Translations under genes and position numbers: made by a program
Shown here: positions 1-64,000 of the stretch, one piece after another
How positions within the stretch are numbered: position 1 is the first letter of the stretch
Layout: each line of letters opens with the position of its first letter
The notes under the pieces: model-generated
Told to the model about the DNA's origin: nothing
Seen by the model: the letters and a program-made list of their open reading frames with translations, nothing else
Databases searched by the model: none
Source: Patescibacteria group bacterium
Lineage (GTDB): Bacteria > Patescibacteriota > Patescibacteriia > Patescibacteriales > JBAZCA01
Assembly (NCBI GenBank): GCA_041671125.1
Contig: JBAZCA010000001.1
Location: 136,120-200,119 of the forward strand
Length of the DNA: 64,000 bases
Direction of reading: 5' to 3'

Positions 1-399
1 CTCGTACATGTTCAGCTCTTCAATTATAACGCCTTTTTCCCGCTCAATTTCCCGGGCGTCAAATTTTGAATTCTTGATCATGTCGCTAATAATCTCTACG
101 CCTTTTTCAAGGTTTTTTGTCCCGACCTTAACCCAGAAACCCGTGTATTCTTTAGTGGTAAAGGCGTTATTTTCCGAACCGATAGAGTCAAAGGCGTTCG
201 CTATATCTTTGGCCGTCGGCCGTTTCCGGGTGCCTTTGAAAAACATGTGTTCAAGAAAATGCGAAACTCCGTTATTCTTCCGGTTTTCAAACTTTGAACC
301 GGTGGCAACCATAATTAAAACCGTCGCTGTTTCAGTTCCCTTTACCGGCGCAGTTATAAGCTGTAATCCGTTTTTCAGCGTGCTTAGTTTGTAATTCAT
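1..399 (-). CDS. M16 (pitrilysin/insulinase) family zinc peptidase, N-terminal part; runs off the window
   Basis: Own translation from ATG (revcomp) at 397-399: MNYKLSTLKNGLQLITAP...NNGVSHFLEHMFFKGT. It has the HxxEH (HFLEH) zinc motif. It is absent from the ORF track because there is no stop in the window. The listed 8..394 + ORF is its antisense shadow. Confidence 0.75.
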   Translation of the reverse strand, partial: MNYKLSTLKNGLQLITAPVKGTETATVLIMVATGSKFENRKNNGVSHFLEHMFFKGTRKRPTAKDIANAFDSIGSENNAFTTKEYTGFWVKVGTKNLEKGVEIISDMIKNSKFDAREIEREKGVIIEELNMYE

Positions 400-558
400 A
401 TTTAACTTACTTTAAATAATTAATTCCATCACCCGTATAATATACTGAAAAAATTAAGCCGGGGTTAACGGAAAAAACCGCGGCTATCGGACGTATCGGC
501 AACGGAGTTAACTTAACAAAATTCACGTAAAAATTCAATACCGCGCGAGAATAGCCTA

Positions 559-927
559 TTAGCCCTTTTTCATCTTCTCAATATCCCTTTTCACTCGCGA
601 AATAAGCTCTTCTTTGTTTTTAAATTTAATCGCTTCCCTGATTTTTTCGCCGATTTCCACCGTAATTTCTTTACCATATAAATCGCCGGAAAAATTAAAA
701 ATATGCGCTTCCAGCGCTTCCCCGCCAGGTAAAACGAACAAGGCCGCCCGGTATCCGGCGCCGTTAAACTTCACCCGACCCGAATATACTCCGCTGTCAA
801 TTTTTTTTTTCAAAGAAATATTGGCGGTCGGAAAACCAAACTCCGTCCCCTTCCCCTTGCCTTTAATTACCACTCCTTTTGCATTAATTCCCGTCATACA
901 AAGAAAAGGGCTTAATTGCCCCGTCAT
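559..927 (-). CDS. Riboflavin kinase domain protein
   Basis: GKGKGTEFGFPTANI matches the riboflavin kinase G-x-G-x-x-LGFPTAN motif. At about 120 aa it is a kinase domain only. The true start may be the internal M at 897. Confidence 0.6.
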   Translation of the reverse strand: MTGQLSPFLCMTGINAKGVVIKGKGKGTEFGFPTANISLKKKIDSGVYSGRVKFNGAGYRAALFVLPGGEALEAHIFNFSGDLYGKEITVEIGEKIREAIKFKNKEELISRVKRDIEKMKKG

Positions 928-959
928 AATTAAAAAATAAAATATCGCTCCTCTCCTCC

Positions 960-1120
960 GTAAGTTTAAGCGGAAAATATTTCATTTTTGAAGCGAGGCT
1001 TGTGTCTGACCGATCAGGCGAATTCCAGCCACCCAAAAAGCCATGCAATATCAACAAACTCACAATAATTATGCCTGGACTTCCGGAGCGAAAAAATGAA
1101 ATATTTTCCGCTTAAACGCA
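960..1120. repeat. Family A hairpin element, copy 1 (about 26 bp terminal inverted repeats)
   Basis: The arms gtttaagcggaaaatatttcattttt (964-989) and aaaaatgaaatattttccgcttaaac (1092-1117) are reverse complements. The sub-terminal motif catttttgaagcgagg / agcgaaaaaatgaa is shared with the copy at 6366-6515. Confidence 0.7.
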
Positions 1121-1122
1121 AA

Positions 1123-1719
1123 CTACTTCTCATACTCCAAAATCGCCTCTAGCACCTTTGAATCAACGCCTAACGGTTCCATATAAATAACCTGCGAGCG
1201 GACGACGTTCATACTGCCGGTCGGGCCGTGCGTCTCTTTTCCCCGTTTTACCAGTTTCAGGCTCGCCGTTTCGTCAACTTCTTTTTTATCGTCCCGGGTC
1301 TGCTCGTAATTATAATAAACATTTTCAATAACAACCGGATCAGCCTTAGTGTCTTTAACCTGGCCGTAAAATATTTCATCACTTACGAGCTTCACTGCGT
1401 ACCAGCCGGTAGCGTCCGCGGCCTTATTTTCCGGCATGCCGGCCGTCGGCGCCCCGCGAAAAAATACCCACCAGGCTCCGAAACCGGCCAAAGCGAAAAC
1501 CGCCAGGATGAATAGTATCCTCCAAACCGGCCCGCCTTCGTTCTTTTCCGCCGGCCGGGATATTTTCTGGAGATCTTTTTTATTTTCTTCTTTCTCCTGG
1601 CCGTAAATCTTTTCCATCGGGTCTTCTTTGGGCTTCTTAAAAAATTTATTCTTCCGTTCCATTTCTTTCCGTTCCATTTCTTCTTTTAAATTTACGGTTT
1701 GGGAAAAATTGTCAGCCAT
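1123..1719 (-). CDS. Hypothetical membrane-anchored protein
   Basis: 198 aa ORF with a charged N-terminus, one hydrophobic span (WRILFILAVFALAGFGAWWVFF) and then a soluble domain. No family recognised. Confidence 0.5.
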   Translation of the reverse strand: MADNFSQTVNLKEEMERKEMERKNKFFKKPKEDPMEKIYGQEKEENKKDLQKISRPAEKNEGGPVWRILFILAVFALAGFGAWWVFFRGAPTAGMPENKAADATGWYAVKLVSDEIFYGQVKDTKADPVVIENVYYNYEQTRDDKKEVDETASLKLVKRGKETHGPTGSMNVVRSQVIYMEPLGVDSKVLEAILEYEK

Positions 1720-1754
1720 ATTTTTTGATTACTTTGAATTACAAAATACCTATT

Positions 1755-1851
1755 CCTCCCCCTTACAAAGGGGGAGGCCAGGAGGGGGTGGGCAGTATAA
1801 TTTTAGGTAAAAACCCCTCCCCATCCCTCCCCTTCGTAAGGGGAGGGAACC
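1755..1851. repeat. Family D palindromic element (cccctt..aagggg arms), empty copy
   Basis: cctcccccttacaaagggggaggccaggagggggtgg and the inverted arm cccctccccatccctccccttcgtaaggggaggg. The same family occurs at 15989, 49381, 50363 and 50822. Confidence 0.75.
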
Positions 1852-1873
1852 CGTTTCGTAATTCAAATAGTTG

Positions 1874-2902
1874 TTAATCCGAGGGTAAATCCGCCGGAAC
1901 CAGAGCAGGTTCAGATTCAGCAACCGGCTCCGGATTAACCGGCAATTCAATAACCTGGACATCTTCCGGCTCGCTTTGCCCGGGTTGAGAATTTTCTCCG
2001 CCGCCAGGAACGGTAGCGTCAGAACCGGCAGTCTCGCCGCCGGCGGTTGGCGTTTCTCCAGCCGTGCCATCGCCCGTCGCGCCATTATCCGGTCCTGAAT
2101 TTTCCCCATTAGCGTTTCCGTCTTCCAAATCGCAGGCGTCGCCATTACCGTCTCCGTCAGCGTCTTCCTGTCCCGAATTGGCGACGTTCGGACAATTATC
2201 AAAGTTCCCAAAAATATTGTCGCTATCCGGGTCATTTTCCGTTATGTAATTATTATAAACCTGGGTAAGGTTATCCGGCCCGGAAGCGGTTTCAGCGCCG
2301 TCGCCGGACGAATTTTCAAATCCGGCGGTTAGCGCCCCGGCGGTCGCCGGAGTCGGCAATTCAATTTTTTTAACCGGTTCATAGCCCGGGAAAACATTGC
2401 CAGCCAGATTCATGGTTTTGCCGATTAATCCCGTATATTCTATCACTTCAATCCTTTTTTCTTCGCCGTTCTTTATCGCGCCCGCCTTCACTTCCATTAA
2501 TTCTTTTAACCGCTTATCTTTAATTTCCCCGAGCTCTCCGGCTAAAAATCCGCCAAGATCTTCTTTTAGGTTCTTCGTAACTTTTATCGTCCTTTCCCGC
2601 GTCCCGTACTGCCAGGCGCTGTTAATTACGGAGATATCAAGGTAAGTAAATGTCGCGTAATAATATTTTTCGTCACTCTCAATTTTTTCAATCTTAAAGC
2701 CAAAGTCATGATTTTCCAAATCAACCGCGAGAAGAAGCGTATTATCAATCCCCTCAACGCGGGTCTGTTTTTGGCCGATGGCGTCCGGTTCGGCCGCGAA
2801 AACCCCGGCCCCAAAAATAAAAACTACCGAGAAAATAATAATTGCCGCGTTATTATATTTAATGAAATCAATAATTTTGGAAGCAGATTTTTGCATATTC
2901 AA
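1874..2902 (-). CDS. Hypothetical surface protein with thrombospondin-type-3-like Ca-binding repeat
   Basis: N-terminal TM helix. DNCPNVANSGQEDADGDGNGDACD resembles a TSP type-3 repeat. The C-terminus is a low-complexity G/E/P/T tail. Confidence 0.55.
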   Translation of the reverse strand: MNMQKSASKIIDFIKYNNAAIIIFSVVFIFGAGVFAAEPDAIGQKQTRVEGIDNTLLLAVDLENHDFGFKIEKIESDEKYYYATFTYLDISVINSAWQYGTRERTIKVTKNLKEDLGGFLAGELGEIKDKRLKELMEVKAGAIKNGEEKRIEVIEYTGLIGKTMNLAGNVFPGYEPVKKIELPTPATAGALTAGFENSSGDGAETASGPDNLTQVYNNYITENDPDSDNIFGNFDNCPNVANSGQEDADGDGNGDACDLEDGNANGENSGPDNGATGDGTAGETPTAGGETAGSDATVPGGGENSQPGQSEPEDVQVIELPVNPEPVAESEPALVPADLPSD

Positions 2903-2984
2903 AGCGTTTCTTTTATCCTCTCCATTATACTATTTTTTACTCTCACTCGCAACACTCGCGAAAGGACAGGACACTGTCCTGTCC

Positions 2985-4358
2985 CTATACCATCCTTTCT
3001 TTACCAAATTTTACTTTTACCAGCCGGCCGGTAAACCCCCTATCGCGATCATCTTCCTTTTCCCGGTTTTTCCTGCCGGTCTTATCTTTAACGATCAACG
3101 ATTTATCAAAAGCAATATCAAAATAATATTCTGATTTGCCAATAAGCTTATCACCCGCCTTTTTCCCGCCAACAATAACGTAGAGTTCGCGGCCGATAAA
3201 TTTCTTTTCGTATTCACGGGAGAGCGCCTCACCGAGCATTTTGAGTTTTTTCACGCGCCTTTGTTTTATTTCATCACTAACAGCTCCGGGCATTTTCGCG
3301 GCCGGAGTTTTTTCATGGGCGGAAAAAGGAAAAACATGCAAACGGCTAAATTTTATTTCTTTAATGAAATTATAAGTGCCCATGAAGTCGGCTTCGGTTT
3401 CGCCGGGAAAACCGACAATAATGTCTGTCGTTATGGCGATATCAGGCATTAATTTCCTGATATTCTTAATTCTTAATTCGTAATTCTTAACCCCATACGG
3501 CCGGTTCATGAGCTTTAAAATTTTATCCGATCCTGATTGCAGAGGAATATGCAAATGCTTGCACATCTTATTATTCCCGCTAAGAAGCCTGATCAACCTG
3601 TCGTTCACTTCGGTAATTTCAATGGAGCTCAGCCTCACCCGCCCTAAATTTTCTATTCTTATAACCTTCCTTAATAAATTAACCAAATTTGATTGATCTT
3701 CCCCTTTTCTAATTTCCGGCTTCTCACTTCTAACTTCCAACTTCTTGCTTCCCGAATCTTTCCCATACAACCCCAAATGGATCCCGCATAAAATGATCTC
3801 GCGAAAACCGTTTTTTACTGCCTCGTTAATTTCCGCGATCACTTCGTCCTTATCGCGGCTTTTTAATTTTCCCCGGGCATAAGGAATAACGCAGTATGAG
3901 CAAAACTGTTCGCACCCGTCCTGGACTTTAATAAAATATCGGGATCGGTCACCGTTTCCCGGACTGCCGGTTTGATGGCATGCTAATAACTCTAAATTTT
4001 GATTTGTAACTTTTAACTCTGAATTTTTAATTTTTAATTTTGAAACAAAGCTTTCCAGCCGCTGTTCATCCGCAACAATTTCTGCATCCCGCAAGCCATC
4101 AATTTCATACACCTTAGGCCAGCAACCGGTCACGATTATGCGCGCTCCGGGGTTTTCCTTCCGCGCCCTATTTATCATTTGCCGGCCTTTTTGGATCGCG
4201 ATTTTTGTTACGGCGCAGGTATTAATAATTACTAGGTCAGCATCATTTTTTACCAGGCTGAAACCGGCCGCCTTAAGCTTTCCGGCCAAAGTCCGCGAAT
4301 CATACTGGTTGACTTTACACCCGAGAGTGTAAATTTTATATTTATTTTCCCGAACCAT
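2985..4358 (-). CDS. mtaB: MtaB-like radical-SAM methylthiotransferase (MiaB/RimO family)
   Basis: YTLGCKVNQYDS N-terminal UPF0004 motif, CxxxCxxC radical-SAM box (CEQFCSYCVIP) and a C-terminal TRAM-like region. Start placed at MVRENKYKIY; the ORF track extends to 4436. Confidence 0.8.
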   Translation of the reverse strand: MVRENKYKIYTLGCKVNQYDSRTLAGKLKAAGFSLVKNDADLVIINTCAVTKIAIQKGRQMINRARKENPGARIIVTGCWPKVYEIDGLRDAEIVADEQRLESFVSKLKIKNSELKVTNQNLELLACHQTGSPGNGDRSRYFIKVQDGCEQFCSYCVIPYARGKLKSRDKDEVIAEINEAVKNGFREIILCGIHLGLYGKDSGSKKLEVRSEKPEIRKGEDQSNLVNLLRKVIRIENLGRVRLSSIEITEVNDRLIRLLSGNNKMCKHLHIPLQSGSDKILKLMNRPYGVKNYELRIKNIRKLMPDIAITTDIIVGFPGETEADFMGTYNFIKEIKFSRLHVFPFSAHEKTPAAKMPGAVSDEIKQRRVKKLKMLGEALSREYEKKFIGRELYVIVGGKKAGDKLIGKSEYYFDIAFDKSLIVKDKTGRKNREKEDDRDRGFTGRLVKVKFGKERMV

Positions 4359-4449
4359 CTTATTTTTAAAATGCCCCTGCCAAAAAGCAAGAGCATTAAT
4401 GTATACCGGATAAAATTGGCAATCTGCAATTGACAATTAAAAATTCCTG

Positions 4450-4521
4450 AGCCGTCTGTCGGACTCGAACCGACAACCTACTGTTTACAAAACAGTTGCT
4501 CTACCATTGAGCTAAGACGGC
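4450..4521 (-). tRNA. tRNA-Thr (UGU)
   Basis: Hand-folded cloverleaf: acceptor gccgtct/agacggc, T-arm gtcgg-ttcgagt-ccgac, anticodon loop ttTGTaa. No encoded CCA. Confidence 0.9.
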
Positions 4522-4678
4522 ATACCGCCTGCAAGTCCGTCAACTAACAGATCTGCCATTAGACTAATGCAAAATAAAGAATAGCGAGTGTTGAATGATA
4601 ATTCTTAAATTACAAAATTTCATTTGGCATTCGTCAACCTGCCTGCCGGCAGGCAGGTCGTAAATCGTCAATCCTTTG

Positions 4679-4751
4679 TGGGTCGTATTGGATTCGAACC
4701 AATGACCTTCTCCTTAAAAGGGAGCTGCTCTACCAGCTGAGCTAACGACCC
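4679..4751 (-). tRNA. tRNA-Lys (UUU)
   Basis: Acceptor gggtcgt/acgaccc, D-arm gctc-agctggta-gagc, anticodon loop ctTTTaa, T-arm attgg-ttcgaat-ccaat. Confidence 0.9.
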
Positions 4752-4948
4752 GTCCCGCATCACTGCAACCTACGGGATATGCAAAACTAAAAATCTGCCC
4801 GTAGCAGATGCTGATATATTAACAAAATAATTAAAAAAATGCAAGGGTGAAACATATGATAAGACATGTGAAAAAAGTCCAGAAAATCAGGGCTTGTTAA
4901 AGAAAGAAAAACCCTGTAACATGGAGCTATAATTTTAACTCTTTTTTC

Positions 4949-6340
4949 ATGACCACCCCCAGCCTGACCGAAAAAATGCCGCCGCAGAATGTTGAAGCCG
5001 AAGAATCGCTTTTAGGCTGCCTTTTAATTGACAAAGATGCGATTATCCGGATCGCGGATATTGTTTTTGAAAAGGATTTCTATAAGGAAAGCCATGAGCT
5101 TATCTACCGGGCCATGAAAGAGCTCTATACCCGGCGCGAACCGATTGACATCCTGAGCCTTACAAACCGACTGGAGGAAAGAAACGAGCTTAGCCAGGTC
5201 GGCGGCCGGACTTACCTCGCCCATCTTTCCACCGCCGTCGCCACCTCTTCGCATATTGTCCATTACGCGCAGATCGTCCATAGAAAATCAACGCTAAGGC
5301 GGCTTATTGAAACCGCCGCCCAAATCGGCGAGATGGGTTACCGCGAAGACGAAGATTTAGAAAAAATTCTTGACGAAGCCGAGCAGAAAATTTTCGCGGT
5401 TTCCCAAAAATACGTAAAAAATATTTTTGTCCCGATTGACAGCCTCTTAACCGAGGCTTTTGACCGGATTGACGAACTCCATAAGCAGTCGGGAAAACTC
5501 CGGGGCATCCCGACCGGCTATTACGAACTGGACGACATGCTCGCCGGACTGCAGAAATCCGATCTGGTGATTTTAGCCGCCCGGCCGAGCGTCGGAAAAA
5601 CTTCCCTCGCCCTGGATATCGCCCGCCAGTCGGCGGTAAAATCCAAAGCTTCAGTCGGGCTTTTTTCCCTTGAAATGTCAAAAGAACAACTCGTTGACCG
5701 CATGCTCTGCGCCCAGGCCGGCGTCAGCCTCTGGAAAATGAGGACCGGAAAATTATCCGACCGCGAAGAAGACAATGATTTCGCCCGCATCGGCGAAGCT
5801 ATGGGTCGGCTTTCCGAAGCGCCGATTTACATTGACGACAGCGCCAATACCTCGGTCATGGAAATAAGAACTAAGGCCCGGCGCCTGCAGATGGAACGGG
5901 GCCTGGACATGATTATTATTGACTATCTCCAGCTCATGGAAGGCCGGGGAAAATACTCCGACAACCGGACCCAGGAAGTCTCCGAAATCACCCGAGGTTT
6001 AAAAGGCATTGCCCGCGAACTCGGCATCCCGGTCGTCGCCCTTTCCCAGCTCTCGCGCGTCGTTGAGCAGTCAAAGCCGGCCATCCCAAAACTCTCGCAC
6101 CTCCGCGAATCCGGTTCCATTGAGCAGGACGCCGACATTGTCATGTTCATTTACCGCAAAGCTTCAGACCGGAATTACCGCTTAGAAGACCTCTCAGACG
6201 AAGACCGCTATAAGGCCGAAATCCATATCGCTAAGCACAGAAACGGCCCGACCGGCCGGGTGGATTTATATTTTGACGAGCAGACCACGAGTTTTAAAAA
6301 TCTAGACTCAAAATCAAAAACCGACCTCCCGCAATTCTAA
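4949..6340 (+). CDS. dnaB: Replicative DNA helicase DnaB
   Basis: N-terminal PPQNVEAEESLLGCLL motif, Walker A ARPSVGKTS, and the IIIDYLQLM and RNGPTG motifs. Confidence 0.95.
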   Translation: MTTPSLTEKMPPQNVEAEESLLGCLLIDKDAIIRIADIVFEKDFYKESHELIYRAMKELYTRREPIDILSLTNRLEERNELSQVGGRTYLAHLSTAVATSSHIVHYAQIVHRKSTLRRLIETAAQIGEMGYREDEDLEKILDEAEQKIFAVSQKYVKNIFVPIDSLLTEAFDRIDELHKQSGKLRGIPTGYYELDDMLAGLQKSDLVILAARPSVGKTSLALDIARQSAVKSKASVGLFSLEMSKEQLVDRMLCAQAGVSLWKMRTGKLSDREEDNDFARIGEAMGRLSEAPIYIDDSANTSVMEIRTKARRLQMERGLDMIIIDYLQLMEGRGKYSDNRTQEVSEITRGLKGIARELGIPVVALSQLSRVVEQSKPAIPKLSHLRESGSIEQDADIVMFIYRKASDRNYRLEDLSDEDRYKAEIHIAKHRNGPTGRVDLYFDEQTTSFKNLDSKSKTDLPQF

Positions 6341-6365
6341 TAATTATTCATCTATAATATACTAA

Positions 6366-6515
6366 AAGCGAACGGATATTTTCATTTTTGAAGCGAGGAC
6401 ATGTACGCCGCTGAACATGCGTTGATTCCTGGCAAAGGACGTTTAAAAATATAATGCGTCCATGAGAAGAATGCGTGCGTTTCCACAGCGAAAAAATGAA
6501 AATATCCGTTCGCTT
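6366..6515. repeat. Family A hairpin element, copy 2
   Basis: The arms aagcgaacggatattttcattttt and aaaaatgaaaatatccgttcgctt are reverse complements. Same sub-terminal motifs as 960-1120, with a different centre. Confidence 0.7.
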
Positions 6516-6524
6516 AATCGCAAC

Positions 6525-6797
6525 ATGTTCAACAAACTAAAACAGCTGAAAGACTTAAGAAGTCAGGCCAAAAACATCCAGAACGTCCTCGCCGAAGAAA
6601 CCATTGAAGCGGAAAAAGGCGGCGTAAAAATCATCATGAACGGCAACATGGAAGTGAAATCTCTTACCATTAACAACGACATCGCTAAAGAGAGCCTGGA
6701 AGGAATCTTAAAAAACCTCATTAACGACGCCATAAAAAAGACCCAAAAAGTCATGGCCAAAAAAATGCAGGACATGGGCGGACTGCCGGGATTTTAA
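6525..6797 (+). CDS. ybaB: YbaB/EbfC nucleoid-associated protein
   Basis: MFNKLKQLKDLRSQAKNIQ...GGVKIIMNGNMEVKSLTIN is typical of the YbaB family, and it sits upstream of recR as usual. The ORF-track start at 6462 lies inside the family A repeat. Confidence 0.85.
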   Translation: MFNKLKQLKDLRSQAKNIQNVLAEETIEAEKGGVKIIMNGNMEVKSLTINNDIAKESLEGILKNLINDAIKKTQKVMAKKMQDMGGLPGF

Positions 6798-6850
6798 AAC
6801 GTAACACATAACATAAAACAGACTCTGTTACGTGTTCCATGTTATGAGTT

Positions 6851-7453
6851 ATGAAATATCCCAAAAGCATTGAAAACCTGATTAAATTTTTTTCCACCCT
6901 GCCAACCGTCGGACCGAAGACGGCCGAGCGGTATGTTTTTTATTTGCTCAGCCGGCCGGCCGAAGAATTAAAAAATTTCGGGGAGGCCGTCGCCAGCCTT
7001 AAAAACGGCGTTACTACCTGCCCGAGCTGCCTGACCGTTATTGAAAATGGCGGCTGTCCGATCTGCGCGGACGTTAAGCGCGACGCCAGGGAGCTTTGCA
7101 TCGTCGCTGATCCAAGAGATCTCACGGCCATAGAAAGCACAAAAAACTACAAGGGCTATTACCTGGTTTTGGGCGGGGAAATAAACGCCATTGAAGGCAT
7201 TGAACCGGACAGCCTGAATATTAAGGAACTGCTTAACAAACTAAAATCCGGGCCGGTCAAAGAGGCGATTCTCGGCCTCAACCCGACTCTTGAAGGCGAA
7301 ACTACGGCCATGTATTTATCCAGGCTGATTAAAAAAACTTTTCCGGACATAAAGGTTACCCGCCTCGCGCGCGGATTGCCGATGGGCGCGGACATTCTTT
7401 ACGCCGACGAGATGACTTTATCCAACTCATTAAAATACAGGAGCGAAATCTAG
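6851..7453 (+). CDS. recR: Recombination protein RecR
   Basis: LPTVGPKTAERY helix-hairpin-helix, C4 zinc finger (CPSC...CPIC) and a Toprim domain. Confidence 0.95.
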   Translation: MKYPKSIENLIKFFSTLPTVGPKTAERYVFYLLSRPAEELKNFGEAVASLKNGVTTCPSCLTVIENGGCPICADVKRDARELCIVADPRDLTAIESTKNYKGYYLVLGGEINAIEGIEPDSLNIKELLNKLKSGPVKEAILGLNPTLEGETTAMYLSRLIKKTFPDIKVTRLARGLPMGADILYADEMTLSNSLKYRSEI

Positions 7454-7473
7454 CCAATAATCCGGCAAAACAA

Positions 7474-7504
7474 AACAGCCTTTCTTAAATTAAGAAAGGC
7501 TGTT
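7474..7504. terminator. Hairpin between convergent recR and rplU
   Basis: aacagcctttctt-aaatt-aagaaaggctgtt, a 13 bp perfect stem. The U tract is weak on both strands. Confidence 0.5.
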
Positions 7505-7526
7505 AAAGAGTTTCACTGTTTATTTG

Positions 7527-7841
7527 TTAGGCCGCGATCTTCGTGATTTCCACTTTGGTATAAGCCTGGCGGTGGCCTTTGGTTCGGAGATAGCGGATCT
7601 TATTCTTATACTTCACCACGGTTATTTTCTTCCCTTTCGCGGTTTCAATGATTTTTCCGGTTACTTTTTCACCGAGGCTCGGCGCGCCTAAATCCAGTTT
7701 GGCGCCGTCGTCCGAAGCGATCATTAAGGTTTCAAACATAACACTGGCGTCTTTTTCGCCGTCCAATTTTTCAATCCTTAAAGACTGCCCTTCTTTGACT
7801 TTATATTGTTTTCCTCCGGTTTTTATTACTGCGATAGACAT
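7527..7841 (-). CDS. rplU: 50S ribosomal protein L21
   Basis: MSIAVIKTGGKQYKVKEGQ...KGHRQAYTKVEI is canonical L21. Confidence 0.95.
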   Translation of the reverse strand: MSIAVIKTGGKQYKVKEGQSLRIEKLDGEKDASVMFETLMIASDDGAKLDLGAPSLGEKVTGKIIETAKGKKITVVKYKNKIRYLRTKGHRQAYTKVEITKIAA

Positions 7842-7961
7842 ATCAAATCAATTTTTAATTTTTAATTTTTAATTTTTAATGAATCTTCAAATTCACTAAA
7901 AACTATTGCGAGCTGATTATTGTAAATCTTAAATAAAAATAAGCTCTGAAAGCTTCTCTAT

Positions 7962-7989
7962 ATTATACAGATTTTTTCCCGCTTGTCAA
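7962..7989 (-). promoter_or_regulatory. Sigma70-like promoter upstream of rplU
   Basis: Minus strand reads TTGACA (7984-7989), a 16 nt spacer, then TATAAT (7962-7967). Confidence 0.5.
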
Positions 7990-8015
7990 TTGTTGCGGAT
8001 GCCGGCGCCTCAGGG

Positions 8016-8315
8016 CTAATGGCCGCAACAGCAACAGCAACCCTCTTTTTTATCCCGGTGAGCCTCGGCCTCTTTTTCCATTTTTTCCAGCCGTTCATAG
8101 TAATCCGGGAATTCTTTCATGTGCGCCAAGGCAATTTTTCCGGTCATGATTTCGTCGTCATCGGTAACGTTGGTTTCGGAATCAATTGAGCCGTGTTCAA
8201 GCTCAACGTCCATGCCAAAACGGAATTGCTCCAAATCAAATTTACCAAAATCAACCCCGATCTTCTCACCCACTCTTTTAGCGTCTTCCAAGGTAAAATA
8301 TTTCTTCTCGCTCAT
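8016..8315 (-). CDS. Small DUF5661-like protein with C-terminal penta-cysteine tail
   Basis: GMDVELEHG...ALAHMKEFPDYYERLEKME resembles the DUF5661 motif (assigned from memory, not searched). It ends ...KKEGCCCCCGH. Confidence 0.55.
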   Translation of the reverse strand: MSEKKYFTLEDAKRVGEKIGVDFGKFDLEQFRFGMDVELEHGSIDSETNVTDDDEIMTGKIALAHMKEFPDYYERLEKMEKEAEAHRDKKEGCCCCCGH

Positions 8316-8331
8316 ATCGTAAAGTTAGTAA

Positions 8332-9438
8332 TTAATCACCGACGCAATTCTCCCCCGAAAGGGCGCTAGGAATAAAATCCGCCTTGTCCGACTCAAGATT
8401 GGCGCAAAGTAGATATTCGCTCCCGTCATCTTTTTTCAGCTCATAATAATAAACTTTGCTTCCGGCCTGCATATTAAATACGCCGTTATTGGGAGTTGGA
8501 TCGTCAAATTCTTTTTTCTCCTCATCCCAGCAGGTCTCGGCCTTAAAGCGCGCGTCACTGCAGGCTCCGATTTTATTGACCGGGTCGGACATAAGCGGCT
8601 TTAATCCCAGTTCCCCGGCGAAATTTTCCTGCCAGCTCGGCCAGACCGAAATCGTCCTGCCTTTAAGGTAAGTCCCTGATTCCAGTTTCGGATAATAGCC
8701 GCGCTCGTGATAATCTTTTAAAGCGATTTTCATTTCCGCGAGATCGGAAAGCCGAATCGTATCCCGAACTAAACGAGCTTTCTTGCTCAGACAGTATCCG
8801 CCCGCCGGACAATCTTTGTCAAAAAGGCATTTTATGACACATTTATTTCCTTCGCAGACATACCCGTCCAGACAAGTTTCGCCGGAGCAACTTTTTTCCT
8901 CGCCGATGTTTTCGCATTTGTTCGCCGCGCCGTTGTCATTCATCAGATTAACATTGAACTTCCAATGGTCAAGGATTTGACCGAGTATGTCCATGGTCGC
9001 CTGATCCGCGTCCTGGTTATAGGAAATGATATAAATGTTGGTAAAATAATTTTCATAAATTCCGTCTCCACCGTTATCAACGATATTGGCCGCGTTAACG
9101 TAAACCGTCCGGCCGTCGCGAACCGCCTGATAGCCGTCAACCGAGAGCGACTGGGGCGCGCCCTGCACATTTACGTTTTTGGAATACCATCTTAAGGGCG
9201 AAAAGTGGTCAGGATTAGGCATAACCCGGATGGCAATGGCATCAGAAGAACCAGTGTCGGCAGATGCAACCGGTCGGTTTACAGACGTTATAAAAATAAA
9301 AAATGCGCCGCAAAAAAAGAGCGCCGCGATAGAAAGCGTCTTTATTTTTTTCGTCCGGTCATAAAGACACGCCCTCCGTAACTTTTGGATTATGAATTCT
9401 TTAAGGCTTATACCCGTCATACCGGTATTATACCACAA
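8332..9438 (-). CDS. Hypothetical secreted/membrane-anchored Cys-rich protein
   Basis: N-terminal TM helix (SIAALFFCGAFFIFI), a Cys-rich middle (CSGETCLDGYVCEGNKCVIKCLFDKDCPAGGYC), and a C-terminal segment RLSDLAEMKIALKDY. No family assigned. Confidence 0.55.
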   Translation of the reverse strand: MWYNTGMTGISLKEFIIQKLRRACLYDRTKKIKTLSIAALFFCGAFFIFITSVNRPVASADTGSSDAIAIRVMPNPDHFSPLRWYSKNVNVQGAPQSLSVDGYQAVRDGRTVYVNAANIVDNGGDGIYENYFTNIYIISYNQDADQATMDILGQILDHWKFNVNLMNDNGAANKCENIGEEKSCSGETCLDGYVCEGNKCVIKCLFDKDCPAGGYCLSKKARLVRDTIRLSDLAEMKIALKDYHERGYYPKLESGTYLKGRTISVWPSWQENFAGELGLKPLMSDPVNKIGACSDARFKAETCWDEEKKEFDDPTPNNGVFNMQAGSKVYYYELKKDDGSEYLLCANLESDKADFIPSALSGENCVGD

Positions 9439-9532
9439 AACCGGGAAGGCGGTAAATGGGGTTATGTCCCATGAAACGCAAAACGCGGGGATGAATTTTT
9501 TTCCTGCAAATCGTCAATCGTAAATCTCAATG

Positions 9533-9603
9533 TCGGGGCATTGGGAATTGAACCCAAGCTACAAGACCCCCAGCCTTGCGTACTACCACTATACTATGCC
9601 CCG
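9533..9603 (-). tRNA. tRNA-Pro (GGG)
   Basis: Acceptor cggggca/tgccccg, T-arm ttggg-ttcaatt-cccaa, anticodon loop ctGGGgg with G37. Confidence 0.85.
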
Positions 9604-9695
9604 CCTAACAAACAACATATTATCACGATTTTTCTAAAAGTAAAGACGCGAAAAGAGTATTTTTTCCGCCGTAAAACAGCTACCCGGGTTCTAGT

Positions 9696-10379
9696 TCATT
9701 GCGCGCCGAGCTTTTCCCGCTCCAAATACCCGATCACTTCTTCAAAATTTTCCGCCGTGAAATCCGCCTTGTCTATCACGCTTTTCCGCCCCGCATTTTC
9801 GGTAAAAACGATGAATTTATCGGCCGCGCCGGATTCTTTCATTTCGTAATCAGTCCAGCCGTCGCCGATAGCGTATATCCCGCCTTTAAGGCCGAGCGCT
9901 TTAAGCTGTTTTATTTTTCCTCCGGTCTGGGAAAGAAAATTAGACTGGTCGTAGCCGGTGATATTCCCCTCCTTGTCAAAAATAAATGTATTAGCCCGGC
10001 AATTTTCCGGCCTGAGTCCGAGTTCGCGGGCGACGGGCATAACATAATCGTTAAAGCCGCCGGAGAAAACAAAAATATTTTCGGCGCGTTCTTTTAAATA
10101 TCCGCGGTTGCGCCAAAAAGATTCGGTAATATGGCCGCGAAGTATTGTAATGAATTCATCCAGTTCTTTTTTCCCAGCTTTCAGTATTGCCATGCGGCGT
10201 TTAAGCGATTCTCCGAAGTTTAACTTCCCTTCCATGCCGAGATTGGTGATTTCCGAAAACTCTCGCATAATTTTTTCCCGCTCCGGATTATTTTTCAGGG
10301 TCAGAAAAAATAACTCATCCAGACATTCAATCTGAACCAGGGTGCTGTCAAAATCAATAATGAGATATTTGTTCGGCAT
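9696..10379 (-). CDS. serB: Phosphoserine phosphatase (HAD superfamily)
   Basis: DFDSTL (DxDxT) nucleophile motif and a GDGWTD motif. It is the last gene of a serA-serC-serB arrangement. Confidence 0.75.
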   Translation of the reverse strand: MPNKYLIIDFDSTLVQIECLDELFFLTLKNNPEREKIMREFSEITNLGMEGKLNFGESLKRRMAILKAGKKELDEFITILRGHITESFWRNRGYLKERAENIFVFSGGFNDYVMPVARELGLRPENCRANTFIFDKEGNITGYDQSNFLSQTGGKIKQLKALGLKGGIYAIGDGWTDYEMKESGAADKFIVFTENAGRKSVIDKADFTAENFEEVIGYLEREKLGAQ

Positions 10380-10402
10380 GTTATCGCGTCCTTAATTACA
10401 GC

Positions 10403-11491
10403 CTACTGCCCGGCGATTTCATCAATCGCCTGCGTTAGTATTTTAAAATCTTCCAGAGTATGGGTCGGAAAATTCGCGAGACGAAAATGGGTTTCTTTCA
10501 TGTCTTTATAGCCTTTACCCGGAAAAATCCCTTTGGCGTTCAATTGCTTATGAAATTCTTCGCCCGTTACGCCATTCGGCAGTTTAATGCATAAAACCGA
10601 AAGCGCCCGGTATTTATCCTCTTTGGCATGGACTTCCATGCCGTTATTTTTCGCCCAGCCGTAAATGTAGTCAGCCTTTTCCCGGGTTTCTTTTTCAATC
10701 CGCTCCATGCCTTTATTTTTAAACCGCCCGGCCTGTTTCGCGAGAAGATAAATCCCTAAGACGTTCGGGGTTTCAAAAGTCTGGTCTTTCGCGCCGTACT
10801 GTTCAAGGTTAGCGATTGAGTGGACAACACCGACGTCCTTTCCCTCCTCCGCCATTTTCAGGGCTTTGGCTTTAGCCCGGTCATTAACGATTAACACCCC
10901 GAGCCCGGCCGGAAGTCCAAAACCTTTTTGCACGGAAAAAAACCAGGCGTCAGCCAGCGAAAAATTAATTTTATGGGCTCCGGCGGCGGATACGATATCT
11001 ATGGCGATCAACATCTCCGGATGTTTTTTTCTGAAAGCCTCCAGCTCATCCTCAACCAAACTAACGCCGGTAGGAGTTTCAGTATAAGTTAGGGCCGCCA
11101 GTTCAAAACCGTTGCCGTTTATTTCCTCGTTGGCGTAATTAAAACCCATGCCCGATTCCACCTCTTTCACAACCGCTTCTTTGCCGATTTTTTTTAAGGT
11201 GCTGGCGAAGCGCTTGGAAAACGAGCCAAAAACATAATGGCAGCTTTTATTTAGAACAAGATTGCGGCCGGTAATTTCCATGCATTCGCTAGCCGAAGAA
11301 ACAAAGTAAATCGTATAACCGTCCGGAATTTCTAAAAACGCTTTTAAATTTTCCCTGGCCGCCTGGAAAATCGCTAAAAAATCCTTATGGCGGTGCGAAA
11401 GCGACAAAAGGTTTTTGTCCAAAGCCTCGCGAACGTCATTTTTTACGTCTTCCGAAACGGCCGACGGACCGACATTGAAATTTAAGTACAT
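10403..11491 (-). CDS. serC: Phosphoserine aminotransferase
   Basis: NFNVGPSAVS and SHRHKDF match the SerC N-terminal motifs. Class-V aminotransferase fold. Sits between serA and serB. Confidence 0.75.
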   Translation of the reverse strand: MYLNFNVGPSAVSEDVKNDVREALDKNLLSLSHRHKDFLAIFQAARENLKAFLEIPDGYTIYFVSSASECMEITGRNLVLNKSCHYVFGSFSKRFASTLKKIGKEAVVKEVESGMGFNYANEEINGNGFELAALTYTETPTGVSLVEDELEAFRKKHPEMLIAIDIVSAAGAHKINFSLADAWFFSVQKGFGLPAGLGVLIVNDRAKAKALKMAEEGKDVGVVHSIANLEQYGAKDQTFETPNVLGIYLLAKQAGRFKNKGMERIEKETREKADYIYGWAKNNGMEVHAKEDKYRALSVLCIKLPNGVTGEEFHKQLNAKGIFPGKGYKDMKETHFRLANFPTHTLEDFKILTQAIDEIAGQ

Positions 11492-11528
11492 AACGGTTTA
11501 TGCTATTAGTAAATGATTTCTATAAAGA

Positions 11529-11715
11529 GATGCGAGCATTGAAAAATTTTGGAAAAATCATGAGCGTGGAAAGCGTGTAAAATTCCACTGTTTGAGCGAA
11601 CCCGCCGAATCGGCGGGGAGCGAGTTTGGAATTTTACTAGCTTTCATAGCGAATGATCCAAAATTTTTCCTGCTCGCGATTTTTGCGCCACTTTTTCTAA
11701 AAAAGTGGCAAAAAT
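11529..11715 (+). repeat. Family B structured element (about 185 bp), copy 1
   Basis: gatgcgagcattgaaaaatttt...cccgccgaatcggcgggg...aaaatttttcctgctcgc...gccactttttctaaaaaagtggc. Nested inverted repeats plus a 3' hairpin. Lies between serC and serA. Confidence 0.8.
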
Positions 11716-11736
11716 ATTTAAATACAAAATACATTA

Positions 11737-12678
11737 TCACATATTCACACTCCCAGCTTTTCTGCCTTCGGCCATAAACCGGCAGACTTTCTCGCTCGTT
11801 GACAGCGCGATATCAACCTGAGCTTCTTCGGTTGAAGCGCCGATATGCGGGGTTAAAATTACGTTCGGAAGACCCTGTAATTCACATTCCATTTTTTCAT
11901 CGTTAGTTTTCGGCTCATTAGCGTAAACGTCAATTGCCGCTCCGGCTAAATGCCCGGATTTTAAAGCTGAGGCCAAAGCGCTCATATCAACAACGTTTCC
12001 CCGGCTTAAATTAATTAAATAACTTCCCGGTTTCATTAAAGCGATTTTTTCCGCGTTTATTAAATTCGGGGCCGAGGCATGGAGCGATACAACGTCCGCC
12101 TCTGCTAAAAGCTCTTCCAGGGTTTTCATCTTTTTCGCCCTGCCCATTGCCAACTTATCAAAAACGTCAAAAAATATAACTTTCATGCCGAGCGCTTCGG
12201 CTAAAACCGAAAGTTGGGAGCCAATATTGCCATAACCTACTATGCCCAAAGTTTTTCCCCGGACTTCATAAGAACCTTTGGCGCTTTTTTTCCAGTCTCC
12301 GGCGTGCATCTCCCGGTTCCGGTCGCCGATTTTACGGAGCAAACTAATAATAAAACCAATAGCCAGTTCGGCCACGCTTCTCGTAGAAGAAAAAGGCGCG
12401 TTAAAAACGCAGACTCCGGCCGAAGTACAGGCGGCGAGATCCACCTTATTCAAGCCGATAACATATCCGCCGATGACTTTGAGGTTTTTTGCGGCCGCGA
12501 GAACTTCCGCGTCAATTTCAGTCTTAGAGCGGATGCCGAGCACTTCCACGTCTTTGATTTTTTCTTTAAGTTCATCTTTTGGCAGAGTGCCTTTAATTAA
12601 CTCTACCTGAAAATCGCGCTCTTCATAATACTTTTTCGCGAGCTCGCTTATACCCTCTAAAAGCAATACTTTTGGCAT
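11737..12678 (-). CDS. serA: D-3-phosphoglycerate dehydrogenase (short form, no ACT domain)
   Basis: 2-hydroxyacid dehydrogenase with GIVGYGNIGSQ NAD motif. Context is with serC and serB. Confidence 0.85.
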   Translation of the reverse strand: MPKVLLLEGISELAKKYYEERDFQVELIKGTLPKDELKEKIKDVEVLGIRSKTEIDAEVLAAAKNLKVIGGYVIGLNKVDLAACTSAGVCVFNAPFSSTRSVAELAIGFIISLLRKIGDRNREMHAGDWKKSAKGSYEVRGKTLGIVGYGNIGSQLSVLAEALGMKVIFFDVFDKLAMGRAKKMKTLEELLAEADVVSLHASAPNLINAEKIALMKPGSYLINLSRGNVVDMSALASALKSGHLAGAAIDVYANEPKTNDEKMECELQGLPNVILTPHIGASTEEAQVDIALSTSEKVCRFMAEGRKAGSVNM

Positions 12679-12722
12679 AAATTTTATGTTCGCTAATTAA
12701 TAAATGTTAAGTTTAAATTACG

Positions 12723-13054
12723 TTGTCATCTCAACCTTAGCGCAACAGAGAGTCATATTTCTTCTGTCATCCTGAGCGTAGCGAAGGATCTGCGGATGCG
12801 TTTCATATATTCACTTTTTATAACGCGCCACCGATTCTTTCTCATACTCTTCAACCTCTTTTTTATTTATCCCGTAATCCTTAAATAACCCCTCGCTTAA
12901 ATCCAGTAAATTTAAAAATGACTGCGGCAAACGACAACCATCTTTATTTAAACCCTTAGATACTTATTTACGTTCGCAGATCCTTCGTCCCGAATATTCG
13001 GGACTCAGGATGACAAAATAAAAAAGGATTTCTCTCTCGCGCTTAGAATGACAG
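12723..13054. repeat. Family C palindromic repeats (tgtcatcctgagcg...ggatgaca), composite copy
   Basis: Left arm tgtcatcctgagcgtagcgaaggatctgcg (12765-12794). Right arm cgcagatccttcg...actcaggatgaca (12974-13014). About 180 bp lies between the arms, with additional half-sites at both ends. Confidence 0.75.
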
Positions 13055-13171
13055 AAAAAGAGGATAATAAAAGACAGCCAAATTTGGAAACCGGGAGCGT
13101 TTCCATTGGTCAGAGGTAGTACAATTCACTCTGCCAATACTAGTAAGGAAACACTCCCGGAACGACGAGGA

Positions 13172-13285
13172 CTAGTCGTCTGGACATTCGTCCTCGTCAT
13201 CAGGGGGATCGTCAATAATATCCCCCTCATACTCATAACGACCCTCTTCCAGAGAGTCGCCTCTGTCATCTAGCCCGTAGCCCAT
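13172..13285 (-). CDS. Candidate 37-aa highly acidic small protein
   Basis: Own translation: MGYGLDDRGDSLEEGRYEYEGDIIDDPPDDEDECPDD. Preceded by GGAGAGGAGGTG and 7 nt, then ATG. Too short for the ORF track. Confidence 0.35.
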   Translation of the reverse strand: MGYGLDDRGDSLEEGRYEYEGDIIDDPPDDEDECPDD

Positions 13286-13422
13286 AATATCACCTCCTCT
13301 CCGCCGGAGCTACACGGCAAAAAATAAAACGAACACGAAACCAGGAACTAAACCATGATTCATATTTACTTCCCGCTTTCCTATCCACTGAACCTTTTTA
13401 AAGAACAAAATTATTAAAAATG

Positions 13423-13607
13423 GATGCGAGCATTGAAAAATTTCGGGCGTATCACGAGCGTAGAAAGTGTGCAAAATTCCACTGTTTGAGGACCCGCCGA
13501 ATCGGCGGGGACGAGTTTGGAATTTTGCTAGCTTTCATAGTGAGTGATCCGAAATTTTTCAATGCTCGCGATTTTTGCGCCACTTTTTCTAAAAAAGTGG
13601 CAAAAAT
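13423..13607 (+). repeat. Family B structured element, copy 2
   Basis: Near-identical by eye to 40121-40304. The listed ORF 13420..13713 is a translation of this repeat. Confidence 0.8.
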
Positions 13608-13630
13608 TTTAACGCAACCTTATACATCTT

Positions 13631-14524
13631 TCAACCAAATAGCGTCGTACTTAAATATTTTTCCCCTCTATCCGGAAAGATCGTTACTATGTTTCCTTTA
13701 TCAATCTTTTTAGCGATTTTTAAGGCCGCGAGCAGGGCGGCGCCGGACGACATGCCGACAAAAATTCCCTCTTCGCTAATAATCCGCCGGGACATGGCAA
13801 AGGCTTCTTCGGTGTCAATCATAATAACGTCATCCAGTTTTTCGCGATTATAAATTTCTGGGATAATCGCTTCTTCCATGTTTTTTAAACCCTGAATATA
13901 ATGGCCGCGCACCGGTTCAGCCGAGACTATTTTCACCGCCGGATTTTTCTTTTTTAAATACGCTCCGATGCCCATGAGCGTTCCCGAAGTGCCAAGGGCG
14001 GCGGTAAAATAATCAACCTTGCCATTAAGGTCGCGCCAGATTTCCCGGGCGGTAGTTTCGTAATGGGCGATCTTATTATACTCATTGGAAAACTGGTTCG
14101 GGTTAAAATACTTTTCCGGATTTTCCGCTAATAGCTCCCGGACTTTCATTATAGCCCCGTCCGTGCCTTTTGTCTTCTCCGTCAAAGTAACTTTGGCGCC
14201 AAAGGCCTTAATCATTTTAATCCGTTCAGGCGAGACCGCCGCGCTCATCACTATTTCCACGCCGTAGCCGCGCGCCGCGCCGATCATGGCGAGGGCGATT
14301 CCGGTATTGCCGGACGTCGCTTCAATAATGGTTTTACCTTTGGTTAATTTTCCCTCCTTTACGCCCTGCTCCACCATTTTCAGGGCAATCCGGTCTTTTA
14401 TGCTTCCACCCGGATTAACGCCTTCAATTTTCGCGTAAATATTCACGCCCTTTTTCGTATTCAGCTTGTTGATCTTTACCATCGGCGTCCGGCCGATTGT
14501 TTCCAGTATATTATTATAAATCAT
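13631..14524 (-). CDS. cysK: Cysteine synthase (O-acetylserine sulfhydrylase)
   Basis: IGRTPMVKINKL...NPGGSIKDRIA carries the PLP-lysine motif, plus the SGNTG loop. Confidence 0.85.
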   Translation of the reverse strand: MIYNNILETIGRTPMVKINKLNTKKGVNIYAKIEGVNPGGSIKDRIALKMVEQGVKEGKLTKGKTIIEATSGNTGIALAMIGAARGYGVEIVMSAAVSPERIKMIKAFGAKVTLTEKTKGTDGAIMKVRELLAENPEKYFNPNQFSNEYNKIAHYETTAREIWRDLNGKVDYFTAALGTSGTLMGIGAYLKKKNPAVKIVSAEPVRGHYIQGLKNMEEAIIPEIYNREKLDDVIMIDTEEAFAMSRRIISEEGIFVGMSSGAALLAALKIAKKIDKGNIVTIFPDRGEKYLSTTLFG

Positions 14525-14535
14525 ATAAATAAAAT

Positions 14536-14557
14536 CCGTCCCTTTTGAGGACGGTTT
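14536..14557 (-). terminator. Attenuator terminator 11 nt upstream of cysK ATG
   Basis: Minus strand reads CCGUCCU-CAAAA-GGGACGG followed by AUUUUAUUUAU, then ATG. Its 5' half AAACCGUCCUC can instead pair with GAGGAUGGUUU (14621-14631). Confidence 0.65.
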
Positions 14558-14600
14558 CTTTTTTACAGTCTGCTATTCATGGGATTTTTGACTTTCAGGC

Positions 14601-14699
14601 TTAGACTTTTGACTCGTGGGAAACCATCCTCAAAACCGGCTTGCTACCCGAGCCGCCGCACCCGCCTGAAAGAGACATTTTGAAGATGGATATGTTCAT
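14601..14699 (-). CDS. Candidate leader peptide, Ser/Gly/Cys-rich (32 aa)
   Basis: MNISIFKMSLSGGCGGSGSKPVLRMVSHESKV, verified codon by codon. The ATG lies 6 nt after the -10 box, so it looks leaderless. Confidence 0.55.
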   Translation of the reverse strand: MNISIFKMSLSGGCGGSGSKPVLRMVSHESKV

Positions 14700-14705
14700 A
14701 GTTAT

Positions 14706-14734
14706 ATGCTAAATAATTTTCGCCCGAGTGTCAA
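14706..14734 (-). promoter_or_regulatory. Sigma70-like promoter of the cysK leader
   Basis: Minus strand reads TTGACA (14729-14734), 17 nt spacer, TAGCAT (14706-14711), 6 nt, ATG. Confidence 0.6.
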
Positions 14735-14789
14735 TAGCGCCGAGCGTGTGAGCGAGGCGTCCCGCAGCCGTCAGGCGTGCGGGGCTGTC

Positions 14790-15410
14790 TTAAATAAGTG
14801 ATCCGAGTAAATCATCAACCGTATAACTCTTATCCATCTGCTCGTAATAATCAATCGTCGTATCCGCCAGTTTTTCGTAAAGCCCGGTCCGATAAGCTAA
14901 AAGCGCCGGATAGCATCTTTTTAGAGCCGCGACCTCTTTCTCGCCGGCCAAAGGCTTATACGCTTCACCCCAGATTATCGGCTTCGGGTTGTCAAAATAC
15001 TGTTTAATTTTTTTCTCAATTACTTCTTTCGGCGTATTAAAATAAACTACTTTGGTCAGTTTTTTCATTCTTAGGAGTAGTTCGCCGGACAGGTAAATAA
15101 CGCTCCCGGTCGTGTCAATAACAATATTTTCGCTTATTCCATTTTCCGCGGCATCCAGCGCTTCTTTTAGGTTTTTAGCTTCAAGTTCCAGATATTTCCC
15201 GCTGTTTTCCGGGCATCTCTCGTCATAAGGCTGTCCGAGCCAGCGGCTCATGTCTTTAATTCCCGAATATCCGAGTTCTTCCAGTTCCGGGCCGAGCGCT
15301 TTCTCAATCATGTCGTCAATGCCAAACCTTTTAAAGCCTTTTTCTTTTTTAAGCTTCTCCGACCAGTAAGATTTCCCTACTCCGGCCATGCCGATTAAAG
15401 AGATAAACAT
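14790..15410 (-). CDS. P-loop kinase, shikimate-kinase-like fold; function uncertain
   Basis: Walker A GMAGVGKS. DTTGSVIY aligns with the STGGGVI of shikimate kinases. It lies immediately downstream of thrC, and a separate aroK exists at 28534. Confidence 0.55.
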   Translation of the reverse strand: MFISLIGMAGVGKSYWSEKLKKEKGFKRFGIDDMIEKALGPELEELGYSGIKDMSRWLGQPYDERCPENSGKYLELEAKNLKEALDAAENGISENIVIDTTGSVIYLSGELLLRMKKLTKVVYFNTPKEVIEKKIKQYFDNPKPIIWGEAYKPLAGEKEVAALKRCYPALLAYRTGLYEKLADTTIDYYEQMDKSYTVDDLLGSLI

Positions 15411-15422
15411 AATTTTATGTAA

Positions 15423-16781
15423 TTACAAATTCCCAAGCGCTTTTTTCAACTCCTCATAATTATTTTTAATACTGATTTTCCGCTTCTCTTTCTGCTTTAG
15501 CTTTTTTATTTCTTCCGAATCATCAACGTAAATCCCGGTGTTTTCCTTAATCACGTCAGCGAACTTTAAAGGCGAGGCTGTGGAAAAAACAACTTTAGTA
15601 AGTCCGTTCTCGCCTTCCTTTTCCGCTCCGGCGAACGCCACGGCCGTGTGGGGATCAAGGAGATAATTATATTTTTCATAAACTTTTTTTATGGTTTCGG
15701 CCGTTTCCTTGTCATCCACTCTTTCCGCTTTTATCACTTTGCGGAATTCATCCGGGTTATCATGGAAAACTTTTTGGATGCGGATGAAGTTGCTCGGGTT
15801 GCCGATGTCCATGGCGTTAGAAAGGGTCGCCACCGTCGCCCGCGGCTTAAACTCTCCGGTTTCGTAATATTTTTTCGCCGCGTCATTGGCGTTGGTAACC
15901 GCTAAAAACCGGCTAAAAGGAAATCCCATTTCCCGGGCAAAAACTCCGGCGCAAAGGTTGCCGTAGTTGCCGCAAGGCACGACAAATTCCACCCCCTCTT
16001 GGTCTCCCCCTTTTAAAGGGGGAGATATTTTTTGTCCCGCCCGTTTCCTCCCTCTTTCTAAGGGGGAGGTTAGGAGGGGGTAGAGTTGCGAATAAACATA
16101 AGCGTAATAAACCATCTGCGGCAATAGCCGGCCGACGCTTATGGAATTAGCGGCCGTAAGGTTTAACGCGGCTAAATCCGGGTCATTAAACGCCTGCTTG
16201 GCGAACGCCTGGCAATCGTCAAAAACGCCTTCAACTTCAATAGTCGCAACATTCGGCTCCACCCTGGTCAACTGCTCTTCCTGCAGTTTGGAAACCATGC
16301 CCTTAGGATAAAGGATTACTACTTTCACGTTCGGAACCCCGCCAAGGCCGTGCGCCACGGCGCCGCCGGTATCACCGGAAGTGGCAACGAGAATCGTCGC
16401 GGTTTTTTTCTCTTTTTCAAGGATCCGGCTCATGAACCGCGCGAGAACCCGCGCCGCCACGTCTTTAAACGCGAGCGTCGGGCCATGAAACAATTCAAGA
16501 ACATAATAATCCCCGATCTTTATTAAAGGCAGGGGAAAATTTAAAGCCTCTTCCATCATCACCCGAAGTTCTCCCTCGCTAAAATCGTCGCCTACCCATT
16601 TTAAAAGCGTTTGCGTTGCGACCTCAGTCAAATCCTTTCCTTTTAAATTTTCCAGTTCTTCTTCGGAAAATTTCGGAAAAAATTCGGGAAAATAAAGCCC
16701 GCCGTCCGGCGCGAGGCTCTTTAACATGGCTTCTTTAAAATTAACGGCCGGTGATTTACCGTTTAAGCTAAAAAATTTCAT
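15423..16781 (-). CDS. thrC: Threonine synthase (long type) carrying an in-frame family D repeat insertion
   Basis: The N-terminus GGLYFPEFFP, HGPTLAFKD (PLP lysine) and SGDTGGA are ThrC motifs. The segment LLTSPLERGRKRAGQKISPPLKGGDQEG is encoded by the repeat at 15989-16084. Confidence 0.9.
   Translation of the reverse strand: MKFFSLNGKSPAVNFKEAMLKSLAPDGGLYFPEFFPKFSEEELENLKGKDLTEVATQTLLKWVGDDFSEGELRVMMEEALNFPLPLIKIGDYYVLELFHGPTLAFKDVAARVLARFMSRILEKEKKTATILVATSGDTGGAVAHGLGGVPNVKVVILYPKGMVSKLQEEQLTRVEPNVATIEVEGVFDDCQAFAKQAFNDPDLAALNLTAANSISVGRLLPQMVYYAYVYSQLYPLLTSPLERGRKRAGQKISPPLKGGDQEGVEFVVPCGNYGNLCAGVFAREMGFPFSRFLAVTNANDAAKKYYETGEFKPRATVATLSNAMDIGNPSNFIRIQKVFHDNPDEFRKVIKAERVDDKETAETIKKVYEKYNYLLDPHTAVAFAGAEKEGENGLTKVVFSTASPLKFADVIKENTGIYVDDSEEIKKLKQKEKRKISIKNNYEELKKALGNL
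15989..16084. repeat. Family D palindromic element inside the thrC coding sequence
   Basis: ccaccccctcttggtctcccccttttaaaggggga...tcctccctctttctaagggggaggttaggagggggtag. The reading frame is maintained. Confidence 0.8.
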
Positions 16782-16822
16782 TATTTTTAAGATGCGGTTT
16801 TAGACTGTAGAATAATCATTTT

Positions 16823-16923
16823 TGTCATCTCGACGACCGAAGGGAGGAGAGATCTAATTGCTATGAATGCTTTTTCACGGAGATTAGATTTCTCGCCCTC
16901 CTTGCGTCGGGCTCGAAATGACA
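16823..16923. repeat. Family C palindromic repeat
   Basis: tgtcatctcgacgaccgaagggaggagagatctaa...ttagatttctcgccctccttgcgtcgggctcgaaatgaca. Confidence 0.75.
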
Positions 16924-16974
16924 AAAGAGGGGTTTTTGTTGCGTTCTTCTATAGTCTAAATTTAGATAAAAAAA

Positions 16975-17391
16975 TTAACAGCTTCTTTCATCCTTCTTCA
17001 GCTTGTAATTAAAACTCTCAACAAGCGCTATCCAGCTCGCTTCTATAATATTCAATGACACGCCGATAGTCCCCCAGCGATCTTTGCCGTCGCTTGATTC
17101 AATAAAGACCCGGACTTTGGCCGCGGTCCCGTCTTTGGACGGCAGTACCCGGACTTTGTAATCAGTGAGCTTCATTTTTTTCAGCCGCGGATAGACTTTT
17201 TCAAGGGATTTCCTAAGCGCGTTGTTTAGAGCGTCAACCGGCCCGACGCCAGACGCCGTATTCCGCTCTTTATTAGCGCCAACTTTAATCCCGACTTCAG
17301 CTTCGGCCGCCGGCTCCCCCCAGTCCCTTTCTTTCTGGACTATTACCCGATAGTCCATAAGTTCAAAGAATTTTTTCTCTTTGTGAGGCAT
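16975..17391 (-). CDS. Stand-alone LeuA-type allosteric (LeuA_dimer-like) domain protein
   Basis: SGVGPVDALNNALRKSL...AAKVRVFIESSDGKDRWGTIGVSLNIIEASWIALVESF. It shares the GVGPxDA motif and following strands with the LeuA C-terminus (52332..) and the C-terminus of the 46074..47936 product. Confidence 0.65.
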   Translation of the reverse strand: MPHKEKKFFELMDYRVIVQKERDWGEPAAEAEVGIKVGANKERNTASGVGPVDALNNALRKSLEKVYPRLKKMKLTDYKVRVLPSKDGTAAKVRVFIESSDGKDRWGTIGVSLNIIEASWIALVESFNYKLKKDERSC

Positions 17392-17605
17392 ATTGTTTAG
17401 AGTTATTGAGACGGTGGCAAAACTAATTTTACAACCATCTCAATTATCCCCTTATAATATCAATCTAGCACATACTCCTAAAAATTCAATCCTCAGCTAC
17501 TTATAAATGATTTTTTCGGCATGCTTCGTCATAAAAACGGGATTCATGGAATGAAGCCTGATTTTTGGGAGAGGAGAAAAGACATTTTCTTCCGTCTTTC
17601 CTCCC

Positions 17606-17785
17606 CTAACGAAGCCCCAAATCTCTTTTGCATAGCTTACAAAACGGGGGCCTCATCTGCGGGATCAGGTCGTGGCAATCTTTAAAGATTACCACCTTAA
17701 CCTCTCTCCCGCAGCCTTTTTTCCTGCAAGTAAAAACAGCTGTTTCTCTCTCCCTTGCAGGTTGGAGAGATTTTTTTTGATCCAT
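17606..17785 (-). CDS. Small zinc-ribbon-like protein (59 aa)
   Basis: MDQKKSLQ...FTCRKKGCGREV...PPFCKLCKRD has CxxxC...CxxC. Preceded by CCGGAAAGGAGG and 6 nt, then ATG. Confidence 0.4.
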   Translation of the reverse strand: MDQKKSLQPARERETAVFTCRKKGCGREVKVVIFKDCHDLIPQMRPPFCKLCKRDLGLR

Positions 17786-17926
17786 CAGGAGCCTCCTTTC
17801 CGGCGTCTCATTAACGCCAATTTTTTTATTCCTCCTCAACCCTTAACTCATTTTCCGGTCAGTTTCCGGATAAGGTAAAAGTTGAGGAGAAGAGCGAAGT
17901 CCTCCGTGTTTCGCTCTTCTCTTTTT

Positions 17927-18130
17927 TCACATTCCGCGCGGGATTGGTCCCGGTTGGGATACGATTTGATGACGTTCCTGCTCGAGGCAATACATCGAGC
18001 AGGCCATCTGTCCCAGTAAAGGGGCGAGGTCAAATATCTTAATTCCTCGCCCCTTCACCGGGAACAGTCCCCGGCATACTCTGCAGGGGCAGACAATAAT
18101 CCTGCCCCTGAAAAGTTCAAAACCCTTCAT
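17927..18130 (-). CDS. Small Cys-rich protein (67 aa)
   Basis: MKGFELFRGRIIVCPCRVCRG...ACSMYCLEQ. Preceded by CCAAGGAGGG and 4 nt, then ATG. A hairpin follows at 17885-17925. Confidence 0.4.
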   Translation of the reverse strand: MKGFELFRGRIIVCPCRVCRGLFPVKGRGIKIFDLAPLLGQMACSMYCLEQERHQIVSQPGPIPRGM

Positions 18131-18361
18131 AGTCCCTCCTTGGCGGCGCAAGAACTGCCGCCTCTTTAAAATGAAAAACAATAAATCGCCTCTACAACTC
18201 CAGCCTCTAACAAAAACATCCACGTTATAAATATCAGCGTTCTTTCCGCGTATTTATCCGCGTCAAATCCACATTATAAATAAAGGCCAAAGTAATATCT
18301 GCGATTGTTTTAAAAGAACGGCTATACTTAAATTTTTATGTTTCAGCTAATCAAAAGCATT

Positions 18362-18481
18362 TGTCATTCCCGCGGAGGCGGGAATCCAGGGTAAAAAGGA
18401 ACATCCGGCTAATTACCTTAATATTGTAATCAGCGGTATTACGTTTAACTCCTGGATTCCGGCTCGGAGGCCGGAATGACA
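18362..18481. repeat. Family C palindromic repeat (cattcc/ggaatg variant)
   Basis: tgtcattcccgcggaggcgggaatccaggg...cctggattccggctcggaggccggaatgaca. Confidence 0.75.
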
Positions 18482-18485
18482 TAAA

Positions 18486-18517
18486 GATAAAAAAATACCG
18501 CCCCAATTGCGGGCGGC
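18486..18517 (-). terminator. Attenuator terminator of the Thr/Ile/Met leader
   Basis: Minus strand reads CCGCCC-GCAAUUG-GGGCGG followed by UAUUUUUUUAU. Its 5' half lies within a 12 nt sequence that is perfectly complementary to 18575-18586. Confidence 0.65.
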
Positions 18518-18596
18518 TGGCTGATTATTCTTTGACTTTCTTACTTCTAACTTCTTACTTCTAACTTATTTTCGCCGCCCGCAATTAAAACCCCGG

Positions 18597-18656
18597 TCAT
18601 AATAATTCCGGTCATCATCATAATGGTCTTAATTGTGGTGGCGTTTATTCTCGTCA
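18597..18656 (-). CDS. Candidate leader peptide, Thr/Ile/Met-rich (19 aa)
   Basis: MTRINATTIKTIMMMTGII, verified codon by codon. Similar in style to E. coli ThrL ([21 protein letters not shown]). The ATG lies 6-7 nt after the -10 box. Confidence 0.6.
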
Positions 18657-18662
18657 TGTTTA

Positions 18663-18692
18663 TATTTAATCAAACACCAACGAAACTGTCAA
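18663..18692 (-). promoter_or_regulatory. Sigma70-like promoter of the Thr/Ile/Met leader
   Basis: Minus strand reads TTGACA (18687-18692), 18 nt spacer, TAAATA (18663-18668), 6 nt, ATG. Alternatively a 17 nt spacer, TTAAAT and 7 nt. Confidence 0.55.
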
Positions 18693-18721
18693 TAACATGC
18701 ACCTGACACGGCATCCAAAAT

Positions 18722-18794
18722 AAAAAAAAAGCCCTCCGCGCGAAGATTAAGGGATTTGTGGTTCTGCGAAATACACAGAACGCGCGCGAAGGGC
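18722..18794 (-). terminator. Long-stem terminator ending the GC-rich locus
   Basis: Minus strand GCCCUUCGCGCG ... CGCGCGGAGGGC forms a 12 bp stem enclosing a smaller hairpin, followed by U9. Confidence 0.6.
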
Positions 18795-18799
18795 CTGGT

Positions 18800-19060
18800 T
18801 TACCGGCGGTCAGGACACAAGGGTGCCCTTTCTTTCGTCGCCGGAGGGGGGGCGGTGAGGGGCGAGTTGCCCCTCAAAGTAGCCAACTCTTGTGGAGACC
18901 CTAACCAGGCCTCCATGCTAACACGAAAATCCGCTCCCACCGGCGGTTCCCCAACCGCCGAAATAATCCCGCGGTGCCTAAGGCATTCCGGTCTCTGGCA
19001 CCCGGGCCCGCATGTCAACGTCTCCTCCCCGGGGGTGGGCGGAGTCTTTTGTTCGGACAT
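18800..19060 (-). other. GC-rich locus: either an 86-aa ORF or a structured RNA (unresolved)
   Basis: GGCGGAAAGGAGG, 6 nt, then ATG, opening an ORF MSEQKTPPTPGEETLTCGPGCQRPECL... The region also contains many GC helices: ggcctggtt/aaccaggcc, gaggggc/gcccctc, cggcggtt/aaccgccg and ggtgcc/ggcacc. Confidence 0.35.
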
Positions 19061-19190
19061 TTCTGTCCTCCTTTCCGCCCGGCGATGCCGGGCTGCTGTT
19101 AATAACGATCAACACCTCTCTGATTTTCATTGTCTTTCGTGTTTAAATCAAAAACAGAAAGCTATTGACGATTTATTATTTTTTAATGAA

Positions 19191-19410
19191 CTTAGGACTT
19201 ACGCGTTTGGAAAATAAACTCATTTTGTCATTCCGGTCGGAGCGTAGCGGAGAGCCGGAATCCAGCCTGCCTGCCGGCAGGCAGGGATTTAAAGGTAATA
19301 ATGTGTATATTTTTAAGATGCAGTTAGAGCTTTTAACCCTGGATTCCGGATAGCCTTACGGCTTCCGGAATGACAAAAGGGGTATTTGCGCGCAAACGCG
19401 TAAGTCCTAG
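19191..19410. repeat. Nested composite palindrome (outer acgcgtaagtcc arms around a family C core)
   Basis: cttaggacttacgcg...tgtcattccgg...cctgcctgccggcaggcagg...ccggaatgaca...cgcgtaagtcctag. Confidence 0.75.
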
Positions 19411-19635
19411 AACTAATATCCCGCAAATAAGTAAATTCTCTTTATTCGCGTCATTAGCGCGCATTCGCGTATTAGCATTACGAAATATTTGTAAATTTGT
19501 AACAGATTTGCCTGCCTGCCGGCGAGGCAGGTTGATTTGTGGGTATAAAGAAAATCTTCCCGCGCGGAAATGGGAAGACGAGATGGAAAAGTGCAGGCAC
19601 AATCCATTCACGCGCGGGTTTTTGCCTTGCCAGGG

Positions 19636-19884
19636 CTACTTTTTAGCTTTTTCCTCCTTAATAATTCCGAGCTCTAAATGGCGAAGCCGGTACATCTCAT
19701 TTACCGGATTCGCTTTCTGCTCCCGGGCAGCCTTCGCCCGGTCGCAATCCCTCTCCGAGTGCGCCCTCTTGAAGCGACGCACATACTCTTCTTTTTCGGC
19801 CTTACTCAGCATATTACCGAATCGGCCGATTTCCAGCCCGCAACGCCGACAACAGACTGGAACAAAAAAACTTATTGAAACCAT
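19636..19884 (-). CDS. Small basic Cys-containing protein (82 aa)
   Basis: MVSISFFVPVCCRRCGLEIGRFGNMLSKAEKEEY... Preceded by CCAGAAGGAGGA and 4 nt, then ATG. Confidence 0.4.
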   Translation of the reverse strand: MVSISFFVPVCCRRCGLEIGRFGNMLSKAEKEEYVRRFKRAHSERDCDRAKAAREQKANPVNEMYRLRHLELGIIKEEKAKK

Positions 19885-20133
19885 CACTTCCTCCTTCTGG
19901 CGCCCCTCTCTTAATGTAGGGTCGCCTGTCAAATATTAAAACACGTCCTCTGCCAACTTTCTGCTTTCCATCCATAACTATCTATACCCTTATTAGATCC
20001 TTCAGCCTAATCGGCCTCAGGATGACAAAAAACAAAATAAAAAACAAAAGGCTGGCGAGGACTTGGCTTAATTTATAAAGAGCAAAATCTAATATTTGTA
20101 AATTTGTAACGGATTTGTTGATTCGTAGGTTAT

Positions 20134-20162
20134 AAAAAACCGTCCCCTTTTTCTTGAGACGG
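20134..20162 (-). terminator. Rho-independent terminator downstream of tyrA
   Basis: Minus strand reads CCGUCUC-AAGAAAAAG-GGGACGG followed by UUUUUU. Confidence 0.65.
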
Positions 20163-20185
20163 CTTTTGTTGTAATCTTGGATTAT

Positions 20186-20215
20186 ATTATAAACAAAAAC
20201 TCTAACTTTTGTCAA
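20186..20215 (-). promoter_or_regulatory. Consensus promoter located between the tyrA stop and its terminator
   Basis: Minus strand reads TTGACA (20210-20215), 18 nt spacer, TATAAT (20186-20191). Confidence 0.45.
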
Positions 20216-20241
20216 TAGCGCTATGTTTTAGGAAAAATTGA

Positions 20242-21327
20242 TTAATTGGCTTGTTTTTTGTATGACTCTTCCATAATCGCCTTATAAATTCCCCTGACCA
20301 GCCGCTCGTTCATCCTGAATTTTTTAACCTTGTCTTTAATAATTTCCTCTTCCCTTTTCTTATCAATAACCGCGAGGCCTTTTTTCTTTTTAATCCGGCC
20401 AATGGCTTTGACTTCGGCGAAACGACCGGCTAAAAGTTTAAAAATCCGGTTGTCAATTTTATTAATTGTCTCCCGCCTAAAATCCAGTTCGTCTTCTCTC
20501 TTAGCTTTCCTGATCCGGCCGTCAAGCGCTTCGCAGGCGGCCATGAATTTTTCCCGCACTGACCCGGCGTAAGGGTTAAAATTATGCATGTCATAAAATA
20601 ACTGCCAGTTGTCCGAAGTCGTATGCGGAAGGATGGAAAGTAAATCAGTATAGCCGGGAGTAAAAATTTCCTGCTCCCGCGCTCCGGCGCCGAGTAGCGC
20701 CCGGCCGACAAAATGGACGAGCCCTAAAGTATAGGCGTTCTGGCGGTCATGATTTTCAGGAGAGGTGATTATGATTTTTAAACCGAGACCAGTCAAAAAT
20801 CCCCTGATCTTTTTTAATTCTTCCGGACTAATCCGGATCGGGCAAAGGACAATCTGCAAATCTTTTAAATTCCACGACTGCTTTTCAAAACTGAATTTAG
20901 TCGTAACCGGCCCGAACTGGGGATGGGTGCCCATAATCATTACATTTTCAGGCAAATATTTTTTAAGCCATTGGCAGGGATAAACTTTAACCGAGCAGGT
21001 ATCAACGATTAACGCCCCGGGCTTAACATAATTGGCAATCTTTTTAATCACCTCTTCCGTAACCGAAATCGGAACCGTTAAAATTATTAGATCGCATCCG
21101 GCCGCTTCTTTCAGGCTGACAATTTTCGCGCCGATTTTTTTAGCTTTTAAAGTATCTCCCTGGCTGATTTTATGATCATAAACGCGAACATCTCCCCGTT
21201 TAGAAAAAACGCTCGCGGCCAGTTCGCCGAAACGCCCGAACCCGATTATAGCCACCGTTCTTCGGATGGATCTAATTTTATTTTTCTCATTCATAGCCAT
21301 TATTTCCGCGTAAAATCTGCGTCTCAT
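20242..21327 (-). CDS. tyrA: Prephenate dehydrogenase fused to a C-terminal AroQ chorismate mutase
   Basis: VAIIGFGRFG Rossmann motif and a PDH domain. The C-terminus FRRETINKIDNRIFKLLAGRFAEVKAIGRIKK...REEEII is a CM type 2 helix pattern. Confidence 0.85.
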   Translation of the reverse strand: MRRRFYAEIMAMNEKNKIRSIRRTVAIIGFGRFGELAASVFSKRGDVRVYDHKISQGDTLKAKKIGAKIVSLKEAAGCDLIILTVPISVTEEVIKKIANYVKPGALIVDTCSVKVYPCQWLKKYLPENVMIMGTHPQFGPVTTKFSFEKQSWNLKDLQIVLCPIRISPEELKKIRGFLTGLGLKIIITSPENHDRQNAYTLGLVHFVGRALLGAGAREQEIFTPGYTDLLSILPHTTSDNWQLFYDMHNFNPYAGSVREKFMAACEALDGRIRKAKREDELDFRRETINKIDNRIFKLLAGRFAEVKAIGRIKKKKGLAVIDKKREEEIIKDKVKKFRMNERLVRGIYKAIMEESYKKQAN

Positions 21328-21348
21328 GCTCCGCGGTATATCCGCGTC

Positions 21349-21930
21349 CTATCGGTCATAATTATTAACCGCCGCGATAAAGGTGGTAAAATTGAATTTT
21401 AAATCCTGAATTCCCTCTTCCGCGAGATCCAAGTCATATAATTCGGCGCAAACTTTCGGCGCGATAACCGCCGTGGTCTTAGGGATTACTTCGTCGGCTA
21501 AATCTTTGGCAGCCGTCGCCGTATCCGGATACTCGTTTAATTCAGCCTGGGGCCATTTTCTTTTTAAATACATCCGGCATTGGCGGAGCGCCTGCTGGTG
21601 CGAGGTGATGGCGTCAATTTTTTTCAGGTCCGCGCCTTTCTTCATTAAAAGGTTCATCTTAATATCAATTTCAAACATTTTTTCAATCTGGAAAATATGG
21701 CGAGCCATGGCTTCAACCGCTTCTACTACGATTCCGCCATTAGAATTCTCAATCGGAAAAATGCCGATATTTATTTTTCCCTTCCCGAGCGACCGCAAAA
21801 CATTCTCAACCGAAGTGAGATATTCCAACTCGTAATGCTCCAGCTTTTCCTCCCGGGCGTAATGTTTGGCGGCTTCTTCGGTAAAACTTCCCCGGTTTCC
21901 CGAAACGCCAATGATGATTTTAGCGGACAT
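21349..21930 (-). CDS. pheA: Prephenate dehydratase, catalytic domain only (no ACT domain)
   Basis: GVSGNRGSFTEEAA...IFPIENSNGGIV...ITSHQQALRQC are PDT motifs. 193 aa. Confidence 0.85.
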   Translation of the reverse strand: MSAKIIIGVSGNRGSFTEEAAKHYAREEKLEHYELEYLTSVENVLRSLGKGKINIGIFPIENSNGGIVVEAVEAMARHIFQIEKMFEIDIKMNLLMKKGADLKKIDAITSHQQALRQCRMYLKRKWPQAELNEYPDTATAAKDLADEVIPKTTAVIAPKVCAELYDLDLAEEGIQDLKFNFTTFIAAVNNYDR

Positions 21931-22070
21931 AAAATTAAATTTTTAATTCCTAATTTTTAATTTTTAAACAATTTCCAATGAATTAATTTCTAAATTTTTA
22001 AATTGAAAAATTCAAAATTGTTTGAAAATTAAAAATTGAAAATTGAAAATTAATAATGAATCATTAAACA
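21931..22070. repeat. Family E AT-rich long hairpin (aattttcaa/ttgaaaatt units)
   Basis: Arms aatttttaatttttaaacaatttccaatgaattaatttctaaattt and aaattgtttgaaaattaaaaattgaaaattgaaaatt. The same family occurs at 7845, 27016, 45897, 56651 and 57035. Confidence 0.7.
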
Positions 22071-22135
22071 CTCTGCTAATAATACCCGGAATGTTGAATT
22101 CAGTATATCAATTTTCCGTTAATTATCAATCCCCC

Positions 22136-22164
22136 TTGACACCAAATCGGAAAAAATGTATTAT
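22136..22164 (+). promoter_or_regulatory. Sigma70-like promoter of the aro operon leader
   Basis: TTGACA (22136-22141), 17 nt spacer, TATTAT (22159-22164). Confidence 0.55.
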
Positions 22165-22195
22165 TAAAAAAGTGAACAAAAATAATAAATAAAAT

Positions 22196-22279
22196 ATGAA
22201 ATTCGGCCAAATCTGGTTTAGCTACTTTTATTTTTACTTTACCCTTAAAACAAGGCCGGTTTTTTGCATTAATCAATAG
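22196..22279 (+). CDS. Candidate leader peptide, Trp/Phe/Tyr-rich (27 aa)
   Basis: MKFGQIWFSYFYFYFTLKTRPVFCINQ, verified codon by codon. 10 of 27 residues are aromatic, covering all three aromatic amino acids. Confidence 0.6.
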   Translation: MKFGQIWFSYFYFYFTLKTRPVFCINQ

Positions 22280-22299
22280 ATAAATAAAATAAGCAAATA

Positions 22300-22328
22300 G
22301 AACCCGGCCCAAAAGAGCCGGTTTTTTT
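22300..22328 (+). terminator. Attenuator terminator 6 nt upstream of the first aro gene
   Basis: CCGGC (22304-22308), 8 nt, GCCGG (22317-22321), then T7. CCGGCC can alternatively pair with GGCCGG at 22254-22259 inside the leader ORF. Confidence 0.5.
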
Positions 22329-22334
22329 AATTTT

Positions 22335-23126
22335 ATGGCTTCAAAAAAAGAACTCTTATCAAAAATTATCAATCCCGTTTCCGGACGGACGGTTATTGTT
22401 CCCATGGATCACGGCGTTACCGACGGACCGATTTCGGGCCTTGAAAAAATGGATGAAATCATCCGCAAAGTAAAAGAAGGCGGCGCCGACGCTATTATCA
22501 TCCACAAAGGCATTTTTAAATTATGCCGGGAAGCCATCGGCGATCTTCCGGTTCTAATCCATATCTCGGCTTCAACCGGCATGGGCGTTTCTTTAAAAAA
22601 AGTTTTAGTCGCTACAGCCCGCGAAGTTAAAAACCTCGGCGCGGCCGGAGTTTCTGTCCATTTGAATATCGGGAACGAATACGAACCGGAAATGCTCCGC
22701 GATCTCGGCATTATTTCCCGCGAATGCGAAGAGGAAGGATTGCCGCTTTTAGCCATGATGTATCCGCGCGGCATTATTGACGGCCGGATAGTCCATTACA
22801 ACGACCCCGCCCGGGTGGCGCACGCCGCCCGCCTCGCGGCCGAACTCGGAGCCGACATAGTTAAAGTCCCATACACCGGCGACGCGAAAAGTTTCGGCGA
22901 AGTGGTCAAAAGCTGTCCCGTACCGGTCGTTATCGCCGGCGGAGCCAAAGGCTCGGAAGAAGCCATGCTTTCTTCCATCCGGGATTGCGTCCGGGCCGGA
23001 GCGACCGGAGTTTCGGTCGGCCGGAACGTCTTCCAGTCCGAAGACGTCCCGGGTATGGTAAAAAAAGTCCGGGACACTGTCTATAACGCGACCCTTAATT
23101 TGTCATCTATACAGACTGTCCGATAA
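22335..23126 (+). CDS. 2-amino-3,7-dideoxy-D-threo-hept-6-ulosonate (ADH) synthase, class I aldolase family (archaeal AroA')
   Basis: DhnA/FbaB-type aldolase with IVPMDHG and the Schiff-base region ADIVKVPY. The adjacent DHQ synthase II supports the specific call. Confidence 0.8.
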   Translation: MASKKELLSKIINPVSGRTVIVPMDHGVTDGPISGLEKMDEIIRKVKEGGADAIIIHKGIFKLCREAIGDLPVLIHISASTGMGVSLKKVLVATAREVKNLGAAGVSVHLNIGNEYEPEMLRDLGIISRECEEEGLPLLAMMYPRGIIDGRIVHYNDPARVAHAARLAAELGADIVKVPYTGDAKSFGEVVKSCPVPVVIAGGAKGSEEAMLSSIRDCVRAGATGVSVGRNVFQSEDVPGMVKKVRDTVYNATLNLSSIQTVR

Positions 23127-23127
23127 T

Positions 23128-23335
23128 TGTCATTCCGACCCCGCCTTTTGCGGGGGAGGAATCCCTTAAAGGTGAAAGTGGCTAGTTTAAGGGATTTCTC
23201 CCCGCCGATTCGGCGGGTCGAAATGACAAAAAAAGGAGTTGTCGGGTAGCTTGGAGAGATATAATTGAGTTGAACATATTATAAAAAAAATCTCATACGT
23301 AGCGATTAGATCTCTCGCTACGCTCGAGATGACAA
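23128..23335. repeat. Family C palindromic repeats (one full copy plus a half copy)
   Basis: tgtcattccgaccccgccttttgcggggg...ccccgccgattcggcgggtcgaaatgaca, then ...gattagatctctcgctacgctcgagatgacaaaag. The half copy supplies the ATG at 23329. Confidence 0.75.
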
Positions 23336-24351
23336 AAGATATGCAAAAAATATTCTGGTACCAGCCCCCGGTCTGGGATAAAAAATTAGTTACCGCGGCC
23401 ATTGAATCGGGCTTTTCCGCGATCTACGTCCGGCCAGAAGACATCTTAAGGACAAAAGAACTTTCCCTGGCCAAAGTCGTTTCAACCGCCGCGCCGGCTG
23501 ATTTCATCATCGGCGAAAACGTTGACGAAGTGGAAATCAAAAACAAAGAGGCTGAAGAACTGGTCGTCCGGCACCAGGGAAGAATTCCGGTTATTATAAG
23601 GAACCTTGACTGGACAATAATCCCTTTGGAAAATCTTATTTCAAAAACAACAAACTTAATCCAGCATGTCCGCGGTTATGACGAGGCTAAGCTGGCCTTT
23701 GAAACTTTGGAAAGCGGCTGTGACGGGATATTACTGGAAAGCGGCGATTTGAATGAAATAAAAAAAACAGCCACCCTGATTAAAGACGCCCAAAACGAAA
23801 AACTGAAACTCGCCCACGCTGAAATATCTTCAGTAGAACAGCTCGGTCTAGGCGACCGGGTGGTTGTTGATACTTCCTCCATATTATTTCCCGGCCAGGG
23901 CATGCTCGTCGGAGACTCTTCCAAAAGTATGTTTTTAGTATATAATGAAAACGTGGAGACTCCTTACTGCGATCCGCGTCCCTTCCGGGTTAACGCCGGC
24001 GGCGCCCACGCCTACATCCGCCTGCCCGGCGACAAAACTAAATATCTCGGAGAACTAAAAAGCGGCATGAAAGCTTTGGCCGTTGATCCGGCCGGCAACA
24101 CCGAAGAAGCTATCATCGGCCGGATAAAAATAGAAAAGCGGCCAATGCTTATTGTTCGGGCCAAAGTCGGTGAGCGAGACATGAGCCTGGTCATGCAAAA
24201 CGCCGAAACCATCCGGCTTACCGGAACTGACGGACAGCCGATTTCAGTTACAAAATTAAAACCCGGCGACAAGGTGCTGGCTTTCCTGCAGGAAGAAGGG
24301 GTTGGGAGGCATTTCGGCCAGAAAATAAAAGAAACCATAACCGAAAAATAA
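23329..24351 (+). CDS. 3-dehydroquinate synthase II (archaeal type, AroB')
   Basis: About 340 aa. The N-terminus FWYQPPVWDKKLVTAAIESGFSAIYV is typical of the DHQS-II family as I recall it. The true start may be the ATG at 23341. Confidence 0.8.
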   Translation: MTKDMQKIFWYQPPVWDKKLVTAAIESGFSAIYVRPEDILRTKELSLAKVVSTAAPADFIIGENVDEVEIKNKEAEELVVRHQGRIPVIIRNLDWTIIPLENLISKTTNLIQHVRGYDEAKLAFETLESGCDGILLESGDLNEIKKTATLIKDAQNEKLKLAHAEISSVEQLGLGDRVVVDTSSILFPGQGMLVGDSSKSMFLVYNENVETPYCDPRPFRVNAGGAHAYIRLPGDKTKYLGELKSGMKALAVDPAGNTEEAIIGRIKIEKRPMLIVRAKVGERDMSLVMQNAETIRLTGTDGQPISVTKLKPGDKVLAFLQEEGVGRHFGQKIKETITEK

Positions 24352-24446
24352 ATAAATCCATACCAATAATATATCGGACCGTTTACTTGCTAAATAGCGG
24401 CGAAAGTGATACTTTAGGGAAATAATAGCTTTTAATTCCGTAATTT

Positions 24447-25835
24447 ATGATAAAAAACGGAAAGATCATCGTTAATAAATTCGGCGGCGGGATCATGATT
24501 GAAAAACATATCCCCTTTACCGATGAAAGGTTAAGAGAGCAGATTAAAGCCGGCTTCCGACCGGTGGTTGTCGTTTCGGCTTTAAAAGGCGTTACTGACC
24601 GGATCATCCATTTTCTCGCCGGACTAAAACATGAAGTCTGCCGCAACCAGCAGATTGGCGGCAACACCGAAAAATTTTCCATCCGCCTGGTAAGCCCTTT
24701 TGTCGCCGAGTTAAAGGAAGACCATCTAAAGCTCCTTGAGCAAGTCGGAGTATTAAGGGAGGAACGGAAAAAAGCGATGGCTGACATGGATAAAATTTTT
24801 TTCGGGCTGGAAAACGATTTAAACGCCCTCCTCCGTTTTGGATTCTTAAATGTTTTTGATGATAAGATCTCGGCCTACGGCGAAAAGCTAGCCGGGGTTT
24901 TTTTTACCGCCTACCTTAATTCCAAAGGCTTTACCGCCCGGACAATAATGGCTGAAGACATTCCGATAATGACCGATGACTCTTTCCGCGACGCCAATAT
25001 TGATTACAAAGTTTCGGAAAAAAACGCGAGAAAAAAAATCCTGAAATCCGCCGGCATCCCGGTTATCCCGGGCTTTACCGGAAAAACCGCCAACGGCAAC
25101 GTGACTACCCTTGGCCGCGGAGGAACTGATACAACCGCTTGCTTTTTAGGAGCCGCTCTCAGGGCCGACAAAATAATTTTATGGAAAGACGTGGACGGAG
25201 TATTGTCGGCCGACCCAAAAATCGTCCCTTCCGCGAAAACCGTCCCTTTTATAAGCTACGCCGAAGCCGAAGAATCCGGCAAAATAATCCACGACAAAGC
25301 CATCCAGTACGTAAAAATGTTTAAGACTCCGGCCGAAGTGGCGGCCATTTCCGATCCGGCGAAAAAAACCTTAGTCGGCCCGTCCAAAGATAAAAAAGAG
25401 GGTCCGAAGATTGTCAGCTTTAAAAAAGATCTCTCGCTTCTAATCATCACCGACGAAAAAATGAACCAACGCGGCTATCTCGCCCATGTTACCGGGCTAT
25501 TGGCCTCCCGCAAAGTAAACCTGGACACTATAAGAAATACCCGTGATAAACTGCATATTGTCGCTGAAAGCTATAACGGCCCGATTGAAGAGGCGGTTCG
25601 CGACCTAAAGGAAGAAGTGGCAAAATTAAAAATCATTCCGGTAAACATGGTTGTTTTGATTGGTAGCCTGAGCTGGGAGATGGTCAGCCGATTTAACGAT
25701 GTTCTTATAAAGCTCTGCCCCGACGCGGAACTGGGCGCTTTTCCTTACCGGAATTGCGTCCGGCTGGAAGCCGTAGTCCGAGCCGAAGACACGGAAAAAA
25801 TGATCCGGGCTTTGCATGAAGAATTTATTAAATAG
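24447..25835 (+). CDS. Aspartate kinase
   Basis: IVNKFGGG, VVVVSALKGVTD and LGRGGTDTTA amino-acid-kinase motifs, plus a C-terminal ACT-like region. Confidence 0.85.
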   Translation: MIKNGKIIVNKFGGGIMIEKHIPFTDERLREQIKAGFRPVVVVSALKGVTDRIIHFLAGLKHEVCRNQQIGGNTEKFSIRLVSPFVAELKEDHLKLLEQVGVLREERKKAMADMDKIFFGLENDLNALLRFGFLNVFDDKISAYGEKLAGVFFTAYLNSKGFTARTIMAEDIPIMTDDSFRDANIDYKVSEKNARKKILKSAGIPVIPGFTGKTANGNVTTLGRGGTDTTACFLGAALRADKIILWKDVDGVLSADPKIVPSAKTVPFISYAEAEESGKIIHDKAIQYVKMFKTPAEVAAISDPAKKTLVGPSKDKKEGPKIVSFKKDLSLLIITDEKMNQRGYLAHVTGLLASRKVNLDTIRNTRDKLHIVAESYNGPIEEAVRDLKEEVAKLKIIPVNMVVLIGSLSWEMVSRFNDVLIKLCPDAELGAFPYRNCVRLEAVVRAEDTEKMIRALHEEFIK

Positions 25836-25837
25836 CC

Positions 25838-25915
25838 TGTCATCCTGAGCGAAGCGAAGGATCTCGTAAATAGAGTCTTACCACGGGATTCTTCGGCCTT
25901 CGGCCTCAGAATGAC
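25838..25915. repeat. Family C palindromic repeat
   Basis: tgtcatcctgagcgaagcgaaggatctcg...gattcttcggccttcggcctcagaatgac. Very similar to 53989-54066. Confidence 0.8.
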
Positions 25916-25926
25916 CTTTTTAATTT

Positions 25927-27015
25927 ATGAAAAAATTTAGAGTCGGCATCCTCGGCGCGACCGGCATGGTTGGCCAAAACTACATAAGATTGCTTAATAA
26001 CCACCCCTGGTTCAAAGTTACCTACGTCGCGGCTTCGGCCAATTCGGCCGGAGTAACGTATTTTGATTCCATAATCGGCCGCTGGCAGATGGCCACCGCC
26101 GTCCCCAAAGACACAAAGTCTTTAATCGTTGAAAATGTCGCCAACATCAATAAAGCCAGGAAGCATTGTGATTTTGTTTTTTCGGCCTTTGAAATGCCGG
26201 ACAAAAACCTGGTTAAAGAAATGGAGGAAAAATACGCCGCCGCCGGAATCCCGGTCGTCTCAAACGCCTCGGCCAACCGGTTTACCGATGACGTGCCCAT
26301 GCTTATCCCGGAAATAAATCCGCACCATATTGACATCATTCCGATCCAGAAAAAAAAACGTGGCTGGAAAAAAGGTTTTATCGTCGTCAAACCCAATTGC
26401 AGTCTTCAAAGTTATATCACCCCGATTTTTTCCCTTACTAAAGCGGGCTATCCGGTTGAAAAAATATTTATCACCACCCTTCAGGCCGTATCCGGCGCCG
26501 GTTATCCGGGCGTGCCAAGCCTGGATATGATTGGCAATGTCGTGCCATTTATCCCGGGCGAAGAAGAAAAAACCGAGGAAGAACCTTTAAAAATCCTCGG
26601 GGAAATAAAGGACGGAAAATTCCAAAAGGCGGTTTATCCGACAATTTCCGCCCATTGCAACCGGGTGCCGGTGATTGACGGCCATCTCGCCTGCGTCAGC
26701 CTGAAATTCGCCGGGAAAAAACCCAGCCGGGAAAAAATCCTGAAAATCTGGAAAGAATTCAGGGCTCTTCCCCAAACCTTAAAACTGCCGATGGCGCCGG
26801 AACAGCCGATCCTTTACCGTAACGAGCATAACCGCCCCCAGCCGAGAAAAGACCGGGATCGGGAAAAAGGCATGGCCGTTACCGTCGGACGCTTAAGGGA
26901 ATGCAAAATCTTTGACTATAAATTCGCGGCTTTAAGCCATAACACGGTGCGCGGCGCGGCCGGCGGCGGAATATTAAACGCCGAATTGCTTGTGAAGAAA
27001 GGATATATAAAATAA
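25927..27015 (+). CDS. asd: Aspartate-semialdehyde dehydrogenase
   Basis: VGILGATGMVGQ, KPNCS (active-site Cys) and SAHCNRVPV motifs. Confidence 0.9.
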   Translation: MKKFRVGILGATGMVGQNYIRLLNNHPWFKVTYVAASANSAGVTYFDSIIGRWQMATAVPKDTKSLIVENVANINKARKHCDFVFSAFEMPDKNLVKEMEEKYAAAGIPVVSNASANRFTDDVPMLIPEINPHHIDIIPIQKKKRGWKKGFIVVKPNCSLQSYITPIFSLTKAGYPVEKIFITTLQAVSGAGYPGVPSLDMIGNVVPFIPGEEEKTEEEPLKILGEIKDGKFQKAVYPTISAHCNRVPVIDGHLACVSLKFAGKKPSREKILKIWKEFRALPQTLKLPMAPEQPILYRNEHNRPQPRKDRDREKGMAVTVGRLRECKIFDYKFAALSHNTVRGAAGGGILNAELLVKKGYIK

Positions 27016-27120
27016 ATCTTCAATTATCAATGATCAATTTTCAATCAATTTTCAATTAAGCAATTTTAAAATTTAGAAATTAATTCATTTAAAATTGTTT
27101 AAAAATTTAAAATTTTCCGA
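27016..27120. repeat. Family E AT-rich hairpin repeat
   Basis: caattatcaatgatcaattttcaatcaattttcaattaagcaattttaaaatttagaaattaattcatttaaaattgtttaaaaatttaaaatt. Confidence 0.65.
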
Positions 27121-27131
27121 TTTACATTTCA

Positions 27132-28430
27132 ATGTCTTCAAAATCATATAAAATTCTTCCTCTCAAACATCCAATCAGTAAAACCATCACCATGCCCGGT
27201 TCTAAGAGCCTCTCTAACCGCTGCTTAGTAATGGCGGCGTTTTCGCGCGGGCAATCCGTAATCACGGGCGCGTCCGAATCGGACGACTGCCGGATTATGG
27301 TTTCCGCGCTAAAAAAATTGGGAGTTAAAATTAAAAAAAACCGAAACCGGTTGATTGTTTTTGGTAATAACGGCGAATTCCAGCCTTTCAAAGGAAAAAT
27401 AGATGTTGGCGCGGCCGGAACCGCCGCCCGTTTTCTTCTCGCTATCTGCGCTCTGGCGCCCGGAGAAATAATCCTTGACGGGACGTATCGTATGCGGCAA
27501 AGGCCAATCGGCGAACTGGTTAACGCTTTACGAAAACTCGGAGCCGGAATCCAATACCAAAGAAAAGCTAATTGCCTGCCGGTTAAAATCAGGGGTGGAA
27601 ATCTAACCGGCCGGAAAGTCAGCCTGCCCGGAAGAATCTCAAGCCAATTTTTTACTTCCCTTCTCCTGATCGCCCCGGTTTTAAAACAAGGGATTGAAAT
27701 AAGCGTTATTGGCGGACAAATTTCTAAATCTTATATAGACATGACTTTGGACGGTTTAAAAAAACACGGGGTTAGGATAAAAAACCAGGATTATAAAAAA
27801 TACATAGTCCGGCCAGATGCTCGCTACAAACCGGGTCATTACCAAGTTGAAGGCGACGCTTCAGGCGCGAGTTATTTTTTCGCCCTGGCCGCGTTAACCA
27901 AAAACCGGATCCGGATAAAAAATATTCTGCCTGATTCTTCGCAAGGCGACGCTAAATTTCCGGATCTACTAAAACGGATGGGCGCGAAAGTAATAAAAAA
28001 CCAAAAAGAAAACTGGATTGAAGTATCCGGAACCGGCCGCTTAAAAGGCATTTCCGTTAATATGGAAAACATGCCGGATACGGCTCAGACTTTAGCGATA
28101 GTGGCCGCCTTTGCCAAAGACAAAACTAAAATCACCGGGCTTTCCACTCTAAGACATAAAGAAACCGACCGCCTTTCAGCGCTAAAGAATGAACTGAAAA
28201 AAATGGGCGTCAGGTCTGAAATTACCGCTAATTCCATAACGATTCACGGCGGGCGACCGGGCAGCGCGATAATTGATACTTATGGTGATCACCGCATGGC
28301 CATGGCTTTCGCGATCGCTGGCTCGCGGATTCCGGACTTAGCGATTAAAGACCCGGCCGTAGTGTCAAAATCATTTCCGGAATTCTGGTCACTATTAAAA
28401 AGTATTGGTGTTAAAACAACGTCATCCTGA
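27132..28430 (+). CDS. aroA: 3-phosphoshikimate 1-carboxyvinyltransferase (EPSP synthase)
   Basis: PGSKSLSNR, GAAGTAARFL and HRMAMAFAIAG motifs. The last codons ACG TCA TCC TGA lie in the family C repeat. Confidence 0.9.
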   Translation: MSSKSYKILPLKHPISKTITMPGSKSLSNRCLVMAAFSRGQSVITGASESDDCRIMVSALKKLGVKIKKNRNRLIVFGNNGEFQPFKGKIDVGAAGTAARFLLAICALAPGEIILDGTYRMRQRPIGELVNALRKLGAGIQYQRKANCLPVKIRGGNLTGRKVSLPGRISSQFFTSLLLIAPVLKQGIEISVIGGQISKSYIDMTLDGLKKHGVRIKNQDYKKYIVRPDARYKPGHYQVEGDASGASYFFALAALTKNRIRIKNILPDSSQGDAKFPDLLKRMGAKVIKNQKENWIEVSGTGRLKGISVNMENMPDTAQTLAIVAAFAKDKTKITGLSTLRHKETDRLSALKNELKKMGVRSEITANSITIHGGRPGSAIIDTYGDHRMAMAFAIAGSRIPDLAIKDPAVVSKSFPEFWSLLKSIGVKTTSS

Positions 28431-28520
28431 GCGAAGTGGAACGTAGTGAAGGATCTCGTTAAAAACAGTAAGCGTCGCGAAGACGGGATTCTTCCCCCGC
28501 AAATGCGGGGTCAGAATGAC
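28421..28520. repeat. Family C palindromic repeat overlapping the aroA stop
   Basis: gtcatcctgagcgaagtggaacgtagtgaaggatctcg...gggattcttcccccgcaaatgcggggtcagaatgac. Confidence 0.8.
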
Positions 28521-28533
28521 GAAAAGAGAATAT

Positions 28534-29856
28534 ATGAATATAATCCTTATCGGTTTCATGGGTTCGGGAAAAACTACGCTAGCCAAAATACTCACAGACG
28601 CTTTGGGCTGGAAGGCAATTGAAATGGATGATTTGATTTTAAAAAAAAGCGGTCGAAGGACCATTGGTGAAATTTTTGAAAAAAACGGCGAATCGGTCTT
28701 TCGAAAATTGGAAGCGCAAATCGCCAGAGAATTATCCAATACTAATAATAAAATCATCTCTACCGGCGGGGGCGTTATCATGAACGCTAAAAATATCGCT
28801 AACCTGAAAAAAACCGGAAAAATTGTTTATTTAAAAGACAGCTTTGAAAATATCCGGGAAAGATTAAAAAAAGATAAAACCCGGCCGCTCTTTCAGGATT
28901 TAAAGAAAGCAAGAAAACTGTTTAAGCTTCGCCAGTCCTTATACGAGAAATACGCCGATGAAATTATTAATTGCGCGGCTAACCCGGACTTAAACCGCGT
29001 CAGCCGGGAAATTACTAAACGGCTGGAAAAAGACTTAAAAAAAATCTGCCTGATTATCGGCGATCCCGTAGCCCACAGCCTCTCGCCCGCCATGCATAAC
29101 GCCGGCTATCGGGCTTTAAAAATTGATAACCAATTTATTTTTCTTTCAGCCAAAGTTAAGCCGCGGGAATTAAAAAACAGCGTCCGGGCGGCGAGAACTT
29201 TAGGAATCCGCGGACTTACCTCTACCATGCCGCACAAACAAGCGATAATGAAATACCTTGACCGGATTGACCCAATCGCGAAAAAAATCGGCGCGGTTAA
29301 TACGGTGGTTAATGAGAGCGGCCGACTGACCGGCTATAATACTGACTGGCTGGGCGCCGTAATCCCTTTGGAAAATTCTGCCGGTAAAAATGGCTTAAAA
29401 AATAAAAGAGTGGCTCTACTCGGTTCGGGCGGCGCGGCCCGGGCGATTGCCTACGGGTTAGCGAAAAAAGGCGCCCGCTTAAAAATCTTTGACCGCGACA
29501 TTAATAACGCGCGAAAACTGGCTAAGGAATTCGGGGCAGAATCCGGCGGTTATTCGCAAATCCATGAAGTTAAAAGCTCTGACATCATTATCAACGCCAC
29601 GCCGATCGGCATGAAACCGCGTGAAAATGAATCACTGGTACCAGCGGAATTTTTACGTAAAGACCAGGTTGTTTTTGACGCCGTCTATTTTCCCCGAAAA
29701 ACCAAACTTTTAAAACAGGCGGAAAAAAAAGGCGCGAAAATTATTCCCGGCTTGGAAATGCTTTTATATCAGGGAGCGGCCCAGTTTGAATTATATACCG
29801 GCAGAAAAGCGCCGGTTGAAGCAATGAGAAAAGCCTTGAAAAGATGCGAGCATTGA
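28534..29856 (+). CDS. aroK-aroE: Shikimate kinase / shikimate 5-dehydrogenase fusion
   Basis: N-terminus has GFMGSGKTT and STGGGVI (shikimate kinase). C-terminus has GDPVAHSLSPAMHN, MPHK, NTDW and GSGGAARA (shikimate dehydrogenase). Start placed at MNIILIGF. The stop lies in family B repeat copy 3. Confidence 0.85.
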   Translation: MNIILIGFMGSGKTTLAKILTDALGWKAIEMDDLILKKSGRRTIGEIFEKNGESVFRKLEAQIARELSNTNNKIISTGGGVIMNAKNIANLKKTGKIVYLKDSFENIRERLKKDKTRPLFQDLKKARKLFKLRQSLYEKYADEIINCAANPDLNRVSREITKRLEKDLKKICLIIGDPVAHSLSPAMHNAGYRALKIDNQFIFLSAKVKPRELKNSVRAARTLGIRGLTSTMPHKQAIMKYLDRIDPIAKKIGAVNTVVNESGRLTGYNTDWLGAVIPLENSAGKNGLKNKRVALLGSGGAARAIAYGLAKKGARLKIFDRDINNARKLAKEFGAESGGYSQIHEVKSSDIIINATPIGMKPRENESLVPAEFLRKDQVVFDAVYFPRKTKLLKQAEKKGAKIIPGLEMLLYQGAAQFELYTGRKAPVEAMRKALKRCEH

Positions 29857-30038
29857 AAAATTTCGGATAAGACAAACGGACATTTTCCTCTACAAAATTT
29901 TTCTGTCCGAGCGAACCCGCCGAATCGGCGGGGAGCGAGTTAAAAATTTTGTTAGGAAAATAGAGGTTTGACCCGAAATTTTTCACCTGCTCGCGATTTT
30001 TACGCCACTTTTTCTAAAAAAGTGGCAAATAAAATACA
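29853..30038 (+). repeat. Family B structured element, copy 3 (variant inner stem)
   Basis: Same outer arms (gatgcgagcattgaaaaatttcgg / ccgaaatttttcacctgctcgc), same central cccgccgaatcggcgggg and same 3' hairpin. The inner arms differ from the other copies but remain mutually complementary. Confidence 0.8.
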
Positions 30039-30048
30039 TCTTATAAAT

Positions 30049-30717
30049 ATGAACATCCGTATCTGCGCCGTTATTACGGGAAAAAACTTAAAAGAATTTA
30101 TAACTAACCTGAAAAAAGCCCAGAAACAAACTGACTGGGTTGAGCTAAGGGTGGATTATATTCGTGATTTCAAAATTGAAGATATAGCAAAAATCAAAAA
30201 GGGGGTTAAAAAAAATTCCATATTCACCTGCAGAAAACCAAACGAAGGCGGAGAGTTTAAAGGCGCGGAAAAAGAACGGCTGGCCATATTAAACGCCGCG
30301 CTTAAAGAAGGCTTTGATCTAATTGACATTGAGCTCTCCTCTTTTGACAAAGTAAGAATTCCCGCCGGCAATCCGAGGATGATTTGTTCCTATCACGATT
30401 TTAAAAAGACTCCGAGTTTAGAACAGCTTAAAAAAATCGCCGCCAAGATGGAAAAAACCGGAGCGCCGATAATTAAACTTGTAACCATGATTAACGAACT
30501 AGATGACAACCAAAAACTTTTTGAACTTTTGGCCGCTAAGAAAAATGAATCAAAGATGATAGTTTTGGGCATGGGAGAAAAAGGAAAAATCACCCGCCTT
30601 TTATCCCCGCTCTGGGGCGGCTTTATGACTTTCGCGTCAATCGGACAGGCGACAGCGCCGGGGCAAATGACGGTTAAAGAATTGAAGGATGTTTATAAAA
30701 AAATGGGTGCCCGGTAA
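30049..30717 (+). CDS. aroD: 3-dehydroquinate dehydratase, type I
   Basis: MNIRICAVITG...VELRVDY...ICSYHDF...KLVTM (Schiff-base Lys region). The ORF-track start at 29968 lies in the repeat. Confidence 0.85.
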   Translation: MNIRICAVITGKNLKEFITNLKKAQKQTDWVELRVDYIRDFKIEDIAKIKKGVKKNSIFTCRKPNEGGEFKGAEKERLAILNAALKEGFDLIDIELSSFDKVRIPAGNPRMICSYHDFKKTPSLEQLKKIAAKMEKTGAPIIKLVTMINELDDNQKLFELLAAKKNESKMIVLGMGEKGKITRLLSPLWGGFMTFASIGQATAPGQMTVKELKDVYKKMGAR

Positions 30718-30758
30718 GGATAAAAGGCACGCCTCTAATCCTTACCGGGGTTGGGGGT

Positions 30759-30869
30759 TTATTCCTCTTTCTTTTTTCCCTTCACTATTTTATAAATGGC
30801 AACATGCTCATTTATGGCGAAGGCGACAAAAAGAAAGATCATCACCCACTTGACGATTTCAATCAACAA
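30759..30869 (-). CDS. Candidate 36-aa single-TM peptide antisense to the aro operon
   Basis: AGGAGGTG, 6 nt, then a TTG start: (M)LIEIVKWVMIFLFVAFAINEHVAIYKIVKGKKKEE. Followed by the hairpin ccggtaaggat/atccttaccgg (30709-30748). Confidence 0.3.
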   Translation of the reverse strand: MLIEIVKWVMIFLFVAFAINEHVAIYKIVKGKKKEE

Positions 30870-30934
30870 TTTTTTCACCTCCTTTCATAAAGAACAGTTG
30901 TATTAACATAACATAATTATTAATTTTTGTCAAT

Positions 30935-32011
30935 ATGTCAAACACATTTGGAAAATTATTCACTATTACTACTTTCGGCGAATCGCACGGTCCGGCGTTG
31001 GGCGTTATTATTGACGGCTATCCGGCCGGTTTAAAAATTACCGAGGCGGACATCCAGAAAGAACTAGACCGGAGAAAACCCGGGCAAAGCGCGATTACGA
31101 CGTCACGCGAAGAGGATGATAAAATCCGGATTATGTCCGGCATTACCGAAGGAAAAACCACCGGCGCGCCAATTATGCTGATCGTGGAAAACCGCGACGC
31201 CCGTTCAAAGGATTATGGCAGTCTTAAAGAGGTTTACCGGCCCGGACACGCGGATTTTACTTATGAAGTTAAATACGGGCATAGAGAATGGCGCGGCGGC
31301 GGACGAGCGTCGGCGAGAACTACCTTAGCCCAGGTGGCGGCCGGCGCAATCGCTAAAAAATATTTAAAGGAAAAACTCGGCGTTGAAATCCTCGGCTTTG
31401 TTGACCAGGTAGGCGATATTAAGGCCGATATTGAATGCGCTAAAGTGAGTTTAAAAAAAGTTGAAGCCAATCCTATCCGCTGTCCTGACGAAAAAACCGC
31501 GAAAGAAATGATTAAACTTATTATTGCCGCGAAAGCCGATGGCGATTCAGTCGGCGGCGCGGTGGCGGCCGTTATCAGGAATGTTCCGGCCGGCCTTGGC
31601 AGTCCGGTTTTTGATAAACTACCGGCTGATTTAGCTAAGGCCATGATGGGAATTAACGCGGCCAAAGGCTTTGAAATCGGCTCGGGATTCGGGGCGGCGA
31701 AAATGCGCGGGAGCGAACATAATGATTCTTTTTACAGCGCCAACGGCCAGGTTAAAACCAAAACCAACTTTGCCGGCGGAACGCTGGGCGGAATTTCTAC
31801 CGGCGAAGATATTTATTTCCGCGTCGCTTTTAAGCCGACTTCCACTATCTCAAAAGCTCAGGATACGATTGACCGCCGCGGCAAAAAGGTCATTTTAAAA
31901 GCCGCCGGACGCCACGACCCCTGCATCGTCCCCCGCGCCGTCCCAATAGTAGAAGCCATGGCGGCGTTGGTGGTTATGGATCATTATCTAAGGTGGAAGG
32001 CGTATAAATAG
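30935..32011 (+). CDS. aroC: Chorismate synthase
   Basis: FGESHGPALGVIIDG, RPGHAD, GGGRASARTT and GRHDPC motifs. Confidence 0.95.
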   Translation: MSNTFGKLFTITTFGESHGPALGVIIDGYPAGLKITEADIQKELDRRKPGQSAITTSREEDDKIRIMSGITEGKTTGAPIMLIVENRDARSKDYGSLKEVYRPGHADFTYEVKYGHREWRGGGRASARTTLAQVAAGAIAKKYLKEKLGVEILGFVDQVGDIKADIECAKVSLKKVEANPIRCPDEKTAKEMIKLIIAAKADGDSVGGAVAAVIRNVPAGLGSPVFDKLPADLAKAMMGINAAKGFEIGSGFGAAKMRGSEHNDSFYSANGQVKTKTNFAGGTLGGISTGEDIYFRVAFKPTSTISKAQDTIDRRGKKVILKAAGRHDPCIVPRAVPIVEAMAALVVMDHYLRWKAYK

Positions 32012-32020
32012 TGAACCGCG

Positions 32021-32050
32021 CTTGACACCAATTCCCCTTTTTGCTATAAA
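32021..32050 (+). promoter_or_regulatory. Sigma70-like promoter of the trp T-box leader
   Basis: TTGACA (32021-32026), 18 nt spacer, TATAAA (32045-32050). Confidence 0.55.
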
Positions 32051-32059
32051 TAAAATAGA

Positions 32060-32330
32060 TCATTTACAGAAATAAAGTCTAGCCGGATCCCTTGGAATTC
32101 CCGAGGGACTGGGTCCGGTAGTCATGCCTGATACAGTATAGGCATGAAAGGCGGCTTTTGCGTTAGTGAAAGCCCGGCTTCCTCCGTAACCACAGGATAA
32201 CCAGTTTCCAGGCATGGAGCTGGTGAAAGCGATCCGCTTCTTCGGCGGGTAAAAAAGGTGGCACCGCGGGATAACCTCTCGTCCTTTTATCTAAATTTTA
32301 TGTTTGGATAAAAAGATGAGAGGTTTTTTT
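32060..32330 (+). promoter_or_regulatory. T-box riboswitch leader (predicted tRNA-Trp responsive)
   Basis: aaaaaaGGTGGCACCGCGGGataaCCTCTCGTCC (32251-32284) matches the conserved T-box sequence. Terminator: cctctcgtcc...gatgagagg followed by T7, ending at 32330. Candidate UGG specifier at 32093-32095 (UGGA) or 32110-32112. Confidence 0.8.
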
Positions 32331-32630
32331 AATATCTACAAATCAACGAATTTACAACAAATCTACGAATATAGAACTTACGCGTTTATGCGTAAATACC
32401 CCCTTTGTCATTCCGGAAGCCGTTTGGCTATCCGGAATCCAGGATTAGAAGCTTTAACTAAATTTTCAGGATTAAAGGCATTATTACCTTTAAACCCTGG
32501 ATTCCGGCTCTCCGTCTCGATGATTCGGGACTCCGGCCGGAATGACAAAGTGAATTTGTTGGTTAAACGCACAAGTCTTGGAATAAATAAAATTTACATA
32601 TTTGTAAATTCGTCGTTGATTTGTGGGCGC
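32331..32630. repeat. Triple-nested palindromic composite between the T-box and trpE
   Basis: Outer arms caaatcaacgaatttacaa / ttgtaaattcgtcgttgatttg. Middle arms acttacgcgttt / aaacgcacaagt. Inner family C core tgtcattccgg...ccggaatgaca. Confidence 0.75.
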
Positions 32631-32640
32631 CCAAATAACT

Positions 32641-34053
32641 ATGCTTCCTAAAATATTATTAAATAACAAAAAACCGACTTACGTTAAATTCGCCGAGGAC
32701 TTAGACTTCTTTAAGCTGTTTAAAATTATTGAACGGGTTTTTGACAACTGTTTTATCCTTGAATCCCTCGGTGAAGAGGGCGACCGTTCGCGTTATCACG
32801 TCATTGGTTTTGACCCGGAAATGATCTTGTCGGCGCGCGGTAATGAATTAAAATGCCATCGCGTAGAGACGAGGCATGCCTCGTCTCTAACCGGCGCGCC
32901 TAAACCGCGGGTATCTGTCCATCAAACCAAAAATCCCTATTACGCCCTGCGCCAAATCGTTCCTAAAGACATAATCTCGCGCCAATATTCCGGCGGTCTT
33001 ATCGGCTATATCGCTTATGAGGCTATGAATTATTTTGAACCGGCGATAAATTTAAAACCTCATCCTGATTTTGACCAGTTTAAATTCGGCGTTTATACCG
33101 ACGGCCTGGTTTACGATAAAATGACCGGCGAGGCGTTTTATTTTTACTACGATAACGACCGCTCGGCGCTATTAAAAGAAATCGCCTTGGCCGGAAAAAA
33201 TATCGGTTTAAAATCCAAACCCCGGGTTAAATTCATCCGCGACACAAAAACAGAAAAAGAGCATGAAAAAATGGTAAAAAGGATAAAAAAAGATATCGTG
33301 GACGGCAAAATCTTCCAGTGCGTCGCCGGTTTTAAAAGCGAATTTAAGCTCAGCGGTCCGGACATCTTGATTTACGAAAGGCTCCGGACGATAAATCCCT
33401 CGCCGCACATGTTTTATTTAAAATTCGGCGCTGAAAAAATCATCGGCGCGAGTCCCGAGCTCCTTTTTCGCCTGCGCGAGGGCGAGATGGAAACTTTTCC
33501 TTTGGCCGGAACCGCGGCCCGGGGAAAAAACGCCGATGAAGACCAGAAGCTCGGACGCCGGCTTTTATCCGACCCGAAAGAAATTGCCGAGCATTCCATG
33601 TTAATTGACCTCCATCGGAATGACATCGGCCGGGTCGCCAAATTCGGGACGGTTAAAGTCCGAAACGCGATGACCCTGAAAAAATTCAGCCACGTCCAGC
33701 ATATCTCTTCCGAAGTGGCTGGCGCGATTAAAAAAAGCGAAGACATGTTCTCCACTTTAGCCGCTAATTTTCCGGCCGGCACTTTAAGCGGCGCGCCTAA
33801 AATTGAAGCTATAAAAATAATCGCCCGTGAAGAAAGGCGGGCGCGGGGTCCTTACGGCGGCGCCGTCGGCCATTTCGGCTTTAATGGCGAATGCGCTTTT
33901 GCCATCCCCATCCGCTCGCTTTTTATTTCGGGAAAAAAAGCCTTTACCCAGACCGGCGGCGGGATTGTTTATGATTCTACACCCGCCAAAGAATACAGTG
34001 AAATTATAAATAAGTTAGCGGCCATGAAAAAAGTACTAGAAAAATTTGAATAA
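32641..34053 (+). CDS. trpE: Anthranilate synthase component I
   Basis: SPELLFR, LAGTAARG, DPKEIAEHSMLIDL and GTLSGAPK motifs. Contains a perfect 26 bp palindrome at 32864-32889. Confidence 0.9.
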   Translation: MLPKILLNNKKPTYVKFAEDLDFFKLFKIIERVFDNCFILESLGEEGDRSRYHVIGFDPEMILSARGNELKCHRVETRHASSLTGAPKPRVSVHQTKNPYYALRQIVPKDIISRQYSGGLIGYIAYEAMNYFEPAINLKPHPDFDQFKFGVYTDGLVYDKMTGEAFYFYYDNDRSALLKEIALAGKNIGLKSKPRVKFIRDTKTEKEHEKMVKRIKKDIVDGKIFQCVAGFKSEFKLSGPDILIYERLRTINPSPHMFYLKFGAEKIIGASPELLFRLREGEMETFPLAGTAARGKNADEDQKLGRRLLSDPKEIAEHSMLIDLHRNDIGRVAKFGTVKVRNAMTLKKFSHVQHISSEVAGAIKKSEDMFSTLAANFPAGTLSGAPKIEAIKIIAREERRARGPYGGAVGHFGFNGECAFAIPIRSLFISGKKAFTQTGGGIVYDSTPAKEYSEIINKLAAMKKVLEKFE

Positions 34054-34157
34054 CCCGCGAATCAACAAATCAACAACAAATCAACAAATTCTAAATATTA
34101 AAGTTTATCGATATTCGTAGATTCGTGAATATATTCGTTGATTTGTGGGTTAATTTT

Positions 34158-34769
34158 ATGAAAATTCTAATTATAGATAACTACGACTCCTTCACCTATA
34201 ACCTCTACCAGTATATCGGGGAAATTTTATCGTCCGACGGGCGGCCGTTTGAGCTTATCGTCAAACGAAACAACGAGATAACGGCCAAAGAAATTATTAA
34301 AGCCGGTTTTGATAAAATAGTCATCTCTCCCGGGCCGGGCGAACCCGCTGATCCGGCCTATTTTGGGGTATGCGCCCGCGTTATAACCGACATCGGAAAA
34401 AAGATCCCTGTCTTAGGCGTTTGTCTCGGCATGCAGGGCATCGCCCATTACTGCGGCGGAAAAGTCGTCAAAGCTAAACTGCCTATGCATGGAAAAACCA
34501 GCCGGATAACCCATAACGCCAAAGGGTTATTTAAAGGCCTGCCCCAAAATCTTGAAGTCATGCGCTACCATTCTTTAGTCGCTGATCCGGATTCCCTTCC
34601 CGATTGCCTTGAAGTTATCGCCCGGGCGGCTGACACGGGAGAAATTATGGGGCTTAAGCATAAAAAATATCCAATCTCGGGAGTGCAATTCCATCCGGAA
34701 TCATTCGCCACCGAAGGCGGGAAAATCCTTTTAAAGAATTTTTTACGTAATAAACCATCCGCAAACTGA
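34158..34769 (+). CDS. trpG: Anthranilate synthase component II (glutamine amidotransferase)
   Basis: ILIIDNYDSFTYNLYQY, GVCLGMQ (catalytic Cys) and GVQFHPES. Confidence 0.9.
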   Translation: MKILIIDNYDSFTYNLYQYIGEILSSDGRPFELIVKRNNEITAKEIIKAGFDKIVISPGPGEPADPAYFGVCARVITDIGKKIPVLGVCLGMQGIAHYCGGKVVKAKLPMHGKTSRITHNAKGLFKGLPQNLEVMRYHSLVADPDSLPDCLEVIARAADTGEIMGLKHKKYPISGVQFHPESFATEGGKILLKNFLRNKPSAN

Positions 34770-34886
34770 AAGCAAATTTTTCCATTCCATCAAAATTTTT
34801 GAATTATGATTTATGAATTAAGAATAATTTCTTATCACTAAATATTCATAAATCATAATTCATCATTCATTTTTTATAGCATCATT

Positions 34887-35921
34887 ATGCAAATTTCAAA
34901 AATTATCGCCAAACTGAAAAATCTTAAAAATCTCTCTACCGAAGAATCTTACGCTCTGCAAAACGAGATTATCAACGGCAAAGCGAGTAAAGAAGCGATA
35001 ATGGAGATTTTTCGGCTGTTTGAAAAAAAAGAAATGACTGACGAAGAATTAACCGGAATTTTAAAAGCCACCCGGGAAAAAATGGTGAGGGTGGCGGTTT
35101 CCTTTCCCTGCCTGGATAATTGCGGAACCGGCGGAGACGGCTTTAATACTTTTAATATTTCCACTGTTTCGGCCGTAGTCTGCGCCGCCGCCGGTATTCC
35201 GGTCGCGAAACACGGCAACCGGGCCGCCTCCAGTAAGTGCGGATCGGCGGACGTGCTTGAAAAACTGGGGGTAAAAATTAACCTGGACGCCGGACAGGCG
35301 AAAAATTGCTTTCTGTCAGCCGGCATAGTATTTATGTTCGCTCCGAATTTCCACCCGGCCTTAAAGTTCGTTAAAGAAGCCCGCTTTGAATACGGAAAAA
35401 AAACTTATTTTAATATCTTAGGGCCGATGTTAAACCCGGCTGGCGCCGCTTATCAGCTGATCGGGTTATCCGATGCTTCTAAAACCAGCCTGATCGGAAA
35501 AACCCTGATCGCGTCCGGCTCAAAAAGAGTGATGATTATCCGGGGAGACGAAGGACTGGACGAAATAAGCGTTGAGAATGACACCCTGATTAATGACTTT
35601 AAAACCAATGATGATGGCGCCGATTTTTCGCTAAAACAGTTTAAAATCAATCCCCGCGATTTCGGCTTAAACACGCATCCTTTAAATGAAATCAGAGGCG
35701 GAGATCCGACCGAAAGCGCGAAAATATTTCTGGACATTTTAAAAAATGAGGCGGGCGCCGCCCGGATTGACGCGGTTCTCCTTAACTCAGCCGCCGGAGC
35801 GCTTACTTTCGGTCGGGTCAATAGCTTTGAAGAAGGAATAGAGCTCGCTAGAGAGATGATCGCCTCCGGAAAAGCCCTGAGAAAACTGAAAGAATTCATA
35901 AAAATATCAAACAGCTTATGA
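34887..35921 (+). CDS. trpD: Anthranilate phosphoribosyltransferase
   Basis: DNCGTGGDGFNTFNIST, AKHGNRAASSKCGSADVLE and NILGPMLNP motifs. Confidence 0.9.
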   Translation: MQISKIIAKLKNLKNLSTEESYALQNEIINGKASKEAIMEIFRLFEKKEMTDEELTGILKATREKMVRVAVSFPCLDNCGTGGDGFNTFNISTVSAVVCAAAGIPVAKHGNRAASSKCGSADVLEKLGVKINLDAGQAKNCFLSAGIVFMFAPNFHPALKFVKEARFEYGKKTYFNILGPMLNPAGAAYQLIGLSDASKTSLIGKTLIASGSKRVMIIRGDEGLDEISVENDTLINDFKTNDDGADFSLKQFKINPRDFGLNTHPLNEIRGGDPTESAKIFLDILKNEAGAARIDAVLLNSAAGALTFGRVNSFEEGIELAREMIASGKALRKLKEFIKISNSL

Positions 35922-36736
35922 ACATGCTTTACCGAAAAACCGGTACAATTCTAGATAAAATCTGCGACAATAAAATTTTAGAAGTGAAAGAAAGGATGAA
36001 AAAAACCGGCCTGGAAGATCTAAAAAAAATAATCAGCGCCGAAAATTTCATAAAAAGGGATTTTAGCGGGGCGCTGAAAAAATCCGGGCTGACGCTAATC
36101 GCGGAAATAAAAAATTCATCACCATCCTTGAGCGGTCGGCTTTTTCGGGACGATTTTAACCCGGCCGAAATAGCTAAAATTTACGAGAAGCGCGGCGCCA
36201 GCGCGATTTCCGTAATTACGGATGAAAAATTTTTCAAAGGAAAACTGGAGTTTATCCCGGCAGTCCGTTCGGTTTCCAGCCTGCCAATTTTAAGGAAAGA
36301 CTTTATCCTTTCCGCCTACCAGCTTTACGAAGCCAAAGCTTACGGCGCTGACGCGGTGCTTTTGATGGCTTCCATCCTGAACAAAACCCGGTTAATGGAA
36401 TTACATAGTCTGGCTAATCAATTAAACTTGGACGTTTTACTGGAAGTCCACGATGAAGATGAACTTAAAACGGCTCTGGAATGCTCTCCGAAAATAATCG
36501 GCGTCAATAACCGCGACCTAAAAACCATGAAGATAGATTTGGATAATTTCGTCCATCTGTCTCCTCTGATTCCCGGCGGTATAATTAAGGTGGCTGAATC
36601 AGGAATCAGCTCAAAGAAGGCTGTTCAAAAAATTAGAACAGCCGGGGCTGACGCGATCTTAGTCGGCACTTCGCTCATGAAAGCCAAAGACATCGGGCAG
36701 GCGATTGATGAACTAATGGCTGGCGATAAATATTAA
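35918..36736 (+). CDS. trpC: Indole-3-glycerol phosphate synthase
   Basis: LIAEIKNSSPS, RKDFI, LEVH and GVNNRDL motifs. The start overlaps the trpD stop (ATGA). Confidence 0.9.
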   Translation: MNMLYRKTGTILDKICDNKILEVKERMKKTGLEDLKKIISAENFIKRDFSGALKKSGLTLIAEIKNSSPSLSGRLFRDDFNPAEIAKIYEKRGASAISVITDEKFFKGKLEFIPAVRSVSSLPILRKDFILSAYQLYEAKAYGADAVLLMASILNKTRLMELHSLANQLNLDVLLEVHDEDELKTALECSPKIIGVNNRDLKTMKIDLDNFVHLSPLIPGGIIKVAESGISSKKAVQKIRTAGADAILVGTSLMKAKDIGQAIDELMAGDKY

Positions 36737-36755
36737 GCCGCCAAATTTATCCGAT

Positions 36756-37523
36756 ATGAAAATAAAAATTTGCGGAATTACAAATCTGGAAGACGCGAAA
36801 AACGCCATTAAACTCGGTGCTGATTACCTTGGTTTTATTGTTGATTTTCCCAAAAGCCCAAGGAGTGTTTCCATGGAAAAATTTATTCAACTGGCATCAG
36901 CAATAAAAAAATGTCAATCGTCAATCCGCCCGGACGAACATCCCCACCAGAATGACCTTGTCGGGCTGGCGTTCGGACGGGTCGTCAATCCGCCCGGACG
37001 AACATCCGTTCGGACGGGTCGTCAATCGTCAATCTCTATCGTCGCCGTAACCGTGGATATGGCTGAAGACAAGTTAAGAGAATTATTGGCGGAAAATCTA
37101 ATTGATGTCTTACAATTCCATGGCCATGAAACCCCGGAATTTTGCGACCAATTCAGAAACAAAGTTGAAGTTTGGAGGTCGTTTAAGATACAGACGACAG
37201 ACGACAGACGACAGACAATAGAAATTCTGGAAAAATTCAAAGGAAAAATTGACCGCTCTTTACTGGACGCCGCGAGCGCCGAAGACAAGGCTAATAACAG
37301 AAACAACCAATTCAAAGATTTTAAGCTGTTTAAAGATTTACAGGCCAGAGGTTATCCGCTCGTCCTCGCTGGCGGGATTAACCCGGATAATGTAGAATTA
37401 TATATAAATAAGCTAAATCCAGAAATAATTGATGTCGCGAGCGGTATAGAAGAGCGTCCAGGAAAAAAGAGTCCGGAGAAGATGAAAAAATTTATGGAAA
37501 AAATAAAACATACAACCCTATGA
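36756..37523 (+). CDS. trpF: Phosphoribosylanthranilate isomerase with in-frame repeat insertions
   Basis: KICGITNLEDA, GADYLGFI and LAGGINPDNV motifs. At 255 aa it is longer than the roughly 205 aa I expect. The excess maps to repeat DNA at 36911-37040 and the cagacga tandem at about 37190-37220. Confidence 0.85.
   Translation: MKIKICGITNLEDAKNAIKLGADYLGFIVDFPKSPRSVSMEKFIQLASAIKKCQSSIRPDEHPHQNDLVGLAFGRVVNPPGRTSVRTGRQSSISIVAVTVDMAEDKLRELLAENLIDVLQFHGHETPEFCDQFRNKVEVWRSFKIQTTDDRRQTIEILEKFKGKIDRSLLDAASAEDKANNRNNQFKDFKLFKDLQARGYPLVLAGGINPDNVELYINKLNPEIIDVASGIEERPGKKSPEKMKKFMEKIKHTTL
36911..37040. repeat. gtcaatcgtcaatcc / ccgcccggacgaacatcc repeat block inside trpF
   Basis: Direct copies of (gtc)gtcaatccgcccggacgaacatcc at 36913 and 36981, plus the hairpin ccggacgaacatccgttcggacgg. 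The cgtcaatcgtaaatc motif also flanks the tRNAs (4660, 9510) and occurs at 54985. Confidence 0.75.
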
Positions 37524-38767
37524 ACATCTTTATTAAAACCAAATACGACGCAGACAGTCGCGGGCATTTTGGAAAACTCGGCGGAAGGTATGTTCCGGAA
37601 ATGCTAATTCCGGCTCTGGAAGAGTTAGAAACTGCTTACGAAGACGCTAAGCGCGACCCGCGTTTTTTAGCCGATCTCATGGATCTTTATAAAAATTACG
37701 ACGGCCGTCCCACCCCGCTTTATTACGCGGAAAACCTTACTAAAAGACTGGGCGGCGCGAAAATTTTTATTAAAAACGAAGGGCAGAATTTAACCGGCGC
37801 TCATAAAATTAACCATTCCCTCGGTCAGGCATTGCTCGCGAGGCGCATGGGTAAAAAGCGCTTAATCGCCGAAACCGGGGCCGGCCAGCACGGCCTTGCC
37901 ACCGCCACGGTCGCCGCTAAGTTCGGATTTAAATGCGCGGTTTATATGGGCAAGGTGGATTATCACCGCCAGCGGCCGAATGTTTTTTGGATGGAGCAGC
38001 TGGGCGCCGAAGTCATCCCGGTTCTGCACGGAACTCAGCGCTTAAAAGACGCCGTAACCGCCACGCTCCAGGATTGGATAGAAAACGTGGATGATACCTA
38101 TTATCTTTTAGGCTCGGCTTTAGGGCCCCATCCCTATCCTTCCATGGTCCGGGATTTCCAGACCATTGTCGGACTGGAAGTAAAAAAACAGCTAAAAGAA
38201 AATTACGGCGTTAACAGACCGGACTGCGTCATCGCCTGCGTCGGCGGCGGTTCAAACGCCATCGGAATTTTTAATCCTTATTTGGATGACCGGAAGGTTA
38301 AGCTCATCGGCGTTGAAGCCGGCGGCCGGGGAATAAAAAAAATCGGCGACCACGCCACCCGGCTCCAGAAAAACCAAAAGCTCGGAGTGGTTGAAGGCTA
38401 TAAATCATACTTTATTCAGGACGGGGACGGCCAGATCCAAAACACCCATAGCATTTCCGCCGGGCTGGATTATTCGGGAATCGGACCCGAACACGGACTT
38501 TTGTATTTAAAAGGCCGGGTGGAATATAAATACGCGACAGACAAGGAAGTTTTAGCCGCCTTTAAACTGCTCGCCCGGACCGAAGGCATAATTCCGGCTC
38601 TGGAATCAGCCCACGCCGTTGCTTACGCCATAAAACTCGCCCCCAAGCTCAGTAAAAATAAAACCATTGTCATAAATCTCTCCGGCCGCGGCGACAAAGA
38701 TATCTTTATTGTGGCCGAAGCGCTGAAAGATGAAAGATGGAAGGAGTATTTAAAAAGTAAAATATGA
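37520..38767 (+). CDS. trpB: Tryptophan synthase beta chain
   Basis: GKLGGRYVPE, GAHKINH (PLP lysine), ETGAGQHG and GGGSNAIG. Confidence 0.95.
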   Translation: MNIFIKTKYDADSRGHFGKLGGRYVPEMLIPALEELETAYEDAKRDPRFLADLMDLYKNYDGRPTPLYYAENLTKRLGGAKIFIKNEGQNLTGAHKINHSLGQALLARRMGKKRLIAETGAGQHGLATATVAAKFGFKCAVYMGKVDYHRQRPNVFWMEQLGAEVIPVLHGTQRLKDAVTATLQDWIENVDDTYYLLGSALGPHPYPSMVRDFQTIVGLEVKKQLKENYGVNRPDCVIACVGGGSNAIGIFNPYLDDRKVKLIGVEAGGRGIKKIGDHATRLQKNQKLGVVEGYKSYFIQDGDGQIQNTHSISAGLDYSGIGPEHGLLYLKGRVEYKYATDKEVLAAFKLLARTEGIIPALESAHAVAYAIKLAPKLSKNKTIVINLSGRGDKDIFIVAEALKDERWKEYLKSKI

Positions 38768-39564
38768 ACAAAATCAATTCACAACTCAATAAAATCAAAC
38801 AGCAAAATCGCTTGGGAATCATGACCCATATCGTTATCGGCTATCCGAACCTTAAAGAAAGTCTCTCGCTCGCTAAACTCATGGCCGGCTTGGGCGTTGA
38901 CTTTATTGAATTACAGCTTCCCTTTTCCGACCCCATGGCTGACGGCCCGACTATCATGGCCGCGAATAAAGCCGCGCTGGATAATGGGACGCGGGTAAGG
39001 GATTGTTTTAAAGCCATGAAAGAATTATCCGAACAGGTTAATATTCCCCTGATTTTCATGGGTTATTTTAATACGGTTCACAGCTACGGCGCGGAAAAAT
39101 TCTGTTGCGACGCGCAAAAGGCCGGAGCGAGCGGCCTCATTTTTCCCGATATTCCTTTGGATGAAGAAAAAGAAGAGGGCTATATAGCGGCGGCGAAAAA
39201 AAATAACCTCATTCCCATCCGCCTCCTTTCTCCGGCTTCCACTCCGGAAAGGATGAAAAAAAATTCCAAAGTCGCCGACGGCTTTCTCTATTATGTCGGC
39301 CGCAAAGGCACGACCGGAGTTAAAGCCGAACTGGACAGCAAATTAAATATACATTTAAAAGAGCTGAAAAAATATTTTAAGATCCCAATTGCTGTCGGCT
39401 TCGGCATTTCTAAACCCGAACACATCAAATCTCTAAAAGGCAAAGCTGCTATAGCCGTTATCGGTTCGGCCTGCTTAAACGCCTATGACAAAGCGCCCAA
39501 AGGCGAAGGGCTTAAAGCGGTAGAAAACTTCCTCGCTCCGCTTATTAAAGAAGCTGGAAAATAA
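38764..39564 (+). CDS. trpA: Tryptophan synthase alpha chain
   Basis: DFIELQLPFSDPMADGPTI and VGFGIS motifs. The start overlaps the trpB stop. Confidence 0.95.
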   Translation: MNKINSQLNKIKQQNRLGIMTHIVIGYPNLKESLSLAKLMAGLGVDFIELQLPFSDPMADGPTIMAANKAALDNGTRVRDCFKAMKELSEQVNIPLIFMGYFNTVHSYGAEKFCCDAQKAGASGLIFPDIPLDEEKEEGYIAAAKKNNLIPIRLLSPASTPERMKKNSKVADGFLYYVGRKGTTGVKAELDSKLNIHLKELKKYFKIPIAVGFGISKPEHIKSLKGKAAIAVIGSACLNAYDKAPKGEGLKAVENFLAPLIKEAGK

Positions 39565-39706
39565 ACTTACTTATTTAAACTCTCCTCTACCGCGATCTCT
39601 TACCCCGGTAGAGACCGGGGCGAGGGGAGCGAGACCCGCTTCGACTCGCCGAAGACGAGGCGAGGAAGGGTTGGGGGGTGAGGGAAAAATAAGGTTAGGT
39701 GAGAGG

Positions 39707-40081
39707 CTAAACTTCGGCGATCGTTTCAATTTCTACGAGCGCGCCTTTGGGGAGCGCGGCGACCTGGATCGTAACTCTGGCCGGATAAGGTTCGGGAAAA
39801 TACTCGCCATAAATCTCGTTCGCCCTGGAAAAATCATTCAGGTCGCTTAAGTACATGGTGGAGCGAACCACGGCGCTAAAATTAAGGCCGGCTTCAGCTA
39901 AAATGGCTTTGATATTTTCTAAAACCTGCCTGGCTTCGGCTTCTATGCCGCCGGTAACCATATTCCCTTCCGTATCCAAAGGAATCTGGCCGGAGATGAA
40001 TAATAAGTTTCCCGATCTAATAGCCTGCGAGTAAGGGCCAATGGCCTTTGGAGCGTTGGATGCGGTTATTGCTTGCTTCAT
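39707..40081 (-). CDS. ridA: RidA (YjgF/TdcF) reactive enamine/imine deaminase
   Basis: APKAIGPYSQA...GQIPL...ARVTIQVAALPKGALVEIE is canonical RidA. It is the last gene of the ilv transcription unit. Confidence 0.85.
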   Translation of the reverse strand: MKQAITASNAPKAIGPYSQAIRSGNLLFISGQIPLDTEGNMVTGGIEAEARQVLENIKAILAEAGLNFSAVVRSTMYLSDLNDFSRANEIYGEYFPEPYPARVTIQVAALPKGALVEIETIAEV

Positions 40082-40120
40082 AAATTTGCATAATTACTAT
40101 TGGCTACAATTAAATAAAAT

Positions 40121-40304
40121 GATGCGAGCATTGAAAAATTTCGGGCGTATCACAAGCGTAGAAAGCGTGCAAAATTCCACTGTTTGAGGACCCGCCGAAT
40201 CGGCGGGGACGAGTTTGGAATTTTGCTAGCTTTCATAACGAGTGATCCGAAATTTTTCACTAGCGAGCGCTTTTTGCGCCACTTTTTCTAAAAAAGTGGC
40301 AAAA
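40121..40304 (+). repeat. Family B structured element, copy 4
   Basis: Lies between the ilvC stop and the ridA start. Near-identical by eye to copy 2. Confidence 0.8.
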
Positions 40305-40307
40305 TAA

Positions 40308-41357
40308 TTATTTCTGTCTTTCCGGCCTTAACGCCCTTACCGCCGCTCCGGCCTGCCACATCTCGGATTCGCGCATTTCTTTCAGCTCCTCATTCAGCTT
40401 AGACCGGTAATCCGGATCGCTGTTGGCTTTTAAAACCACGTCGGTTTCGTCCCCGTTTTTCACCCGGGCGTAAAGTTTTTCAAAAACCGGTTCTACTGCC
40501 TTGCGGAATTCATGGCGCCAGTCCAAAGCGCCGCGCTGGGCGGTTGTTGAACAGTTAGCGTACATCCAGTCCATACCGTTTTCAGCCACCAGCGGGACTA
40601 AACTCTGGGTCGCTTCTTCAACCGTCTCGTTAAAAGCCTCGGAAGGCGAGTGCCCCATCCTCCGCAAGAGATTATATTGGGCTTCCATAATTCCGGCCAA
40701 AGCGCCCATTAATACTCCGCGCTCTCCGGTTAAGTCGCTATAAACTTCCTTTTGGAAAGTCGTCGGGAATAAAAATCCGGAACCAACGGCAATGCCTAAG
40801 GCTTTTGCCCGGTCTTCGGCTCGGCCGGTCGCGTCCTGGAAAATCGCGAAACTGGAATTAAGTCCTTTGCCGGCGACAAAAAGCCGGCGGAGCGAAGTCC
40901 CCGAACCTTTGGGGGCGACTAAAATTACGTCCACGTCTTCGGGCGGGATAATTCCGGTCTTTTCTTTATAGGTGATGCCAAAACCGTGGGAAAAATACAA
41001 AGCCTTGCCTTTGGTCAGGTATTTCTTAACGGTCGGCCAGAGGGTAATCTGCCCCGCGTCGGAAAGCAGGTAGCAGATTATAGTTCCCTTTTCCAAAGCC
41101 TCTTCAATCTCAAATAAATCTTTTCCCGGCTGAAAACCGTCCGCCACGGCTTTGTCCCATGACGCCGAAGGTTTTCTCTGGCCGACAATCACGTTGATGC
41201 CGTTGTCTTTAAGGTTCAGTGACTGTCCGGGACCCTGCACTCCGTAGCCGATCACGGCCACGACTTCGTCCTTTAATACTTCGCGGGCTTTTTCCAAAGG
41301 AAACTCCCCGCGCGTTGTTACTTCCTCTGTAACTCCTCCAAAATTAATCTGTGCCAT
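40308..41357 (-). CDS. ilvC: Ketol-acid reductoisomerase
   Basis: VAVIGYGVQGPGQSLNLKDNG and the class I KARI C-terminal knot domain. Start placed at MAQINFGG. Confidence 0.9.
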   Translation of the reverse strand: MAQINFGGVTEEVTTRGEFPLEKAREVLKDEVVAVIGYGVQGPGQSLNLKDNGINVIVGQRKPSASWDKAVADGFQPGKDLFEIEEALEKGTIICYLLSDAGQITLWPTVKKYLTKGKALYFSHGFGITYKEKTGIIPPEDVDVILVAPKGSGTSLRRLFVAGKGLNSSFAIFQDATGRAEDRAKALGIAVGSGFLFPTTFQKEVYSDLTGERGVLMGALAGIMEAQYNLLRRMGHSPSEAFNETVEEATQSLVPLVAENGMDWMYANCSTTAQRGALDWRHEFRKAVEPVFEKLYARVKNGDETDVVLKANSDPDYRSKLNEELKEMRESEMWQAGAAVRALRPERQK

Positions 41358-41441
41358 AAATATTCGCGCGTAACATATAACATGGAACATATTCTTTCGC
41401 TCATGTTACGTGTTATGTGTTACGTGTTATGTTTTTTTAAT

Positions 41442-43181
41442 TTATTTGCAAATTAACGTATCTTTTAACGCCTGACCCGGCGGCACCATGGGAAAAACAT
41501 TCGCCTCCGGCTCAACGATAAACTCTAAAAATATTGAATTTTCACTCTCCGCCGCCTTTTTAATCATCGGCTCTATGTCGCTTAATTTTGTCACTCGGTA
41601 AGCCTCAATCCCGTAGCTTTTGGCAATTCCGACAAAATCCGGATTTTCAAGCGGCGTGCACATATAATTTTTCTTAAAAAACAGTTCCTGCCATTGCCGC
41701 ACCATTCCCAGGAAACCATTATTAACCATGATTATTTTAACCGGCAGTTTATACTCCATTATCGCTCCGAGCTCCTGCATGTTCATCTGAAACCCGCCGT
41801 CGCCCATGATTGACCAGACTTCCCTTTCCGGCCTGGCGATTTGCGCCCCGACCGCCGCCGGCAGGCTGTAGCCCATGCACCCGAGTCCGCCGGAAGAAAG
41901 AAACTGCCCCGGATAATTAAAATTAAAATAATGGGCGGTCCACATCTGGTTTTGGCCGACGTCGGAAACAATGATTGAATCTTTTTTAGCCTGCCGGGAA
42001 ATCTCTTCAATCACTTCAAAAACAAATATGTGTTTGGTTCTTTTTAATTTAGCTTCGGTTTTTATTTTATCCAGACAGGTTTTTTCCTCCATTTCGCAAA
42101 TCTTATCAATCCAGCCTCTCCTTCGCAGACTGGCGGATTCTCCGCCCGTAATGCCTGCCGTTTTCAAATTTAACACTTTAATAATATCTTTGCAATCGCC
42201 TAAAAGGGCGGCGTCGGCCGGAACGTTTTTCCCGATCTCCCGCGGGTCAATTTCAATATGGATGACTTTAGCCCGCTTAGCGTAGTGTTCAAGGTTGCCG
42301 GTTATCCGGTCGGAAAATCTCGTTCCGATGGCGATGATCAGGTCGGCGTTATGGATCGCTAAATTAGCGTACGCCATGCCGTGCATCCCCACCATGCCAA
42401 AATTTAACGGATGATTATCCGGCAAAACGGAAAGCCCGAGCAAAGTCGTAACAAAAGGCAAATCGTTTAATTCAACAAATTGCTTAAACTCCTCCGAAGC
42501 GCCGGAAAGAATTATGCCGTGGCCGGCGATTACTACCGGCTTTTTTGACCCGCTAATAAGCGCCAGGGCTTTTTCCATTTCGCTTTCCAGGTCTTTTGAA
42601 ATCTTTTTATCAATGCTAGCGCGCGAGACCGCTTCATCGCCCTTTGGATAGACAAATTCTTTTACTTCGGCCTTAATTACGTCCACCGGCAAATCAATAT
42701 GCACCGGCCGTGGCCTTCCGGATCTCGCGAGATGAAAAGCTTCCTTAACGATCCGGGGCAGGTCTTTAACGTCTTTAACAAAATAATTTTTCTTAGTGAT
42801 CGGCCGGGTAACTTCGGTCATTTTTATTTCCTGAAAAGCGTCGGTGCCGTAAATCTTCGTGGACACCTGAGCCGTAATCGCCACCATGCCGATTGAGTCC
42901 ATGTAGGCGTTGGCTATGCCGGAAATAAGGTTTGTCGCGCCGGGTCCGGAAGTACTTAAGCAGACTCCCGGTTTTCCGGTAACGCGAAAATAAGCGTCAG
43001 CCGCCATGGCCGCGCCCTGTTCGTTTCGCGGCATGACATGCTTAATCTCGGGATAAGAGGTAAGCCGGTCATGCAGAGGGATAGTAACTCCGCCCGGATA
43101 ACCAAAAATCACCTCCACCCCTTCCTCCAGTAATGATTTTATTAATATATCAGCGCCAATCATATATTTCTCATAACTCAT
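41442..43181 (-). CDS. ilvB: Acetolactate synthase large subunit
   Basis: GADILIKSLLEEGVEVIFGYPGG and the ThDP motif GDGGFQMNMQEL...NN. Start placed at MSYEKYM. No small-subunit (ilvN/H) gene is adjacent. Confidence 0.9.
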   Translation of the reverse strand: MSYEKYMIGADILIKSLLEEGVEVIFGYPGGVTIPLHDRLTSYPEIKHVMPRNEQGAAMAADAYFRVTGKPGVCLSTSGPGATNLISGIANAYMDSIGMVAITAQVSTKIYGTDAFQEIKMTEVTRPITKKNYFVKDVKDLPRIVKEAFHLARSGRPRPVHIDLPVDVIKAEVKEFVYPKGDEAVSRASIDKKISKDLESEMEKALALISGSKKPVVIAGHGIILSGASEEFKQFVELNDLPFVTTLLGLSVLPDNHPLNFGMVGMHGMAYANLAIHNADLIIAIGTRFSDRITGNLEHYAKRAKVIHIEIDPREIGKNVPADAALLGDCKDIIKVLNLKTAGITGGESASLRRRGWIDKICEMEEKTCLDKIKTEAKLKRTKHIFVFEVIEEISRQAKKDSIIVSDVGQNQMWTAHYFNFNYPGQFLSSGGLGCMGYSLPAAVGAQIARPEREVWSIMGDGGFQMNMQELGAIMEYKLPVKIIMVNNGFLGMVRQWQELFFKKNYMCTPLENPDFVGIAKSYGIEAYRVTKLSDIEPMIKKAAESENSIFLEFIVEPEANVFPMVPPGQALKDTLICK

Positions 43182-43251
43182 AACAAAATTAATTTTTTTC
43201 AATGTTGCGGCAGAATCTCCCGAAGGGGATTCTGCCGGTATAACACAATTG

Positions 43252-44871
43252 TCATGCATTATGTGTTACGTTATATCTATATTTTTCCATCAGTTTTGTC
43301 ATTCTTCTTTCGGGTATTTTTACCTTTTTCAGCCTAAATTTTATTTCCTTCGTGCTCAGTTTAACATTTAACTTCCGTTTCGGAATGTCAATCTCAATAA
43401 TATCTCCATCTCGTACAACTCCAATCACCCCGCCTAAGTACGCTTCAGGCTCAACATGCCCGATCGCCGCTCCCCGGGTTCCGCCGGAAAATCTTCCGTC
43501 AGTTATCAGGGCGCATTTTAAGCCGGCGCCGGAAATCGCCGCGGTCGGAGTTAGCATCTCCGGCATGCCCGGCGCCCCGGCCGGTCCCATGAAATTAATA
43601 ACGATGACATCGCCGTCCTTTATCTTCTTATCACGCACCGCTCTTAACACGGCTTCTTCAGAATGGAACACGCGCGCCGGTCCGGTAATTTTCATCATCT
43701 CCGGTTCCACGGCAGTCTGTTTAACTACAGACGCGCGAGCCAGGTTGCCTTTTAATACCGCGATGCCGCCTTCTTTATAAAACGGATCATTAAGCGGCCG
43801 AATCACTTCATCATCTTTCACCTTGGCCGCTTTGGCAATTTGTTTTATGCTTTTTCCGTTAATAGTATCAGCTTCCAGTAAATATTTTTCAAGCCGCTTT
43901 AGCACAGCTGGCATTCCTCCGGCCCGATCCAGCTCTTCCATGACAAAAGGCCCGGCCGGCCGGATATGGCAGATATTCGGCGTTACCCGCGCCAGGTCGT
44001 CAAACACATGTAGAGGCAGATCAATTCCGCATTCTTTAGCTATGGCCGGGAGATGCAAAGCCGTATTGGTTGACCCGCCGATGGCCATATCCACCCGGAC
44101 GGCGTTTAAAAACGCGTTCCTGGTCATTATATCTCTCGGCTTAATATTCTTTTTTACTAATTCCACGATCCGTTTTCCGGTCGCGTAAGCCTGTTTTTTC
44201 TTTTTTGGATCAACAGCCAAAGTTGTCGCGCAACCGGTTATTGACATGCCCAAAACCTCGGTCATGGCCGCCATGGAGTTAGCGGTAAAAAGTCCGGCGC
44301 AAGATCCGGCTCCCGGGCAGGAAGCGCACTCTATTTCCAGCGCTTCTTTTTTCGTTAATTTTCCGGCCTCGTATTTACCGACCGCCTCAAAATCGGAAAT
44401 TACATCCATCTTCTTGCCGTTCACTTTCCCGGCTTTCATCGGCCCGCCGGTTAAAATCGCCGTTGGCAGGTTCAGCCGTCCGGCCGCCATAAGCATGCCG
44501 GGCGTAATTTTATCGCAGTTCGTTACTCCGACCCAGCCGTCTAAAGAATGGGAGAGCGCCATGATTTCAATATTATCGGCAATATGTTCCCGGCTCGGTA
44601 AAGACAGGCGCATTTCCACGTACATGGCTATGCCGTCGCAAACTCCGGGAACGCCCCATTCAAAAGGCACGCCGCCGGCTGCCCGGATTCCTTTTTTCAC
44701 TTCTTCGGCCAGTTCGCGCAAATGAATATGTCCGGGGATAATATCGTTATACGAGTTGGCCACGCCGATGAAAGGTTTTTTAAAATCATTATCTTTTAAA
44801 CCGGTAGCCCGAAGAAGCGCCCGGTGCGGCATGGTAGCGATTCCTGTTTTTAGCTTTTGTGATGGAAGCAT
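43252..44871 (-). CDS. ilvD: Dihydroxy-acid dehydratase
   Basis: [29 protein letters not shown] and GRFSGGTRG motifs. Confidence 0.95.
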
Positions 44872-44879
44872 AAATAATC

Positions 44880-44985
44880 GTCATTCTGAGCTGAGTGAAA
44901 CGAAGCGAAGAATCTCGTGTTAATTCCGAAAACGACGAGATCCTTCATTCCGTCCCGATGACTCGGGACTTCATTCAGGATGACA
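44880..44985. repeat. Family C palindromic repeat
   Basis: gtcattctgagctgagtgaaacgaagcgaagaatctcg...gagatccttcattccgtcccgatgactcgggacttcattcaggatgaca. Confidence 0.75.
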
Positions 44986-44996
44986 TACTAAAAATT

Positions 44997-45896
44997 TTAT
45001 ACATACGTCAGCCACTTACTGTATTTCTCGTTCTCGCCCGCCACAATTCGCATAAACTCCTCGTTCAGCTTCCCGGTAATCGCTCCGATTTTTCCGTTGG
45101 CAATTAACTGGCCGTTAATTGATCCAATCGGCGTTACCTCGGCCGCCGTGCCGGTGAAAAAGCATTCATCCGCGGCCAAAGCCTCCTCTAATAAAACTAT
45201 CCTTTCTTCTGTTTCATATCCTAAATCGCGCGCCAGTTCAATTATGGATTGTCTGGTAATCCCCGCTAAAATATTTCCCAAAAGAGGCGTAACCAGTTTG
45301 CCTTCTTTTGCCAGGAAAAAATTTTCTCCCGGCCCTTCGGCAATGTTCCCGTTAAAATCCAAAAGAAGCGCCTCGTCATAACCTTCGCTGTTAACTTGCA
45401 AAAAGGACAAAATGGAATTTACGTAATGGCCGCAGATTTTCGCGTCGGTAACTGATGACTTTGGATGGATTCGAATATAATCCGCCACTTTCACTTTTAT
45501 CGGGTCAGCGCTTAGATATTTTCCCCAGGGCCAGGCGGCGATTATAGCTTCCACCGGACAGCCTAACGGACTGATCCTTAACTCGCCGTAGCCGTAATAA
45601 ATAAGCGGCCGGATGTAGCCCTGTTTCAGTTCGTTTATCCTAACGGTCTCAATCACCGCGTTTTTAAATTCTTCTTTGGTCCAGGGCATTTTCATTTTTA
45701 TGGCTCCGGCCGAATAATAAAGCCGGTCAATATGCTCTCCCAGCCGGAAGATGACCGGCCCTTTCTCGGTTTCATACGCGCGGATGCCTTCAAAAACCCC
45801 GGAGCCGTAATGGATCGAATGGCTAAGGACATGGACTTTAACCTCTTCCCATAATTTCATCTCCCCGTTTTGCCAGATGTATTTAGTGGATTGCAT
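44997..45896 (-). CDS. ilvE: Branched-chain amino acid aminotransferase
   Basis: HYGSGVFEGIRAY, PLGCPVEAIIAAWPWG and FFTGTAAEVTPI are fold-type IV motifs. Confidence 0.9.
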   Translation of the reverse strand: MQSTKYIWQNGEMKLWEEVKVHVLSHSIHYGSGVFEGIRAYETEKGPVIFRLGEHIDRLYYSAGAIKMKMPWTKEEFKNAVIETVRINELKQGYIRPLIYYGYGELRISPLGCPVEAIIAAWPWGKYLSADPIKVKVADYIRIHPKSSVTDAKICGHYVNSILSFLQVNSEGYDEALLLDFNGNIAEGPGENFFLAKEGKLVTPLLGNILAGITRQSIIELARDLGYETEERIVLLEEALAADECFFTGTAAEVTPIGSINGQLIANGKIGAITGKLNEEFMRIVAGENEKYSKWLTYV

Positions 45897-46050
45897 AGAT
45901 AATTTTCAATTTCAAATTTTCAATTTCTAAACAATTTTCAATGAATTAATTTCTAAATTTTATTCCGAATCACCGGATTAATTAAAAATTTAAAAATTGG
46001 AAATTGTTTGAAAATTAGAAATTGAAAATTGAAAATTTTACTTGTTACTG
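45897..46050. repeat. Family E AT-rich long hairpin
   Basis: Arms ttttcaatttcaaattttcaatttctaaacaattttcaatgaattaatttctaaatttt and aaaaatttaaaaattggaaattgtttgaaaattagaaattgaaaattgaaaat. Confidence 0.7.
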
Positions 46051-46073
46051 AGTAGTAAACTTTTAATAACGAT

Positions 46074-47936
46074 TCACTTTTTTTTGTCCTCTTTTTTATT
46101 ACATAAAATATTATACGCGCGTTCAAACGCCTCTATGCTCGCCACAATTATATCCGGCGAGGTGGCGGTTGAAATAACTTTGTTTTCAGCCTCGTCTTTT
46201 AAGCCCATAGTCACTTCAACCGACGCGTCAGTTCCTTTGCGGTCAATTTTTACGTCAAAATCAATGAGCCAGTAATTCGGCAGTTTTTCGTTCTTTATGA
46301 CTTCGCGCACGGCTTTCATTATCGCGTCCACCGGACCGACGCCGAAAGATTTTCCCCGGCAAACCCGCTTTCCCGCTACCCGGACGCAAACCTCGGCTTC
46401 GGCCCGGGCGGTTTTTGACGTTGATACGTTGAAATCTTCCACGCTGATGATTTTTTTCGCTCCCGGATCGGTTTTTAAGATGGACTCAATAATATGCTGT
46501 AAGTCCGATTTCCTCATCTTATCTTCTTTTTTAAAAAAATTTTCCACTTCAGCCTGGATGGCGACGAGATATTTTTTATCAAGGCTCACCCCGAATTTAC
46601 CCTTAACGGTTTTTTCCGTCTTCTTTAAAACCGGACATTTGGTAAAAAGCACTTCCACTTTATCTTTTTCCACGGTTGACTGGATATTGTAAAGTTTCAT
46701 TTTAAGGTAATGGTCTACCTCGGAGAGGTTAGGTTCAATTGACGGCGGCGAAGGCAGAATTTTTAACATAGTCACCGGATCCTTAAGCCCGTTGCCGGTC
46801 AAAACGCAAACAACGGTTTCTTCTTTTTTTATTACGCCTTTTAAAGCGAGCATTTTTACGGCCGCGAGCGGCAGGGCGGCTGACGGCTCAACAAAAATTG
46901 ATTCTTCGCTGGCGAGCTCTTTTTCCGCTTTAAGAATTTCCTCGTCCGAGACTTCTAAAGCCATGCCTTTGGATTCTTTTATATCCCTCAAAACTTTCAG
47001 GCCGTCCACCGGGTAACCGACCGCCACGGCCGAAGCGATTGTCCGGGGTTTGGGGATTGGTTTTATTTTCGTGGTTTTTTCGCGGTAAGCCAGGGCAATA
47101 GTGTTGGACCCTTCGGGCTGGACGCCGATTACTTTCGGCAGTTTGTTAATAAAACCAAGCTCGTAAAACTCGCGCATGCCTTTATAGATGGCCGCAATGT
47201 TGGTTCCGCAACCGACCGGCACGATTAAGTAGTCTGGCGCGTTCCAGCCGAGCTGTTCCACTATTTCATAGCCTTGGGATTTCTGACCTTCACCGCGGAA
47301 TACATAGTCTCCGGCCAGATAAAATTTATATTTTTTCGCGATTTCTTCGGCCAGTTTCGCGCACTCCGAATAAGTCGCCCGAACCTGGATTACCCGGGCG
47401 CCGTAAGCGAGGGTCTGCGCCAGCTTTCCGATCGGCGTGCCTTCGGGCACGACGATATAAGCCGGAATTCCGGCTTGAGAGGCGTAGGCCGAAACCGAAG
47501 CGGCCATATTGCCGGTTGAAGCGACGACGACCGCCTTAGCGCCCATTTCCAGGGCTTTGGTTATTTCCACCATAGTCCCCCGGTCCTTAAAGCCGCCAGT
47601 CGGATTAGAAGTCTCATCCTTAAAATACAAATTTTCCAGTCCGAGCCGCTTGGCGATTTTCCGCGATTTCCGAAGCGGCGTCCCGCCTTCGTTTAACGTT
47701 ACCAATTTTTTAAGATCAAGAATCGGGTAAAAATTAAGATACTTGGTCGCGGAAATCGGCGCGTACTTTAAATTAAACTGGTTTAACCGGCATTTGATAA
47801 AATCCCAGTCATATTCGGCTTCCAAAGCGTCGCCGCATTTTAAACAGGACGAAGATGTTTCTTTTTCATCCCAAACCGTCCCGCATTTAACGCATCGCAA
47901 CCGGTAAAACTTAACTGTGCCTTTTGAAGAAACCAT
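46074..47936 (-). CDS. Threonine-synthase-like PLP enzyme fused to a C-terminal LeuA-type allosteric domain
   Basis: N-terminal zinc ribbon (CVKCG...CLKCG). FKDETSNPTGGFKDRG (PLP lysine) and TGNGLKD are ThrC-family motifs. A linker of about 100 aa follows. The C-terminus GVGPVDAIMKAVREV...DASVEVTM...SPDIIVASIEAFERAYN parallels the LeuA C-terminus. Confidence 0.7.
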   Translation of the reverse strand: MVSSKGTVKFYRLRCVKCGTVWDEKETSSSCLKCGDALEAEYDWDFIKCRLNQFNLKYAPISATKYLNFYPILDLKKLVTLNEGGTPLRKSRKIAKRLGLENLYFKDETSNPTGGFKDRGTMVEITKALEMGAKAVVVASTGNMAASVSAYASQAGIPAYIVVPEGTPIGKLAQTLAYGARVIQVRATYSECAKLAEEIAKKYKFYLAGDYVFRGEGQKSQGYEIVEQLGWNAPDYLIVPVGCGTNIAAIYKGMREFYELGFINKLPKVIGVQPEGSNTIALAYREKTTKIKPIPKPRTIASAVAVGYPVDGLKVLRDIKESKGMALEVSDEEILKAEKELASEESIFVEPSAALPLAAVKMLALKGVIKKEETVVCVLTGNGLKDPVTMLKILPSPPSIEPNLSEVDHYLKMKLYNIQSTVEKDKVEVLFTKCPVLKKTEKTVKGKFGVSLDKKYLVAIQAEVENFFKKEDKMRKSDLQHIIESILKTDPGAKKIISVEDFNVSTSKTARAEAEVCVRVAGKRVCRGKSFGVGPVDAIMKAVREVIKNEKLPNYWLIDFDVKIDRKGTDASVEVTMGLKDEAENKVISTATSPDIIVASIEAFERAYNILCNKKEDKKK

Positions 47937-48090
47937 ATATTTTTACAAAACCACTTTATGGAGCTTGCGCGTTTGGATGCGATTCCCTGCCTGCCGGCAG
48001 GCAGGAAGGCGGCGCCGAGAAACGGAACGAGTCGTACTTAAGGTACGGCGAGTGAGTATCGCAGACGCCAACGCAGAAGCTCTAGATATT

Positions 48091-48152
48091 TAAAAAACCA
48101 CCTATGTTGGTGGCAGTTTTCTTTTCCTTTTAGTCCAATTATGAAACTGCCA
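48091..48152 (-). terminator. ilv attenuator: terminator and antiterminator segments
   Basis: Minus strand: GUGGCAGUUU (48142-48151) is perfectly complementary to AAACUGCCAC (48112-48121). The terminator is CCACC-AACAUA-GGUGG followed by UUUUUU (48094-48115). Confidence 0.65.
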
Positions 48153-48218
48153 CTAGGTGGGAATAATCAAGCTTACTACTACTACAATATCCAGGTTTTT
48201 TGGCAGTTTTTTTATCAT
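48153..48218 (-). CDS. Candidate leader peptide, Ile/Val/Leu-rich (21 aa)
   Basis: MIKKLPKNLDIVVVVSLIIPT, verified codon by codon. 11 of 21 residues are branched-chain. The ATG lies 6 nt after the -10 box. Confidence 0.7.
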   Translation of the reverse strand: MIKKLPKNLDIVVVVSLIIPT

Positions 48219-48224
48219 GTTATA

Positions 48225-48253
48225 ATTCTAAAGCTTTTCCTTATGCGTGTCAA
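48225..48253 (-). promoter_or_regulatory. Sigma70-like promoter of the ilv leader
   Basis: Minus strand reads TTGACA (48248-48253), 17 nt spacer, TAGAAT (48225-48230), 6 nt, ATG. Confidence 0.6.
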
Positions 48254-48280
48254 GGGCTTTTTACAGGCTTTTTTCAGTAT

Positions 48281-48309
48281 TTGACTGCAAAGGTTTTCTT
48301 AAGTAATAT
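48281..48309 (+). promoter_or_regulatory. Divergent sigma70-like promoter for leuCD-leuB
   Basis: TTGACT (48281-48286), 17 nt spacer, TAATAT (48304-48309). Followed by the hairpin cctcatatctcataa / ttatgagatatgag. Confidence 0.5.
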
Positions 48310-48399
48310 TAAATAAACAAACCTCATATCTCATAACTTTGTTTCAGAATAAAAGTTACGATTTATGAGATATGAGTTATGAGATATGAGTTACGAGTT

Positions 48400-50394
48400 A
48401 TGAGTAATAAAACCGCTTTTGAAAAAATTATAGAAGATCATCTTAAAAAAACTCTTCCAGACGGGAGACTGATATTAAGGCTGGACTGGGTTTGGGGCCA
48501 TGAAATTACGACCCCGAACGCCATTTTAGACATGAAAGCCCGGGGCATTAATTCGGTTTTTAATCCTAACCGGATTAAGCTCATGATTGACCATGTCAAT
48601 CCCCCGAAAGACACAGCTTCGGCCATCCAGGCAAAAATTATAAGGGACTTCGCGCGCGAAATGGATATTGAATTCCTTGAAGTCGGACGGAACGGGGTCT
48701 GCCACGCGGTCATTCCGGAAAAAGGCTGGATCGCGCCGGGCCAGATCGGCATCATGGGCGACTCGCACACTTCCACCCACGGCGCGTTCGGCGCTTTTAC
48801 CGCCGGGGTCGGCACGACTGACCTTGAAAACGCGCTAATCACCGGTTTATGGATTTGTCCGCCCCAGAAAGTTATTCGCGTTAATTTTATTGGTGAGCTT
48901 CCGAAAAACGTTTTCGCCAAAGACTTAGCCTTAACGCTTATAAAAAAAATCGGGGTTAAGGGCGCTACTAACGCGGTCCTTGAATTCGGCGGTCCGATAA
49001 TTTCCGGTTTAAGCATGGAAGGTCGGATGACAATTTCCAATATGGCGATTGAAGCCGGAGCGAGCTCGGGATTAATGCCGATTGACGAGAAAACCATTGA
49101 TTATCTCTGGCTCTCGCTTAAAAAAAAGTATGGCTCAAAAAAAGCGGCGCTGGATGAATTATCAAAATGGAACAGCGACGAAGGCGCCGAATACGAAAAA
49201 ACCGTTGAAATTAGCGCGAGCGAATTAACGCCGGTCATTACTGATAATTACTCACCCGAAGACGTCCATCCGGTTAAAAAATTGGCGGGCAAAAAGATTG
49301 ACCAGGTCTATATCGGCTCCTGCACCAACGGCCGGATTTCCGACTTACGAATCGCGGCCGGAGTATTTAAAACATTCGGCTCCTCCCCCTTACTAAGGGG
49401 GAGGCTGGGAGGGGGTAGCGTCCATAAAAACGCAAGATGCATTGTCGTTCCGGCCAGCCAGCATATTTACAGCCGAGCCATGAGGGAAGGCTTAATAGAC
49501 ATATTTTTAAAAGCCGGCTGTCTCGTCAGCGCGCCGACTTGCGGCGCCTGTCTCGGGATGAGTAACGGAGTGATTGCTCCGGGTGAAACCTGCGTTTCTA
49601 CGACCAACCGGAACTTTCCCGGCCGGATGGGCAAAGGCGGCATGGTGCACTTGGCCTCGCCCCTGACCGCCGCGCTCACGGCCATAGAGGGAAAAATTTC
49701 CGAACCGGGTATTGAGCTCGGAAAAAAAACCGAAGCGTTTATTTTGGCTCTGCCAGAATCCAAAGAACCGCCCCAAGCTTTAACCGGCTGGAAAGAGAAG
49801 ACTGTTCCTCTTCCTGATTTTAAGAACCTGCTAAAAACCATAAGCGCCGGCAAAGAAAAAAACTTCTCCGGAGAAGTTTTTTACCTGCCGATAAAAAATG
49901 TTGACACTGACCAGATAATCCCGGCTCGCTACTTAACCGAAACTGATAAAACCGAACTCGGGAAGCATTGCCTTGAAGACGCGGGACTCACGGATGAAGA
50001 CAGAAAAAAAATTTATCAGTCGCGGATTTTGGTGGCCGATGAAAATTTCGGTTGCGGTTCGTCCCGCGAGCACGCCCCCTGGGCTCTTGAAGCCGCCGGG
50101 ATAAGATGTATCATTGCTCCATCTTTCGCGAGAATTTTTTACAATAACATGTGGAATAACGGCCTTTTATGCGTTGAACTAAAACCTGAGGAAATTAAAG
50201 AACTATTCCATAACAAACCCGCCAGACTTGATATTGACTGGAATGACGACCGGATCAGGACTGAAGCTAAAAAAGAATATAAATTTAAACTATCAGAGTA
50301 TCAAAAAGAATTAATTCAAAATAACGGTAGTGTCGGCGCCATGCTAAAACTGGCGGTAAAGATTTTTCCTCCCCCTTACCAAGGGGGAGGCTAG
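48400..50394 (+). CDS. leuCD: 3-isopropylmalate dehydratase, fused large and small subunits (LeuC-LeuD)
   Basis: Aconitase-family large subunit (GDSHT, IGSCTNGR, CGACLGM, TNRNFPGRMG). A linker follows, then the small subunit (VDTDQIIPARYL, ENFGCGSSREHA). A family D repeat sits in frame at 49381, and the stop lies in the family D repeat at 50392. Confidence 0.85.
   Translation: MSNKTAFEKIIEDHLKKTLPDGRLILRLDWVWGHEITTPNAILDMKARGINSVFNPNRIKLMIDHVNPPKDTASAIQAKIIRDFAREMDIEFLEVGRNGVCHAVIPEKGWIAPGQIGIMGDSHTSTHGAFGAFTAGVGTTDLENALITGLWICPPQKVIRVNFIGELPKNVFAKDLALTLIKKIGVKGATNAVLEFGGPIISGLSMEGRMTISNMAIEAGASSGLMPIDEKTIDYLWLSLKKKYGSKKAALDELSKWNSDEGAEYEKTVEISASELTPVITDNYSPEDVHPVKKLAGKKIDQVYIGSCTNGRISDLRIAAGVFKTFGSSPLLRGRLGGGSVHKNARCIVVPASQHIYSRAMREGLIDIFLKAGCLVSAPTCGACLGMSNGVIAPGETCVSTTNRNFPGRMGKGGMVHLASPLTAALTAIEGKISEPGIELGKKTEAFILALPESKEPPQALTGWKEKTVPLPDFKNLLKTISAGKEKNFSGEVFYLPIKNVDTDQIIPARYLTETDKTELGKHCLEDAGLTDEDRKKIYQSRILVADENFGCGSSREHAPWALEAAGIRCIIAPSFARIFYNNMWNNGLLCVELKPEEIKELFHNKPARLDIDWNDDRIRTEAKKEYKFKLSEYQKELIQNNGSVGAMLKLAVKIFPPPYQGGG
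49381..49420. repeat. Family D half-element in frame within leuC
   Basis: tcctcccccttactaagggggaggctgggagggggtag encodes ...SSPLLRGRLGGGS... Confidence 0.75.
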
Positions 50395-50446
50395 GAGGGG
50401 GTTGTTTTTCCTCCCCCTTACCAAGGGGGAGGCTAGGAGGGGGTTG
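50363..50446. repeat. Perfect tandem duplication of a 42 bp family D unit
   Basis: tttttcctcccccttaccaagggggaggctaggagggggttg occurs at 50363-50404 and again at 50405-50446. It contains the leuCD stop codon (TAG at 50392-50394). Confidence 0.85.
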
Positions 50447-50448
50447 TG

Positions 50449-50868
50449 ATGACCAGAATCTTTAATCTAAAAGCTAAAAAAGAAATCAGGAAAAAGCTTA
50501 GAGCGCAGACTCATGTTGTCAGCTGTGAAAAACTACTTTGGTATAAATTAAGAAAATCTCAGTTAAATTATAAATTCAGAAGGCAACACGGAATCGGAAA
50601 TTACGTAGTTGATTTCTACTGCCCCCGACTAAAGATAGTAATTGAAGTTGATGGCGCCACCCATTCAAGTGACAGGGAAATTCAGTATGATAATTTAAGA
50701 GAAAATTATTTAAAGAGTTTAGGATTAGTCGTGAAGAGATATTTTAATCACGATATTAAATATAGCTTGGGCGCTGTGTTAAGCGATATAAATGAAACTT
50801 GCTTAAAACGAGTTAATCAGCACAAACCCCTCCCTAACCCTCCCCTTCTTAAGGGGAGGGGAAAATTT
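50449..50868 (+). CDS. DUF559 (Vsr-like endonuclease fold) domain ORF with no stop codon before leuB
   Basis: EKLLWYKLRKSQLNYKFRRQHGIGNYVVDFYCPRLKIVIEVDGATH is the DUF559 signature. It is flanked by inverted family D arms and runs in frame into the leuB ATG at 50869. Confidence 0.7.
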
Positions 50869-52056
50869 ATGCTTAAAAAAACAATCGCTCTCGTCCCTGG
50901 CGACGGCTCGGGTCCGGAGATGATGCGGGAAGCTTGCGCGATAGTAGCCGAGGCGGCTAAAAAAGATAATATTAAAATTGAATTCGTAAATACCCCCATG
51001 GGCTGGAATGCTTACCATGAGTTTGGCGATACCCTGCCCGGGGAGTCTTTTAAAAAGGCCGTTAAAATCGGGACGATTTTTTTCGGCGGCGTCGGCGACC
51101 CGGAATTTGACCTGACTATTGGCAAAGAAAAACCGGAGATGATGCCTGAAGCCCGGGCGCTTTTAGCGCTCCGTAAAACCATGGGCCTATTATTGAACTT
51201 CCGGCCAATGGTCTTTTATAAAACCCTGGACCATTTAGCTAATGTTAAGCCGGAAAACATCCCCGAAGAAGGCGTTAAGCAATACTGGATCCGGTTTCTT
51301 CTTGAAGACAGCTATTTCGGCAATATTGACTTTCAGCCCGAGGCTGATCCGCCTTTGGCGAAAAATATCAGCTTCCGCGAAGAAATAAGAAAGAAAATCG
51401 GACTTAAATTAAAACAAGATGTAACGATTGATGATGAAATTATTACTGATCTGGCTTATTATAAAAAATCCACGCTGGAAAAATATTTCCGCGCCTGCTT
51501 TTCTTACGCCCGCGAATTAAACCTCCCGCTCATCTCCGTTGACAAAGCCAATGTCATGGCTCGCCACGATTTTTGGCGGAAAATCGCGACGAAAATCGGC
51601 GCCGAAGAATTTCCGGACGTGAAATTAATCCATCAGCTCGTTGACTCGGCCAATTCAATGCTTTTCACGCCGGCGAAATTAAACGCTGTTATTGCCTGCG
51701 GAAATGAGCACGGCGACATTCTTTCCGACGGCGCGGCCGCGGCTTTAGGTAGTATGGGGCTTATGTGCTCTTCATCAATTAACCCGGAAACGAACGCCGG
51801 ACTTTTTGAATCCGGCGCCGGAACCGCTCCGACTTTAAAAGGCGCGGACAAGGCTAATCCGCTCGGCCGGATTTTAACCGGAGCGCTTATGCTAAGACAT
51901 ATTGGCGCGAAAGTCGGCGCCGAAGCCATAGAAAAAGCCGTCAACCAGGTTTTGCGCGACGGCTACCGCACAGGAGACCTCTTTACCAAAAACGATGACG
52001 CCTCTAAACTGCTCGGCACGTCGGGAATGGGAGAGAAAGTTTTTAGCTGCTTGTAA
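50869..52056 (+). CDS. leuB: 3-isopropylmalate dehydrogenase
   Basis: IALVPGDGSGPEMM, LNFRP and GDILSDGAAALGSMGL are isocitrate/isopropylmalate dehydrogenase motifs. Context is with leuCD and leuA. Confidence 0.85.
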   Translation: MLKKTIALVPGDGSGPEMMREACAIVAEAAKKDNIKIEFVNTPMGWNAYHEFGDTLPGESFKKAVKIGTIFFGGVGDPEFDLTIGKEKPEMMPEARALLALRKTMGLLLNFRPMVFYKTLDHLANVKPENIPEEGVKQYWIRFLLEDSYFGNIDFQPEADPPLAKNISFREEIRKKIGLKLKQDVTIDDEIITDLAYYKKSTLEKYFRACFSYARELNLPLISVDKANVMARHDFWRKIATKIGAEEFPDVKLIHQLVDSANSMLFTPAKLNAVIACGNEHGDILSDGAAAALGSMGLMCSSSINPETNAGLFESGAGTAPTLKGADKANPLGRILTGALMLRHIGAKVGAEAIEKAVNQVLRDGYRTGDLFTKNDDASKLLGTSGMGEKVFSCL

Positions 52057-52060
52057 GTTA

Positions 52061-52081
52061 CCCCCCCCCCCCTTTTTTTTT
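52061..52081. repeat. C12 T9 homopolymer tract
   Basis: cccccccccccc (52061-52072) followed directly by ttttttttt (52073-52081), just after the leuB stop. Confidence 0.9.
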
Positions 52082-52322
52082 GTCATTCCGGAAGCTGTCC
52101 CTATTTGTCATCCTGAGCGGAGTGAAACGTAGCGAAGGATCTGCGAACGCGAATTTCGTAAGTTAAGCCATTTGGGGATTATAGAGTAAATAAAAAAGAT
52201 TAAGGAATGATGATGAAAACCAGTAATATATTATAATAAGTGAACGCAAAAAATACATACGCAGATCCTTCGCTGCGCTCAGGATGACAATTGAGACAAA
52301 TCCGCCTTCGCGGGAATGACAA
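52081..52322. repeat. Family C nested composite between convergent leuB and leuA
   Basis: Outer arms tgtcattccgg / cgggaatgaca. Inner arms tgtcatcctgagcggagtgaaacgtagcgaaggatctgcg / gcagatccttcgctgcgctcaggatgaca. Centre is about 100 bp. Confidence 0.8.
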
Positions 52323-52331
52323 AATAAAAAA

Positions 52332-53942
52332 TCACAAGCTCGCCAGATACCAGCTTAAGCAATTGGCGAACGCCTGGGCCGAGGCCTGGTTAGTATCAAT
52401 ATGGACCGCCCGGCCGGAAAAAGTATGGTTTTCGTCATTATTAATTCTTATCCGGCCGTAAACGTCGGCCAAAGCGTCTGATCCGGATGAAACCGCTACC
52501 GGCCGCCAGTCATTAAGGCTGATCTTCACTTTTTTTAACTCGGGATAAAATTCTTCCGCCGCCCGGATTACCGAGTGCATGATCGCGTCATACGGCCCGA
52601 CGCCGACTGAGGCGCTAATGCTTTCTTTGCCGTCAATTTCAACGACCACGGTCGCGGTCGGGAGACTGCCTTCTCCGCCGATAGCCTGACAGCGCTTTAC
52701 TTTAATCGGGAAAGGGATAATATCAATAGTCTCGTGCACAATCGCCGCCAGCTCCCGGTCGGATAAAGGCTTGCCGGCCATGGCCTCGGAAATTTTTACG
52801 GACTCGCTATAAATTTTTTGCAGTTCTTCTTTCCCGAGCGCGTATCCAAGCTCTTCCAGCCTGATGCGAAGCCCTTCCCGGCCGGAGGATTGGTTGATCA
52901 CGGTCGTAACTTTGGCATGACCGTAAGTTTCCGGGTGCCAGCTGTAATAAGCGCTCTCCATTCCCTGCTCCCGAGCTCGGGCTTCTATGGCCTGATGGGT
53001 GCCGGAAGAGCAGATTGAATTTTGCGCGCCGACGACGACCCAATGCCGCGGCACGTTCATGCCTAAGGCGTTCGCTATAAAGCTAACGATTTTTACGCAA
53101 AGCTCCGGTTTAAAATCAATCTTAAAATCACCGAACATGTCCTGCCGGGTATGCATGTTCATAATTATTGCCTCAAGTTTAGTCATGCCCGAGCGTTCGC
53201 CTAAACCGAAAAATGTTCCTTCAATAATGTCCGCGCCGTTTAACACGGCTTGCAGGGCGTTATGGGTTCCATGATCAGAGTCATTATGGCAGTGGATGGA
53301 AATAAGGGCGTTTTTCCGGTTAGGGACGTTTTCTTCAATTAGAGCGATTAAATCCCCGAATTCATTACCAACCCGAAGTCCGGTCGTATCCGGAATGTTG
53401 ACAACATCCGCTCCGGCGGAAATCACCGCGCCGACCATCCGGTACAAAAATTCCCGGCTGGTCCGAGCCGCGTCCTCCGGAGAATATTCTATACTTTTAA
53501 AACCAAGGCTCTTCGCGTAAGCCACCATAGCCCCTGCCTGGTCAATGGTCCAGTTTTGCTTTCCTTCCACAGTATCGCCGTATTTATCGGCGGCGAACAT
53601 GGCTTTGACAAAATCAGGCGAGGCCGGAATATAGATGTGGCATAAATCGCACCCCGCCTCCTTAATCGCGTCAATGTCTTCTTTTTTCGCCCGGGCCAGT
53701 CCGCCTAAAAGCGGCCTTTTTCCTTTGGCATTATTATTCACGAAATCCACAATCCGCCCGCAGTTTTCAAGCTGGACTTTAGAACTCCCGGGAAAACCGA
53801 TCTCAATCCGGTCAATGCCGCCTTCTAAAAGATAGCGGACATAAGTGAGCTGATCCCCGGGACTCATAGCCCCGCCCGAAACCTGGGCTGATTCCCGTAA
53901 GCAGACGTCGTTTAGCTGAATTTGTTTTTTGGCTTCGGTCAT
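52332..53942 (-). CDS. leuA: 2-isopropylmalate synthase family enzyme (a citramalate synthase cannot be excluded)
   Basis: LRESAQ, IEIGFPGSS and HCHNDSDHG are DRE-TIM HMGL-like motifs. C-terminal LeuA allosteric domain (GVGPYDAIMHSV...). Preceded by a Leu-rich leader. Confidence 0.85.
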   Translation of the reverse strand: MTEAKKQIQLNDVCLRESAQVSGGAMSPGDQLTYVRYLLEGGIDRIEIGFPGSSKVQLENCGRIVDFVNNNAKGKRPLLGGLARAKKEDIDAIKEAGCDLCHIYIPASPDFVKAMFAADKYGDTVEGKQNWTIDQAGAMVAYAKSLGFKSIEYSPEDAARTSREFLYRMVGAVISAGADVVNIPDTTGLRVGNEFGDLIALIEENVPNRKNALISIHCHNDSDHGTHNALQAVLNGADIIEGTFFGLGERSGMTKLEAIIMNMHTRQDMFGDFKIDFKPELCVKIVSFIANALGMNVPRHWVVVGAQNSICSSGTHQAIEARAREQGMESAYYSWHPETYGHAKVTTVINQSSGREGLRIRLEELGYALGKEELQKIYSESVKISEAMAGKPLSDRELAAIVHETIDIIPFPIKVKRCQAIGGEGSLPTATVVVEIDGKESISASVGVGPYDAIMHSVIRAAEEFYPELKKVKISLNDWRPVAVSSGSDALADVYGRIRINNDENHTFSGRAVHIDTNQASAQAFANCLSWYLASL

Positions 53943-53954
53943 AATTTAGATATC

Positions 53955-54100
53955 AAAATGACAATGCAAAAATTTAAAATATTGCATCGTCATCCTGAGC
54001 GTAGCGAAGGATCCCGTGAATAGAGCTATTACCACGAGATTCTTCGGCCTTCGGCCTCAGAATGACGAATTATTTTTTCATTTTACATTGTCATTTTGAT
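53955..54100. repeat. Family C repeat nested in an AT-rich outer palindrome
   Basis: Outer arms caaaatgacaatg / cattgtcattttg. Inner gtcatcctgagcgtagcgaaggatcccg...cggcctcagaatgac (53989-54066). Confidence 0.75.
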
Positions 54101-54123
54101 TTTTTGATTTTTACATTTTACAT

Positions 54124-54154
54124 TAATATAAAACGCCACCCTTTTTTAGGTGGC
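54124..54154 (-). terminator. leu attenuator terminator
   Basis: Minus strand reads GCCACC-UAAAAAA-GGGUGGC followed by GUUUUAUAUU. GCCACC can alternatively pair with GGGUGGC at 54191-54199 inside the leader ORF. Confidence 0.65.
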
Positions 54155-54179
54155 TTTCTTTCAATCTTCATCTAGTAAA

Positions 54180-54269
54180 CTACGTAAAAACCGCCACCCG
54201 TCTTAAAGGCAACAAGAGCAACAAGTTTAAAAACGGTTTAATATTTAATTTTTGATTTATTTTAAACAT
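54180..54269 (-). CDS. Candidate leader peptide, Leu-rich (29 aa)
   Basis: MFKINQKLNIKPFLNLLLLLPLRRVAVFT, verified codon by codon. 8 Leu, 5 of them consecutive (TTG TTG CTC TTG TTG). Confidence 0.65.
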   Translation of the reverse strand: MFKINQKLNIKPFLNLLLLLPLRRVAVFT

Positions 54270-54283
54270 ATAAAACCGCGCGG

Positions 54284-54412
54284 CTAAGCGACTTTCAAGA
54301 TTGATTTTATTTTTCTAACGTCCTCTTCCAGCGTCTTTACCATACCCAAAACAATCTCATTTTTCTCATCAAACTTATTTAATATTTCAAGTTTTTTATT
54401 ATCCTTGTCCAT
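54284..54412 (-). CDS. Candidate 42-aa helical small ORF preceding the Leu leader
   Basis: MDKDNKKLEILNKFDEKNEIVLGMVKTLEEDVRKIKSILKVA. The ATG lies 9 nt after a consensus -10 box. Its stop is 14 nt before the Leu-leader ATG. Confidence 0.4.
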   Translation of the reverse strand: MDKDNKKLEILNKFDEKNEIVLGMVKTLEEDVRKIKSILKVA

Positions 54413-54421
54413 ATTAACTCT

Positions 54422-54450
54422 ATTATATAAGCGGAGTCAGAAGTTGTCAA
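54422..54450 (-). promoter_or_regulatory. Consensus sigma70 promoter
   Basis: Minus strand reads TTGACA (54445-54450), 17 nt spacer, TATAAT (54422-54427). Confidence 0.65.
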
Positions 54451-54470
54451 ACGATTTATTAAGAAGAGAA

Positions 54471-54495
54471 GGCTGCCTGGAAAAACAAGGCAGCC
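54471..54495 (-). terminator. Hairpin terminator after the Cys-rich ORF
   Basis: Minus strand reads GGCUGCCUUG-UUUUU-CCAGGCAGCC followed by UUCUCUUCUU. Confidence 0.5.
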
Positions 54496-54504
54496 ATGAA
54501 CTGT

Positions 54505-54837
54505 TCATATTATCTCCTTTCTCCCCGGTATACATACCCGGGGCAATAAATCTCCTTTGACGTGCCCTTCAGCGAAGGGCACGTCAACGCCGCCGGAGGA
54601 AGGAGCCTCAGGCTCCTTCTTTTTTGTTAAGACCCTTAGCCGATACTCCGGCAAAGGTTCGCACTCAACACAAACCCCGTCATAAGTGACCGGAGCCTGC
54701 GCCGACGGGCACTTCACTCCCCGGAAATCGCAACCAGCGCATATCCGGAAAATTTCATGACCGTCTTCCCTGATAAAAAGGCACCCGTGCGGTTCATCGC
54801 GGTCGCACTCTTCGCACTTCCTCCAAAAATGAAACAT
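54505..54837 (-). CDS. Small Cys-rich (zinc-ribbon-like) protein; the 3' third is built of hairpin repeats
   Basis: MFHFWRKCEECDRDEPHGC...RICAGCDFRGVKC...CVEC. Preceded by CCGGAAAGGAGGAAGGA then ATG. The last 40 or so codons overlap three consecutive perfect hairpins, so the real C-terminus is uncertain. Confidence 0.4.
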   Translation of the reverse strand: MFHFWRKCEECDRDEPHGCLFIREDGHEIFRICAGCDFRGVKCPSAQAPVTYDGVCVECEPLPEYRLRVLTKKKEPEAPSSGGVDVPFAEGHVKGDLLPRVCIPGRKEII

Positions 54838-54881
54838 TCCTTCCTCCTTTCCGGGTCATGCCGCCTTCCGGCGCGACCCTT

Positions 54882-54983
54882 TTGTCTGAACCACTGATTT
54901 TCACAGAGAACACTGATTTCACTGATATATTAAATTAATCAGTGTAATCTGAGAAATCACGTGAAAATTAGTGGTTCAGACAA
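54882..54983. repeat. 102 bp nested inverted repeat upstream of the Cys-rich ORF
   Basis: Arms ttgtctgaaccactgattttcac (54882-54904) and gtgaaaattagtggttcagacaa (54961-54983), with one mismatch. Inner palindrome cactgat-atattaaatta-atcagtg. Confidence 0.8.
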
Positions 54984-55215
54984 AAATCAATCGTAAATTG
55001 ACAATCGTCAATTCCCAGGGGTGGGAAGAGGGCTAAGAAGTCTCAACCGGTCAGATGTGAATTGACCAGGAAATTTCTTAGCCCTCAGATGTTACGCGGC
55101 TTAGGTCCGGACATTCGTCCCGTAGTGGATACGGGACTACTCAAGCGTCAAAGACCGACGCTTATTGCGGCAAAGAACTGCCGCAAATTCCGGAACCCGG
55201 GAGGGCTCGGCGTGG

Positions 55216-55392
55216 TTACATCAGAGTTTTGGGCCTCCTTTTCGCGGGCATAGCATAATACCCGTAAGTCATGGGGCCCTCGTCGGCCTCAGATTCCTCA
55301 GCATCTTCCTTAAGCCAAGGTCCCAAAAGGCACGCTACTCCTCCATCCTCTGTCATAACCACTTCTTGTTGCATCTCTCCGAGCTCTCTCAT
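55216..55392 (-). CDS. Candidate 58-aa acidic small protein
   Basis: MRELGEMQQEVVMTEDGGVACLLGPWLKEDAEESEADEGPMTYGYYAMPAKRRPKTLM. Preceded by CAAGGAGGG and 7 nt, then ATG. Confidence 0.35.
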   Translation of the reverse strand: MRELGEMQQEVVMTEDGGVACLLGPWLKEDAEESEADEGPMTYGYYAMPAKRRPKTLM

Positions 55393-55673
55393 TTTAAACC
55401 CTCCTTGAAAATCTGCGCCCCTCGCCTCCGTCGAAAAAAATTTGAGGCTTAGGGCAAAATCAAAAAACAAAAACCGTATACTGGCCGCGTGCGGCCGTCC
55501 GGATCCTTTTTGGGACACGGTCAGAACTTTAAGCGTTAATAACTGGCAAAATTCACCAGTTGCTTAAAATCCAGCCAAACGGACCGCCCTGCCCGCCTTA
55601 ACTTTTTAAGAAAGGCGGGGCGATCCGCTACCAGCCAAATTTTCAAAGAACTTTTTCCGCTTCTGTCATCCTG

Positions 55674-55739
55674 AACGGAGTGAAGGATCTCGCGGTTAAC
55701 ACGAGATTCTTCGTTCCGCTCCGCTTCACTCAGAATGAC
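55674..55739. repeat. Family C palindromic repeat
   Basis: tgtcatcctgaacggagtgaaggatctcg...gagattcttcgttccgctccgcttcactcagaatgac. Confidence 0.75.
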
Positions 55740-56038
55740 GATATCGCGCCTTACAAAAAACCCGCACTCCTTTTTGGGTCCGGGCCTATTTTCTGTTATC
55801 TGTCGTCTGTTATCTGTTATCTAATTCCCGGCCCGGGCGCTTGCACGTGAAACCAAACCATGTAAATGGTCGCCAAATTGCCCTTAAAGCCGTAGTTAGT
55901 TTTTAACGCTGAATATTTCATAAAACAATTCTGCAATATTTCAATTATAATAGCACAAACCCCTAAACCTCGTCAATAGCTAAAATTTTCCTGTAAAGTT
56001 AAATAAAAATTAAAAATTGATCATTGGTAATTGATAAT

Positions 56039-56650
56039 TTACTCAAGTATTCCGTCAATATTGACGTCATACAAAATCTTCTCCTGAATATGGGTGTATT
56101 TAACGATTTCTTCCGGTTTAAACCAGTTGGGAATTTCCTTTTCCGCTTCCTCAACCGCTCCCGAAGCGTGGATAAGGTTCCGCACCGAGCGGCTGTCCAT
56201 GTCGGCCATGGCGTAAGAATCCAAAGTGAAATCGCCGCGAACGGTTCCGACGTCGGATGATAACGGTTCGGTCGCGCCGGTAATTTTCCGGACTAATCCG
56301 ACCGCGTGCGCTCCCTGCCAGACCATAGCGATAACCGGTCCCGAGGCTAAATATTTAGCGTTTGATTTTAAGACCGCCATGCCGTTTTCGCGGTTAGTCT
56401 TATAGGGCGAAGTAAGGCCTTTTTTCTCATAAGCCGCTCTCGCCTTTCTTCCCACTTCTTCCAGCCATGCTTCTCCGCCGACGTCGTAATAATGCTTCTC
56501 CGCCATTTCCAAGCCAGCTACGGTAATTTTTAAGCCGATTAACTTCAGCCCCACCCGCTCGTAGCGGCGAATAATTTCGCCGATTAAAGACCTCTGCACG
56601 CCGTCAGGCTTTATAATGACAAGTGTTCGTTCGTTTTTTGGATGAGACAT
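56039..56650 (-). CDS. ndk: Nucleoside diphosphate kinase (long form with an internal insertion)
   Basis: TLVIIKPDGVQR and NLIHASG (catalytic His region). There is an extra segment of about 50 aa relative to 140-150 aa Ndk proteins. Confidence 0.85.
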   Translation of the reverse strand: MSHPKNERTLVIIKPDGVQRSLIGEIIRRYERVGLKLIGLKITVAGLEMAEKHYYDVGGEAWLEEVGRKARAAYEKKGLTSPYKTNRENGMAVLKSNAKYLASGPVIAMVWQGAHAVGLVRKITGATEPLSSDVGTVRGDFTLDSYAMADMDSRSVRNLIHASGAVEEAEKEIPNWFKPEEIVKYTHIQEKILYDVNIDGILE

Positions 56651-56689
56651 AAATAGAATTTTTAATTTTTATAATTTTTAATTTTTAAA
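56651..56689. repeat. Family E arm flanking the four-helix-bundle gene (left)
   Basis: aatagaatttttaatttttataatttttaatttttaaatt is an approximate reverse complement of 57035-57073. Confidence 0.7.
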
Positions 56690-57034
56690 TTATGCATCAC
56701 AACTTTTAGATATTTTGGCAAAAATCAATGTTAATTCATGAGATTCTTTCCATAATTTTCTGCATCGGTCTTTTTCTTCGGGAATAGCAATAGCTATCAT
56801 TCTCAGCCAATGTTTAGTTTCATTGGCTTCTTTTTGGCAAATTTTTATTTTATTTCGGAAATCTTTCTTCGAGCTTGCCTGATTTGCCTCCATATAATTC
56901 GCCCCGATACTAGTCGCCGATCTTATGAATTGATTTATGAGTGACCGGTTTACTTCATTTTTCTTAACTTTCAAACAAAAATAAACAGCATCTTCTCCAT
57001 ATTTTGCGGTCCTTTCCTCTAAATCGTACCGCAT
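56690..57034 (-). CDS. Four-helix-bundle protein (23S rRNA intervening-sequence protein family)
   Basis: LINQFIRSATSIGANYMEANQASSKKDFRNKIKICQKEANETKHWL matches the family signature QLxRSxxSIxANIxEG...KDF...E. Confidence 0.8.
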   Translation of the reverse strand: MRYDLEERTAKYGEDAVYFCLKVKKNEVNRSLINQFIRSATSIGANYMEANQASSKKDFRNKIKICQKEANETKHWLRMIAIAIPEEKDRCRKLWKESHELTLIFAKISKSCDA

Positions 57035-57073
57035 ACAATCATTAAAAATTTAAAAATTATAAAATTAAAAATT
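57035..57073. repeat. Family E arm flanking the four-helix-bundle gene (right)
   Basis: caatcattaaaaatttaaaaattataaaattaaaaattc. Confidence 0.7.
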
Positions 57074-57535
57074 CTATCTGATGTATTTCTCCACTTTTTC
57101 AACGATTTGCGCCGGAGTAAGGTCGGCTTTAACGACGTAATCCGAAGCGCCCATTTTTTTTCCTTTTTCTATGTCTTCGGTCGTGCCGAGGTTGGTCATG
57201 ATAATAACCGGCGTGTCTTTCATCCCGGGAGCGGCCTTAATTTCGGCTAAAACCGAAAAACCGTCAACCATCGGCATCATGATATCCAATAAAATCAAAT
57301 CCGGCTTTTCTTTTTTCGCGAGCAAAAGGCCCTCGTTGCCGTCGCTCGCCGTAAGGGCGATAAATCCATGATCTTCAAGCTTCATCTTATACATGCCCGA
57401 GATCATCGTATCGTCTTCAATTATCAGCACCTTTTTTTTACTACTCCCTTTCTTGCTTTCCCCGCTTTTTTCTTTTATTTCGTCTTTTTTGTTTTTAGGC
57501 ATAAACTTAGTAAACAGTAAATAGTAAACAGACAA
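57074..57535 (-). CDS. Stand-alone response regulator receiver (CheY-like) protein
   Basis: VLIIEDD, DLILLDIMMPMVDG (phospho-acceptor Asp) and IIMTN...K motifs. No output domain. Confidence 0.85.
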   Translation of the reverse strand: MSVYYLLFTKFMPKNKKDEIKEKSGESKKGSSKKKVLIIEDDTMISGMYKMKLEDHGFIALTASDGNEGLLLAKKEKPDLILLDIMMPMVDGFSVLAEIKAAPGMKDTPVIIMTNLGTTEDIEKGKKMGASDYVVKADLTPAQIVEKVEKYIR

Positions 57536-57603
57536 CAGTAAGCAGTAAAAATAAAATCTATTTACTGTTTACTATTGTCTATTTACTTCTTATCATATCA
57601 GCC

Positions 57604-58146
57604 TTATCTTAAAATTTCAACCCTTGCCCCGTCGCTTACAATCTTTATCGTTCCCGCCTCGTCGGTCCGGAAAACTTTTGCTCCGGCGCGCTCCAGCTTT
57701 TTTATCGTCCTTAAACTCGGATGCCCGAATTGGTTATCCTTTCCCACCTCAATTACCGCAATCTCCGGCTTAACTGCTTTTAAAAAATCCTCGCTGGTAG
57801 CCGTGTCCGATCCGTGGTGTCCAATTTTCAATACATCGGCGGATAAGTCAACCCCGCTTTCTAGTATTTCCTTTTCTTCTTCTCTCTCAGCGTCGCCGGT
57901 AAATGAAAAACTGGTATTGCCATATACCAGCCTCGCGACGATTGAAGTATTATTTAAGTTTTCAACTTCTTTATTCAAAAAACTTTCAAGGGGATAAAGT
58001 ATTTCAAGCCGGCAGTTGTCGCCGAGCTTAATCGTCTGCGGCCGGTCAATGATTACCATTGGAATTTTTTTGTCCCGGACAACTTCCAGCCAGGCAATAT
58101 AGTTCGGGCTGTCATGGTTAACGCCGGTGTAAAGAATTTTCTCCAC
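57604..58146 (-). pseudogene. Displaced 3' portion of the ComEC-like MBL-fold gene (attachment-site remnant)
   Basis: The 180 aa product aligns by eye with residues about 108-285 of the 63045..63902 product, with most positions identical. It lacks the N-terminal TM segment and the HxHxDH motif. Confidence 0.7.
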
Positions 58147-58147
58147 C

Positions 58148-59779
58148 TTAAATCTTTCTAAAACGTTTATCAGACCGGTAACATGTATGATATGAACAAT
58201 GTTTTATATCCTCGTCAGTTTTATCTGATATCTCTACTATCGGAAAATAACCAATTATCGTTATTCTATCCTTTAAAAATACGATTTTCTTAATAATCTG
58301 CTGAAGAAAAAATCTTTTTTGTTTTTGGTCTAATGTCCTGGCCTTTTTCTTAGCCGTCTGGCAATACCTACCGATATTTTCGTTTATTTCTTTCCTCTTG
58401 TCCAGTAGCTCAATCTTTGTCTTTGCTTCTCCCAGTCTATTATTAAGCCCCTCGGCTTGATCATCCAGTTCTTCAATTTTCATTTGGTAATTATCCCGGT
58501 CAACCAGTCCGTCGGAATATAAATCCAATAATTTCATTTTTCTTTTGTTGATGTTTTCAATTTGAGCATTTAATGAGTTAATCGCGACTTCTAACTTCCG
58601 TCGGCTTTCGCTTTTTTTATCCCGCAGTATATCAATATACTTTTTTATTATGCTTGGCTGTAAAACCTTTTTAATAACTACATCCCAAACCGCATTTTCC
58701 AAATCTTCTCCAAAAACATAATAATTATCGCATTTTTGCTTTATTACTTCCGGAATATGACTAGAATTTTTTTCCCGATAATTGCATTTATAAACACGTT
58801 TCTTAGTATTCCAGACCGCTCCGGTATAAGTATGGTCGCAAATACCGCATTTTATCAAGCCGCTCAAAAGGTATTTCTCATCAGTTCCCCGATTCATTCT
58901 TTGATTTCTCTTTATTTTTTCCTGGACTCTATTAAAAAGCTCCTCGCTAATTATAGCCGGTATAGGGACGGGTATCCATTCGCTTTCATCTCTCGGCCGG
59001 GTTTTAGTCTTCCTGTTTCTGGCATATCTCGTATTTTTATTATCGCTTTCAATTCTTTCAGCCCGGTTGAAGTAATGCAAGCCGAAATAACTGGTATTTT
59101 TCAATATCCGGCTAATTGAACTTCTGCCCCAAAAATAATTGCCTTGAGCGGTTTTGATTTTTCTTTTTTCAAGGAATTTTATCAGCCCGGTAATGCTAGT
59201 GTCTGTGTTGGCGTAAGTTTCATAAATTAGCCGGACTACTTCGGCGTGTTCCTCATTTATTTTATAATAGCCGTCTGTCTTATCCGTCCTCTTGATATAT
59301 GAATAGCCGAACAACTGACCGCCATCCACGATCTTGCCCCGCCGGGCTTTCTCTTTCCGCCCCCTCATCAGCCTTTCAACTATTTTTGCCTTTTCTAATT
59401 CATTAACCGCTCCCATTACCGTCAAGGTAAATTTATTTTCCGGGTTGTCAATGTAGTTTTTGCCCCTGATTATAATTTTCTTTCCGTATTTCAACAGTTC
59501 GGAGATAATAATATTTTGATAGGTAGAGTCTCTCGCAATCCGGTCAGAGTCTAAAAAATATACCACATCAAAAAGATTGGTTTTTACATCATTTCTTAAC
59601 TCGTCAAGCGCCGGGCGATCCAGCCTTGTTCCAGACCAGCCGTTGTCCGAATACTCCCGGATGAGAATATTGCCGTCTTTTTTGATTTGTTGGATGAGTT
59701 CGCTTTTTTGGCTTTCTATCGTTCCCCGCTCTTCTTGCAAGGACGTGCTCACCCGGGCATAATACACAGCTTTTTCCAT
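58148..59779 (-). CDS. Large serine recombinase (integrase)
   Basis: AVYYARVSTSLQ (catalytic Ser), a resolvase domain, a recombinase domain, a zinc ribbon (CGICDH...YKC) and a coiled coil. Start placed at MEKAVYY. Confidence 0.9.
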   Translation of the reverse strand: MEKAVYYARVSTSLQEERGTIESQKSELIQQIKKDGNILIREYSDNGWSGTRLDRPALDELRNDVKTNLFDVVYFLDSDRIARDSTYQNIIISELLKYGKKIIIRGKNYIDNPENKFTLTVMGAVNELEKAKIVERLMRGRKEKARRGKIVDGGQLFGYSYIKRTDKTDGYYKINEEHAEVVRLIYETYANTDTSITGLIKFLEKRKIKTAQGNYFWGRSSISRILKNTSYFGLHYFNRAERIESDNKNTRYARNRKTKTRPRDESEWIPVPIPAIISEELFNRVQEKIKRNQRMNRGTDEKYLLSGLIKCGICDHTYTGAVWNTKKRVYKCNYREKNSSHIPEVIKQKCDNYYVFGEDLENAVWDVVIKKVLQPSIIKKYIDILRDKKSESRRKLEVAINSLNAQIENINKRKMKLLDLYSDGLVDRDNYQMKIEELDDQAEGLNNRLGEAKTKIELLDKRKEINENIGRYCQTAKKKARTLDQKQKRFFLQQIIKKIVFLKDRITIIGYFPIVEISDKTDEDIKHCSYHTCYRSDKRFRKI

Positions 59780-59849
59780 ACATTTTTTACCACTTATAAA
59801 CATTCCTAAATCGGCAGTTTTTACCAAAGAGAATTAATCAATTTTTATT

Positions 59850-60029
59850 TTAAAGCTTAAAAAATATTTTACTTTTTTCAGCGCTAAAATTTTCCCAAAA
59901 ATCAAGAACCCGCCAATTATGCCCAACCTTGACCGCTTTAAGCCGACCGGAAGCAATCAGCCGATAAACAGATTTCGGCGATATCCTTAGCAACTCGGCT
60001 ACCTCTTTGATAGTAAGAATTTTTTCCAT
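59850..60029 (-). CDS. Excisionase/MerR-type helix-turn-helix protein (59 aa)
   Basis: Own translation: MEKILTIKEVAELLRISPKSVYRLIASGRLKAVKVGHNWRVLDFWENF... This is the typical excisionase-family HTH pattern. One residue below the ORF-track cut-off. Confidence 0.6.
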   Translation of the reverse strand: MEKILTIKEVAELLRISPKSVYRLIASGRLKAVKVGHNWRVLDFWENFSAEKSKIFFKL

Positions 60030-60285
60030 AAGTTTGCTAACTTTAGCTAAATTATGGTTTTATTATATTCCACCAGTCTAGCTTGTAAATAGCTTCCTAT
60101 CTTGTCCCTTTCTGGCCATATCCATTTACTAGCTAAACTTAACCCTGAAAACGTCCCGGTTGGCGAACTATGCCATTAAGGTAATTTCCATTAAAAACCA
60201 AACCGGAACGCTCTCAGGGAAAAAACAGGGTCAATCCGAGCCATTATTGAACACCTCAAGGATCTACTTTTTAAAAACCGAGGTC

Positions 60286-60624
60286 TTAGAAGCCCCCTCT
60301 ATTAATCCGTTCAATAACTCCCGCTTTTCTTCGGAGGCGTAATCCTTCAGGGTCAACCCGCTTGAAGGCGGAAAAGACCTCTTTTCTGGAAAAAGGCAGG
60401 TTATTGCCCTTGACGACATTTAAGATGAACGTCAAGAGGGCTATATCTCGCCAATCCGAACAGCGGTCTTGTTTCCTTAATCGGCGAAAGATAGTTCTAA
60501 CTCGCCTACCTTGCCTCCGGGAATTTAGAATAAATTTAACAATCTCGCCAAAATAACCGTTATCAAGGCTAATACCAAATTTACGTTTTTTCTTTTTGAT
60601 AATCATAATATTGCTGGCCTTCAA
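60286..60624 (-). CDS. Hypothetical basic protein (element-encoded)
   Basis: 112 aa ORF, Arg/Lys-rich. No family recognised. Confidence 0.35.
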   Translation of the reverse strand: MKASNIMIIKKKKRKFGISLDNGYFGEIVKFILNSRRQGRRVRTIFRRLRKQDRCSDWRDIALLTFILNVVKGNNLPFSRKEVFSAFKRVDPEGLRLRRKAGVIERINRGGF

Positions 60625-60658
60625 AAAAACGGAGCTCTCGTTTTTCTAAATCACCAAA

Positions 60659-61492
60659 TTATTTATTAAATGACTTTAAAATATCCTCTAAACTCTGTTC
60701 TTTATAAACTACCCCCTCCAAAAATGACGGCGTGGGATGTATCTTGGAAAGTGGCGGGGGCTTGATTCCTTTTTTGTAGTTCTGATAGACTGTCCAGACG
60801 TAAGCCGCCATGTTCTTAATTTTTTCATGCTTGGGATGAGCGACTTGGCATAACTTGCTTTTTGAAAACCAGCCATAATCACTATCCTCCGAGATAACTT
60901 TTGCCTGCCGCTCATTTAAACCGTAATATTTGACCAAAAATTCATAAAAGCTTTGGTAATTTTTAATCTTTGAAAATCTATCAATATGTTTATTGATATT
61001 GTTTTTATTATCAGCATTATTAGTATTATTAGAGAGCGGAATATCAACCGATTTCTTAATGTTTTTGCCACTTTTCCCTTCCTCGTTGTTCCCTTCATGT
61101 TCCCTCGTAATTTTGTCCGAGTCCTTTCCTTTTCTCGGCTTCCGAGTATTTTTTTGATATGCCGACCAATTCTTAATCGTAATCAGCCTCTCTTTATTGG
61201 TAGTCTTTTGAATAATCATCCCGACCTTTTCAAATAACCTCAGGTTCCGGTGAATATTGCTTTCCGGAATATCGCATAACTCGGATAAAAATTTTCTGGT
61301 CGTTACCACCTGACCGGAGCCGACTGTGCACTCACCACCGCCAAAATAGGTCTTATATCCCCTATGAGCTACTATGAGCAGGAGCTTTGTCCATAAACAC
61401 CAAGAGTCTTTATTCCGATTAATTATCGGGTTGGCAAGGGATTTCCGGTAATACGAAATCCATCCGATGTATTTAGTGTTTATGTCTTTCAT
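60659..61492 (-). CDS. Putative replication/DNA-binding protein (N-terminal winged-helix-like)
   Basis: 277 aa. The N-terminal region ...VVTTRKFLSELCDIPESNIHRNLRLFEKVGMI resembles the wHTH of phage/plasmid replication organisers. This assignment is tentative. Confidence 0.4.
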   Translation of the reverse strand: MKDINTKYIGWISYYRKSLANPIINRNKDSWCLWTKLLLIVAHRGYKTYFGGGECTVGSGQVVTTRKFLSELCDIPESNIHRNLRLFEKVGMIIQKTTNKERLITIKNWSAYQKNTRKPRKGKDSDKITREHEGNNEEGKSGKNIKKSVDIPLSNNTNNADNKNNINKHIDRFSKIKNYQSFYEFLVKYYGLNERQAKVISEDSDYGWFSKSKLCQVAHPKHEKIKNMAAYVWTVYQNYKKGIKPPPLSKIHPTPSFLEGVVYKEQSLEDILKSFNK

Positions 61493-61512
61493 AAAATTTT
61501 ATTTATTATTAG

Positions 61513-61716
61513 CTACTTTTTTTCAAATTGGTCGTCCTCGCCCGACTCTAATAAAAATCTGACCGCTTCAAACAGCCTCCGCTCCGCATCGGTGGCTTCA
61601 TCCGCGCGGACAGGCCGTATTTTAATATTGAATTTTTTTCGCTTATTTTTTTCATACATAAAAGGCCCGGAACTTTTCAGTTGGGCCTTTGATATAAAAC
61701 GAGTAGGCTCAACCAA
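61513..61716 (-). CDS. Hypothetical small protein (element-encoded)
   Basis: 67 aa ORF, co-oriented with the other element genes. Confidence 0.3.
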   Translation of the reverse strand: MVEPTRFISKAQLKSSGPFMYEKNKRKKFNIKIRPVRADEATDAERRLFEAVRFLLESGEDDQFEKK

Positions 61717-61997
61717 AAAAATGAAGATATGAATCCCCTACTACATCGTTCAATACTTCACTTTTTGGCTGAAAGCCTTCTATAATTCTGGATTACGAAC
61801 CGATCTTAACGTCAGTCCGTGGCTTTTCAGTTTAATACATTTTTCAATTATTTAATTGTCCTTACATTTTACACCCGATAGCAATAAATGTCAAGGATTT
61901 TTTGGCTAATATTAGTTATAAACTCTTACAAACAATACCGTTTTATTCGTTATGTTAGCTTAAAAAAATTTCCAAAAATACAACTTTATCACAACCT

Positions 61998-62180
61998 TTA
62001 ATCCTTCAGCCCGTCTAACTCAAGTTCACTTTCTTCTGCCGCTGGAATTTTTGTCTCAAGAATAAAACCGGTTATAATTTCACCGTAAAGTCGTTGCTTC
62101 TCGTCATTGGTTAATTTCCTGTTCAACCGCATTTCCATTTTCCATTTTTTTTCTTTAAAAATTATTTCGTCCTGCTTCAT
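61998..62180 (-). CDS. Hypothetical small protein (element-encoded)
   Basis: 60 aa ORF, 6 nt downstream of the preceding gene. Confidence 0.3.
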   Translation of the reverse strand: MKQDEIIFKEKKWKMEMRLNRKLTNDEKQRLYGEIITGFILETKIPAAEESELELDGLKD

Positions 62181-62186
62181 ACTTTC

Positions 62187-62783
62187 TTAAAATGATAAGT
62201 CTTCATATTTATCGGTTATCCTGCCTGCCCCGGTCTGAACTACCCGTCCGCTCTGAATAACTTCATAAGTAAATCTGTTTATCCCGGCACTACCATGGAC
62301 TGAAGTCGGCCCGGTGCTTAGTTCCGAATATACGATAGTCCCCAAACCCGGGGCAATGGCCTTGCTCGTATCAAAGGTGTCATCCCAAATATCCCTATTC
62401 TCCATACTTATCAGTTTTATTTTTACTGATCCGGTAAAATCTTCTTTTCCCTTATTCCGAATGTCAAAGAAAAACCTGTGCTTACCGGCAACCTTTTTGA
62501 CGATTTGATTAGTCACCTCAATATTAGTTGAATTGGCCTCTATTGCCGCAGGTGCGTTTGAACCAGTATCAACAACCGGAGTAACGCTCGGAGCCTGACT
62601 GCCATTATCCATTTCTTCACTCATAACTGAGATAAAAACGGGAACAAACATAACTACCAATAAAAGTGCTAAAATCGGGTGCTTGCCAAAAAATCCCCTA
62701 ATATCCGAATGACAATGGGGGCACTTGGTCGCTTTTTTATCCACCTGCTCCCTACACTTGGGACAAATTTTTCCGTCTGACAT
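62187..62783 (-). CDS. Zinc-ribbon membrane protein (element-encoded)
   Basis: CPKCREQVDKKATKCPHCHSD zinc ribbon, a TM helix (HPILALLLVVMFVPVFISV), then an extracytoplasmic domain of about 130 aa. Confidence 0.5.
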   Translation of the reverse strand: MSDGKICPKCREQVDKKATKCPHCHSDIRGFFGKHPILALLLVVMFVPVFISVMSEEMDNGSQAPSVTPVVDTGSNAPAAIEANSTNIEVTNQIVKKVAGKHRFFFDIRNKGKEDFTGSVKIKLISMENRDIWDDTFDTSKAIAPGLGTIVYSELSTGPTSVHGSAGINRFTYEVIQSGRVVQTGAGRITDKYEDLSF

Positions 62784-63044
62784 AGCGTTGCGTCATTTTA
62801 GGCAAATTAGATTCGCTTAAAATGATATTAATTTTTACCTGGCCGGAAAACAAAAAGCTCCCCGCCAGCGATAACCATTTCTGGTCATCCATATCCCTTT
62901 CGGAATATGGCCAACCAAGGCATTCTGACGAGGAGTCATTTACCTTGGTTGGACTTTGTGCCATGCCTCAAGCATTAAAATGATTGAAGTTTAGGCTTAA
63001 ATTGTTATTCTAATATTAAAACTTTTTTAAACATTTGTAAACAT

Positions 63045-63902
63045 TCATCTCTGGCTAATAACTGACCCGTTACTAATAAACCTTATAGTGCCCTTTTCAT
63101 CCGTTCTGAAAATATCAGCTTTAATCCGTTCCAACTTTTTTATCGTCCTTAAAGAAGGATGGCCGAAATCATTATCTTTCCCAACTTCAATTACTGCAAT
63201 TTCCGGACTCACCGCTTTTAAAAATTCTTCCCCGGTTGCAGTATCCGAACCGTGGTGTCCAATTTTCAATACATCGGCGGATAAGTCAACCCCGCTTTCT
63301 AGTATTTCCTTTTCTTCCGGCTCTTCAGCGTCGCCCGTAAATAAAAAACTGGTATTGCCATATACCAGCTTCGCGACGATTGAAGTATTATTCAAATTCT
63401 CAACCTCTTTATTTAAAAAACTTTCAAGGGGATAAAGTATTTCCAGCCGGCAGTAGTCCCCGAGCTTAATCGTCTGAGGCCGATCAATGATTATCATGGG
63501 TATTTTTTTCTCTTTAACCGCCTCGAGCCAGGCAATATAATTCGGGCTGTCATGGTTAACTCCGGTATATAAAATTTTTTTTACATCAAACCTGTTTATT
63601 ACTTGGACCAAACCGCTAACGTGGTCATCGTGAGGATGGCTTAATATCATCAAATCAATCTGCTTGTCCCAAGGCGGCAAGACTTCCGACAACCGTTCAA
63701 CCACCCGGGAATTCGGCCCACCATCAATGAGAATATTTTGACCGTCCGGTGCTTCTATTAGTATAGAGTCCCCTTGACCTACATCCAAGAAATCAACTTC
63801 TAACTTTCTTTCAGGGTTATAAAATACCTTGAAAGAAAATACCAAAATAGCAAAAAGAAAAATGCCAATAAGTAAAAACAATTTAAAAAACTTTTTTTGC
63901 AT
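63045..63902 (-). CDS. MBL-fold metallo-hydrolase, ComEC/Rec2 C-terminal-domain-like
   Basis: N-terminal TM helix, DVGQGDS and HPHDDHVSG (HxHxDH) motifs. The 3' ~540 bp appears to be supplied by the integrated element. Confidence 0.85.
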   Translation of the reverse strand: MQKKFFKLFLLIGIFLFAILVFSFKVFYNPERKLEVDFLDVGQGDSILIEAPDGQNILIDGGPNSRVVERLSEVLPPWDKQIDLMILSHPHDDHVSGLVQVINRFDVKKILYTGVNHDSPNYIAWLEAVKEKKIPMIIIDRPQTIKLGDYCRLEILYPLESFLNKEVENLNNTSIVAKLVYGNTSFLFTGDAEEPEEKEILESGVDLSADVLKIGHHGSDTATGEEFLKAVSPEIAVIEVGKDNDFGHPSLRTIKKLERIKADIFRTDEKGTIRFISNGSVISQR

Positions 63903-64000
63903 TTAAGAATTGAATATATCGATTGTTGCTTGCATATCCAACTGATATTTATTTCTAAATAATTTATACCACCAATCAGGAATTAACGGGCTATTTTCTC

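Follow-up and report, generated by a model that had tools for sequence, protein, structure and literature searches.

Candidate leader-peptide attenuators, three of them predicted on leaderless mRNAs, upstream of amino acid biosynthesis genes in a Patescibacteria genome

Introduction

Could a bacterium whose ordinary genes lack Shine–Dalgarno (SD) sequences regulate amino acid biosynthesis through the translation of leader peptides? The question is raised by a 64,000-nt stretch of DNA (hereafter the window) from an uncultured member of the Patescibacteria, known as a metagenome-assembled genome, in which five short open reading frames (sORFs) precede biosynthetic genes. In enterobacteria, the leaders trpL, leuL, thrL, ilvL/ivbL, pheL, and hisL each contain a short ORF rich in cognate codons, which may address several amino acids (Thr and Ile in thrL; Ile, Val, and Leu in ilvL), and the attenuator RNA folds into either an antiterminator or a terminator hairpin, with a U-run downstream.

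Codon content of the leader sORFs

All five proposed leader sORFs, upstream of cysK, the cimA-thrC-thrB unit, and the aro, ilv, and leuA genes, are present in the window (Table 1), and the codon content of each matches the downstream pathway, as the original prediction had claimed. When the 445 ATG-initiated sORFs of 12–50 codons on both strands of the window are ranked for each amino acid family, the matching leader comes first or second, with window sizes picked after the peptides had been seen. The prediction that each biosynthetic operon carries a leader was too broad, as none was found for the ser, pheA-tyrA, and leuCD-leuB units of the window; the five leaders and one T-box-like element account for six of its biosynthetic transcription units, which number about nine. 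The further claim that each peptide spells out a whole family is solid for Phe/Tyr, Ile/Val/Leu, and Leu, but not for Trp, a single codon in the aro leader that is lost in one relative (L086), nor for Cys, represented by one codon in the window and one or two overall, inside a conserved Gly/Ser run. There is no obvious logic by which cysK would respond to Gly or Ser, which counts against the attenuator reading.

The leader described as thr-type, with six Thr, six Ile, and five Met codons including the start codon, is an orthologue of a citramalate synthase (cimA) leader. The cimA gene of this genome is reduced to its C-terminal regulatory domain, and about 1.1 kb lies between the leader and the next biosynthetic gene. 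As this interval holds MITE-like repeats, two small ORFs with SD sequences, and possibly a second promoter, it is uncertain which gene the leader now controls.

Table 1. Positions of leader elements and associated genes in the window (L numbers designate loci of relatives; energies in kcal/mol; z relative to shuffles)
Feature	Position	Strand	Remarks
cysK-leader promoter, TTGACA-17-TAGCAT	14706..14734	-	-10 ends 6 nt 5' of ATG; geometry also in L001
cysK leader sORF, MNISIFKMSLSGGCGGSGSKPVLRMVSHESKV	14601..14699	-	32 codons; core SLSGGCGGSGS; rank 1/445 for S/G/C
cysK antiterminator 5' arm, TTGAGGATGGTTTCC	14619..14633	-	within sORF; duplex with terminator 5' arm dG -21.4, z = -5.3
cysK intrinsic terminator, CCGTCC-loop-GGACGG + T-run	14527..14557	-	ends 2 nt before cysK ATG at 14524
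Genes downstream of thr-type leader	14790..17418	-	truncated cimA, thrC, homoserine-kinase-like gene
Homoserine-kinase-like gene	14790..15410	-	thr-type unit
thrC	15423..16781	-	thr-type unit
Truncated cimA	16975..17391	-	LeuA_dimer domain only; homology extends to 17418
thr/cimA-type promoter, TTGACA-17-TTAAAT	18664..18692	-	6 nt to ATG; geometry also in L001, L085, L086
thr/cimA-type leader sORF, MTRINATTIKTIMMMTGIIMTGVLIAGGENKLEVRS	18547..18657	-	36 codons; rank 1/445 for T/I/M
thr-type antiterminator 5' arm, AATTGCGGGCGGC	18574..18586	-	dG -22.2, z = -3.4
thr-type intrinsic terminator, GCCGCCC-loop-GGGCGGT + T7	18489..18517	-	same layout, other arms in L085, L086
aro-leader promoter, TTGACA-17-TATTAT	22136..22164	+	then ~31-nt AU-rich 5' UTR
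aro leader sORF, MKFGQIWFSYFYFYFTLKTRPVFCINQ	22196..22279	+	27 codons; core WFSYFYFYF
aro antiterminator 5' arm, AGGCCGGTTTTTT	22253..22265	+	dG -14.2, z = -3.8
aro intrinsic terminator, CCGGC-loop-GCCGG + T7	22304..22328	+	6 nt to ADH synthase ATG at 22335
aro operon	22335..32011	+	ADH synthase, dehydroquinate synthase II, ask, asd, aroA, aroK-aroE fusion, aroD, aroC
trp leader, promoter TTGACA-17-TATAAA	32022..32330	+	upstream of trpEGDCFBA (32623..39564)
trp short Stem-I-like hairpin	32083..32118	+	
trp T-box sequence, AAGGTGGCACCGCGGGA	32251..32271	+	
trp leader terminator	32273..32330	+	
ilv-leader promoter, TTGACA-17-TAGAAT	48225..48253	-	6 nt to ATG
ilv leader sORF, MIKKLPKNLDIVVVVSLIIPT	48153..48218	-	21 codons; core LDIVVVVSLII
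ilv antiterminator 5' arm, AGTGGCAGTTTC	48143..48154	-	begins at stop codon; dG -16.3, z = -4.7
ilv intrinsic terminator, GCCACC-loop-GGTGGT + T-run	48092..48119	-	
ilv operon	39707..47936	-	ThrC-family/LeuA_dimer fusion (46074..47936), ilvE, ilvD, ilvB, ilvC, ridA
leu-unit promoter, TTGACA-17-TATAAT	54422..54450	-	9 nt to sORF1 ATG
sORF1	54284..54412	-	42 codons (42 aa), coiled-coil-like; stop 14 nt before Leu leader
Leu leader sORF, MFKINQKLNIKPFLNLLLLLPLRRVAVFT	54180..54269	-	29 codons, 8 Leu, run LLLLL; rank 1/445
Leu segments 1 + 2	54185..54215	-	Leu-codon segment TTGTTGCC pairs with GGTGGCGG
Leu intrinsic terminator, GCCACC-loop-GGGTGGC + T-run	54128..54154	-	upstream of leuA (52332..53942)

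Terminators and alternative pairings

An intrinsic terminator, composed of a GC-rich hairpin and a run of 4–8 T, lies 3' of each of the five sORFs, and at all five loci its 5' arm has an alternative partner in a segment within or next to the sORF. The resulting antiterminator duplex is present in 21 of the 22 leaders from the window and its relatives, with energies of −13 to −23.5 kcal/mol and z-scores of −3 to −7 relative to shuffled sequences. At the Leu locus, segment 2 (54185..54200) doubles as the antiterminator 5' arm (dG −16.4 kcal/mol, z = −4.2), and its pairing with segment 1 is predicted to form a pause or anti-antiterminator hairpin, followed by a U-run. An unsupervised scan for an sORF, a terminator, and an antiterminator recovered the leaders of the aro, ilv, and thr-type units, along with most of the corresponding leaders in relatives, and returned few additional candidates; the cys and Leu leaders of the window were missed because the terminator finder needs a run of five T. 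The proposal that leader-peptide transcription attenuation operates at all five loci is supported.

Promoter geometry and translation initiation

The pattern TTGACA-N17-TWNNNT-N6-ATG occurs three times in the window, once at each of the cys, thr, and ilv leaders and nowhere else, compared with 0.00 occurrences expected from 100 shuffles, and recurs in seven other loci (L001, L002, L005, L085, L086, L088, and L089) at both orthologous and non-orthologous leaders. As the −10 element ends 6 nt before the ATG at these three leaders, the mRNA should begin with AUG. The previously proposed spacing of 6–7 nt is borne out for TAGAAT and TAGCAT, both at 6 nt, while the thr-type element is TTAAAT at 6 rather than 7 nt, and the ATG of sORF1 lies 9 nt after TATAAT, as claimed. 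These spacings support leaderless transcripts at three loci and a near-leaderless one at sORF1, the transcription starts being read from the promoters rather than mapped. The aro leader, with 31 nt between TATTAT and ATG, is leadered, as the original prediction had implied. The Leu leader also has no leaderless geometry; it is preceded by sORF1, in whose place L089 carries a 132-aa ORF with its stop codon 1 nt from the Leu-leader ATG, and is probably reached through re-initiation or coupling after the upstream ORF.

Core genes lack SD sequences, in agreement with the original prediction: the mean anti-SD duplex energy at 51 gene starts is −1.3 kcal/mol, compared with −2.5 kcal/mol at random sites, positions −16 to −1 contain about 75–80% A+T and about 10% G, and 74% of genes have T at −1. 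The accompanying view that SD-independent or leaderless initiation is the norm holds for the former but not the latter, as leaderless geometry is found in the window only at leader sORFs; nor is SD use abolished, as conserved small Cys-rich ORFs carry strong AGGAGG sites.

Conservation in relatives

All five leaders recur in relatives with the same architecture and different arm sequences. The enriched peptide core is kept across relatives of 56–85% identity, while the N- and C-termini vary; the closest relatives, at 84–87% protein identity, provide little independent evidence, and the more distant support consists of a handful of loci per leader. The closest genomes carry the label Patescibacteria group. 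The cysK leader is kept in L001, L085, and L086 with synonymous changes, the amino acids of its Gly/Ser/Cys run remaining constant while the codons differ, and its terminator shows a compensatory change in L085 (CCATCC/GGATGG instead of CCGTCC/GGACGG). The thr/cimA-type leader has orthologues in the same three loci, and its terminator arms (GCCGCCC/GGGCGGT in the window, GCCGTCC/GGACGGC in L085, and CGCCCCGCA/TGCGGGGCG in L086) each have their own matching antiterminator arm. The aro leader is conserved in L001, L085, L086, L087, L088, L002, L093, and L095, and its arms fall into no fewer than five distinct sets in the window, L087, L088/L002, L093, and L095; three of the four codons that vary in its core among the window, L001, L085, and L086 do so synonymously (TAT/TAC, TTT/TTC), the fourth being TGG>TTG in L086. 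Protein names link further loci with aromatic leaders to Moranbacteria and Roizmanbacteria. Orthologues of the ilv leader occur in L089 and L005, and those of the Leu leader in L089, L090, and L091.

Proposed mechanism and alternative explanations

The anatomy of these loci, their statistics, and the alternative pairings conserved with changed arms can be read directly from the DNA, and make it likely that all five are ribosome-mediated transcription attenuators. From these features we infer where transcription starts, that the sORFs are translated, that the leaders respond to amino acid starvation, and which codons act as sensors. A strong sigma-70-type promoter would produce a short transcript whose first feature is a 21–36-codon ORF rich in codons for the end product: Phe/Tyr (plus Trp) for the chorismate pathway, Ile/Val/Leu for ilv, Leu for leuA, and Thr/Ile/Met for the cimA-thrC-thrB unit; in the cysK leader, Cys sits inside a Gly/Ser run. 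An mRNA beginning with AUG could recruit a 70S ribosome directly upon its emergence, a mode that would suit a genome whose ordinary genes are without SD sequences, and the aro leader would be initiated through the AU-rich, SD-less 5' UTR usual in this genome. A shortage of cognate charged tRNAs would make the first ribosome stall in the codon run; the segment at the ORF end, or shortly before it, would remain free to pair with the terminator 5' arm, so that RNA polymerase would continue into the operon; when the tRNAs are charged, the ribosome would cover or cross this segment, and the terminator hairpin and U-run would end transcription. In the aro, cys, and thr leaders of the window, the antiterminator arm lies 14–36 nt upstream of the stop codon, out of reach of a ribosome that has halted at the stop; the decision must then rest on kinetic coupling or a putative upstream 1:2 pairing.

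The attenuators may be real without the mRNAs being leaderless, if transcription starts elsewhere and the sORFs are initiated from AU-rich 5' UTRs like other SD-less genes. The aro and Leu leaders would work without leaderless geometry, and spacings of 8–17 nt occur at some leaders of relatives (L085 cys, 9; L086 cys, 14; L090 leu, 17; L091 leu, 10), yet the threefold occurrence of the strict pattern, its recurrence at seven other loci, and the failure to find a rival promoter of comparable quality upstream of the leaders make this unlikely. That control is exerted on downstream translation or by Rho-dependent termination is considerably less probable. The aro and cys terminators end so close to the first start codon (6 and 2 nt, respectively) that the hairpin could occlude initiation, and ribosomes stalled on mycobacterial poly-Cys sORFs unmask a downstream ribosome-binding site (bioRxiv 10.1101/834739), but every leader bears the canonical signature of intrinsic termination, and at ilv, leu, and the thr-type locus the hairpin lies 150–1100 nt from the next start codon.

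Slightly less probable still is that the sORFs are incidental and untranslated, and that attenuation acts through RNA alone or through a bound factor, as in a riboswitch, a T-box-like element, or a protein-dependent attenuator, even though the trp operon of the same window uses a T-box-type, tRNA-sensing leader and mutation of candidate regulatory codons in the Streptomyces ilvB leader is reported to have left regulation unaffected (PMC1262725). Codons match the pathway in all five cases, the amino acids stay the same as codons and the RNA arms beside them diverge, the ATG falls exactly at the predicted +1, and neither an Rfam family match (even at E ≤ 0.5) nor any conserved ligand-pocket-like structure beyond the two hairpins was found in the five leaders. 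Least probable of all is that the sORFs arose by chance beside ordinary terminators, or that they encode small hydrophobic peptides with independent functions; several of the peptides are hydrophobic and short ORFs are common in AT-rich intergenic DNA, but such an origin would not account for the ranks among 445 sORFs, the cognate operon downstream in every case, or the conservation of the core between variable termini.

Comparison with known leader peptides

Ribosome-mediated attenuation as proposed here resembles that of enterobacteria in its short ORFs rich in cognate codons, its alternative antiterminator and terminator hairpins with a U-run, and its leaders addressing several amino acids, and the resemblance extends to the 1:2 hairpin over the Leu codons of the Leu leader. 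Unlike the enterobacterial leaders, those of the window belong to Patescibacteria rather than Proteobacteria, lack sequence homology to them (with Rfam blank at the same threshold), and have no SD sequence, three of them starting at the predicted +1. To our knowledge, neither Cys within Gly/Ser nor Thr/Ile/Met is a codon set of the classical leaders. The enterobacterial comparison rests in part on the summary given in PMC4007540.

The novelty claimed in the original prediction was overstated: Deinococcus, Corynebacterium, and Mycobacterium all have documented leaderless leader peptides, and what appears to be new is limited to the lineage. In Deinococcus deserti, whose transcription starts have been mapped and whose mRNAs are about 60% leaderless, 14 predicted leaderless leader peptides begin at a 5'-terminal AUG upstream of amino acid biosynthesis or tRNA synthetase genes, and transcription attenuation was proposed (PMC4007540). 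The window shares leader peptides predicted at the transcript 5' end before amino acid biosynthesis genes, but its starts are deduced, and its leaderless geometry is confined to leader sORFs, ordinary genes having AU-rich, SD-less 5' regions. Corynebacterium has a leaderless ilvB leader (PMC5784534), comparable to the Ile/Val-rich leader predicted on a leaderless transcript here, and C. glutamicum carries the Phe-Tyr-Phe leader aroR before aroF (Neshat 2014, as related in PMC11802643). Common to both is an aromatic (Phe/Tyr) leader that controls, or in the window is predicted to control, entry to the common aromatic pathway, with trp controlled separately; the aromatic run in the window, at 8 of 10 residues, is by far the longer. 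The aro operon also differs in its archaeal-type ADH synthase/dehydroquinate synthase II route, with ask-asd inside and no DAHP synthase, and trp is under a T-box-like element instead of trpL. Mycobacterial polycysteine sORFs are leaderless and contain Cys runs (bioRxiv 10.1101/834739), and no terminators were found at actinobacterial cys leader peptides (PMC1262725); the cysK leader is likewise a leaderless or near-leaderless sORF with Cys codons before a cysteine metabolism gene, but has only one or two Cys codons in its Gly/Ser run, with a clear intrinsic terminator and antiterminator.

The trp leader

The original assignment of the trp genes to a T-box is supported as a T-box-type element, with a sub-threshold score: the model match (32136..32289, + strand) reaches 48.7 bits (E = 1.5e-9), under the Rfam gathering score of 93, and Stem I is represented only by a short hairpin, unlike in typical members of RF00230. 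A UGG, the candidate specifier, is invariant but is also found in two copies (L020 and L092) that do not adjoin trp genes. Like T-box leaders, the element contains the T-box sequence AAGGUGGCACCGCGGGA, whose UGGC bulge would fit a G73 discriminator base, as well as Stem II and IIA/B-like regions and a terminator/antiterminator pair, and its location 5' of trpE is shared by the window, L001, and L085.

Predicted leader peptides and alternative terminator structures

The proposed leader-peptide attenuation in the window centers on five short open reading frames (sORFs), the cysK, thr-type, aro, ilv, and Leu leaders, which are present where the original prediction had implied them; all five lie upstream of the matching pathway, and all five are followed, before the first structural gene, by the hairpin and T-run of an intrinsic terminator. 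When the 445 ATG-initiated ORFs of 12–50 codons (both strands) are ranked by amino-acid family, every leader comes first or second for its own; apart from the leaders, only two antisense ORFs score at the top, and one of them is the thr leader read on the opposite strand. The window sizes were chosen after the peptides had been seen, which flatters these ranks slightly. The Rfam leader families (Leu, Thr, His, Trp, and others) gave no match at the five loci, either at the gathering score or at E ≤ 0.5.

A competing antiterminator was sought as the best duplex of the terminator 5′ arm with the sORF region, relative to shuffles, in 22 leaders from the window and from related genome or metagenome loci (handles L001 and onward). 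Duplexes of −13 to −23.5 kcal/mol, 3–7 standard deviations better than the shuffles, were found in 21 leaders (−14 to −22 kcal/mol for those of the window), and the single failure reflects a terminator mis-picked in L085. When the sORF is masked through its stop codon, the terminator is the minimum-energy fold in every case. In the window, the antiterminator arm overlaps the stop codon in the ilv leader and lies 5–20 nt upstream of it in the Leu leader; in the aro, cys, and thr-type leaders it lies 14–36 nt ahead of the stop, which makes the timing argument for these three an inferred one. In the Leu leader, the Leu codons also pair with the antiterminator arm, forming an additional hairpin with a U-run behind it; this corresponds to the classical 1:2 segment. 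The window leaders combine several attributes of a leader-peptide attenuator: a short ORF upstream of the operon enriched in codons that match the pathway, an intrinsic terminator, and an antiterminator that competes with it and draws on a segment whose availability would depend on ribosome position. The attenuation mechanism is the classical, textbook one, and its original interpretation is largely right as to mechanism, having been overstated in generality and novelty.

An unsupervised scan had three requirements: a terminator close to the end of the sORF, at least 8 in 10 residues from its three commonest amino acids, and an antiterminator. It picked up the aro, ilv, and thr-type leaders, most counterparts of these in relatives, another Phe-rich leader in L092, and a few hits that are likely false positives. 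The window cys and Leu leaders escaped it because the terminator finder needs a run of five T. A looser scan for enriched sORFs over all loci proved too noisy and was replaced by promoter-anchored and terminator/antiterminator-anchored scans.

Leaderless promoter geometry

Three sites in the window, those of the cys, thr-type, and ilv leaders, have the arrangement TTGACA-N17-T(A/T)NNNT-N6-ATG, against an expectation of 0.00 from 100 dinucleotide shuffles, and no leaderless geometry was found at other window genes. At these three leaders the −10 hexamer ends 6 nt from the AUG, within the 6–7 nt or so expected of leaderless-type promoters, with no Shine–Dalgarno (SD) sequence, and the 6-nt gap puts the usual +1 on the A of the ATG; from a −10 that ends 6 nt before the ATG, their mRNAs are predicted to be leaderless. 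The 6-nt spacing at leaders recurs in L001, L002, L005, L085, L086, L088, and L089, and some relatives have spacings of 8–17 nt. The arrangement is not found at the aro leader (31 nt), which in the window clade follows an AU-rich UTR of 29–33 nt but in L088 and L002 stands at the 6-nt spacing, or at the Leu leader, which stands behind sORF1, a 42-codon ORF. sORF1 begins 9 nt after TATAAT, and the Leu leader begins 14 nt past the sORF1 stop; in L089 it begins 1 nt past the stop of a 132-aa ORF. These positions suggest that translation of the Leu leader may start by coupling or re-initiation after the upstream ORF.

Conservation in related loci

Conservation of the leaders across relatives is borne out, since the codon runs and the alternative pairings are kept; the arm sequences differ and the architecture is the same. 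The aromatic core reads WFSYFYFYF in L001, FFSFFVFYYFFNF in L087, WFFSFYFF in L088 and L002, and IYYFFYFFF in L093, its F/Y core is kept in L085 and L086, and L095 carries tandem leaders (FYFYF and FYFYFY). The L093 locus comes from GCA_014729725.1, and its ADH synthase is named Candidatus Moranbacteria by a source; L095 is a metagenome locus, and one of its encoded proteins is identical to one named Candidatus Roizmanbacteria. The aro terminator and antiterminator arms are wholly different between groups, with the layout unchanged. Four codons of the core vary among the close relatives; three of them change synonymously, and the remaining change is TGG>TTG in L086.

The cys leaders of L085 (SGGCGGSGSC) and L086 (SICGGSGSGGSGC) retain the Gly/Ser/Cys run with different codons and compensatory changes in the terminator. 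The thr-type leader is represented by TITMKMTGIIMTG in L085 and by the Ile/Thr leader MIITAKNIITTIIIPQ... in L086, where it immediately precedes a full-length citramalate synthase. Orthologues of the ilv leader are present in L089 and L005, and those of the leu leader in L089, L090, and L091. A metagenome scan with LeuCD returned 80 loci, and those at 55–64% identity (L006–L020 and L046) carry leuCD-leuB only; as the ilv, leuA, and aro genes are absent there, these loci are uninformative on whether the leaders are conserved. Upstream of their leuCD lies a short promoter–hairpin arrangement of a different kind, and SD is used.

Extent of the proposed leader-peptide system

The system is less general than the original prediction held in giving every biosynthetic operon a leader, since three of about nine units (ser, pheA-tyrA, and leuCD-leuB) are without a detectable one. 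Neither does each peptide spell out its whole amino-acid family: the aro leader has just one Trp codon, a dispensable one, and the window cys leader has one Cys codon. In the leuCD 5′ region (48316-48410), which consists of heptamer repeats, a hairpin of −29 kcal/mol buries the start codon, and no leader peptide was found.

The thr-type leader is the cimA leader of relatives. In the window and in L001, only residues ~379–521 of CimA (the LeuA_dimer domain) are left and the catalytic domain is missing; the window remnant, a 138-aa ORF upstream of thrC, is 62–64% identical to those residues of the full-length CimA of L085 and L086, and the homology extends 27 nt upstream of its ATG. Some 1.1 kb of repeats and SD-led ORFs separate the leader from the remnant.

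The T-box-like element upstream of trpE

The trp genes had been assigned a T-box. Upstream of trpE, a promoter (TTGACA-17-TATAAA) is followed by an element with a T-box sequence (AAGGUGGCACCGCGGGA) and a long terminator, which resembles RF00230 at 48.7 bits (E = 1.5e-9 in 801 nt and 1.2e-7 in the whole window) but stays under the gathering score of 93. As in T-boxes, the conserved sequence is located in an antiterminator that competes with the terminator. The element also precedes trpE in L001 and L085, with related copies in L020 and L092, and an alignment fold of five copies contains 19 pairs with compensatory changes. Stem I is a short hairpin only, adjoined by an invariant CUGGGUC/AUGGGUC whose UGG is a possible specifier.

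Shine–Dalgarno use and SD-led small ORFs

The absence of SD sequences from core genes is confirmed: at 51 gene starts the anti-SD duplex energy averages −1.3 kcal/mol, weaker than the −2.5 kcal/mol at random sites. Positions −16 to −1 are about 75–80% A+T and about 10% G, and T occupies −1 in 74% of genes. SD-independent initiation as the norm holds for these core genes but not for a set of small, mostly Cys-rich ORFs with strong AGGAGG. These intergenic ORFs (37–110 aa) have their AGGAGG sites at 5–8 nt, and several are Cys-rich and zinc-ribbon-like; a Pfam search of them and of sORF1 gave no significant family. Four are conserved as proteins in relatives, three of the four keeping an SD-like site there, and SD-led small ORFs were also noted in L001, L085, L086, L089, and L092. 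SD recognition has thus probably been retained, even though core genes as a rule start without an SD. About half of the Parcubacteria are reported to lack a detectable anti-SD motif (PMC9297842). In the window, L001, L085, L086, and L092, several of the small ORFs directly follow the terminator of a leader-peptide or T-box element and precede the gene under its control, and these Cys-rich mini-ORFs behind attenuators are the least expected side observation. The ORF at 50446 was rejected as an SD-led gene, its apparent SD being part of a 42-nt repeat.

Relation to known systems

The usual picture of the CPR/Patescibacteria is one of auxotrophic symbionts whose regulation is minimal. The window belongs to a CPR member with serine, cysteine, threonine, aromatic, tryptophan, and branched-chain pathways in about 45 kb, and documents broad, regulated amino-acid biosynthesis for a CPR genome, which is unusual. 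At least six biosynthetic units appear, from their sequences, to be tuned to tRNA charging, five of them by leader peptides and one by the T-box-like element. Other CPR lineages have aromatic leaders of a similar kind, and the known distribution of leader-peptide attenuation would come to include a very large section of the bacterial tree that is uncultured. As the mechanism is textbook, the value lies in distribution and annotation, not in a new principle. The leaders are compact (~150–200 nt each) and testable heterologously, and they offer a clean case for transcription–translation coupling where ordinary genes do without SD pairing, the apparent answer being an mRNA that begins with AUG.

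The claim of a new regulatory repertoire stands for the lineage and not for the principle, within the literature searched. A full-text search for a leader peptide, attenuation, or a T-box in CPR/Patescibacteria/Parcubacteria found nothing relevant. Leader peptides at a 5′-terminal AUG are known from Deinococcus deserti, with mapped starts and 14 predicted cases (PMC4007540), and from the ilvB leader of Corynebacterium diphtheriae, whose start is also mapped (PMC5784534). For actinobacteria, the prediction of cys leader peptides dates from 2005 (PMC1262725), and in mycobacteria leaderless polycysteine sORFs have been validated by experiment as sensors of Cys (bioRxiv 10.1101/834739). In C. glutamicum, the Phe-Tyr-Phe leader aroR precedes aroF (PMC11802643).

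A wider reading would join the leaderless leader peptides and the short-Stem-I T-boxes into a ribosome-read regulon, in amino-acid-prototrophic members of several CPR/Patescibacteria lineages, that gates both the biosynthetic operons and the conserved SD-led Cys-rich mini-proteins, the latter as trans-acting starvation regulators. The mini-proteins would act like anti-TRAP of Bacillus subtilis, a small zinc protein under T-box and leader-peptide control. The evidence covers the present clade and loci linked to Moranbacteria and Roizmanbacteria through the names of their proteins, and we consider such a regulon improbable. Classical attenuation at the individual units is the preferred interpretation.

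Gene content and other sequence elements

The window has a G+C content of 45%, promoters of the canonical TTGACA/TATAAT type, and no rRNA. Its amino-acid biosynthesis genes are clustered in about 45 kb: serB-serC-serA with cysK, the thrC unit, pheA-tyrA, an archaeal-type aromatic operon (ADH synthase, dehydroquinate synthase II, ask, asd, aroA, aroK/E, aroD, and aroC), trpEGDCFBA, the ilv operon, and leuCD-leuB and leuA. The closest entry in the species-representative collection, "MAG: Patescibacteria group bacterium SO_2017_GW1_227", is 84% identical over ADH synthase and syntenic; ADH synthase identity to the window is 78% in L085, 76% in L086, 69% in L087, 67% in L088, and 63% in L002. A Bacteroidetes origin, which the SD-less starts had brought into consideration, was rejected on the strength of the canonical promoters and of nearest genomes that carry the label Patescibacteria group. 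Loci that protein names link to Moranbacteria, Pacebacteria, and Roizmanbacteria contain homologous aromatic operons; contig L096, linked to Jacksonbacteria, is not long enough to reveal whether ask and asd are included.

Positions of features in the window and, where a handle is named, in related loci
Feature	Position	Strand	Remarks
SD-led small ORFs	13285..13172, 17785..17606, 18130..17927, 19060..18800, 19884..19636, 54837..54505, 55392..55216	-	
cimA remnant	16975-17418	-	
Aromatic operon	22335-27015	+	Route begins with ADH synthase and dehydroquinate synthase II of the archaeal type; the enzymes supplying its substrate, aspartate kinase and aspartate-semialdehyde dehydrogenase, encoded inside the leader-controlled operon
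First gene of ilv operon	46074-47936	-	ThrC-family PLP enzyme in the expected place of ilvA
leuCD 5′ UTR/start	48316-48410	+	AGTTATG / AGATATG heptamers, 7.4 copies
DUF559–LeuB ORF	50446-52056	+	DUF559 (Vsr-like endonuclease) domain and LeuB in one ORF
LeuB start (probable)	50869		Inside ORF 50446-52056
LOOT RNA (RF03000)	62870-62997	-	79.5 bits, gathering score 46.4
ComEC-like metallo-beta-lactamase gene	57625-58185 / 63063-63623		Partly duplicated
42-nt GC-rich palindromic repeat	1750-1791, 16042-16083, 49377-49418, 50363-50446		TTCCTCCCCCTTACnAAGGGGGAGGCTAGGAGGGGGT, five copies
~200-nt intergenic element	11516-11724, 13410-13616, 29839-30041, 40108-40315		Hairpin GCCACTTTTTCTAAAAAAGTGGC; four copies, 83-96% identical
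REP-like hairpins	12766, 25839, 28421, 44880, 52107, 53989, 55655, 55665		GTCATCCTGAGCG...GAAGGATCT, ~36 nt each, intergenic
Inverted MITE pair	19315-19409 / 32372-32466		95 nt; one copy between trp T-box terminator and trpE
AT-rich palindromic blocks	3998-4048, 7845-7893, 21932-22068, 27010-27128, 45896-46043, 55988-56041, 56653-56693, 57021-57077		AAATTGAAAATT / AATTTTTAATTTT units
Promoter–terminator unit	20134-20215	-	TTGACA-18-TATAAT; terminator GCCGTCTC...GGGGACGG + T6
Same unit, L001	about 8000-8090	-	
Leaders, L005	3541-3725, 4109-4260		Second leader Val-rich (MLNLARKIVLIVVEVVVMVM...), own terminator, ~400 nt upstream of ilv leader
Tandem aromatic leaders, L095	3579-3640, 3859-3960		
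Phe-rich leader, L092	13305-13400		YFFFFFFW, then small Cys-rich ORFs
Aromatic leader, L090	3634-3800		Before classical DAHP synthase; genome uses SD

The product of the first ilv gene scores 313.6 bits against NF006050 (cutoff 303) and carries a Cys cluster at its N-terminus and a LeuA allosteric domain at its C-terminus, an architecture shared with L005 and L089. The LeuB that is fused in the window is unfused in relatives, and the LOOT RNA adjoins the ComEC-like gene.

Two copies of the 42-nt repeat are in-frame insertions, in thrC (aa 234–247) and leuCD (aa 333–347), that are missing from the orthologues of the closest relative; they resemble Rickettsia palindromic elements, which are likewise found in frame. 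Three of the four ~200-nt elements lie between operon genes (serC|serA, aroKE|aroD, and ridA|ilvC), and because of this element the long TTG-started aroD ORF probably starts at a later ATG. The AT-rich palindromic blocks stand mostly just upstream of SD-less start codons, preceding rplU, pheA, aroA, ilvE, ndk, and others, and could be translation enhancers or protein-binding sites. The promoter–terminator unit consists of a perfect promoter with a strong terminator about 25 nt later and no ATG; it is kept in L001 and would yield a transcript of about 55 nt, a possible small RNA.

Follow-up and report, generated by a model that had tools for sequence, protein, structure and literature searches.

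The window, i.e., the whole stretch of 64,000 nucleotides analyzed here, harbors on its minus strand a stand-alone LeuA_dimer gene followed by thrC and by a gene encoding a P-loop kinase, which we call KIN (Table 1). This three-gene order had been proposed in a sequence-only reading of the same DNA, and the open reading frames were confirmed at the coordinates listed. The LeuA_dimer gene is separated from thrC by 193 nt, and thrC lies 12 nt upstream of KIN. A cysK/cysM-type gene is found 265 nt downstream of KIN and is probably a transcription unit of its own. The spacer between these two genes contains one promoter-like and one terminator-like site, neither type exceeding chance. Since promoter-like and terminator-like matches in the region were not more frequent than in shuffled sequence, the term operon rests here on gene spacing and conserved synteny.

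Table 1. Features of the window discussed in the text
Feature	Coordinates	Strand	Basis
cysK/cysM-type cysteine synthase	13631..14524	-	TIGR01136, 372 bits
KIN, 206-aa P-loop kinase with shikimate-kinase fold; predicted ATP-dependent L-homoserine kinase	14790..15410	-	ORF list, profiles, AF2 model, neighborhoods and fusions
thrC, 452 aa, long-type threonine synthase (Thr_synth_N + PALP + THR4_C)	15423..16781	-	TIGR00260, Pfam domains
Palindromic repeat element, in-frame insertion within thrC	15985..16087		Inverted repeat, alignment gap
Spacer between LeuA_dimer ORF and thrC, with long, very stable hairpin	16782..16974	-	MFE, comparison with L083 and L086
Stand-alone LeuA_dimer protein, 138 aa	16975..17391	-	PF08502, TIGR00977 C terminus, AF2 model
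Aspartate kinase (ask), within aro cluster	24447..25835	+	TIGR00657, 224.5 bits (cut-off 208.7)
Aspartate-semialdehyde dehydrogenase (asd)	25927..27015	+	NF006416, 469 bits
aroK-aroE fusion, canonical shikimate kinase	28516..29856	+	NF010553, 124.5 bits, residues 7-172; NF001319, 286 bits, residues 175-442
Short-type threonine synthase + LeuA_dimer fusion, 620 aa	46074..47936	-	NF006050, 313.6 bits, residues 10-391; LeuA C terminus, 446-619

The thrC product matched TIGR00260 with 262.1 bits (cut-off 167.1), PF14821 with 71 bits and PF00291 with 87 bits, and it is 80% identical to its 427-aa ortholog in the relative L086. The palindromic element in thrC, an inverted repeat with 40-nt arms, adds approximately 25 residues (YPLLTSPLERGRKR...GGDQEG) that are missing from this ortholog, and its core is found again at positions 50365-50390 and 50407-50432. 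The hairpin in the spacer upstream of thrC has a minimum free energy of -56.3 kcal/mol (z = -6.5) and is probably an inserted palindromic element. The spacer differs at 4 of its 193 positions from that of L083 and is 62 nt long in L086.

Besides thrC, the window encodes aspartate kinase, the enzyme of the first step toward homoserine, and aspartate-semialdehyde dehydrogenase. The sequence-only reading had also pointed to a dedicated aroK fused to aroE in the aro operon. Both domains were matched by their profiles and, because the genome has its own aroK-aroE, KIN is free for another substrate. The same reading had seen no GHMP-type thrB in the window, which our motif and profile searches bear out: neither a GHMP kinase nor a homoserine dehydrogenase (hom) was found in the window or among the genes called in the flanking stretches of its 87-kb contig (8.9 kb preceding the window and approximately 10 kb following it), and GHMP motif II (PxGSGLGSSA) was absent from every frame of the window, the contig extensions and 80 KIN loci (see below). 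The PGM-like metalloenzyme domain (TIGR02535) gave no match for KIN or the other window ORFs scanned. A conserved 368-aa protein (8332-9438) was considered as a homoserine dehydrogenase but could not be assigned as one, as it had no Pfam, NCBIfam or PDB match. In L086, hom was not found within 10 kb either. The failure to find hom on the window and contig stretches or near L086 counts against a role of KIN as a homoserine kinase.

KIN begins with MFISLIGMAGVGKSYW and contains the motif VIDTTGSVIYL. Its Pfam matches were all below threshold (AAA_33, 24.9 bits; shikimate kinase PF01202, 20.3 bits, cut-off 22.1), as were those to the NCBIfam shikimate kinase models NF010553 (24.3 bits, cut-off 204), NF003456 (19.1, cut-off 195) and NF002988 (17.2, cut-off 161). 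The best NCBIfam match was NF040667, "homoserine kinase," with 49.6 bits (cut-off 197, not reached), and this model also ranked first for all 10 distant members of the family that were tested (22 to 58 bits). The aroK domain of the same genome scored higher on it (108 bits), and a match to NF040667 alone thus cannot tell substrates apart. An AF2 model of KIN (pLDDT 94.9) was searched against the PDB, and the top 29 matches, all with the NMP-kinase fold, were shikimate kinases or derivatives; the TM scores with shikimate kinases such as 1KAG and 2IYQ were 0.64 to 0.75, normalized to the target.

Alignment of KIN with AroK by hhalign (probability 98.7%) placed K13, D32, K143 and R174 at the catalytic and carboxylate-binding positions of shikimate kinases. 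In MtSK, D34 binds the acceptor, R58 and the GGG loop (G79-G81) bind shikimate, R117 is the lid Arg and R136 binds the carboxylate. The P-loop, the acceptor Asp (D34), the lid basic residue (R117) and the C-terminal Arg (R136) are all kept in KIN, with Lys at the lid position (K143), which is His in some members. The position of the shikimate-binding R58 is occupied by L74 in KIN and by Leu (79), Ile (10) or Val (1) across 90 aligned sequences. In the same alignments, the GGG loop corresponds to T101-G102-S103, following an invariant D99. The family shares the motif signature GMxGxGKS, DD, W..GxP, Y[LI]..E, DTTGSV, P[KH]P and R...Y and is present in 302 species genomes (434 clusters at E <= 1e-30), where its members are called "hypothetical protein," "AAA family ATPase" or "shikimate kinase." Judging from these sequence comparisons, KIN represents a distinct family of the shikimate-kinase fold, set apart by its profile scores and unnamed in databases. 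A literature search on this family in Patescibacteria gave nothing relevant.

We then turned to the neighborhoods of KIN in 80 loci, fetched out of the 302 species genomes. In 32 of them, thrC was immediately beside KIN on the same strand. Among the Patescibacteria/DPANN-like loci, 28 of 47 had an adjacent thrC and 21 of 47 had hom within 5 kb; 29 of the 33 remaining loci (Desulfobacterota, Chloroflexi, Bdellovibrionales and others) had no thr neighbors, which counts against a homoserine kinase role, and clustering of the neighbors in these lineages gave no cluster in more than 4 loci and none that was metabolic. Operons of the type ask-hom-asd-KIN-thrC, complete or without ask, were found for instance in L007, L008, L009, L011, L014, L016, L018, L066 and L074, and the gene between ask and asd in L007, L008, L009, L011 and L016 encodes a homoserine dehydrogenase (PF00742, 155 to 168 bits). 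Homoserine kinase is the sole step from aspartate to threonine that is otherwise unencoded in these operons. The thrC genes adjacent to KIN fall into two classes, a long one (Thr_synth_N type) and a short one (PRK08197 type), and are located either upstream or downstream of KIN, which argues for an association with function rather than for one inherited operon.

Domain fusions point in the same direction. Single ORFs of approximately 1045 aa in L021, L024 and L031 combine AA_kinase, ACT, homoserine dehydrogenase and KIN, with thrC following each of them, and the same architecture was found in P0375 and P0386, giving at least 5 aspartate kinase-homoserine dehydrogenase-KIN proteins. The AK-ACT-HDH portion, followed by thrC, in L021, L024, L031 and P0375 resembles E. 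coli ThrA (aspartate kinase I-homoserine dehydrogenase I) of thrABC. Unlike ThrA, the fusions add the kinase as a third domain, with a shikimate-kinase rather than a GHMP fold. At L003 and L005, the gene for a Cys_Met_Meta_PP enzyme comes after asd-KIN, and L003 has a split metE behind it.

The sequence-only reading had raised the recruitment of a shikimate kinase-like protein as homoserine kinase. This holds as a concept but not as a novelty, since DvMF_0971 of Desulfovibrio vulgaris Miyazaki F, a shikimate kinase relative with 27% identity to E. coli shikimate kinase II, complements E. coli thrB and was shown in 2018 to be a homoserine kinase (Price et al. 2018, PMC5764234); NF040667 (hom_kin_desulfo) is the curated NCBI model built on its family. 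The novelty lies in a separate and divergent family. Like the Desulfovibrio type, KIN is a shikimate kinase-related P-loop kinase predicted to act in place of GHMP ThrB, in a genome with a separate true shikimate kinase. Compared via NF040667 scores and published figures, however, the KIN family differs from the Desulfovibrio type, whose function is proven for DvMF_0971 and predicted for KIN: it reaches 22 to 58 bits against a cut-off of 197, its members have about 206 aa with an enlarged substrate-binding lobe (NF040667 has 163 positions), and it is much farther from shikimate kinase (17 to 24 bits on the models).

With AroK/AroL (PF01202), KIN shares the NMP-kinase fold, the P-loop, the acceptor-binding Asp, the lid basic residue and the C-terminal Arg. 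It differs from them in falling below all curated cut-offs, in the replacement of R58 and the GGG loop, in some 35 extra residues and in its context, which is threonine and not aromatic biosynthesis. With GHMP ThrB and the PGM-like ThrB2 (TIGR02535), the latter a predicted homoserine kinase (PMC7311316, PMC9026213), KIN would share the reaction and the operon slot between hom/asd and thrC, whereas its fold is unrelated and it has neither the GHMP motif nor a TIGR02535 match.

From the established fold, homology, residue conservation, gene neighborhoods and domain fusions of KIN, we infer its substrate and the roles of individual residues. KIN is likely an ATP-dependent L-homoserine kinase on the shikimate-kinase (NMP-kinase) fold that replaces GHMP-type ThrB. 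The proposal of a non-orthologous homoserine kinase, made in the earlier reading, is strongly supported by the adjacency to thrC, hom and asd, the AK-HDH-KIN fusions and the replaced shikimate-binding residues. ATP would be held by the P-loop (G7-S14, K13), and D32 would stand in for the Asp that holds the acceptor hydroxyl in shikimate kinase. K143 may substitute for the lid Arg and R174 for the Arg that binds the substrate carboxylate, with Leu in place of the second carboxylate-binding Arg (R58) and the invariant D99-T-T-G-S103 motif taking the place of the GGG shikimate loop. The substrate-binding lobe (residues ~44-70, with invariant W57 and P61) is predicted to be larger, and the alpha-amino group of homoserine could be bound by D99 and/or E77. 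The resulting O-phosphohomoserine would be consumed by the threonine synthase whose gene lies 12 nt upstream, and in related genomes it may also feed Cys/Met-type PLP enzymes.

Two other functions of KIN have to be weighed against this. That KIN is an additional, diverged shikimate kinase (an isozyme like AroL) and lies beside thrC incidentally is extremely unlikely. The shared fold and detectable AroK homology, the annotation of many members as shikimate kinase by JGI and the asd-KIN-aroD order at L015 would fit such a role in the aromatic pathway. L015 is, however, the sole locus of 80 with an adjacent aro gene, against the ties to thrC, hom and asd and the AK-HDH fusions; the aro operon already has a canonical aroK-aroE, none of the 90 aligned members retains R58 or the GGG loop, and shikimate kinase models give just 17 to 24 bits. 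The substrate might instead be another small hydroxylated metabolite of the aspartate/serine family, e.g., L-threonine or L-serine, the latter yielding O-phosphoserine for the adjacent CysK-type enzyme. This we consider improbable. KIN sits between thrC and cysK, with serA, serC and serB just beyond, and homoserine is itself deduced as the substrate; but the SerA-SerC-SerB route of the window already yields phosphoserine directly, the neighbors conserved across the family are thrC, hom, asd and ask, with CysK near KIN at one further locus of the 80 (L007), and homoserine kinase is the single gap in the ask-hom-asd-KIN-thrC operons. We therefore favor homoserine kinase as the function of KIN.

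The 138-aa protein encoded upstream of thrC matched Pfam LeuA_dimer (PF08502) with 86 bits (cut-off 24.9). Among NCBIfam models, the C terminus of citramalate synthase scored best (TIGR00977, positions 389-522, 159 bits; cut-off 450, not reached), indicating a complete citramalate/isopropylmalate synthase regulatory domain without the catalytic domain. In a Foldseek search with its AF2 model (pLDDT 89), the best PDB match was 3F6G (E = 7e-8, TM 0.71/0.80), the regulatory domain of Leptospira citramalate synthase with bound isoleucine. Like the CimA/LeuA regulatory domains (PF08502; PDB 3F6G and 3FIG), the protein thus has the full domain (TM 0.80 to 3F6G). Unlike in citramalate and 2-isopropylmalate synthases, there is no catalytic TIM barrel or linker subdomain, and the gene lies upstream of thrC and not in a leu/ilv operon. 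Compared with L083, it shows 25 synonymous and 4 nonsynonymous codon differences, and 26 of the 30 nucleotide changes fall on third codon positions. Compared with L086, where the ortholog has the same position and nearly the same length (137/138 aa), the LeuA_dimer protein is 87.5% identical, ThrC 80% and KIN 75%. Based on these alignments, the gene is real and under purifying selection, and its product is a functional, lineage-specific domain protein predicted to bind an amino acid. The stand-alone gene precedes thrC-KIN in three related genomes and was present in none of the 80 other KIN loci, so that its location beside thrC was found in this lineage only. A wider stand-alone family was considered and rejected: in the cases examined on long contigs (L084, L085 and L089), a cimA gene is split into pieces that follow one another, and L090 and L093 are not informative because of their location at contig ends.

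A LeuA domain joined to a ThrC-fold enzyme at 46074 had been noted before, and we matched both parts, a threonine synthase and a LeuA_dimer domain (Table 1). The fusion gene is the first of an ilvE-ilvD-ilvB-ilvC-ridA operon, and L091 and L092 likewise have it at the head of ilv operons. The architecture was present in at least 119 of the 120 best-listed homologs and is common in Patescibacteria; a literature search on such fusions gave nothing relevant.

What does the 138-aa protein do? Following Rosetta-stone logic, the fusions favor a partnership between ThrC and LeuA_dimer domains. The protein might be a detachable allosteric subunit, a dimer with a branched-chain amino acid (or threonine) as its ligand that adjusts the activity of ThrC or KIN and so imitates, in trans, the fusion at 46074-47936. 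This is a tentative and rather doubtful idea. The purifying selection seen against L083 (25 versus 4 codon differences), the conservation exceeding that of ThrC and KIN in L086, the location directly upstream of thrC-KIN in three genomes, the fold resembling the isoleucine-bound 3F6G domain and the at least 119 ThrC-LeuA_dimer fusions in Patescibacteria are all consistent with it. However, the protein is 30% identical to the fused domain and of the citramalate synthase rather than the LeuA type, the 193-nt spacer with its strong hairpin precedes thrC, none of 80 other loci has a stand-alone LeuA_dimer near KIN or thrC, and the other seemingly stand-alone homologs are fragments of split cimA. 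Alternatively, the ORF could be a functionless 3' remnant of a citramalate synthase gene that has lost its catalytic part through deletion, given that its nearest relatives are C termini of full-length citramalate synthases and that the 2.85 kb upstream are ORF-poor and fast evolving (74 to 85% identity with indels compared to L083). A remnant is very unlikely in view of the synonymous excess with 26 of 30 differences at third codon positions, the 87.5% identity and kept length in L086, where KIN is only 75% identical, and the complete, confidently folded domain predicted by AF2. Moreover, no HMGL-like catalytic-domain trace was seen upstream: tblastn for cimA catalytic-domain or hom remnants in 17392-20241 gave a best E of 0.07. 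Rfam detected nothing credible in this stretch or around the operon.

Homoserine kinase is among the steps most often "missing" in automated reconstructions of amino acid synthesis. Among the 148 prototrophs on which GapMind was tested, 29 had a low-confidence ThrB, and a PGM-like candidate was lacking as well in 14 of these 29 (PMC7311316). The KIN family, delimited by motifs and by operon and fusion evidence, is a candidate for part of this gap, and if KIN is a homoserine kinase, auxotrophy predictions would change for Patescibacteria, DPANN and several anaerobic lineages. One may also read all observations jointly, although as a whole this reading is rather unlikely: with the KIN family, the shikimate-kinase fold would have been recruited a second time, independently, to phosphorylate homoserine, and this family would be the main homoserine kinase of Patescibacteria, DPANN archaea and various Desulfobacterota and Chloroflexi seemingly without ThrB. 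O-Phosphohomoserine would then be a hub for three branches, leading to threonine via ThrC, to methionine via the Cys/Met PLP enzymes beside KIN (L003, L005) and to isoleucine via the fusion of ThrC and LeuA_dimer, which replaces IlvA at the head of ilv operons. LeuA-type domains, fused or free as in the 138-aa protein, would act as branched-chain amino acid sensors.

Finally, the window carries a 45-kb super-cluster for the synthesis of serine, cysteine, threonine, aromatic and branched-chain amino acids. Patescibacteria are usually seen as poor in biosynthesis, and the window shows that some of them carry such a cluster.

ORF calling recovered all three of the minus-strand ORFs that a sequence-only reading had proposed, namely a stand-alone LeuA_dimer protein, thrC and an adjoining P-loop kinase, here called KIN. 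The LeuA_dimer ORF lies 193 nt upstream of thrC, which is spaced from KIN by 12 nt, and no promoter-like or terminator-like matches above chance level were found in the thrC-KIN region. The top NCBIfam match of the LeuA_dimer protein is to the last 134 positions of the citramalate synthase model TIGR00977 (159 bits). KIN stays under every curated threshold, with 24.9 bits for AAA_33, 20.3 bits for shikimate kinase (PF01202) and 49.6 bits against a cut-off of 197 for NF040667 ("homoserine kinase"), the NCBIfam model of the shikimate-kinase-like enzyme DvMF_0971 of Desulfovibrio.

Genes of the thrC-KIN locus
Feature	Position	Strand	Description
LeuA_dimer protein	16975-17391	-	138 aa; PF08502 86 bits, whole domain
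thrC, threonine synthase	15423-16781	-	452 aa; TIGR00260 262 bits vs cut-off 167
KIN, P-loop kinase	14790-15410	-	206 aa; MFISLIGMAGVGKSYW..., ...VIDTTGSVIYL...

A protein search returned 212 relatives of KIN, mostly of 200-220 aa and either unnamed or labelled "shikimate kinase," "AAA family ATPase" or "hypothetical protein." Scanning one genome per species yielded 302 loci of the family, and among 1.84 billion cluster representatives a profile search hit 434 clusters with E <= 1e-30 and 686 with E <= 1e-10. When 90 sequences were aligned, G12, K13, W57, P61, E77, D99, T100, G102, S103, P144 and R174 were invariant, and D32 was present in 89 of them. Judged from these sequence comparisons, KIN is a member of a coherent family without a name.

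The AlphaFold model of KIN (pLDDT 94.9) found its best matches among solved structures exclusively in shikimate kinases (target-normalised TM 0.64-0.75, 16-23% identity), and a profile comparison with AroK gave a probability of 98.7%. In the alignment with AroK, K13 is the P-loop lysine, D32 corresponds to the acceptor-hydroxyl-binding Asp, K143 (Lys in 65/90 sequences, His in 19/90) to the lid Arg, and R174 to one carboxylate-binding Arg; we take the roles of these positions to be those of the Mycobacterium tuberculosis structures. The second carboxylate-binding residue, R58 of shikimate kinase, is replaced by L, I or V in 90/90 family members, the GGG shikimate loop by T-G-S with an invariant Asp ahead of it, and the substrate-binding lobe is enlarged by about 35 extra residues. 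Since four functional shikimate kinase positions are kept and two shikimate-binding elements are lost, the phosphoryl-transfer machinery has been retained and the acceptor pocket rebuilt. The new invariant acidic residue would fit a zwitterionic amino acid as the substrate.

We then turned to the surroundings of KIN in 80 fetched loci, whose ORFs were called and labelled by means of the window's own enzymes and Pfam-verified homoserine dehydrogenases. Some taxon labels of "binchicken" assemblies (e.g., "Gammaproteobacteria") look unreliable, and these loci were grouped by context rather than by name. A same-strand thrC directly adjoins KIN in 32/80 loci, and thrC adjoins it in 28 of the 47 loci of the Patescibacteria/DPANN-like subset; hom lies within 5 kb in 22/80 loci and asd in 15/80. 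The order ask-hom-asd-KIN-thrC, whole or without ask, recurs (e.g., L007, L008, L009, L011, L014, L016, L018, L066 and L074), and a 4-nt overlap of asd and KIN is frequent. In these operons, the sole step from aspartate to threonine left without a gene is homoserine kinase. The adjoining thrC genes belong to two different classes and are located on either side of KIN, indicating that the association was assembled more than once. Furthermore, three Peribacteria-labelled genomes (L021, L024 and L031) carry a single ORF of about 1,045 aa that joins aspartate kinase and ACT domains to homoserine dehydrogenase and KIN, with thrC as the next gene, and a representative search found two more aspartate kinase-homoserine dehydrogenase-KIN fusions, P0375 (1,031 aa) and P0386. 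In L003 (10831-14555) and L005 (10913-12055), the gene after asd-KIN encodes a Cys/Met-family PLP enzyme, and in L003 a split metE (cobalamin-independent methionine synthase) comes next; this order hints that O-phosphohomoserine is also used for methionine, as in plants. The only aromatic-type context among the 80 loci was asd-KIN-aroD (L015), and a search for the GHMP motif within 10 kb of each of the 80 KIN genes had no hits. KIN is mostly solitary in 33 loci from other phyla, among which no alternative conserved neighbor was found.

From its fold and residue pattern, together with the conserved operons and the domain fusions, we predict that KIN is very probably a non-orthologous homoserine kinase that descends from shikimate kinases, and the same evidence supports well the sequence-only reading, which had proposed this role for a shikimate-kinase-like paralogue. 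There is a precedent: DvMF_0971, formerly annotated as a shikimate kinase, is needed for threonine prototrophy of Desulfovibrio vulgaris and complements thrB in E. coli (Price et al. 2018, PMC5764234). The Desulfovibrio homoserine kinase (NF040667) was the top curated match of the window KIN and of 10/10 distant family members tested, but the scores of the family on this model were just 22 to 58 bits against the cut-off of 197. The true AroK domain encoded in the same genome as KIN reaches 108 bits on it, so the match of KIN indicates a relationship but neither membership nor substrate. Other known or predicted homoserine kinases are the GHMP-type ThrB and the PGM-like TIGR02535/ThrB2 (GapMind, PMC7311316; gut-microbiome reconstruction, PMC9026213), and both studies noted genomes still without a candidate. 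No published description of the KIN family was found in the literature. The principle of a shikimate-kinase-like homoserine kinase is not new, having been proven in Desulfovibrio; the KIN family is a new, divergent, family-level variant missed by current annotation.

According to family scans of the window ORFs, the locus belongs to an amino-acid biosynthesis super-cluster of about 45 kb (9696-53942). It comprises serB, serC, serA and cysK together with KIN, thrC and the LeuA_dimer ORF; tyrA fused to chorismate mutase, pheA, ADH synthase and dehydroquinate synthase II, the latter two forming an archaeal-type entry into the aromatic pathway; ask and asd, embedded among the aromatic genes aroA, aroK-aroE, aroD and aroC; trpEGDCFBA and ridA; and ilvC, ilvB, ilvD, ilvE, a threonine synthase-LeuA_dimer fusion, a leuCD fusion, leuB and leuA (52332-53942). 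The same layout is seen in a relative (L086). Such a Ser/Cys/Thr/aromatic/branched-chain super-cluster is unusual for Patescibacteria, a group regarded as largely auxotrophic. As had been read from the sequence, the aroK-aroE protein combines a canonical shikimate kinase domain with AroE, and neither family scans nor a motif search detected a GHMP kinase in the window. Homoserine dehydrogenase was not found in the window or on the fetched stretches beyond it of the 87,093-bp contig ERZ27249449:k141_224736. Within the leuB ORF (50446-52056, +, 536 aa), residues 23-122 match the DUF559 protein model NF007294, and the isopropylmalate dehydrogenase domain that follows matches in two stretches. A 368-aa protein (8332-9438, -) is encoded beside serB, from which a tRNA gene separates it; it had no match in Pfam, NCBIfam or PDB, and L086 has a 364-aa ORF at the equivalent position.

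The LeuA_dimer protein is, by its pattern of substitution, a real gene: compared with a 95%-identical strain (L083), 26 of 30 nucleotide differences fall at third codon positions, with 25 synonymous and 4 non-synonymous codon changes. Its 137-aa orthologue in L086 is 87.5% identical (KIN, 75%; ThrC, 80%) and also lies directly upstream of thrC-KIN. The protein model (pLDDT 89) matches 3F6G, the isoleucine-bound regulatory domain of Leptospira citramalate synthase (TM 0.80), as well as the LeuA regulatory domain. No catalytic-domain remnant was found upstream of the ORF. Outside the window lineage, no stand-alone LeuA_dimer gene adjoining KIN or thrC was found among 80 other KIN loci, and other seemingly stand-alone homologues were pieces of split cimA genes. 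Because ThrC-LeuA_dimer fusions are widespread, it is plausible by analogy, though in our view rather unlikely, that the protein acts in trans as an amino-acid sensor of ThrC or KIN.

The LeuA domain reported on a ThrC-fold enzyme at 46074 is indeed part of such a fusion (46074-47936, -), and this domain shares just 30% identity with the stand-alone protein. The architecture (about 615 aa) is common to at least 119 of the 120 best-listed homologues, the named ones being from Patescibacteria lineages; one protein on record, P0241, encoded on a 275,724-bp contig, is 100% identical to the window fusion. The fusion heads the ilv operon in 3/3 loci examined (the window, L091 8001-9845 and L092 8001-9851), the order in the window being fusion-ilvE-ilvD-ilvB-ilvC-ridA. 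The first slot of an ilv operon is the usual place of ilvA, and neither ilvA nor a clear cimA was seen in the window. The fusion may supply either 2-oxobutyrate or threonine for isoleucine synthesis and be subject to feedback by branched-chain amino acids. We found no literature on it.

Several repeats accompany these genes. A palindromic repeat with 40-nt arms (15985-16087) forms an in-frame insertion in thrC, adding about 25 residues that the L086 orthologue (427 aa) lacks. Its core (CCTCCCCCTT..AGGGGGAGG) recurs at 50365-50390 and 50407-50432, at the leuCD-leuB junction, where one copy overlaps the leuCD 3' end; the repeat resembles a small mobile palindromic element whose presence within coding sequence is tolerated. 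The LeuA_dimer-thrC spacer (16782-16974, -) contains a hairpin of about 40 bp (-56.3 kcal/mol, z = -6.5) and differs from L083 at 4/193 positions, compared to 5-7% in the flanking genes; its L086 equivalent has only 62 nt. The 2.85 kb at 17392-20241, in which no credible ORFs, Rfam matches or pseudogene remnants were found, harbor many short inverted repeats and, at 74-85% identity to L083 with indels, evolve much faster than the adjoining genes. Farther along, a full-length LOOT RNA (RF03000, 79.5 bits; 62870-62997, -) is flanked by ComEC-like genes, and a large serine recombinase (58148-59827) is encoded nearby. Just past the window end (8240-10000 of the extension L081), a SMODS nucleotidyltransferase and an S_4TM effector form a CBASS-like defence pair, which adjoins a protein of >2,975 aa with Laminin_G domains.
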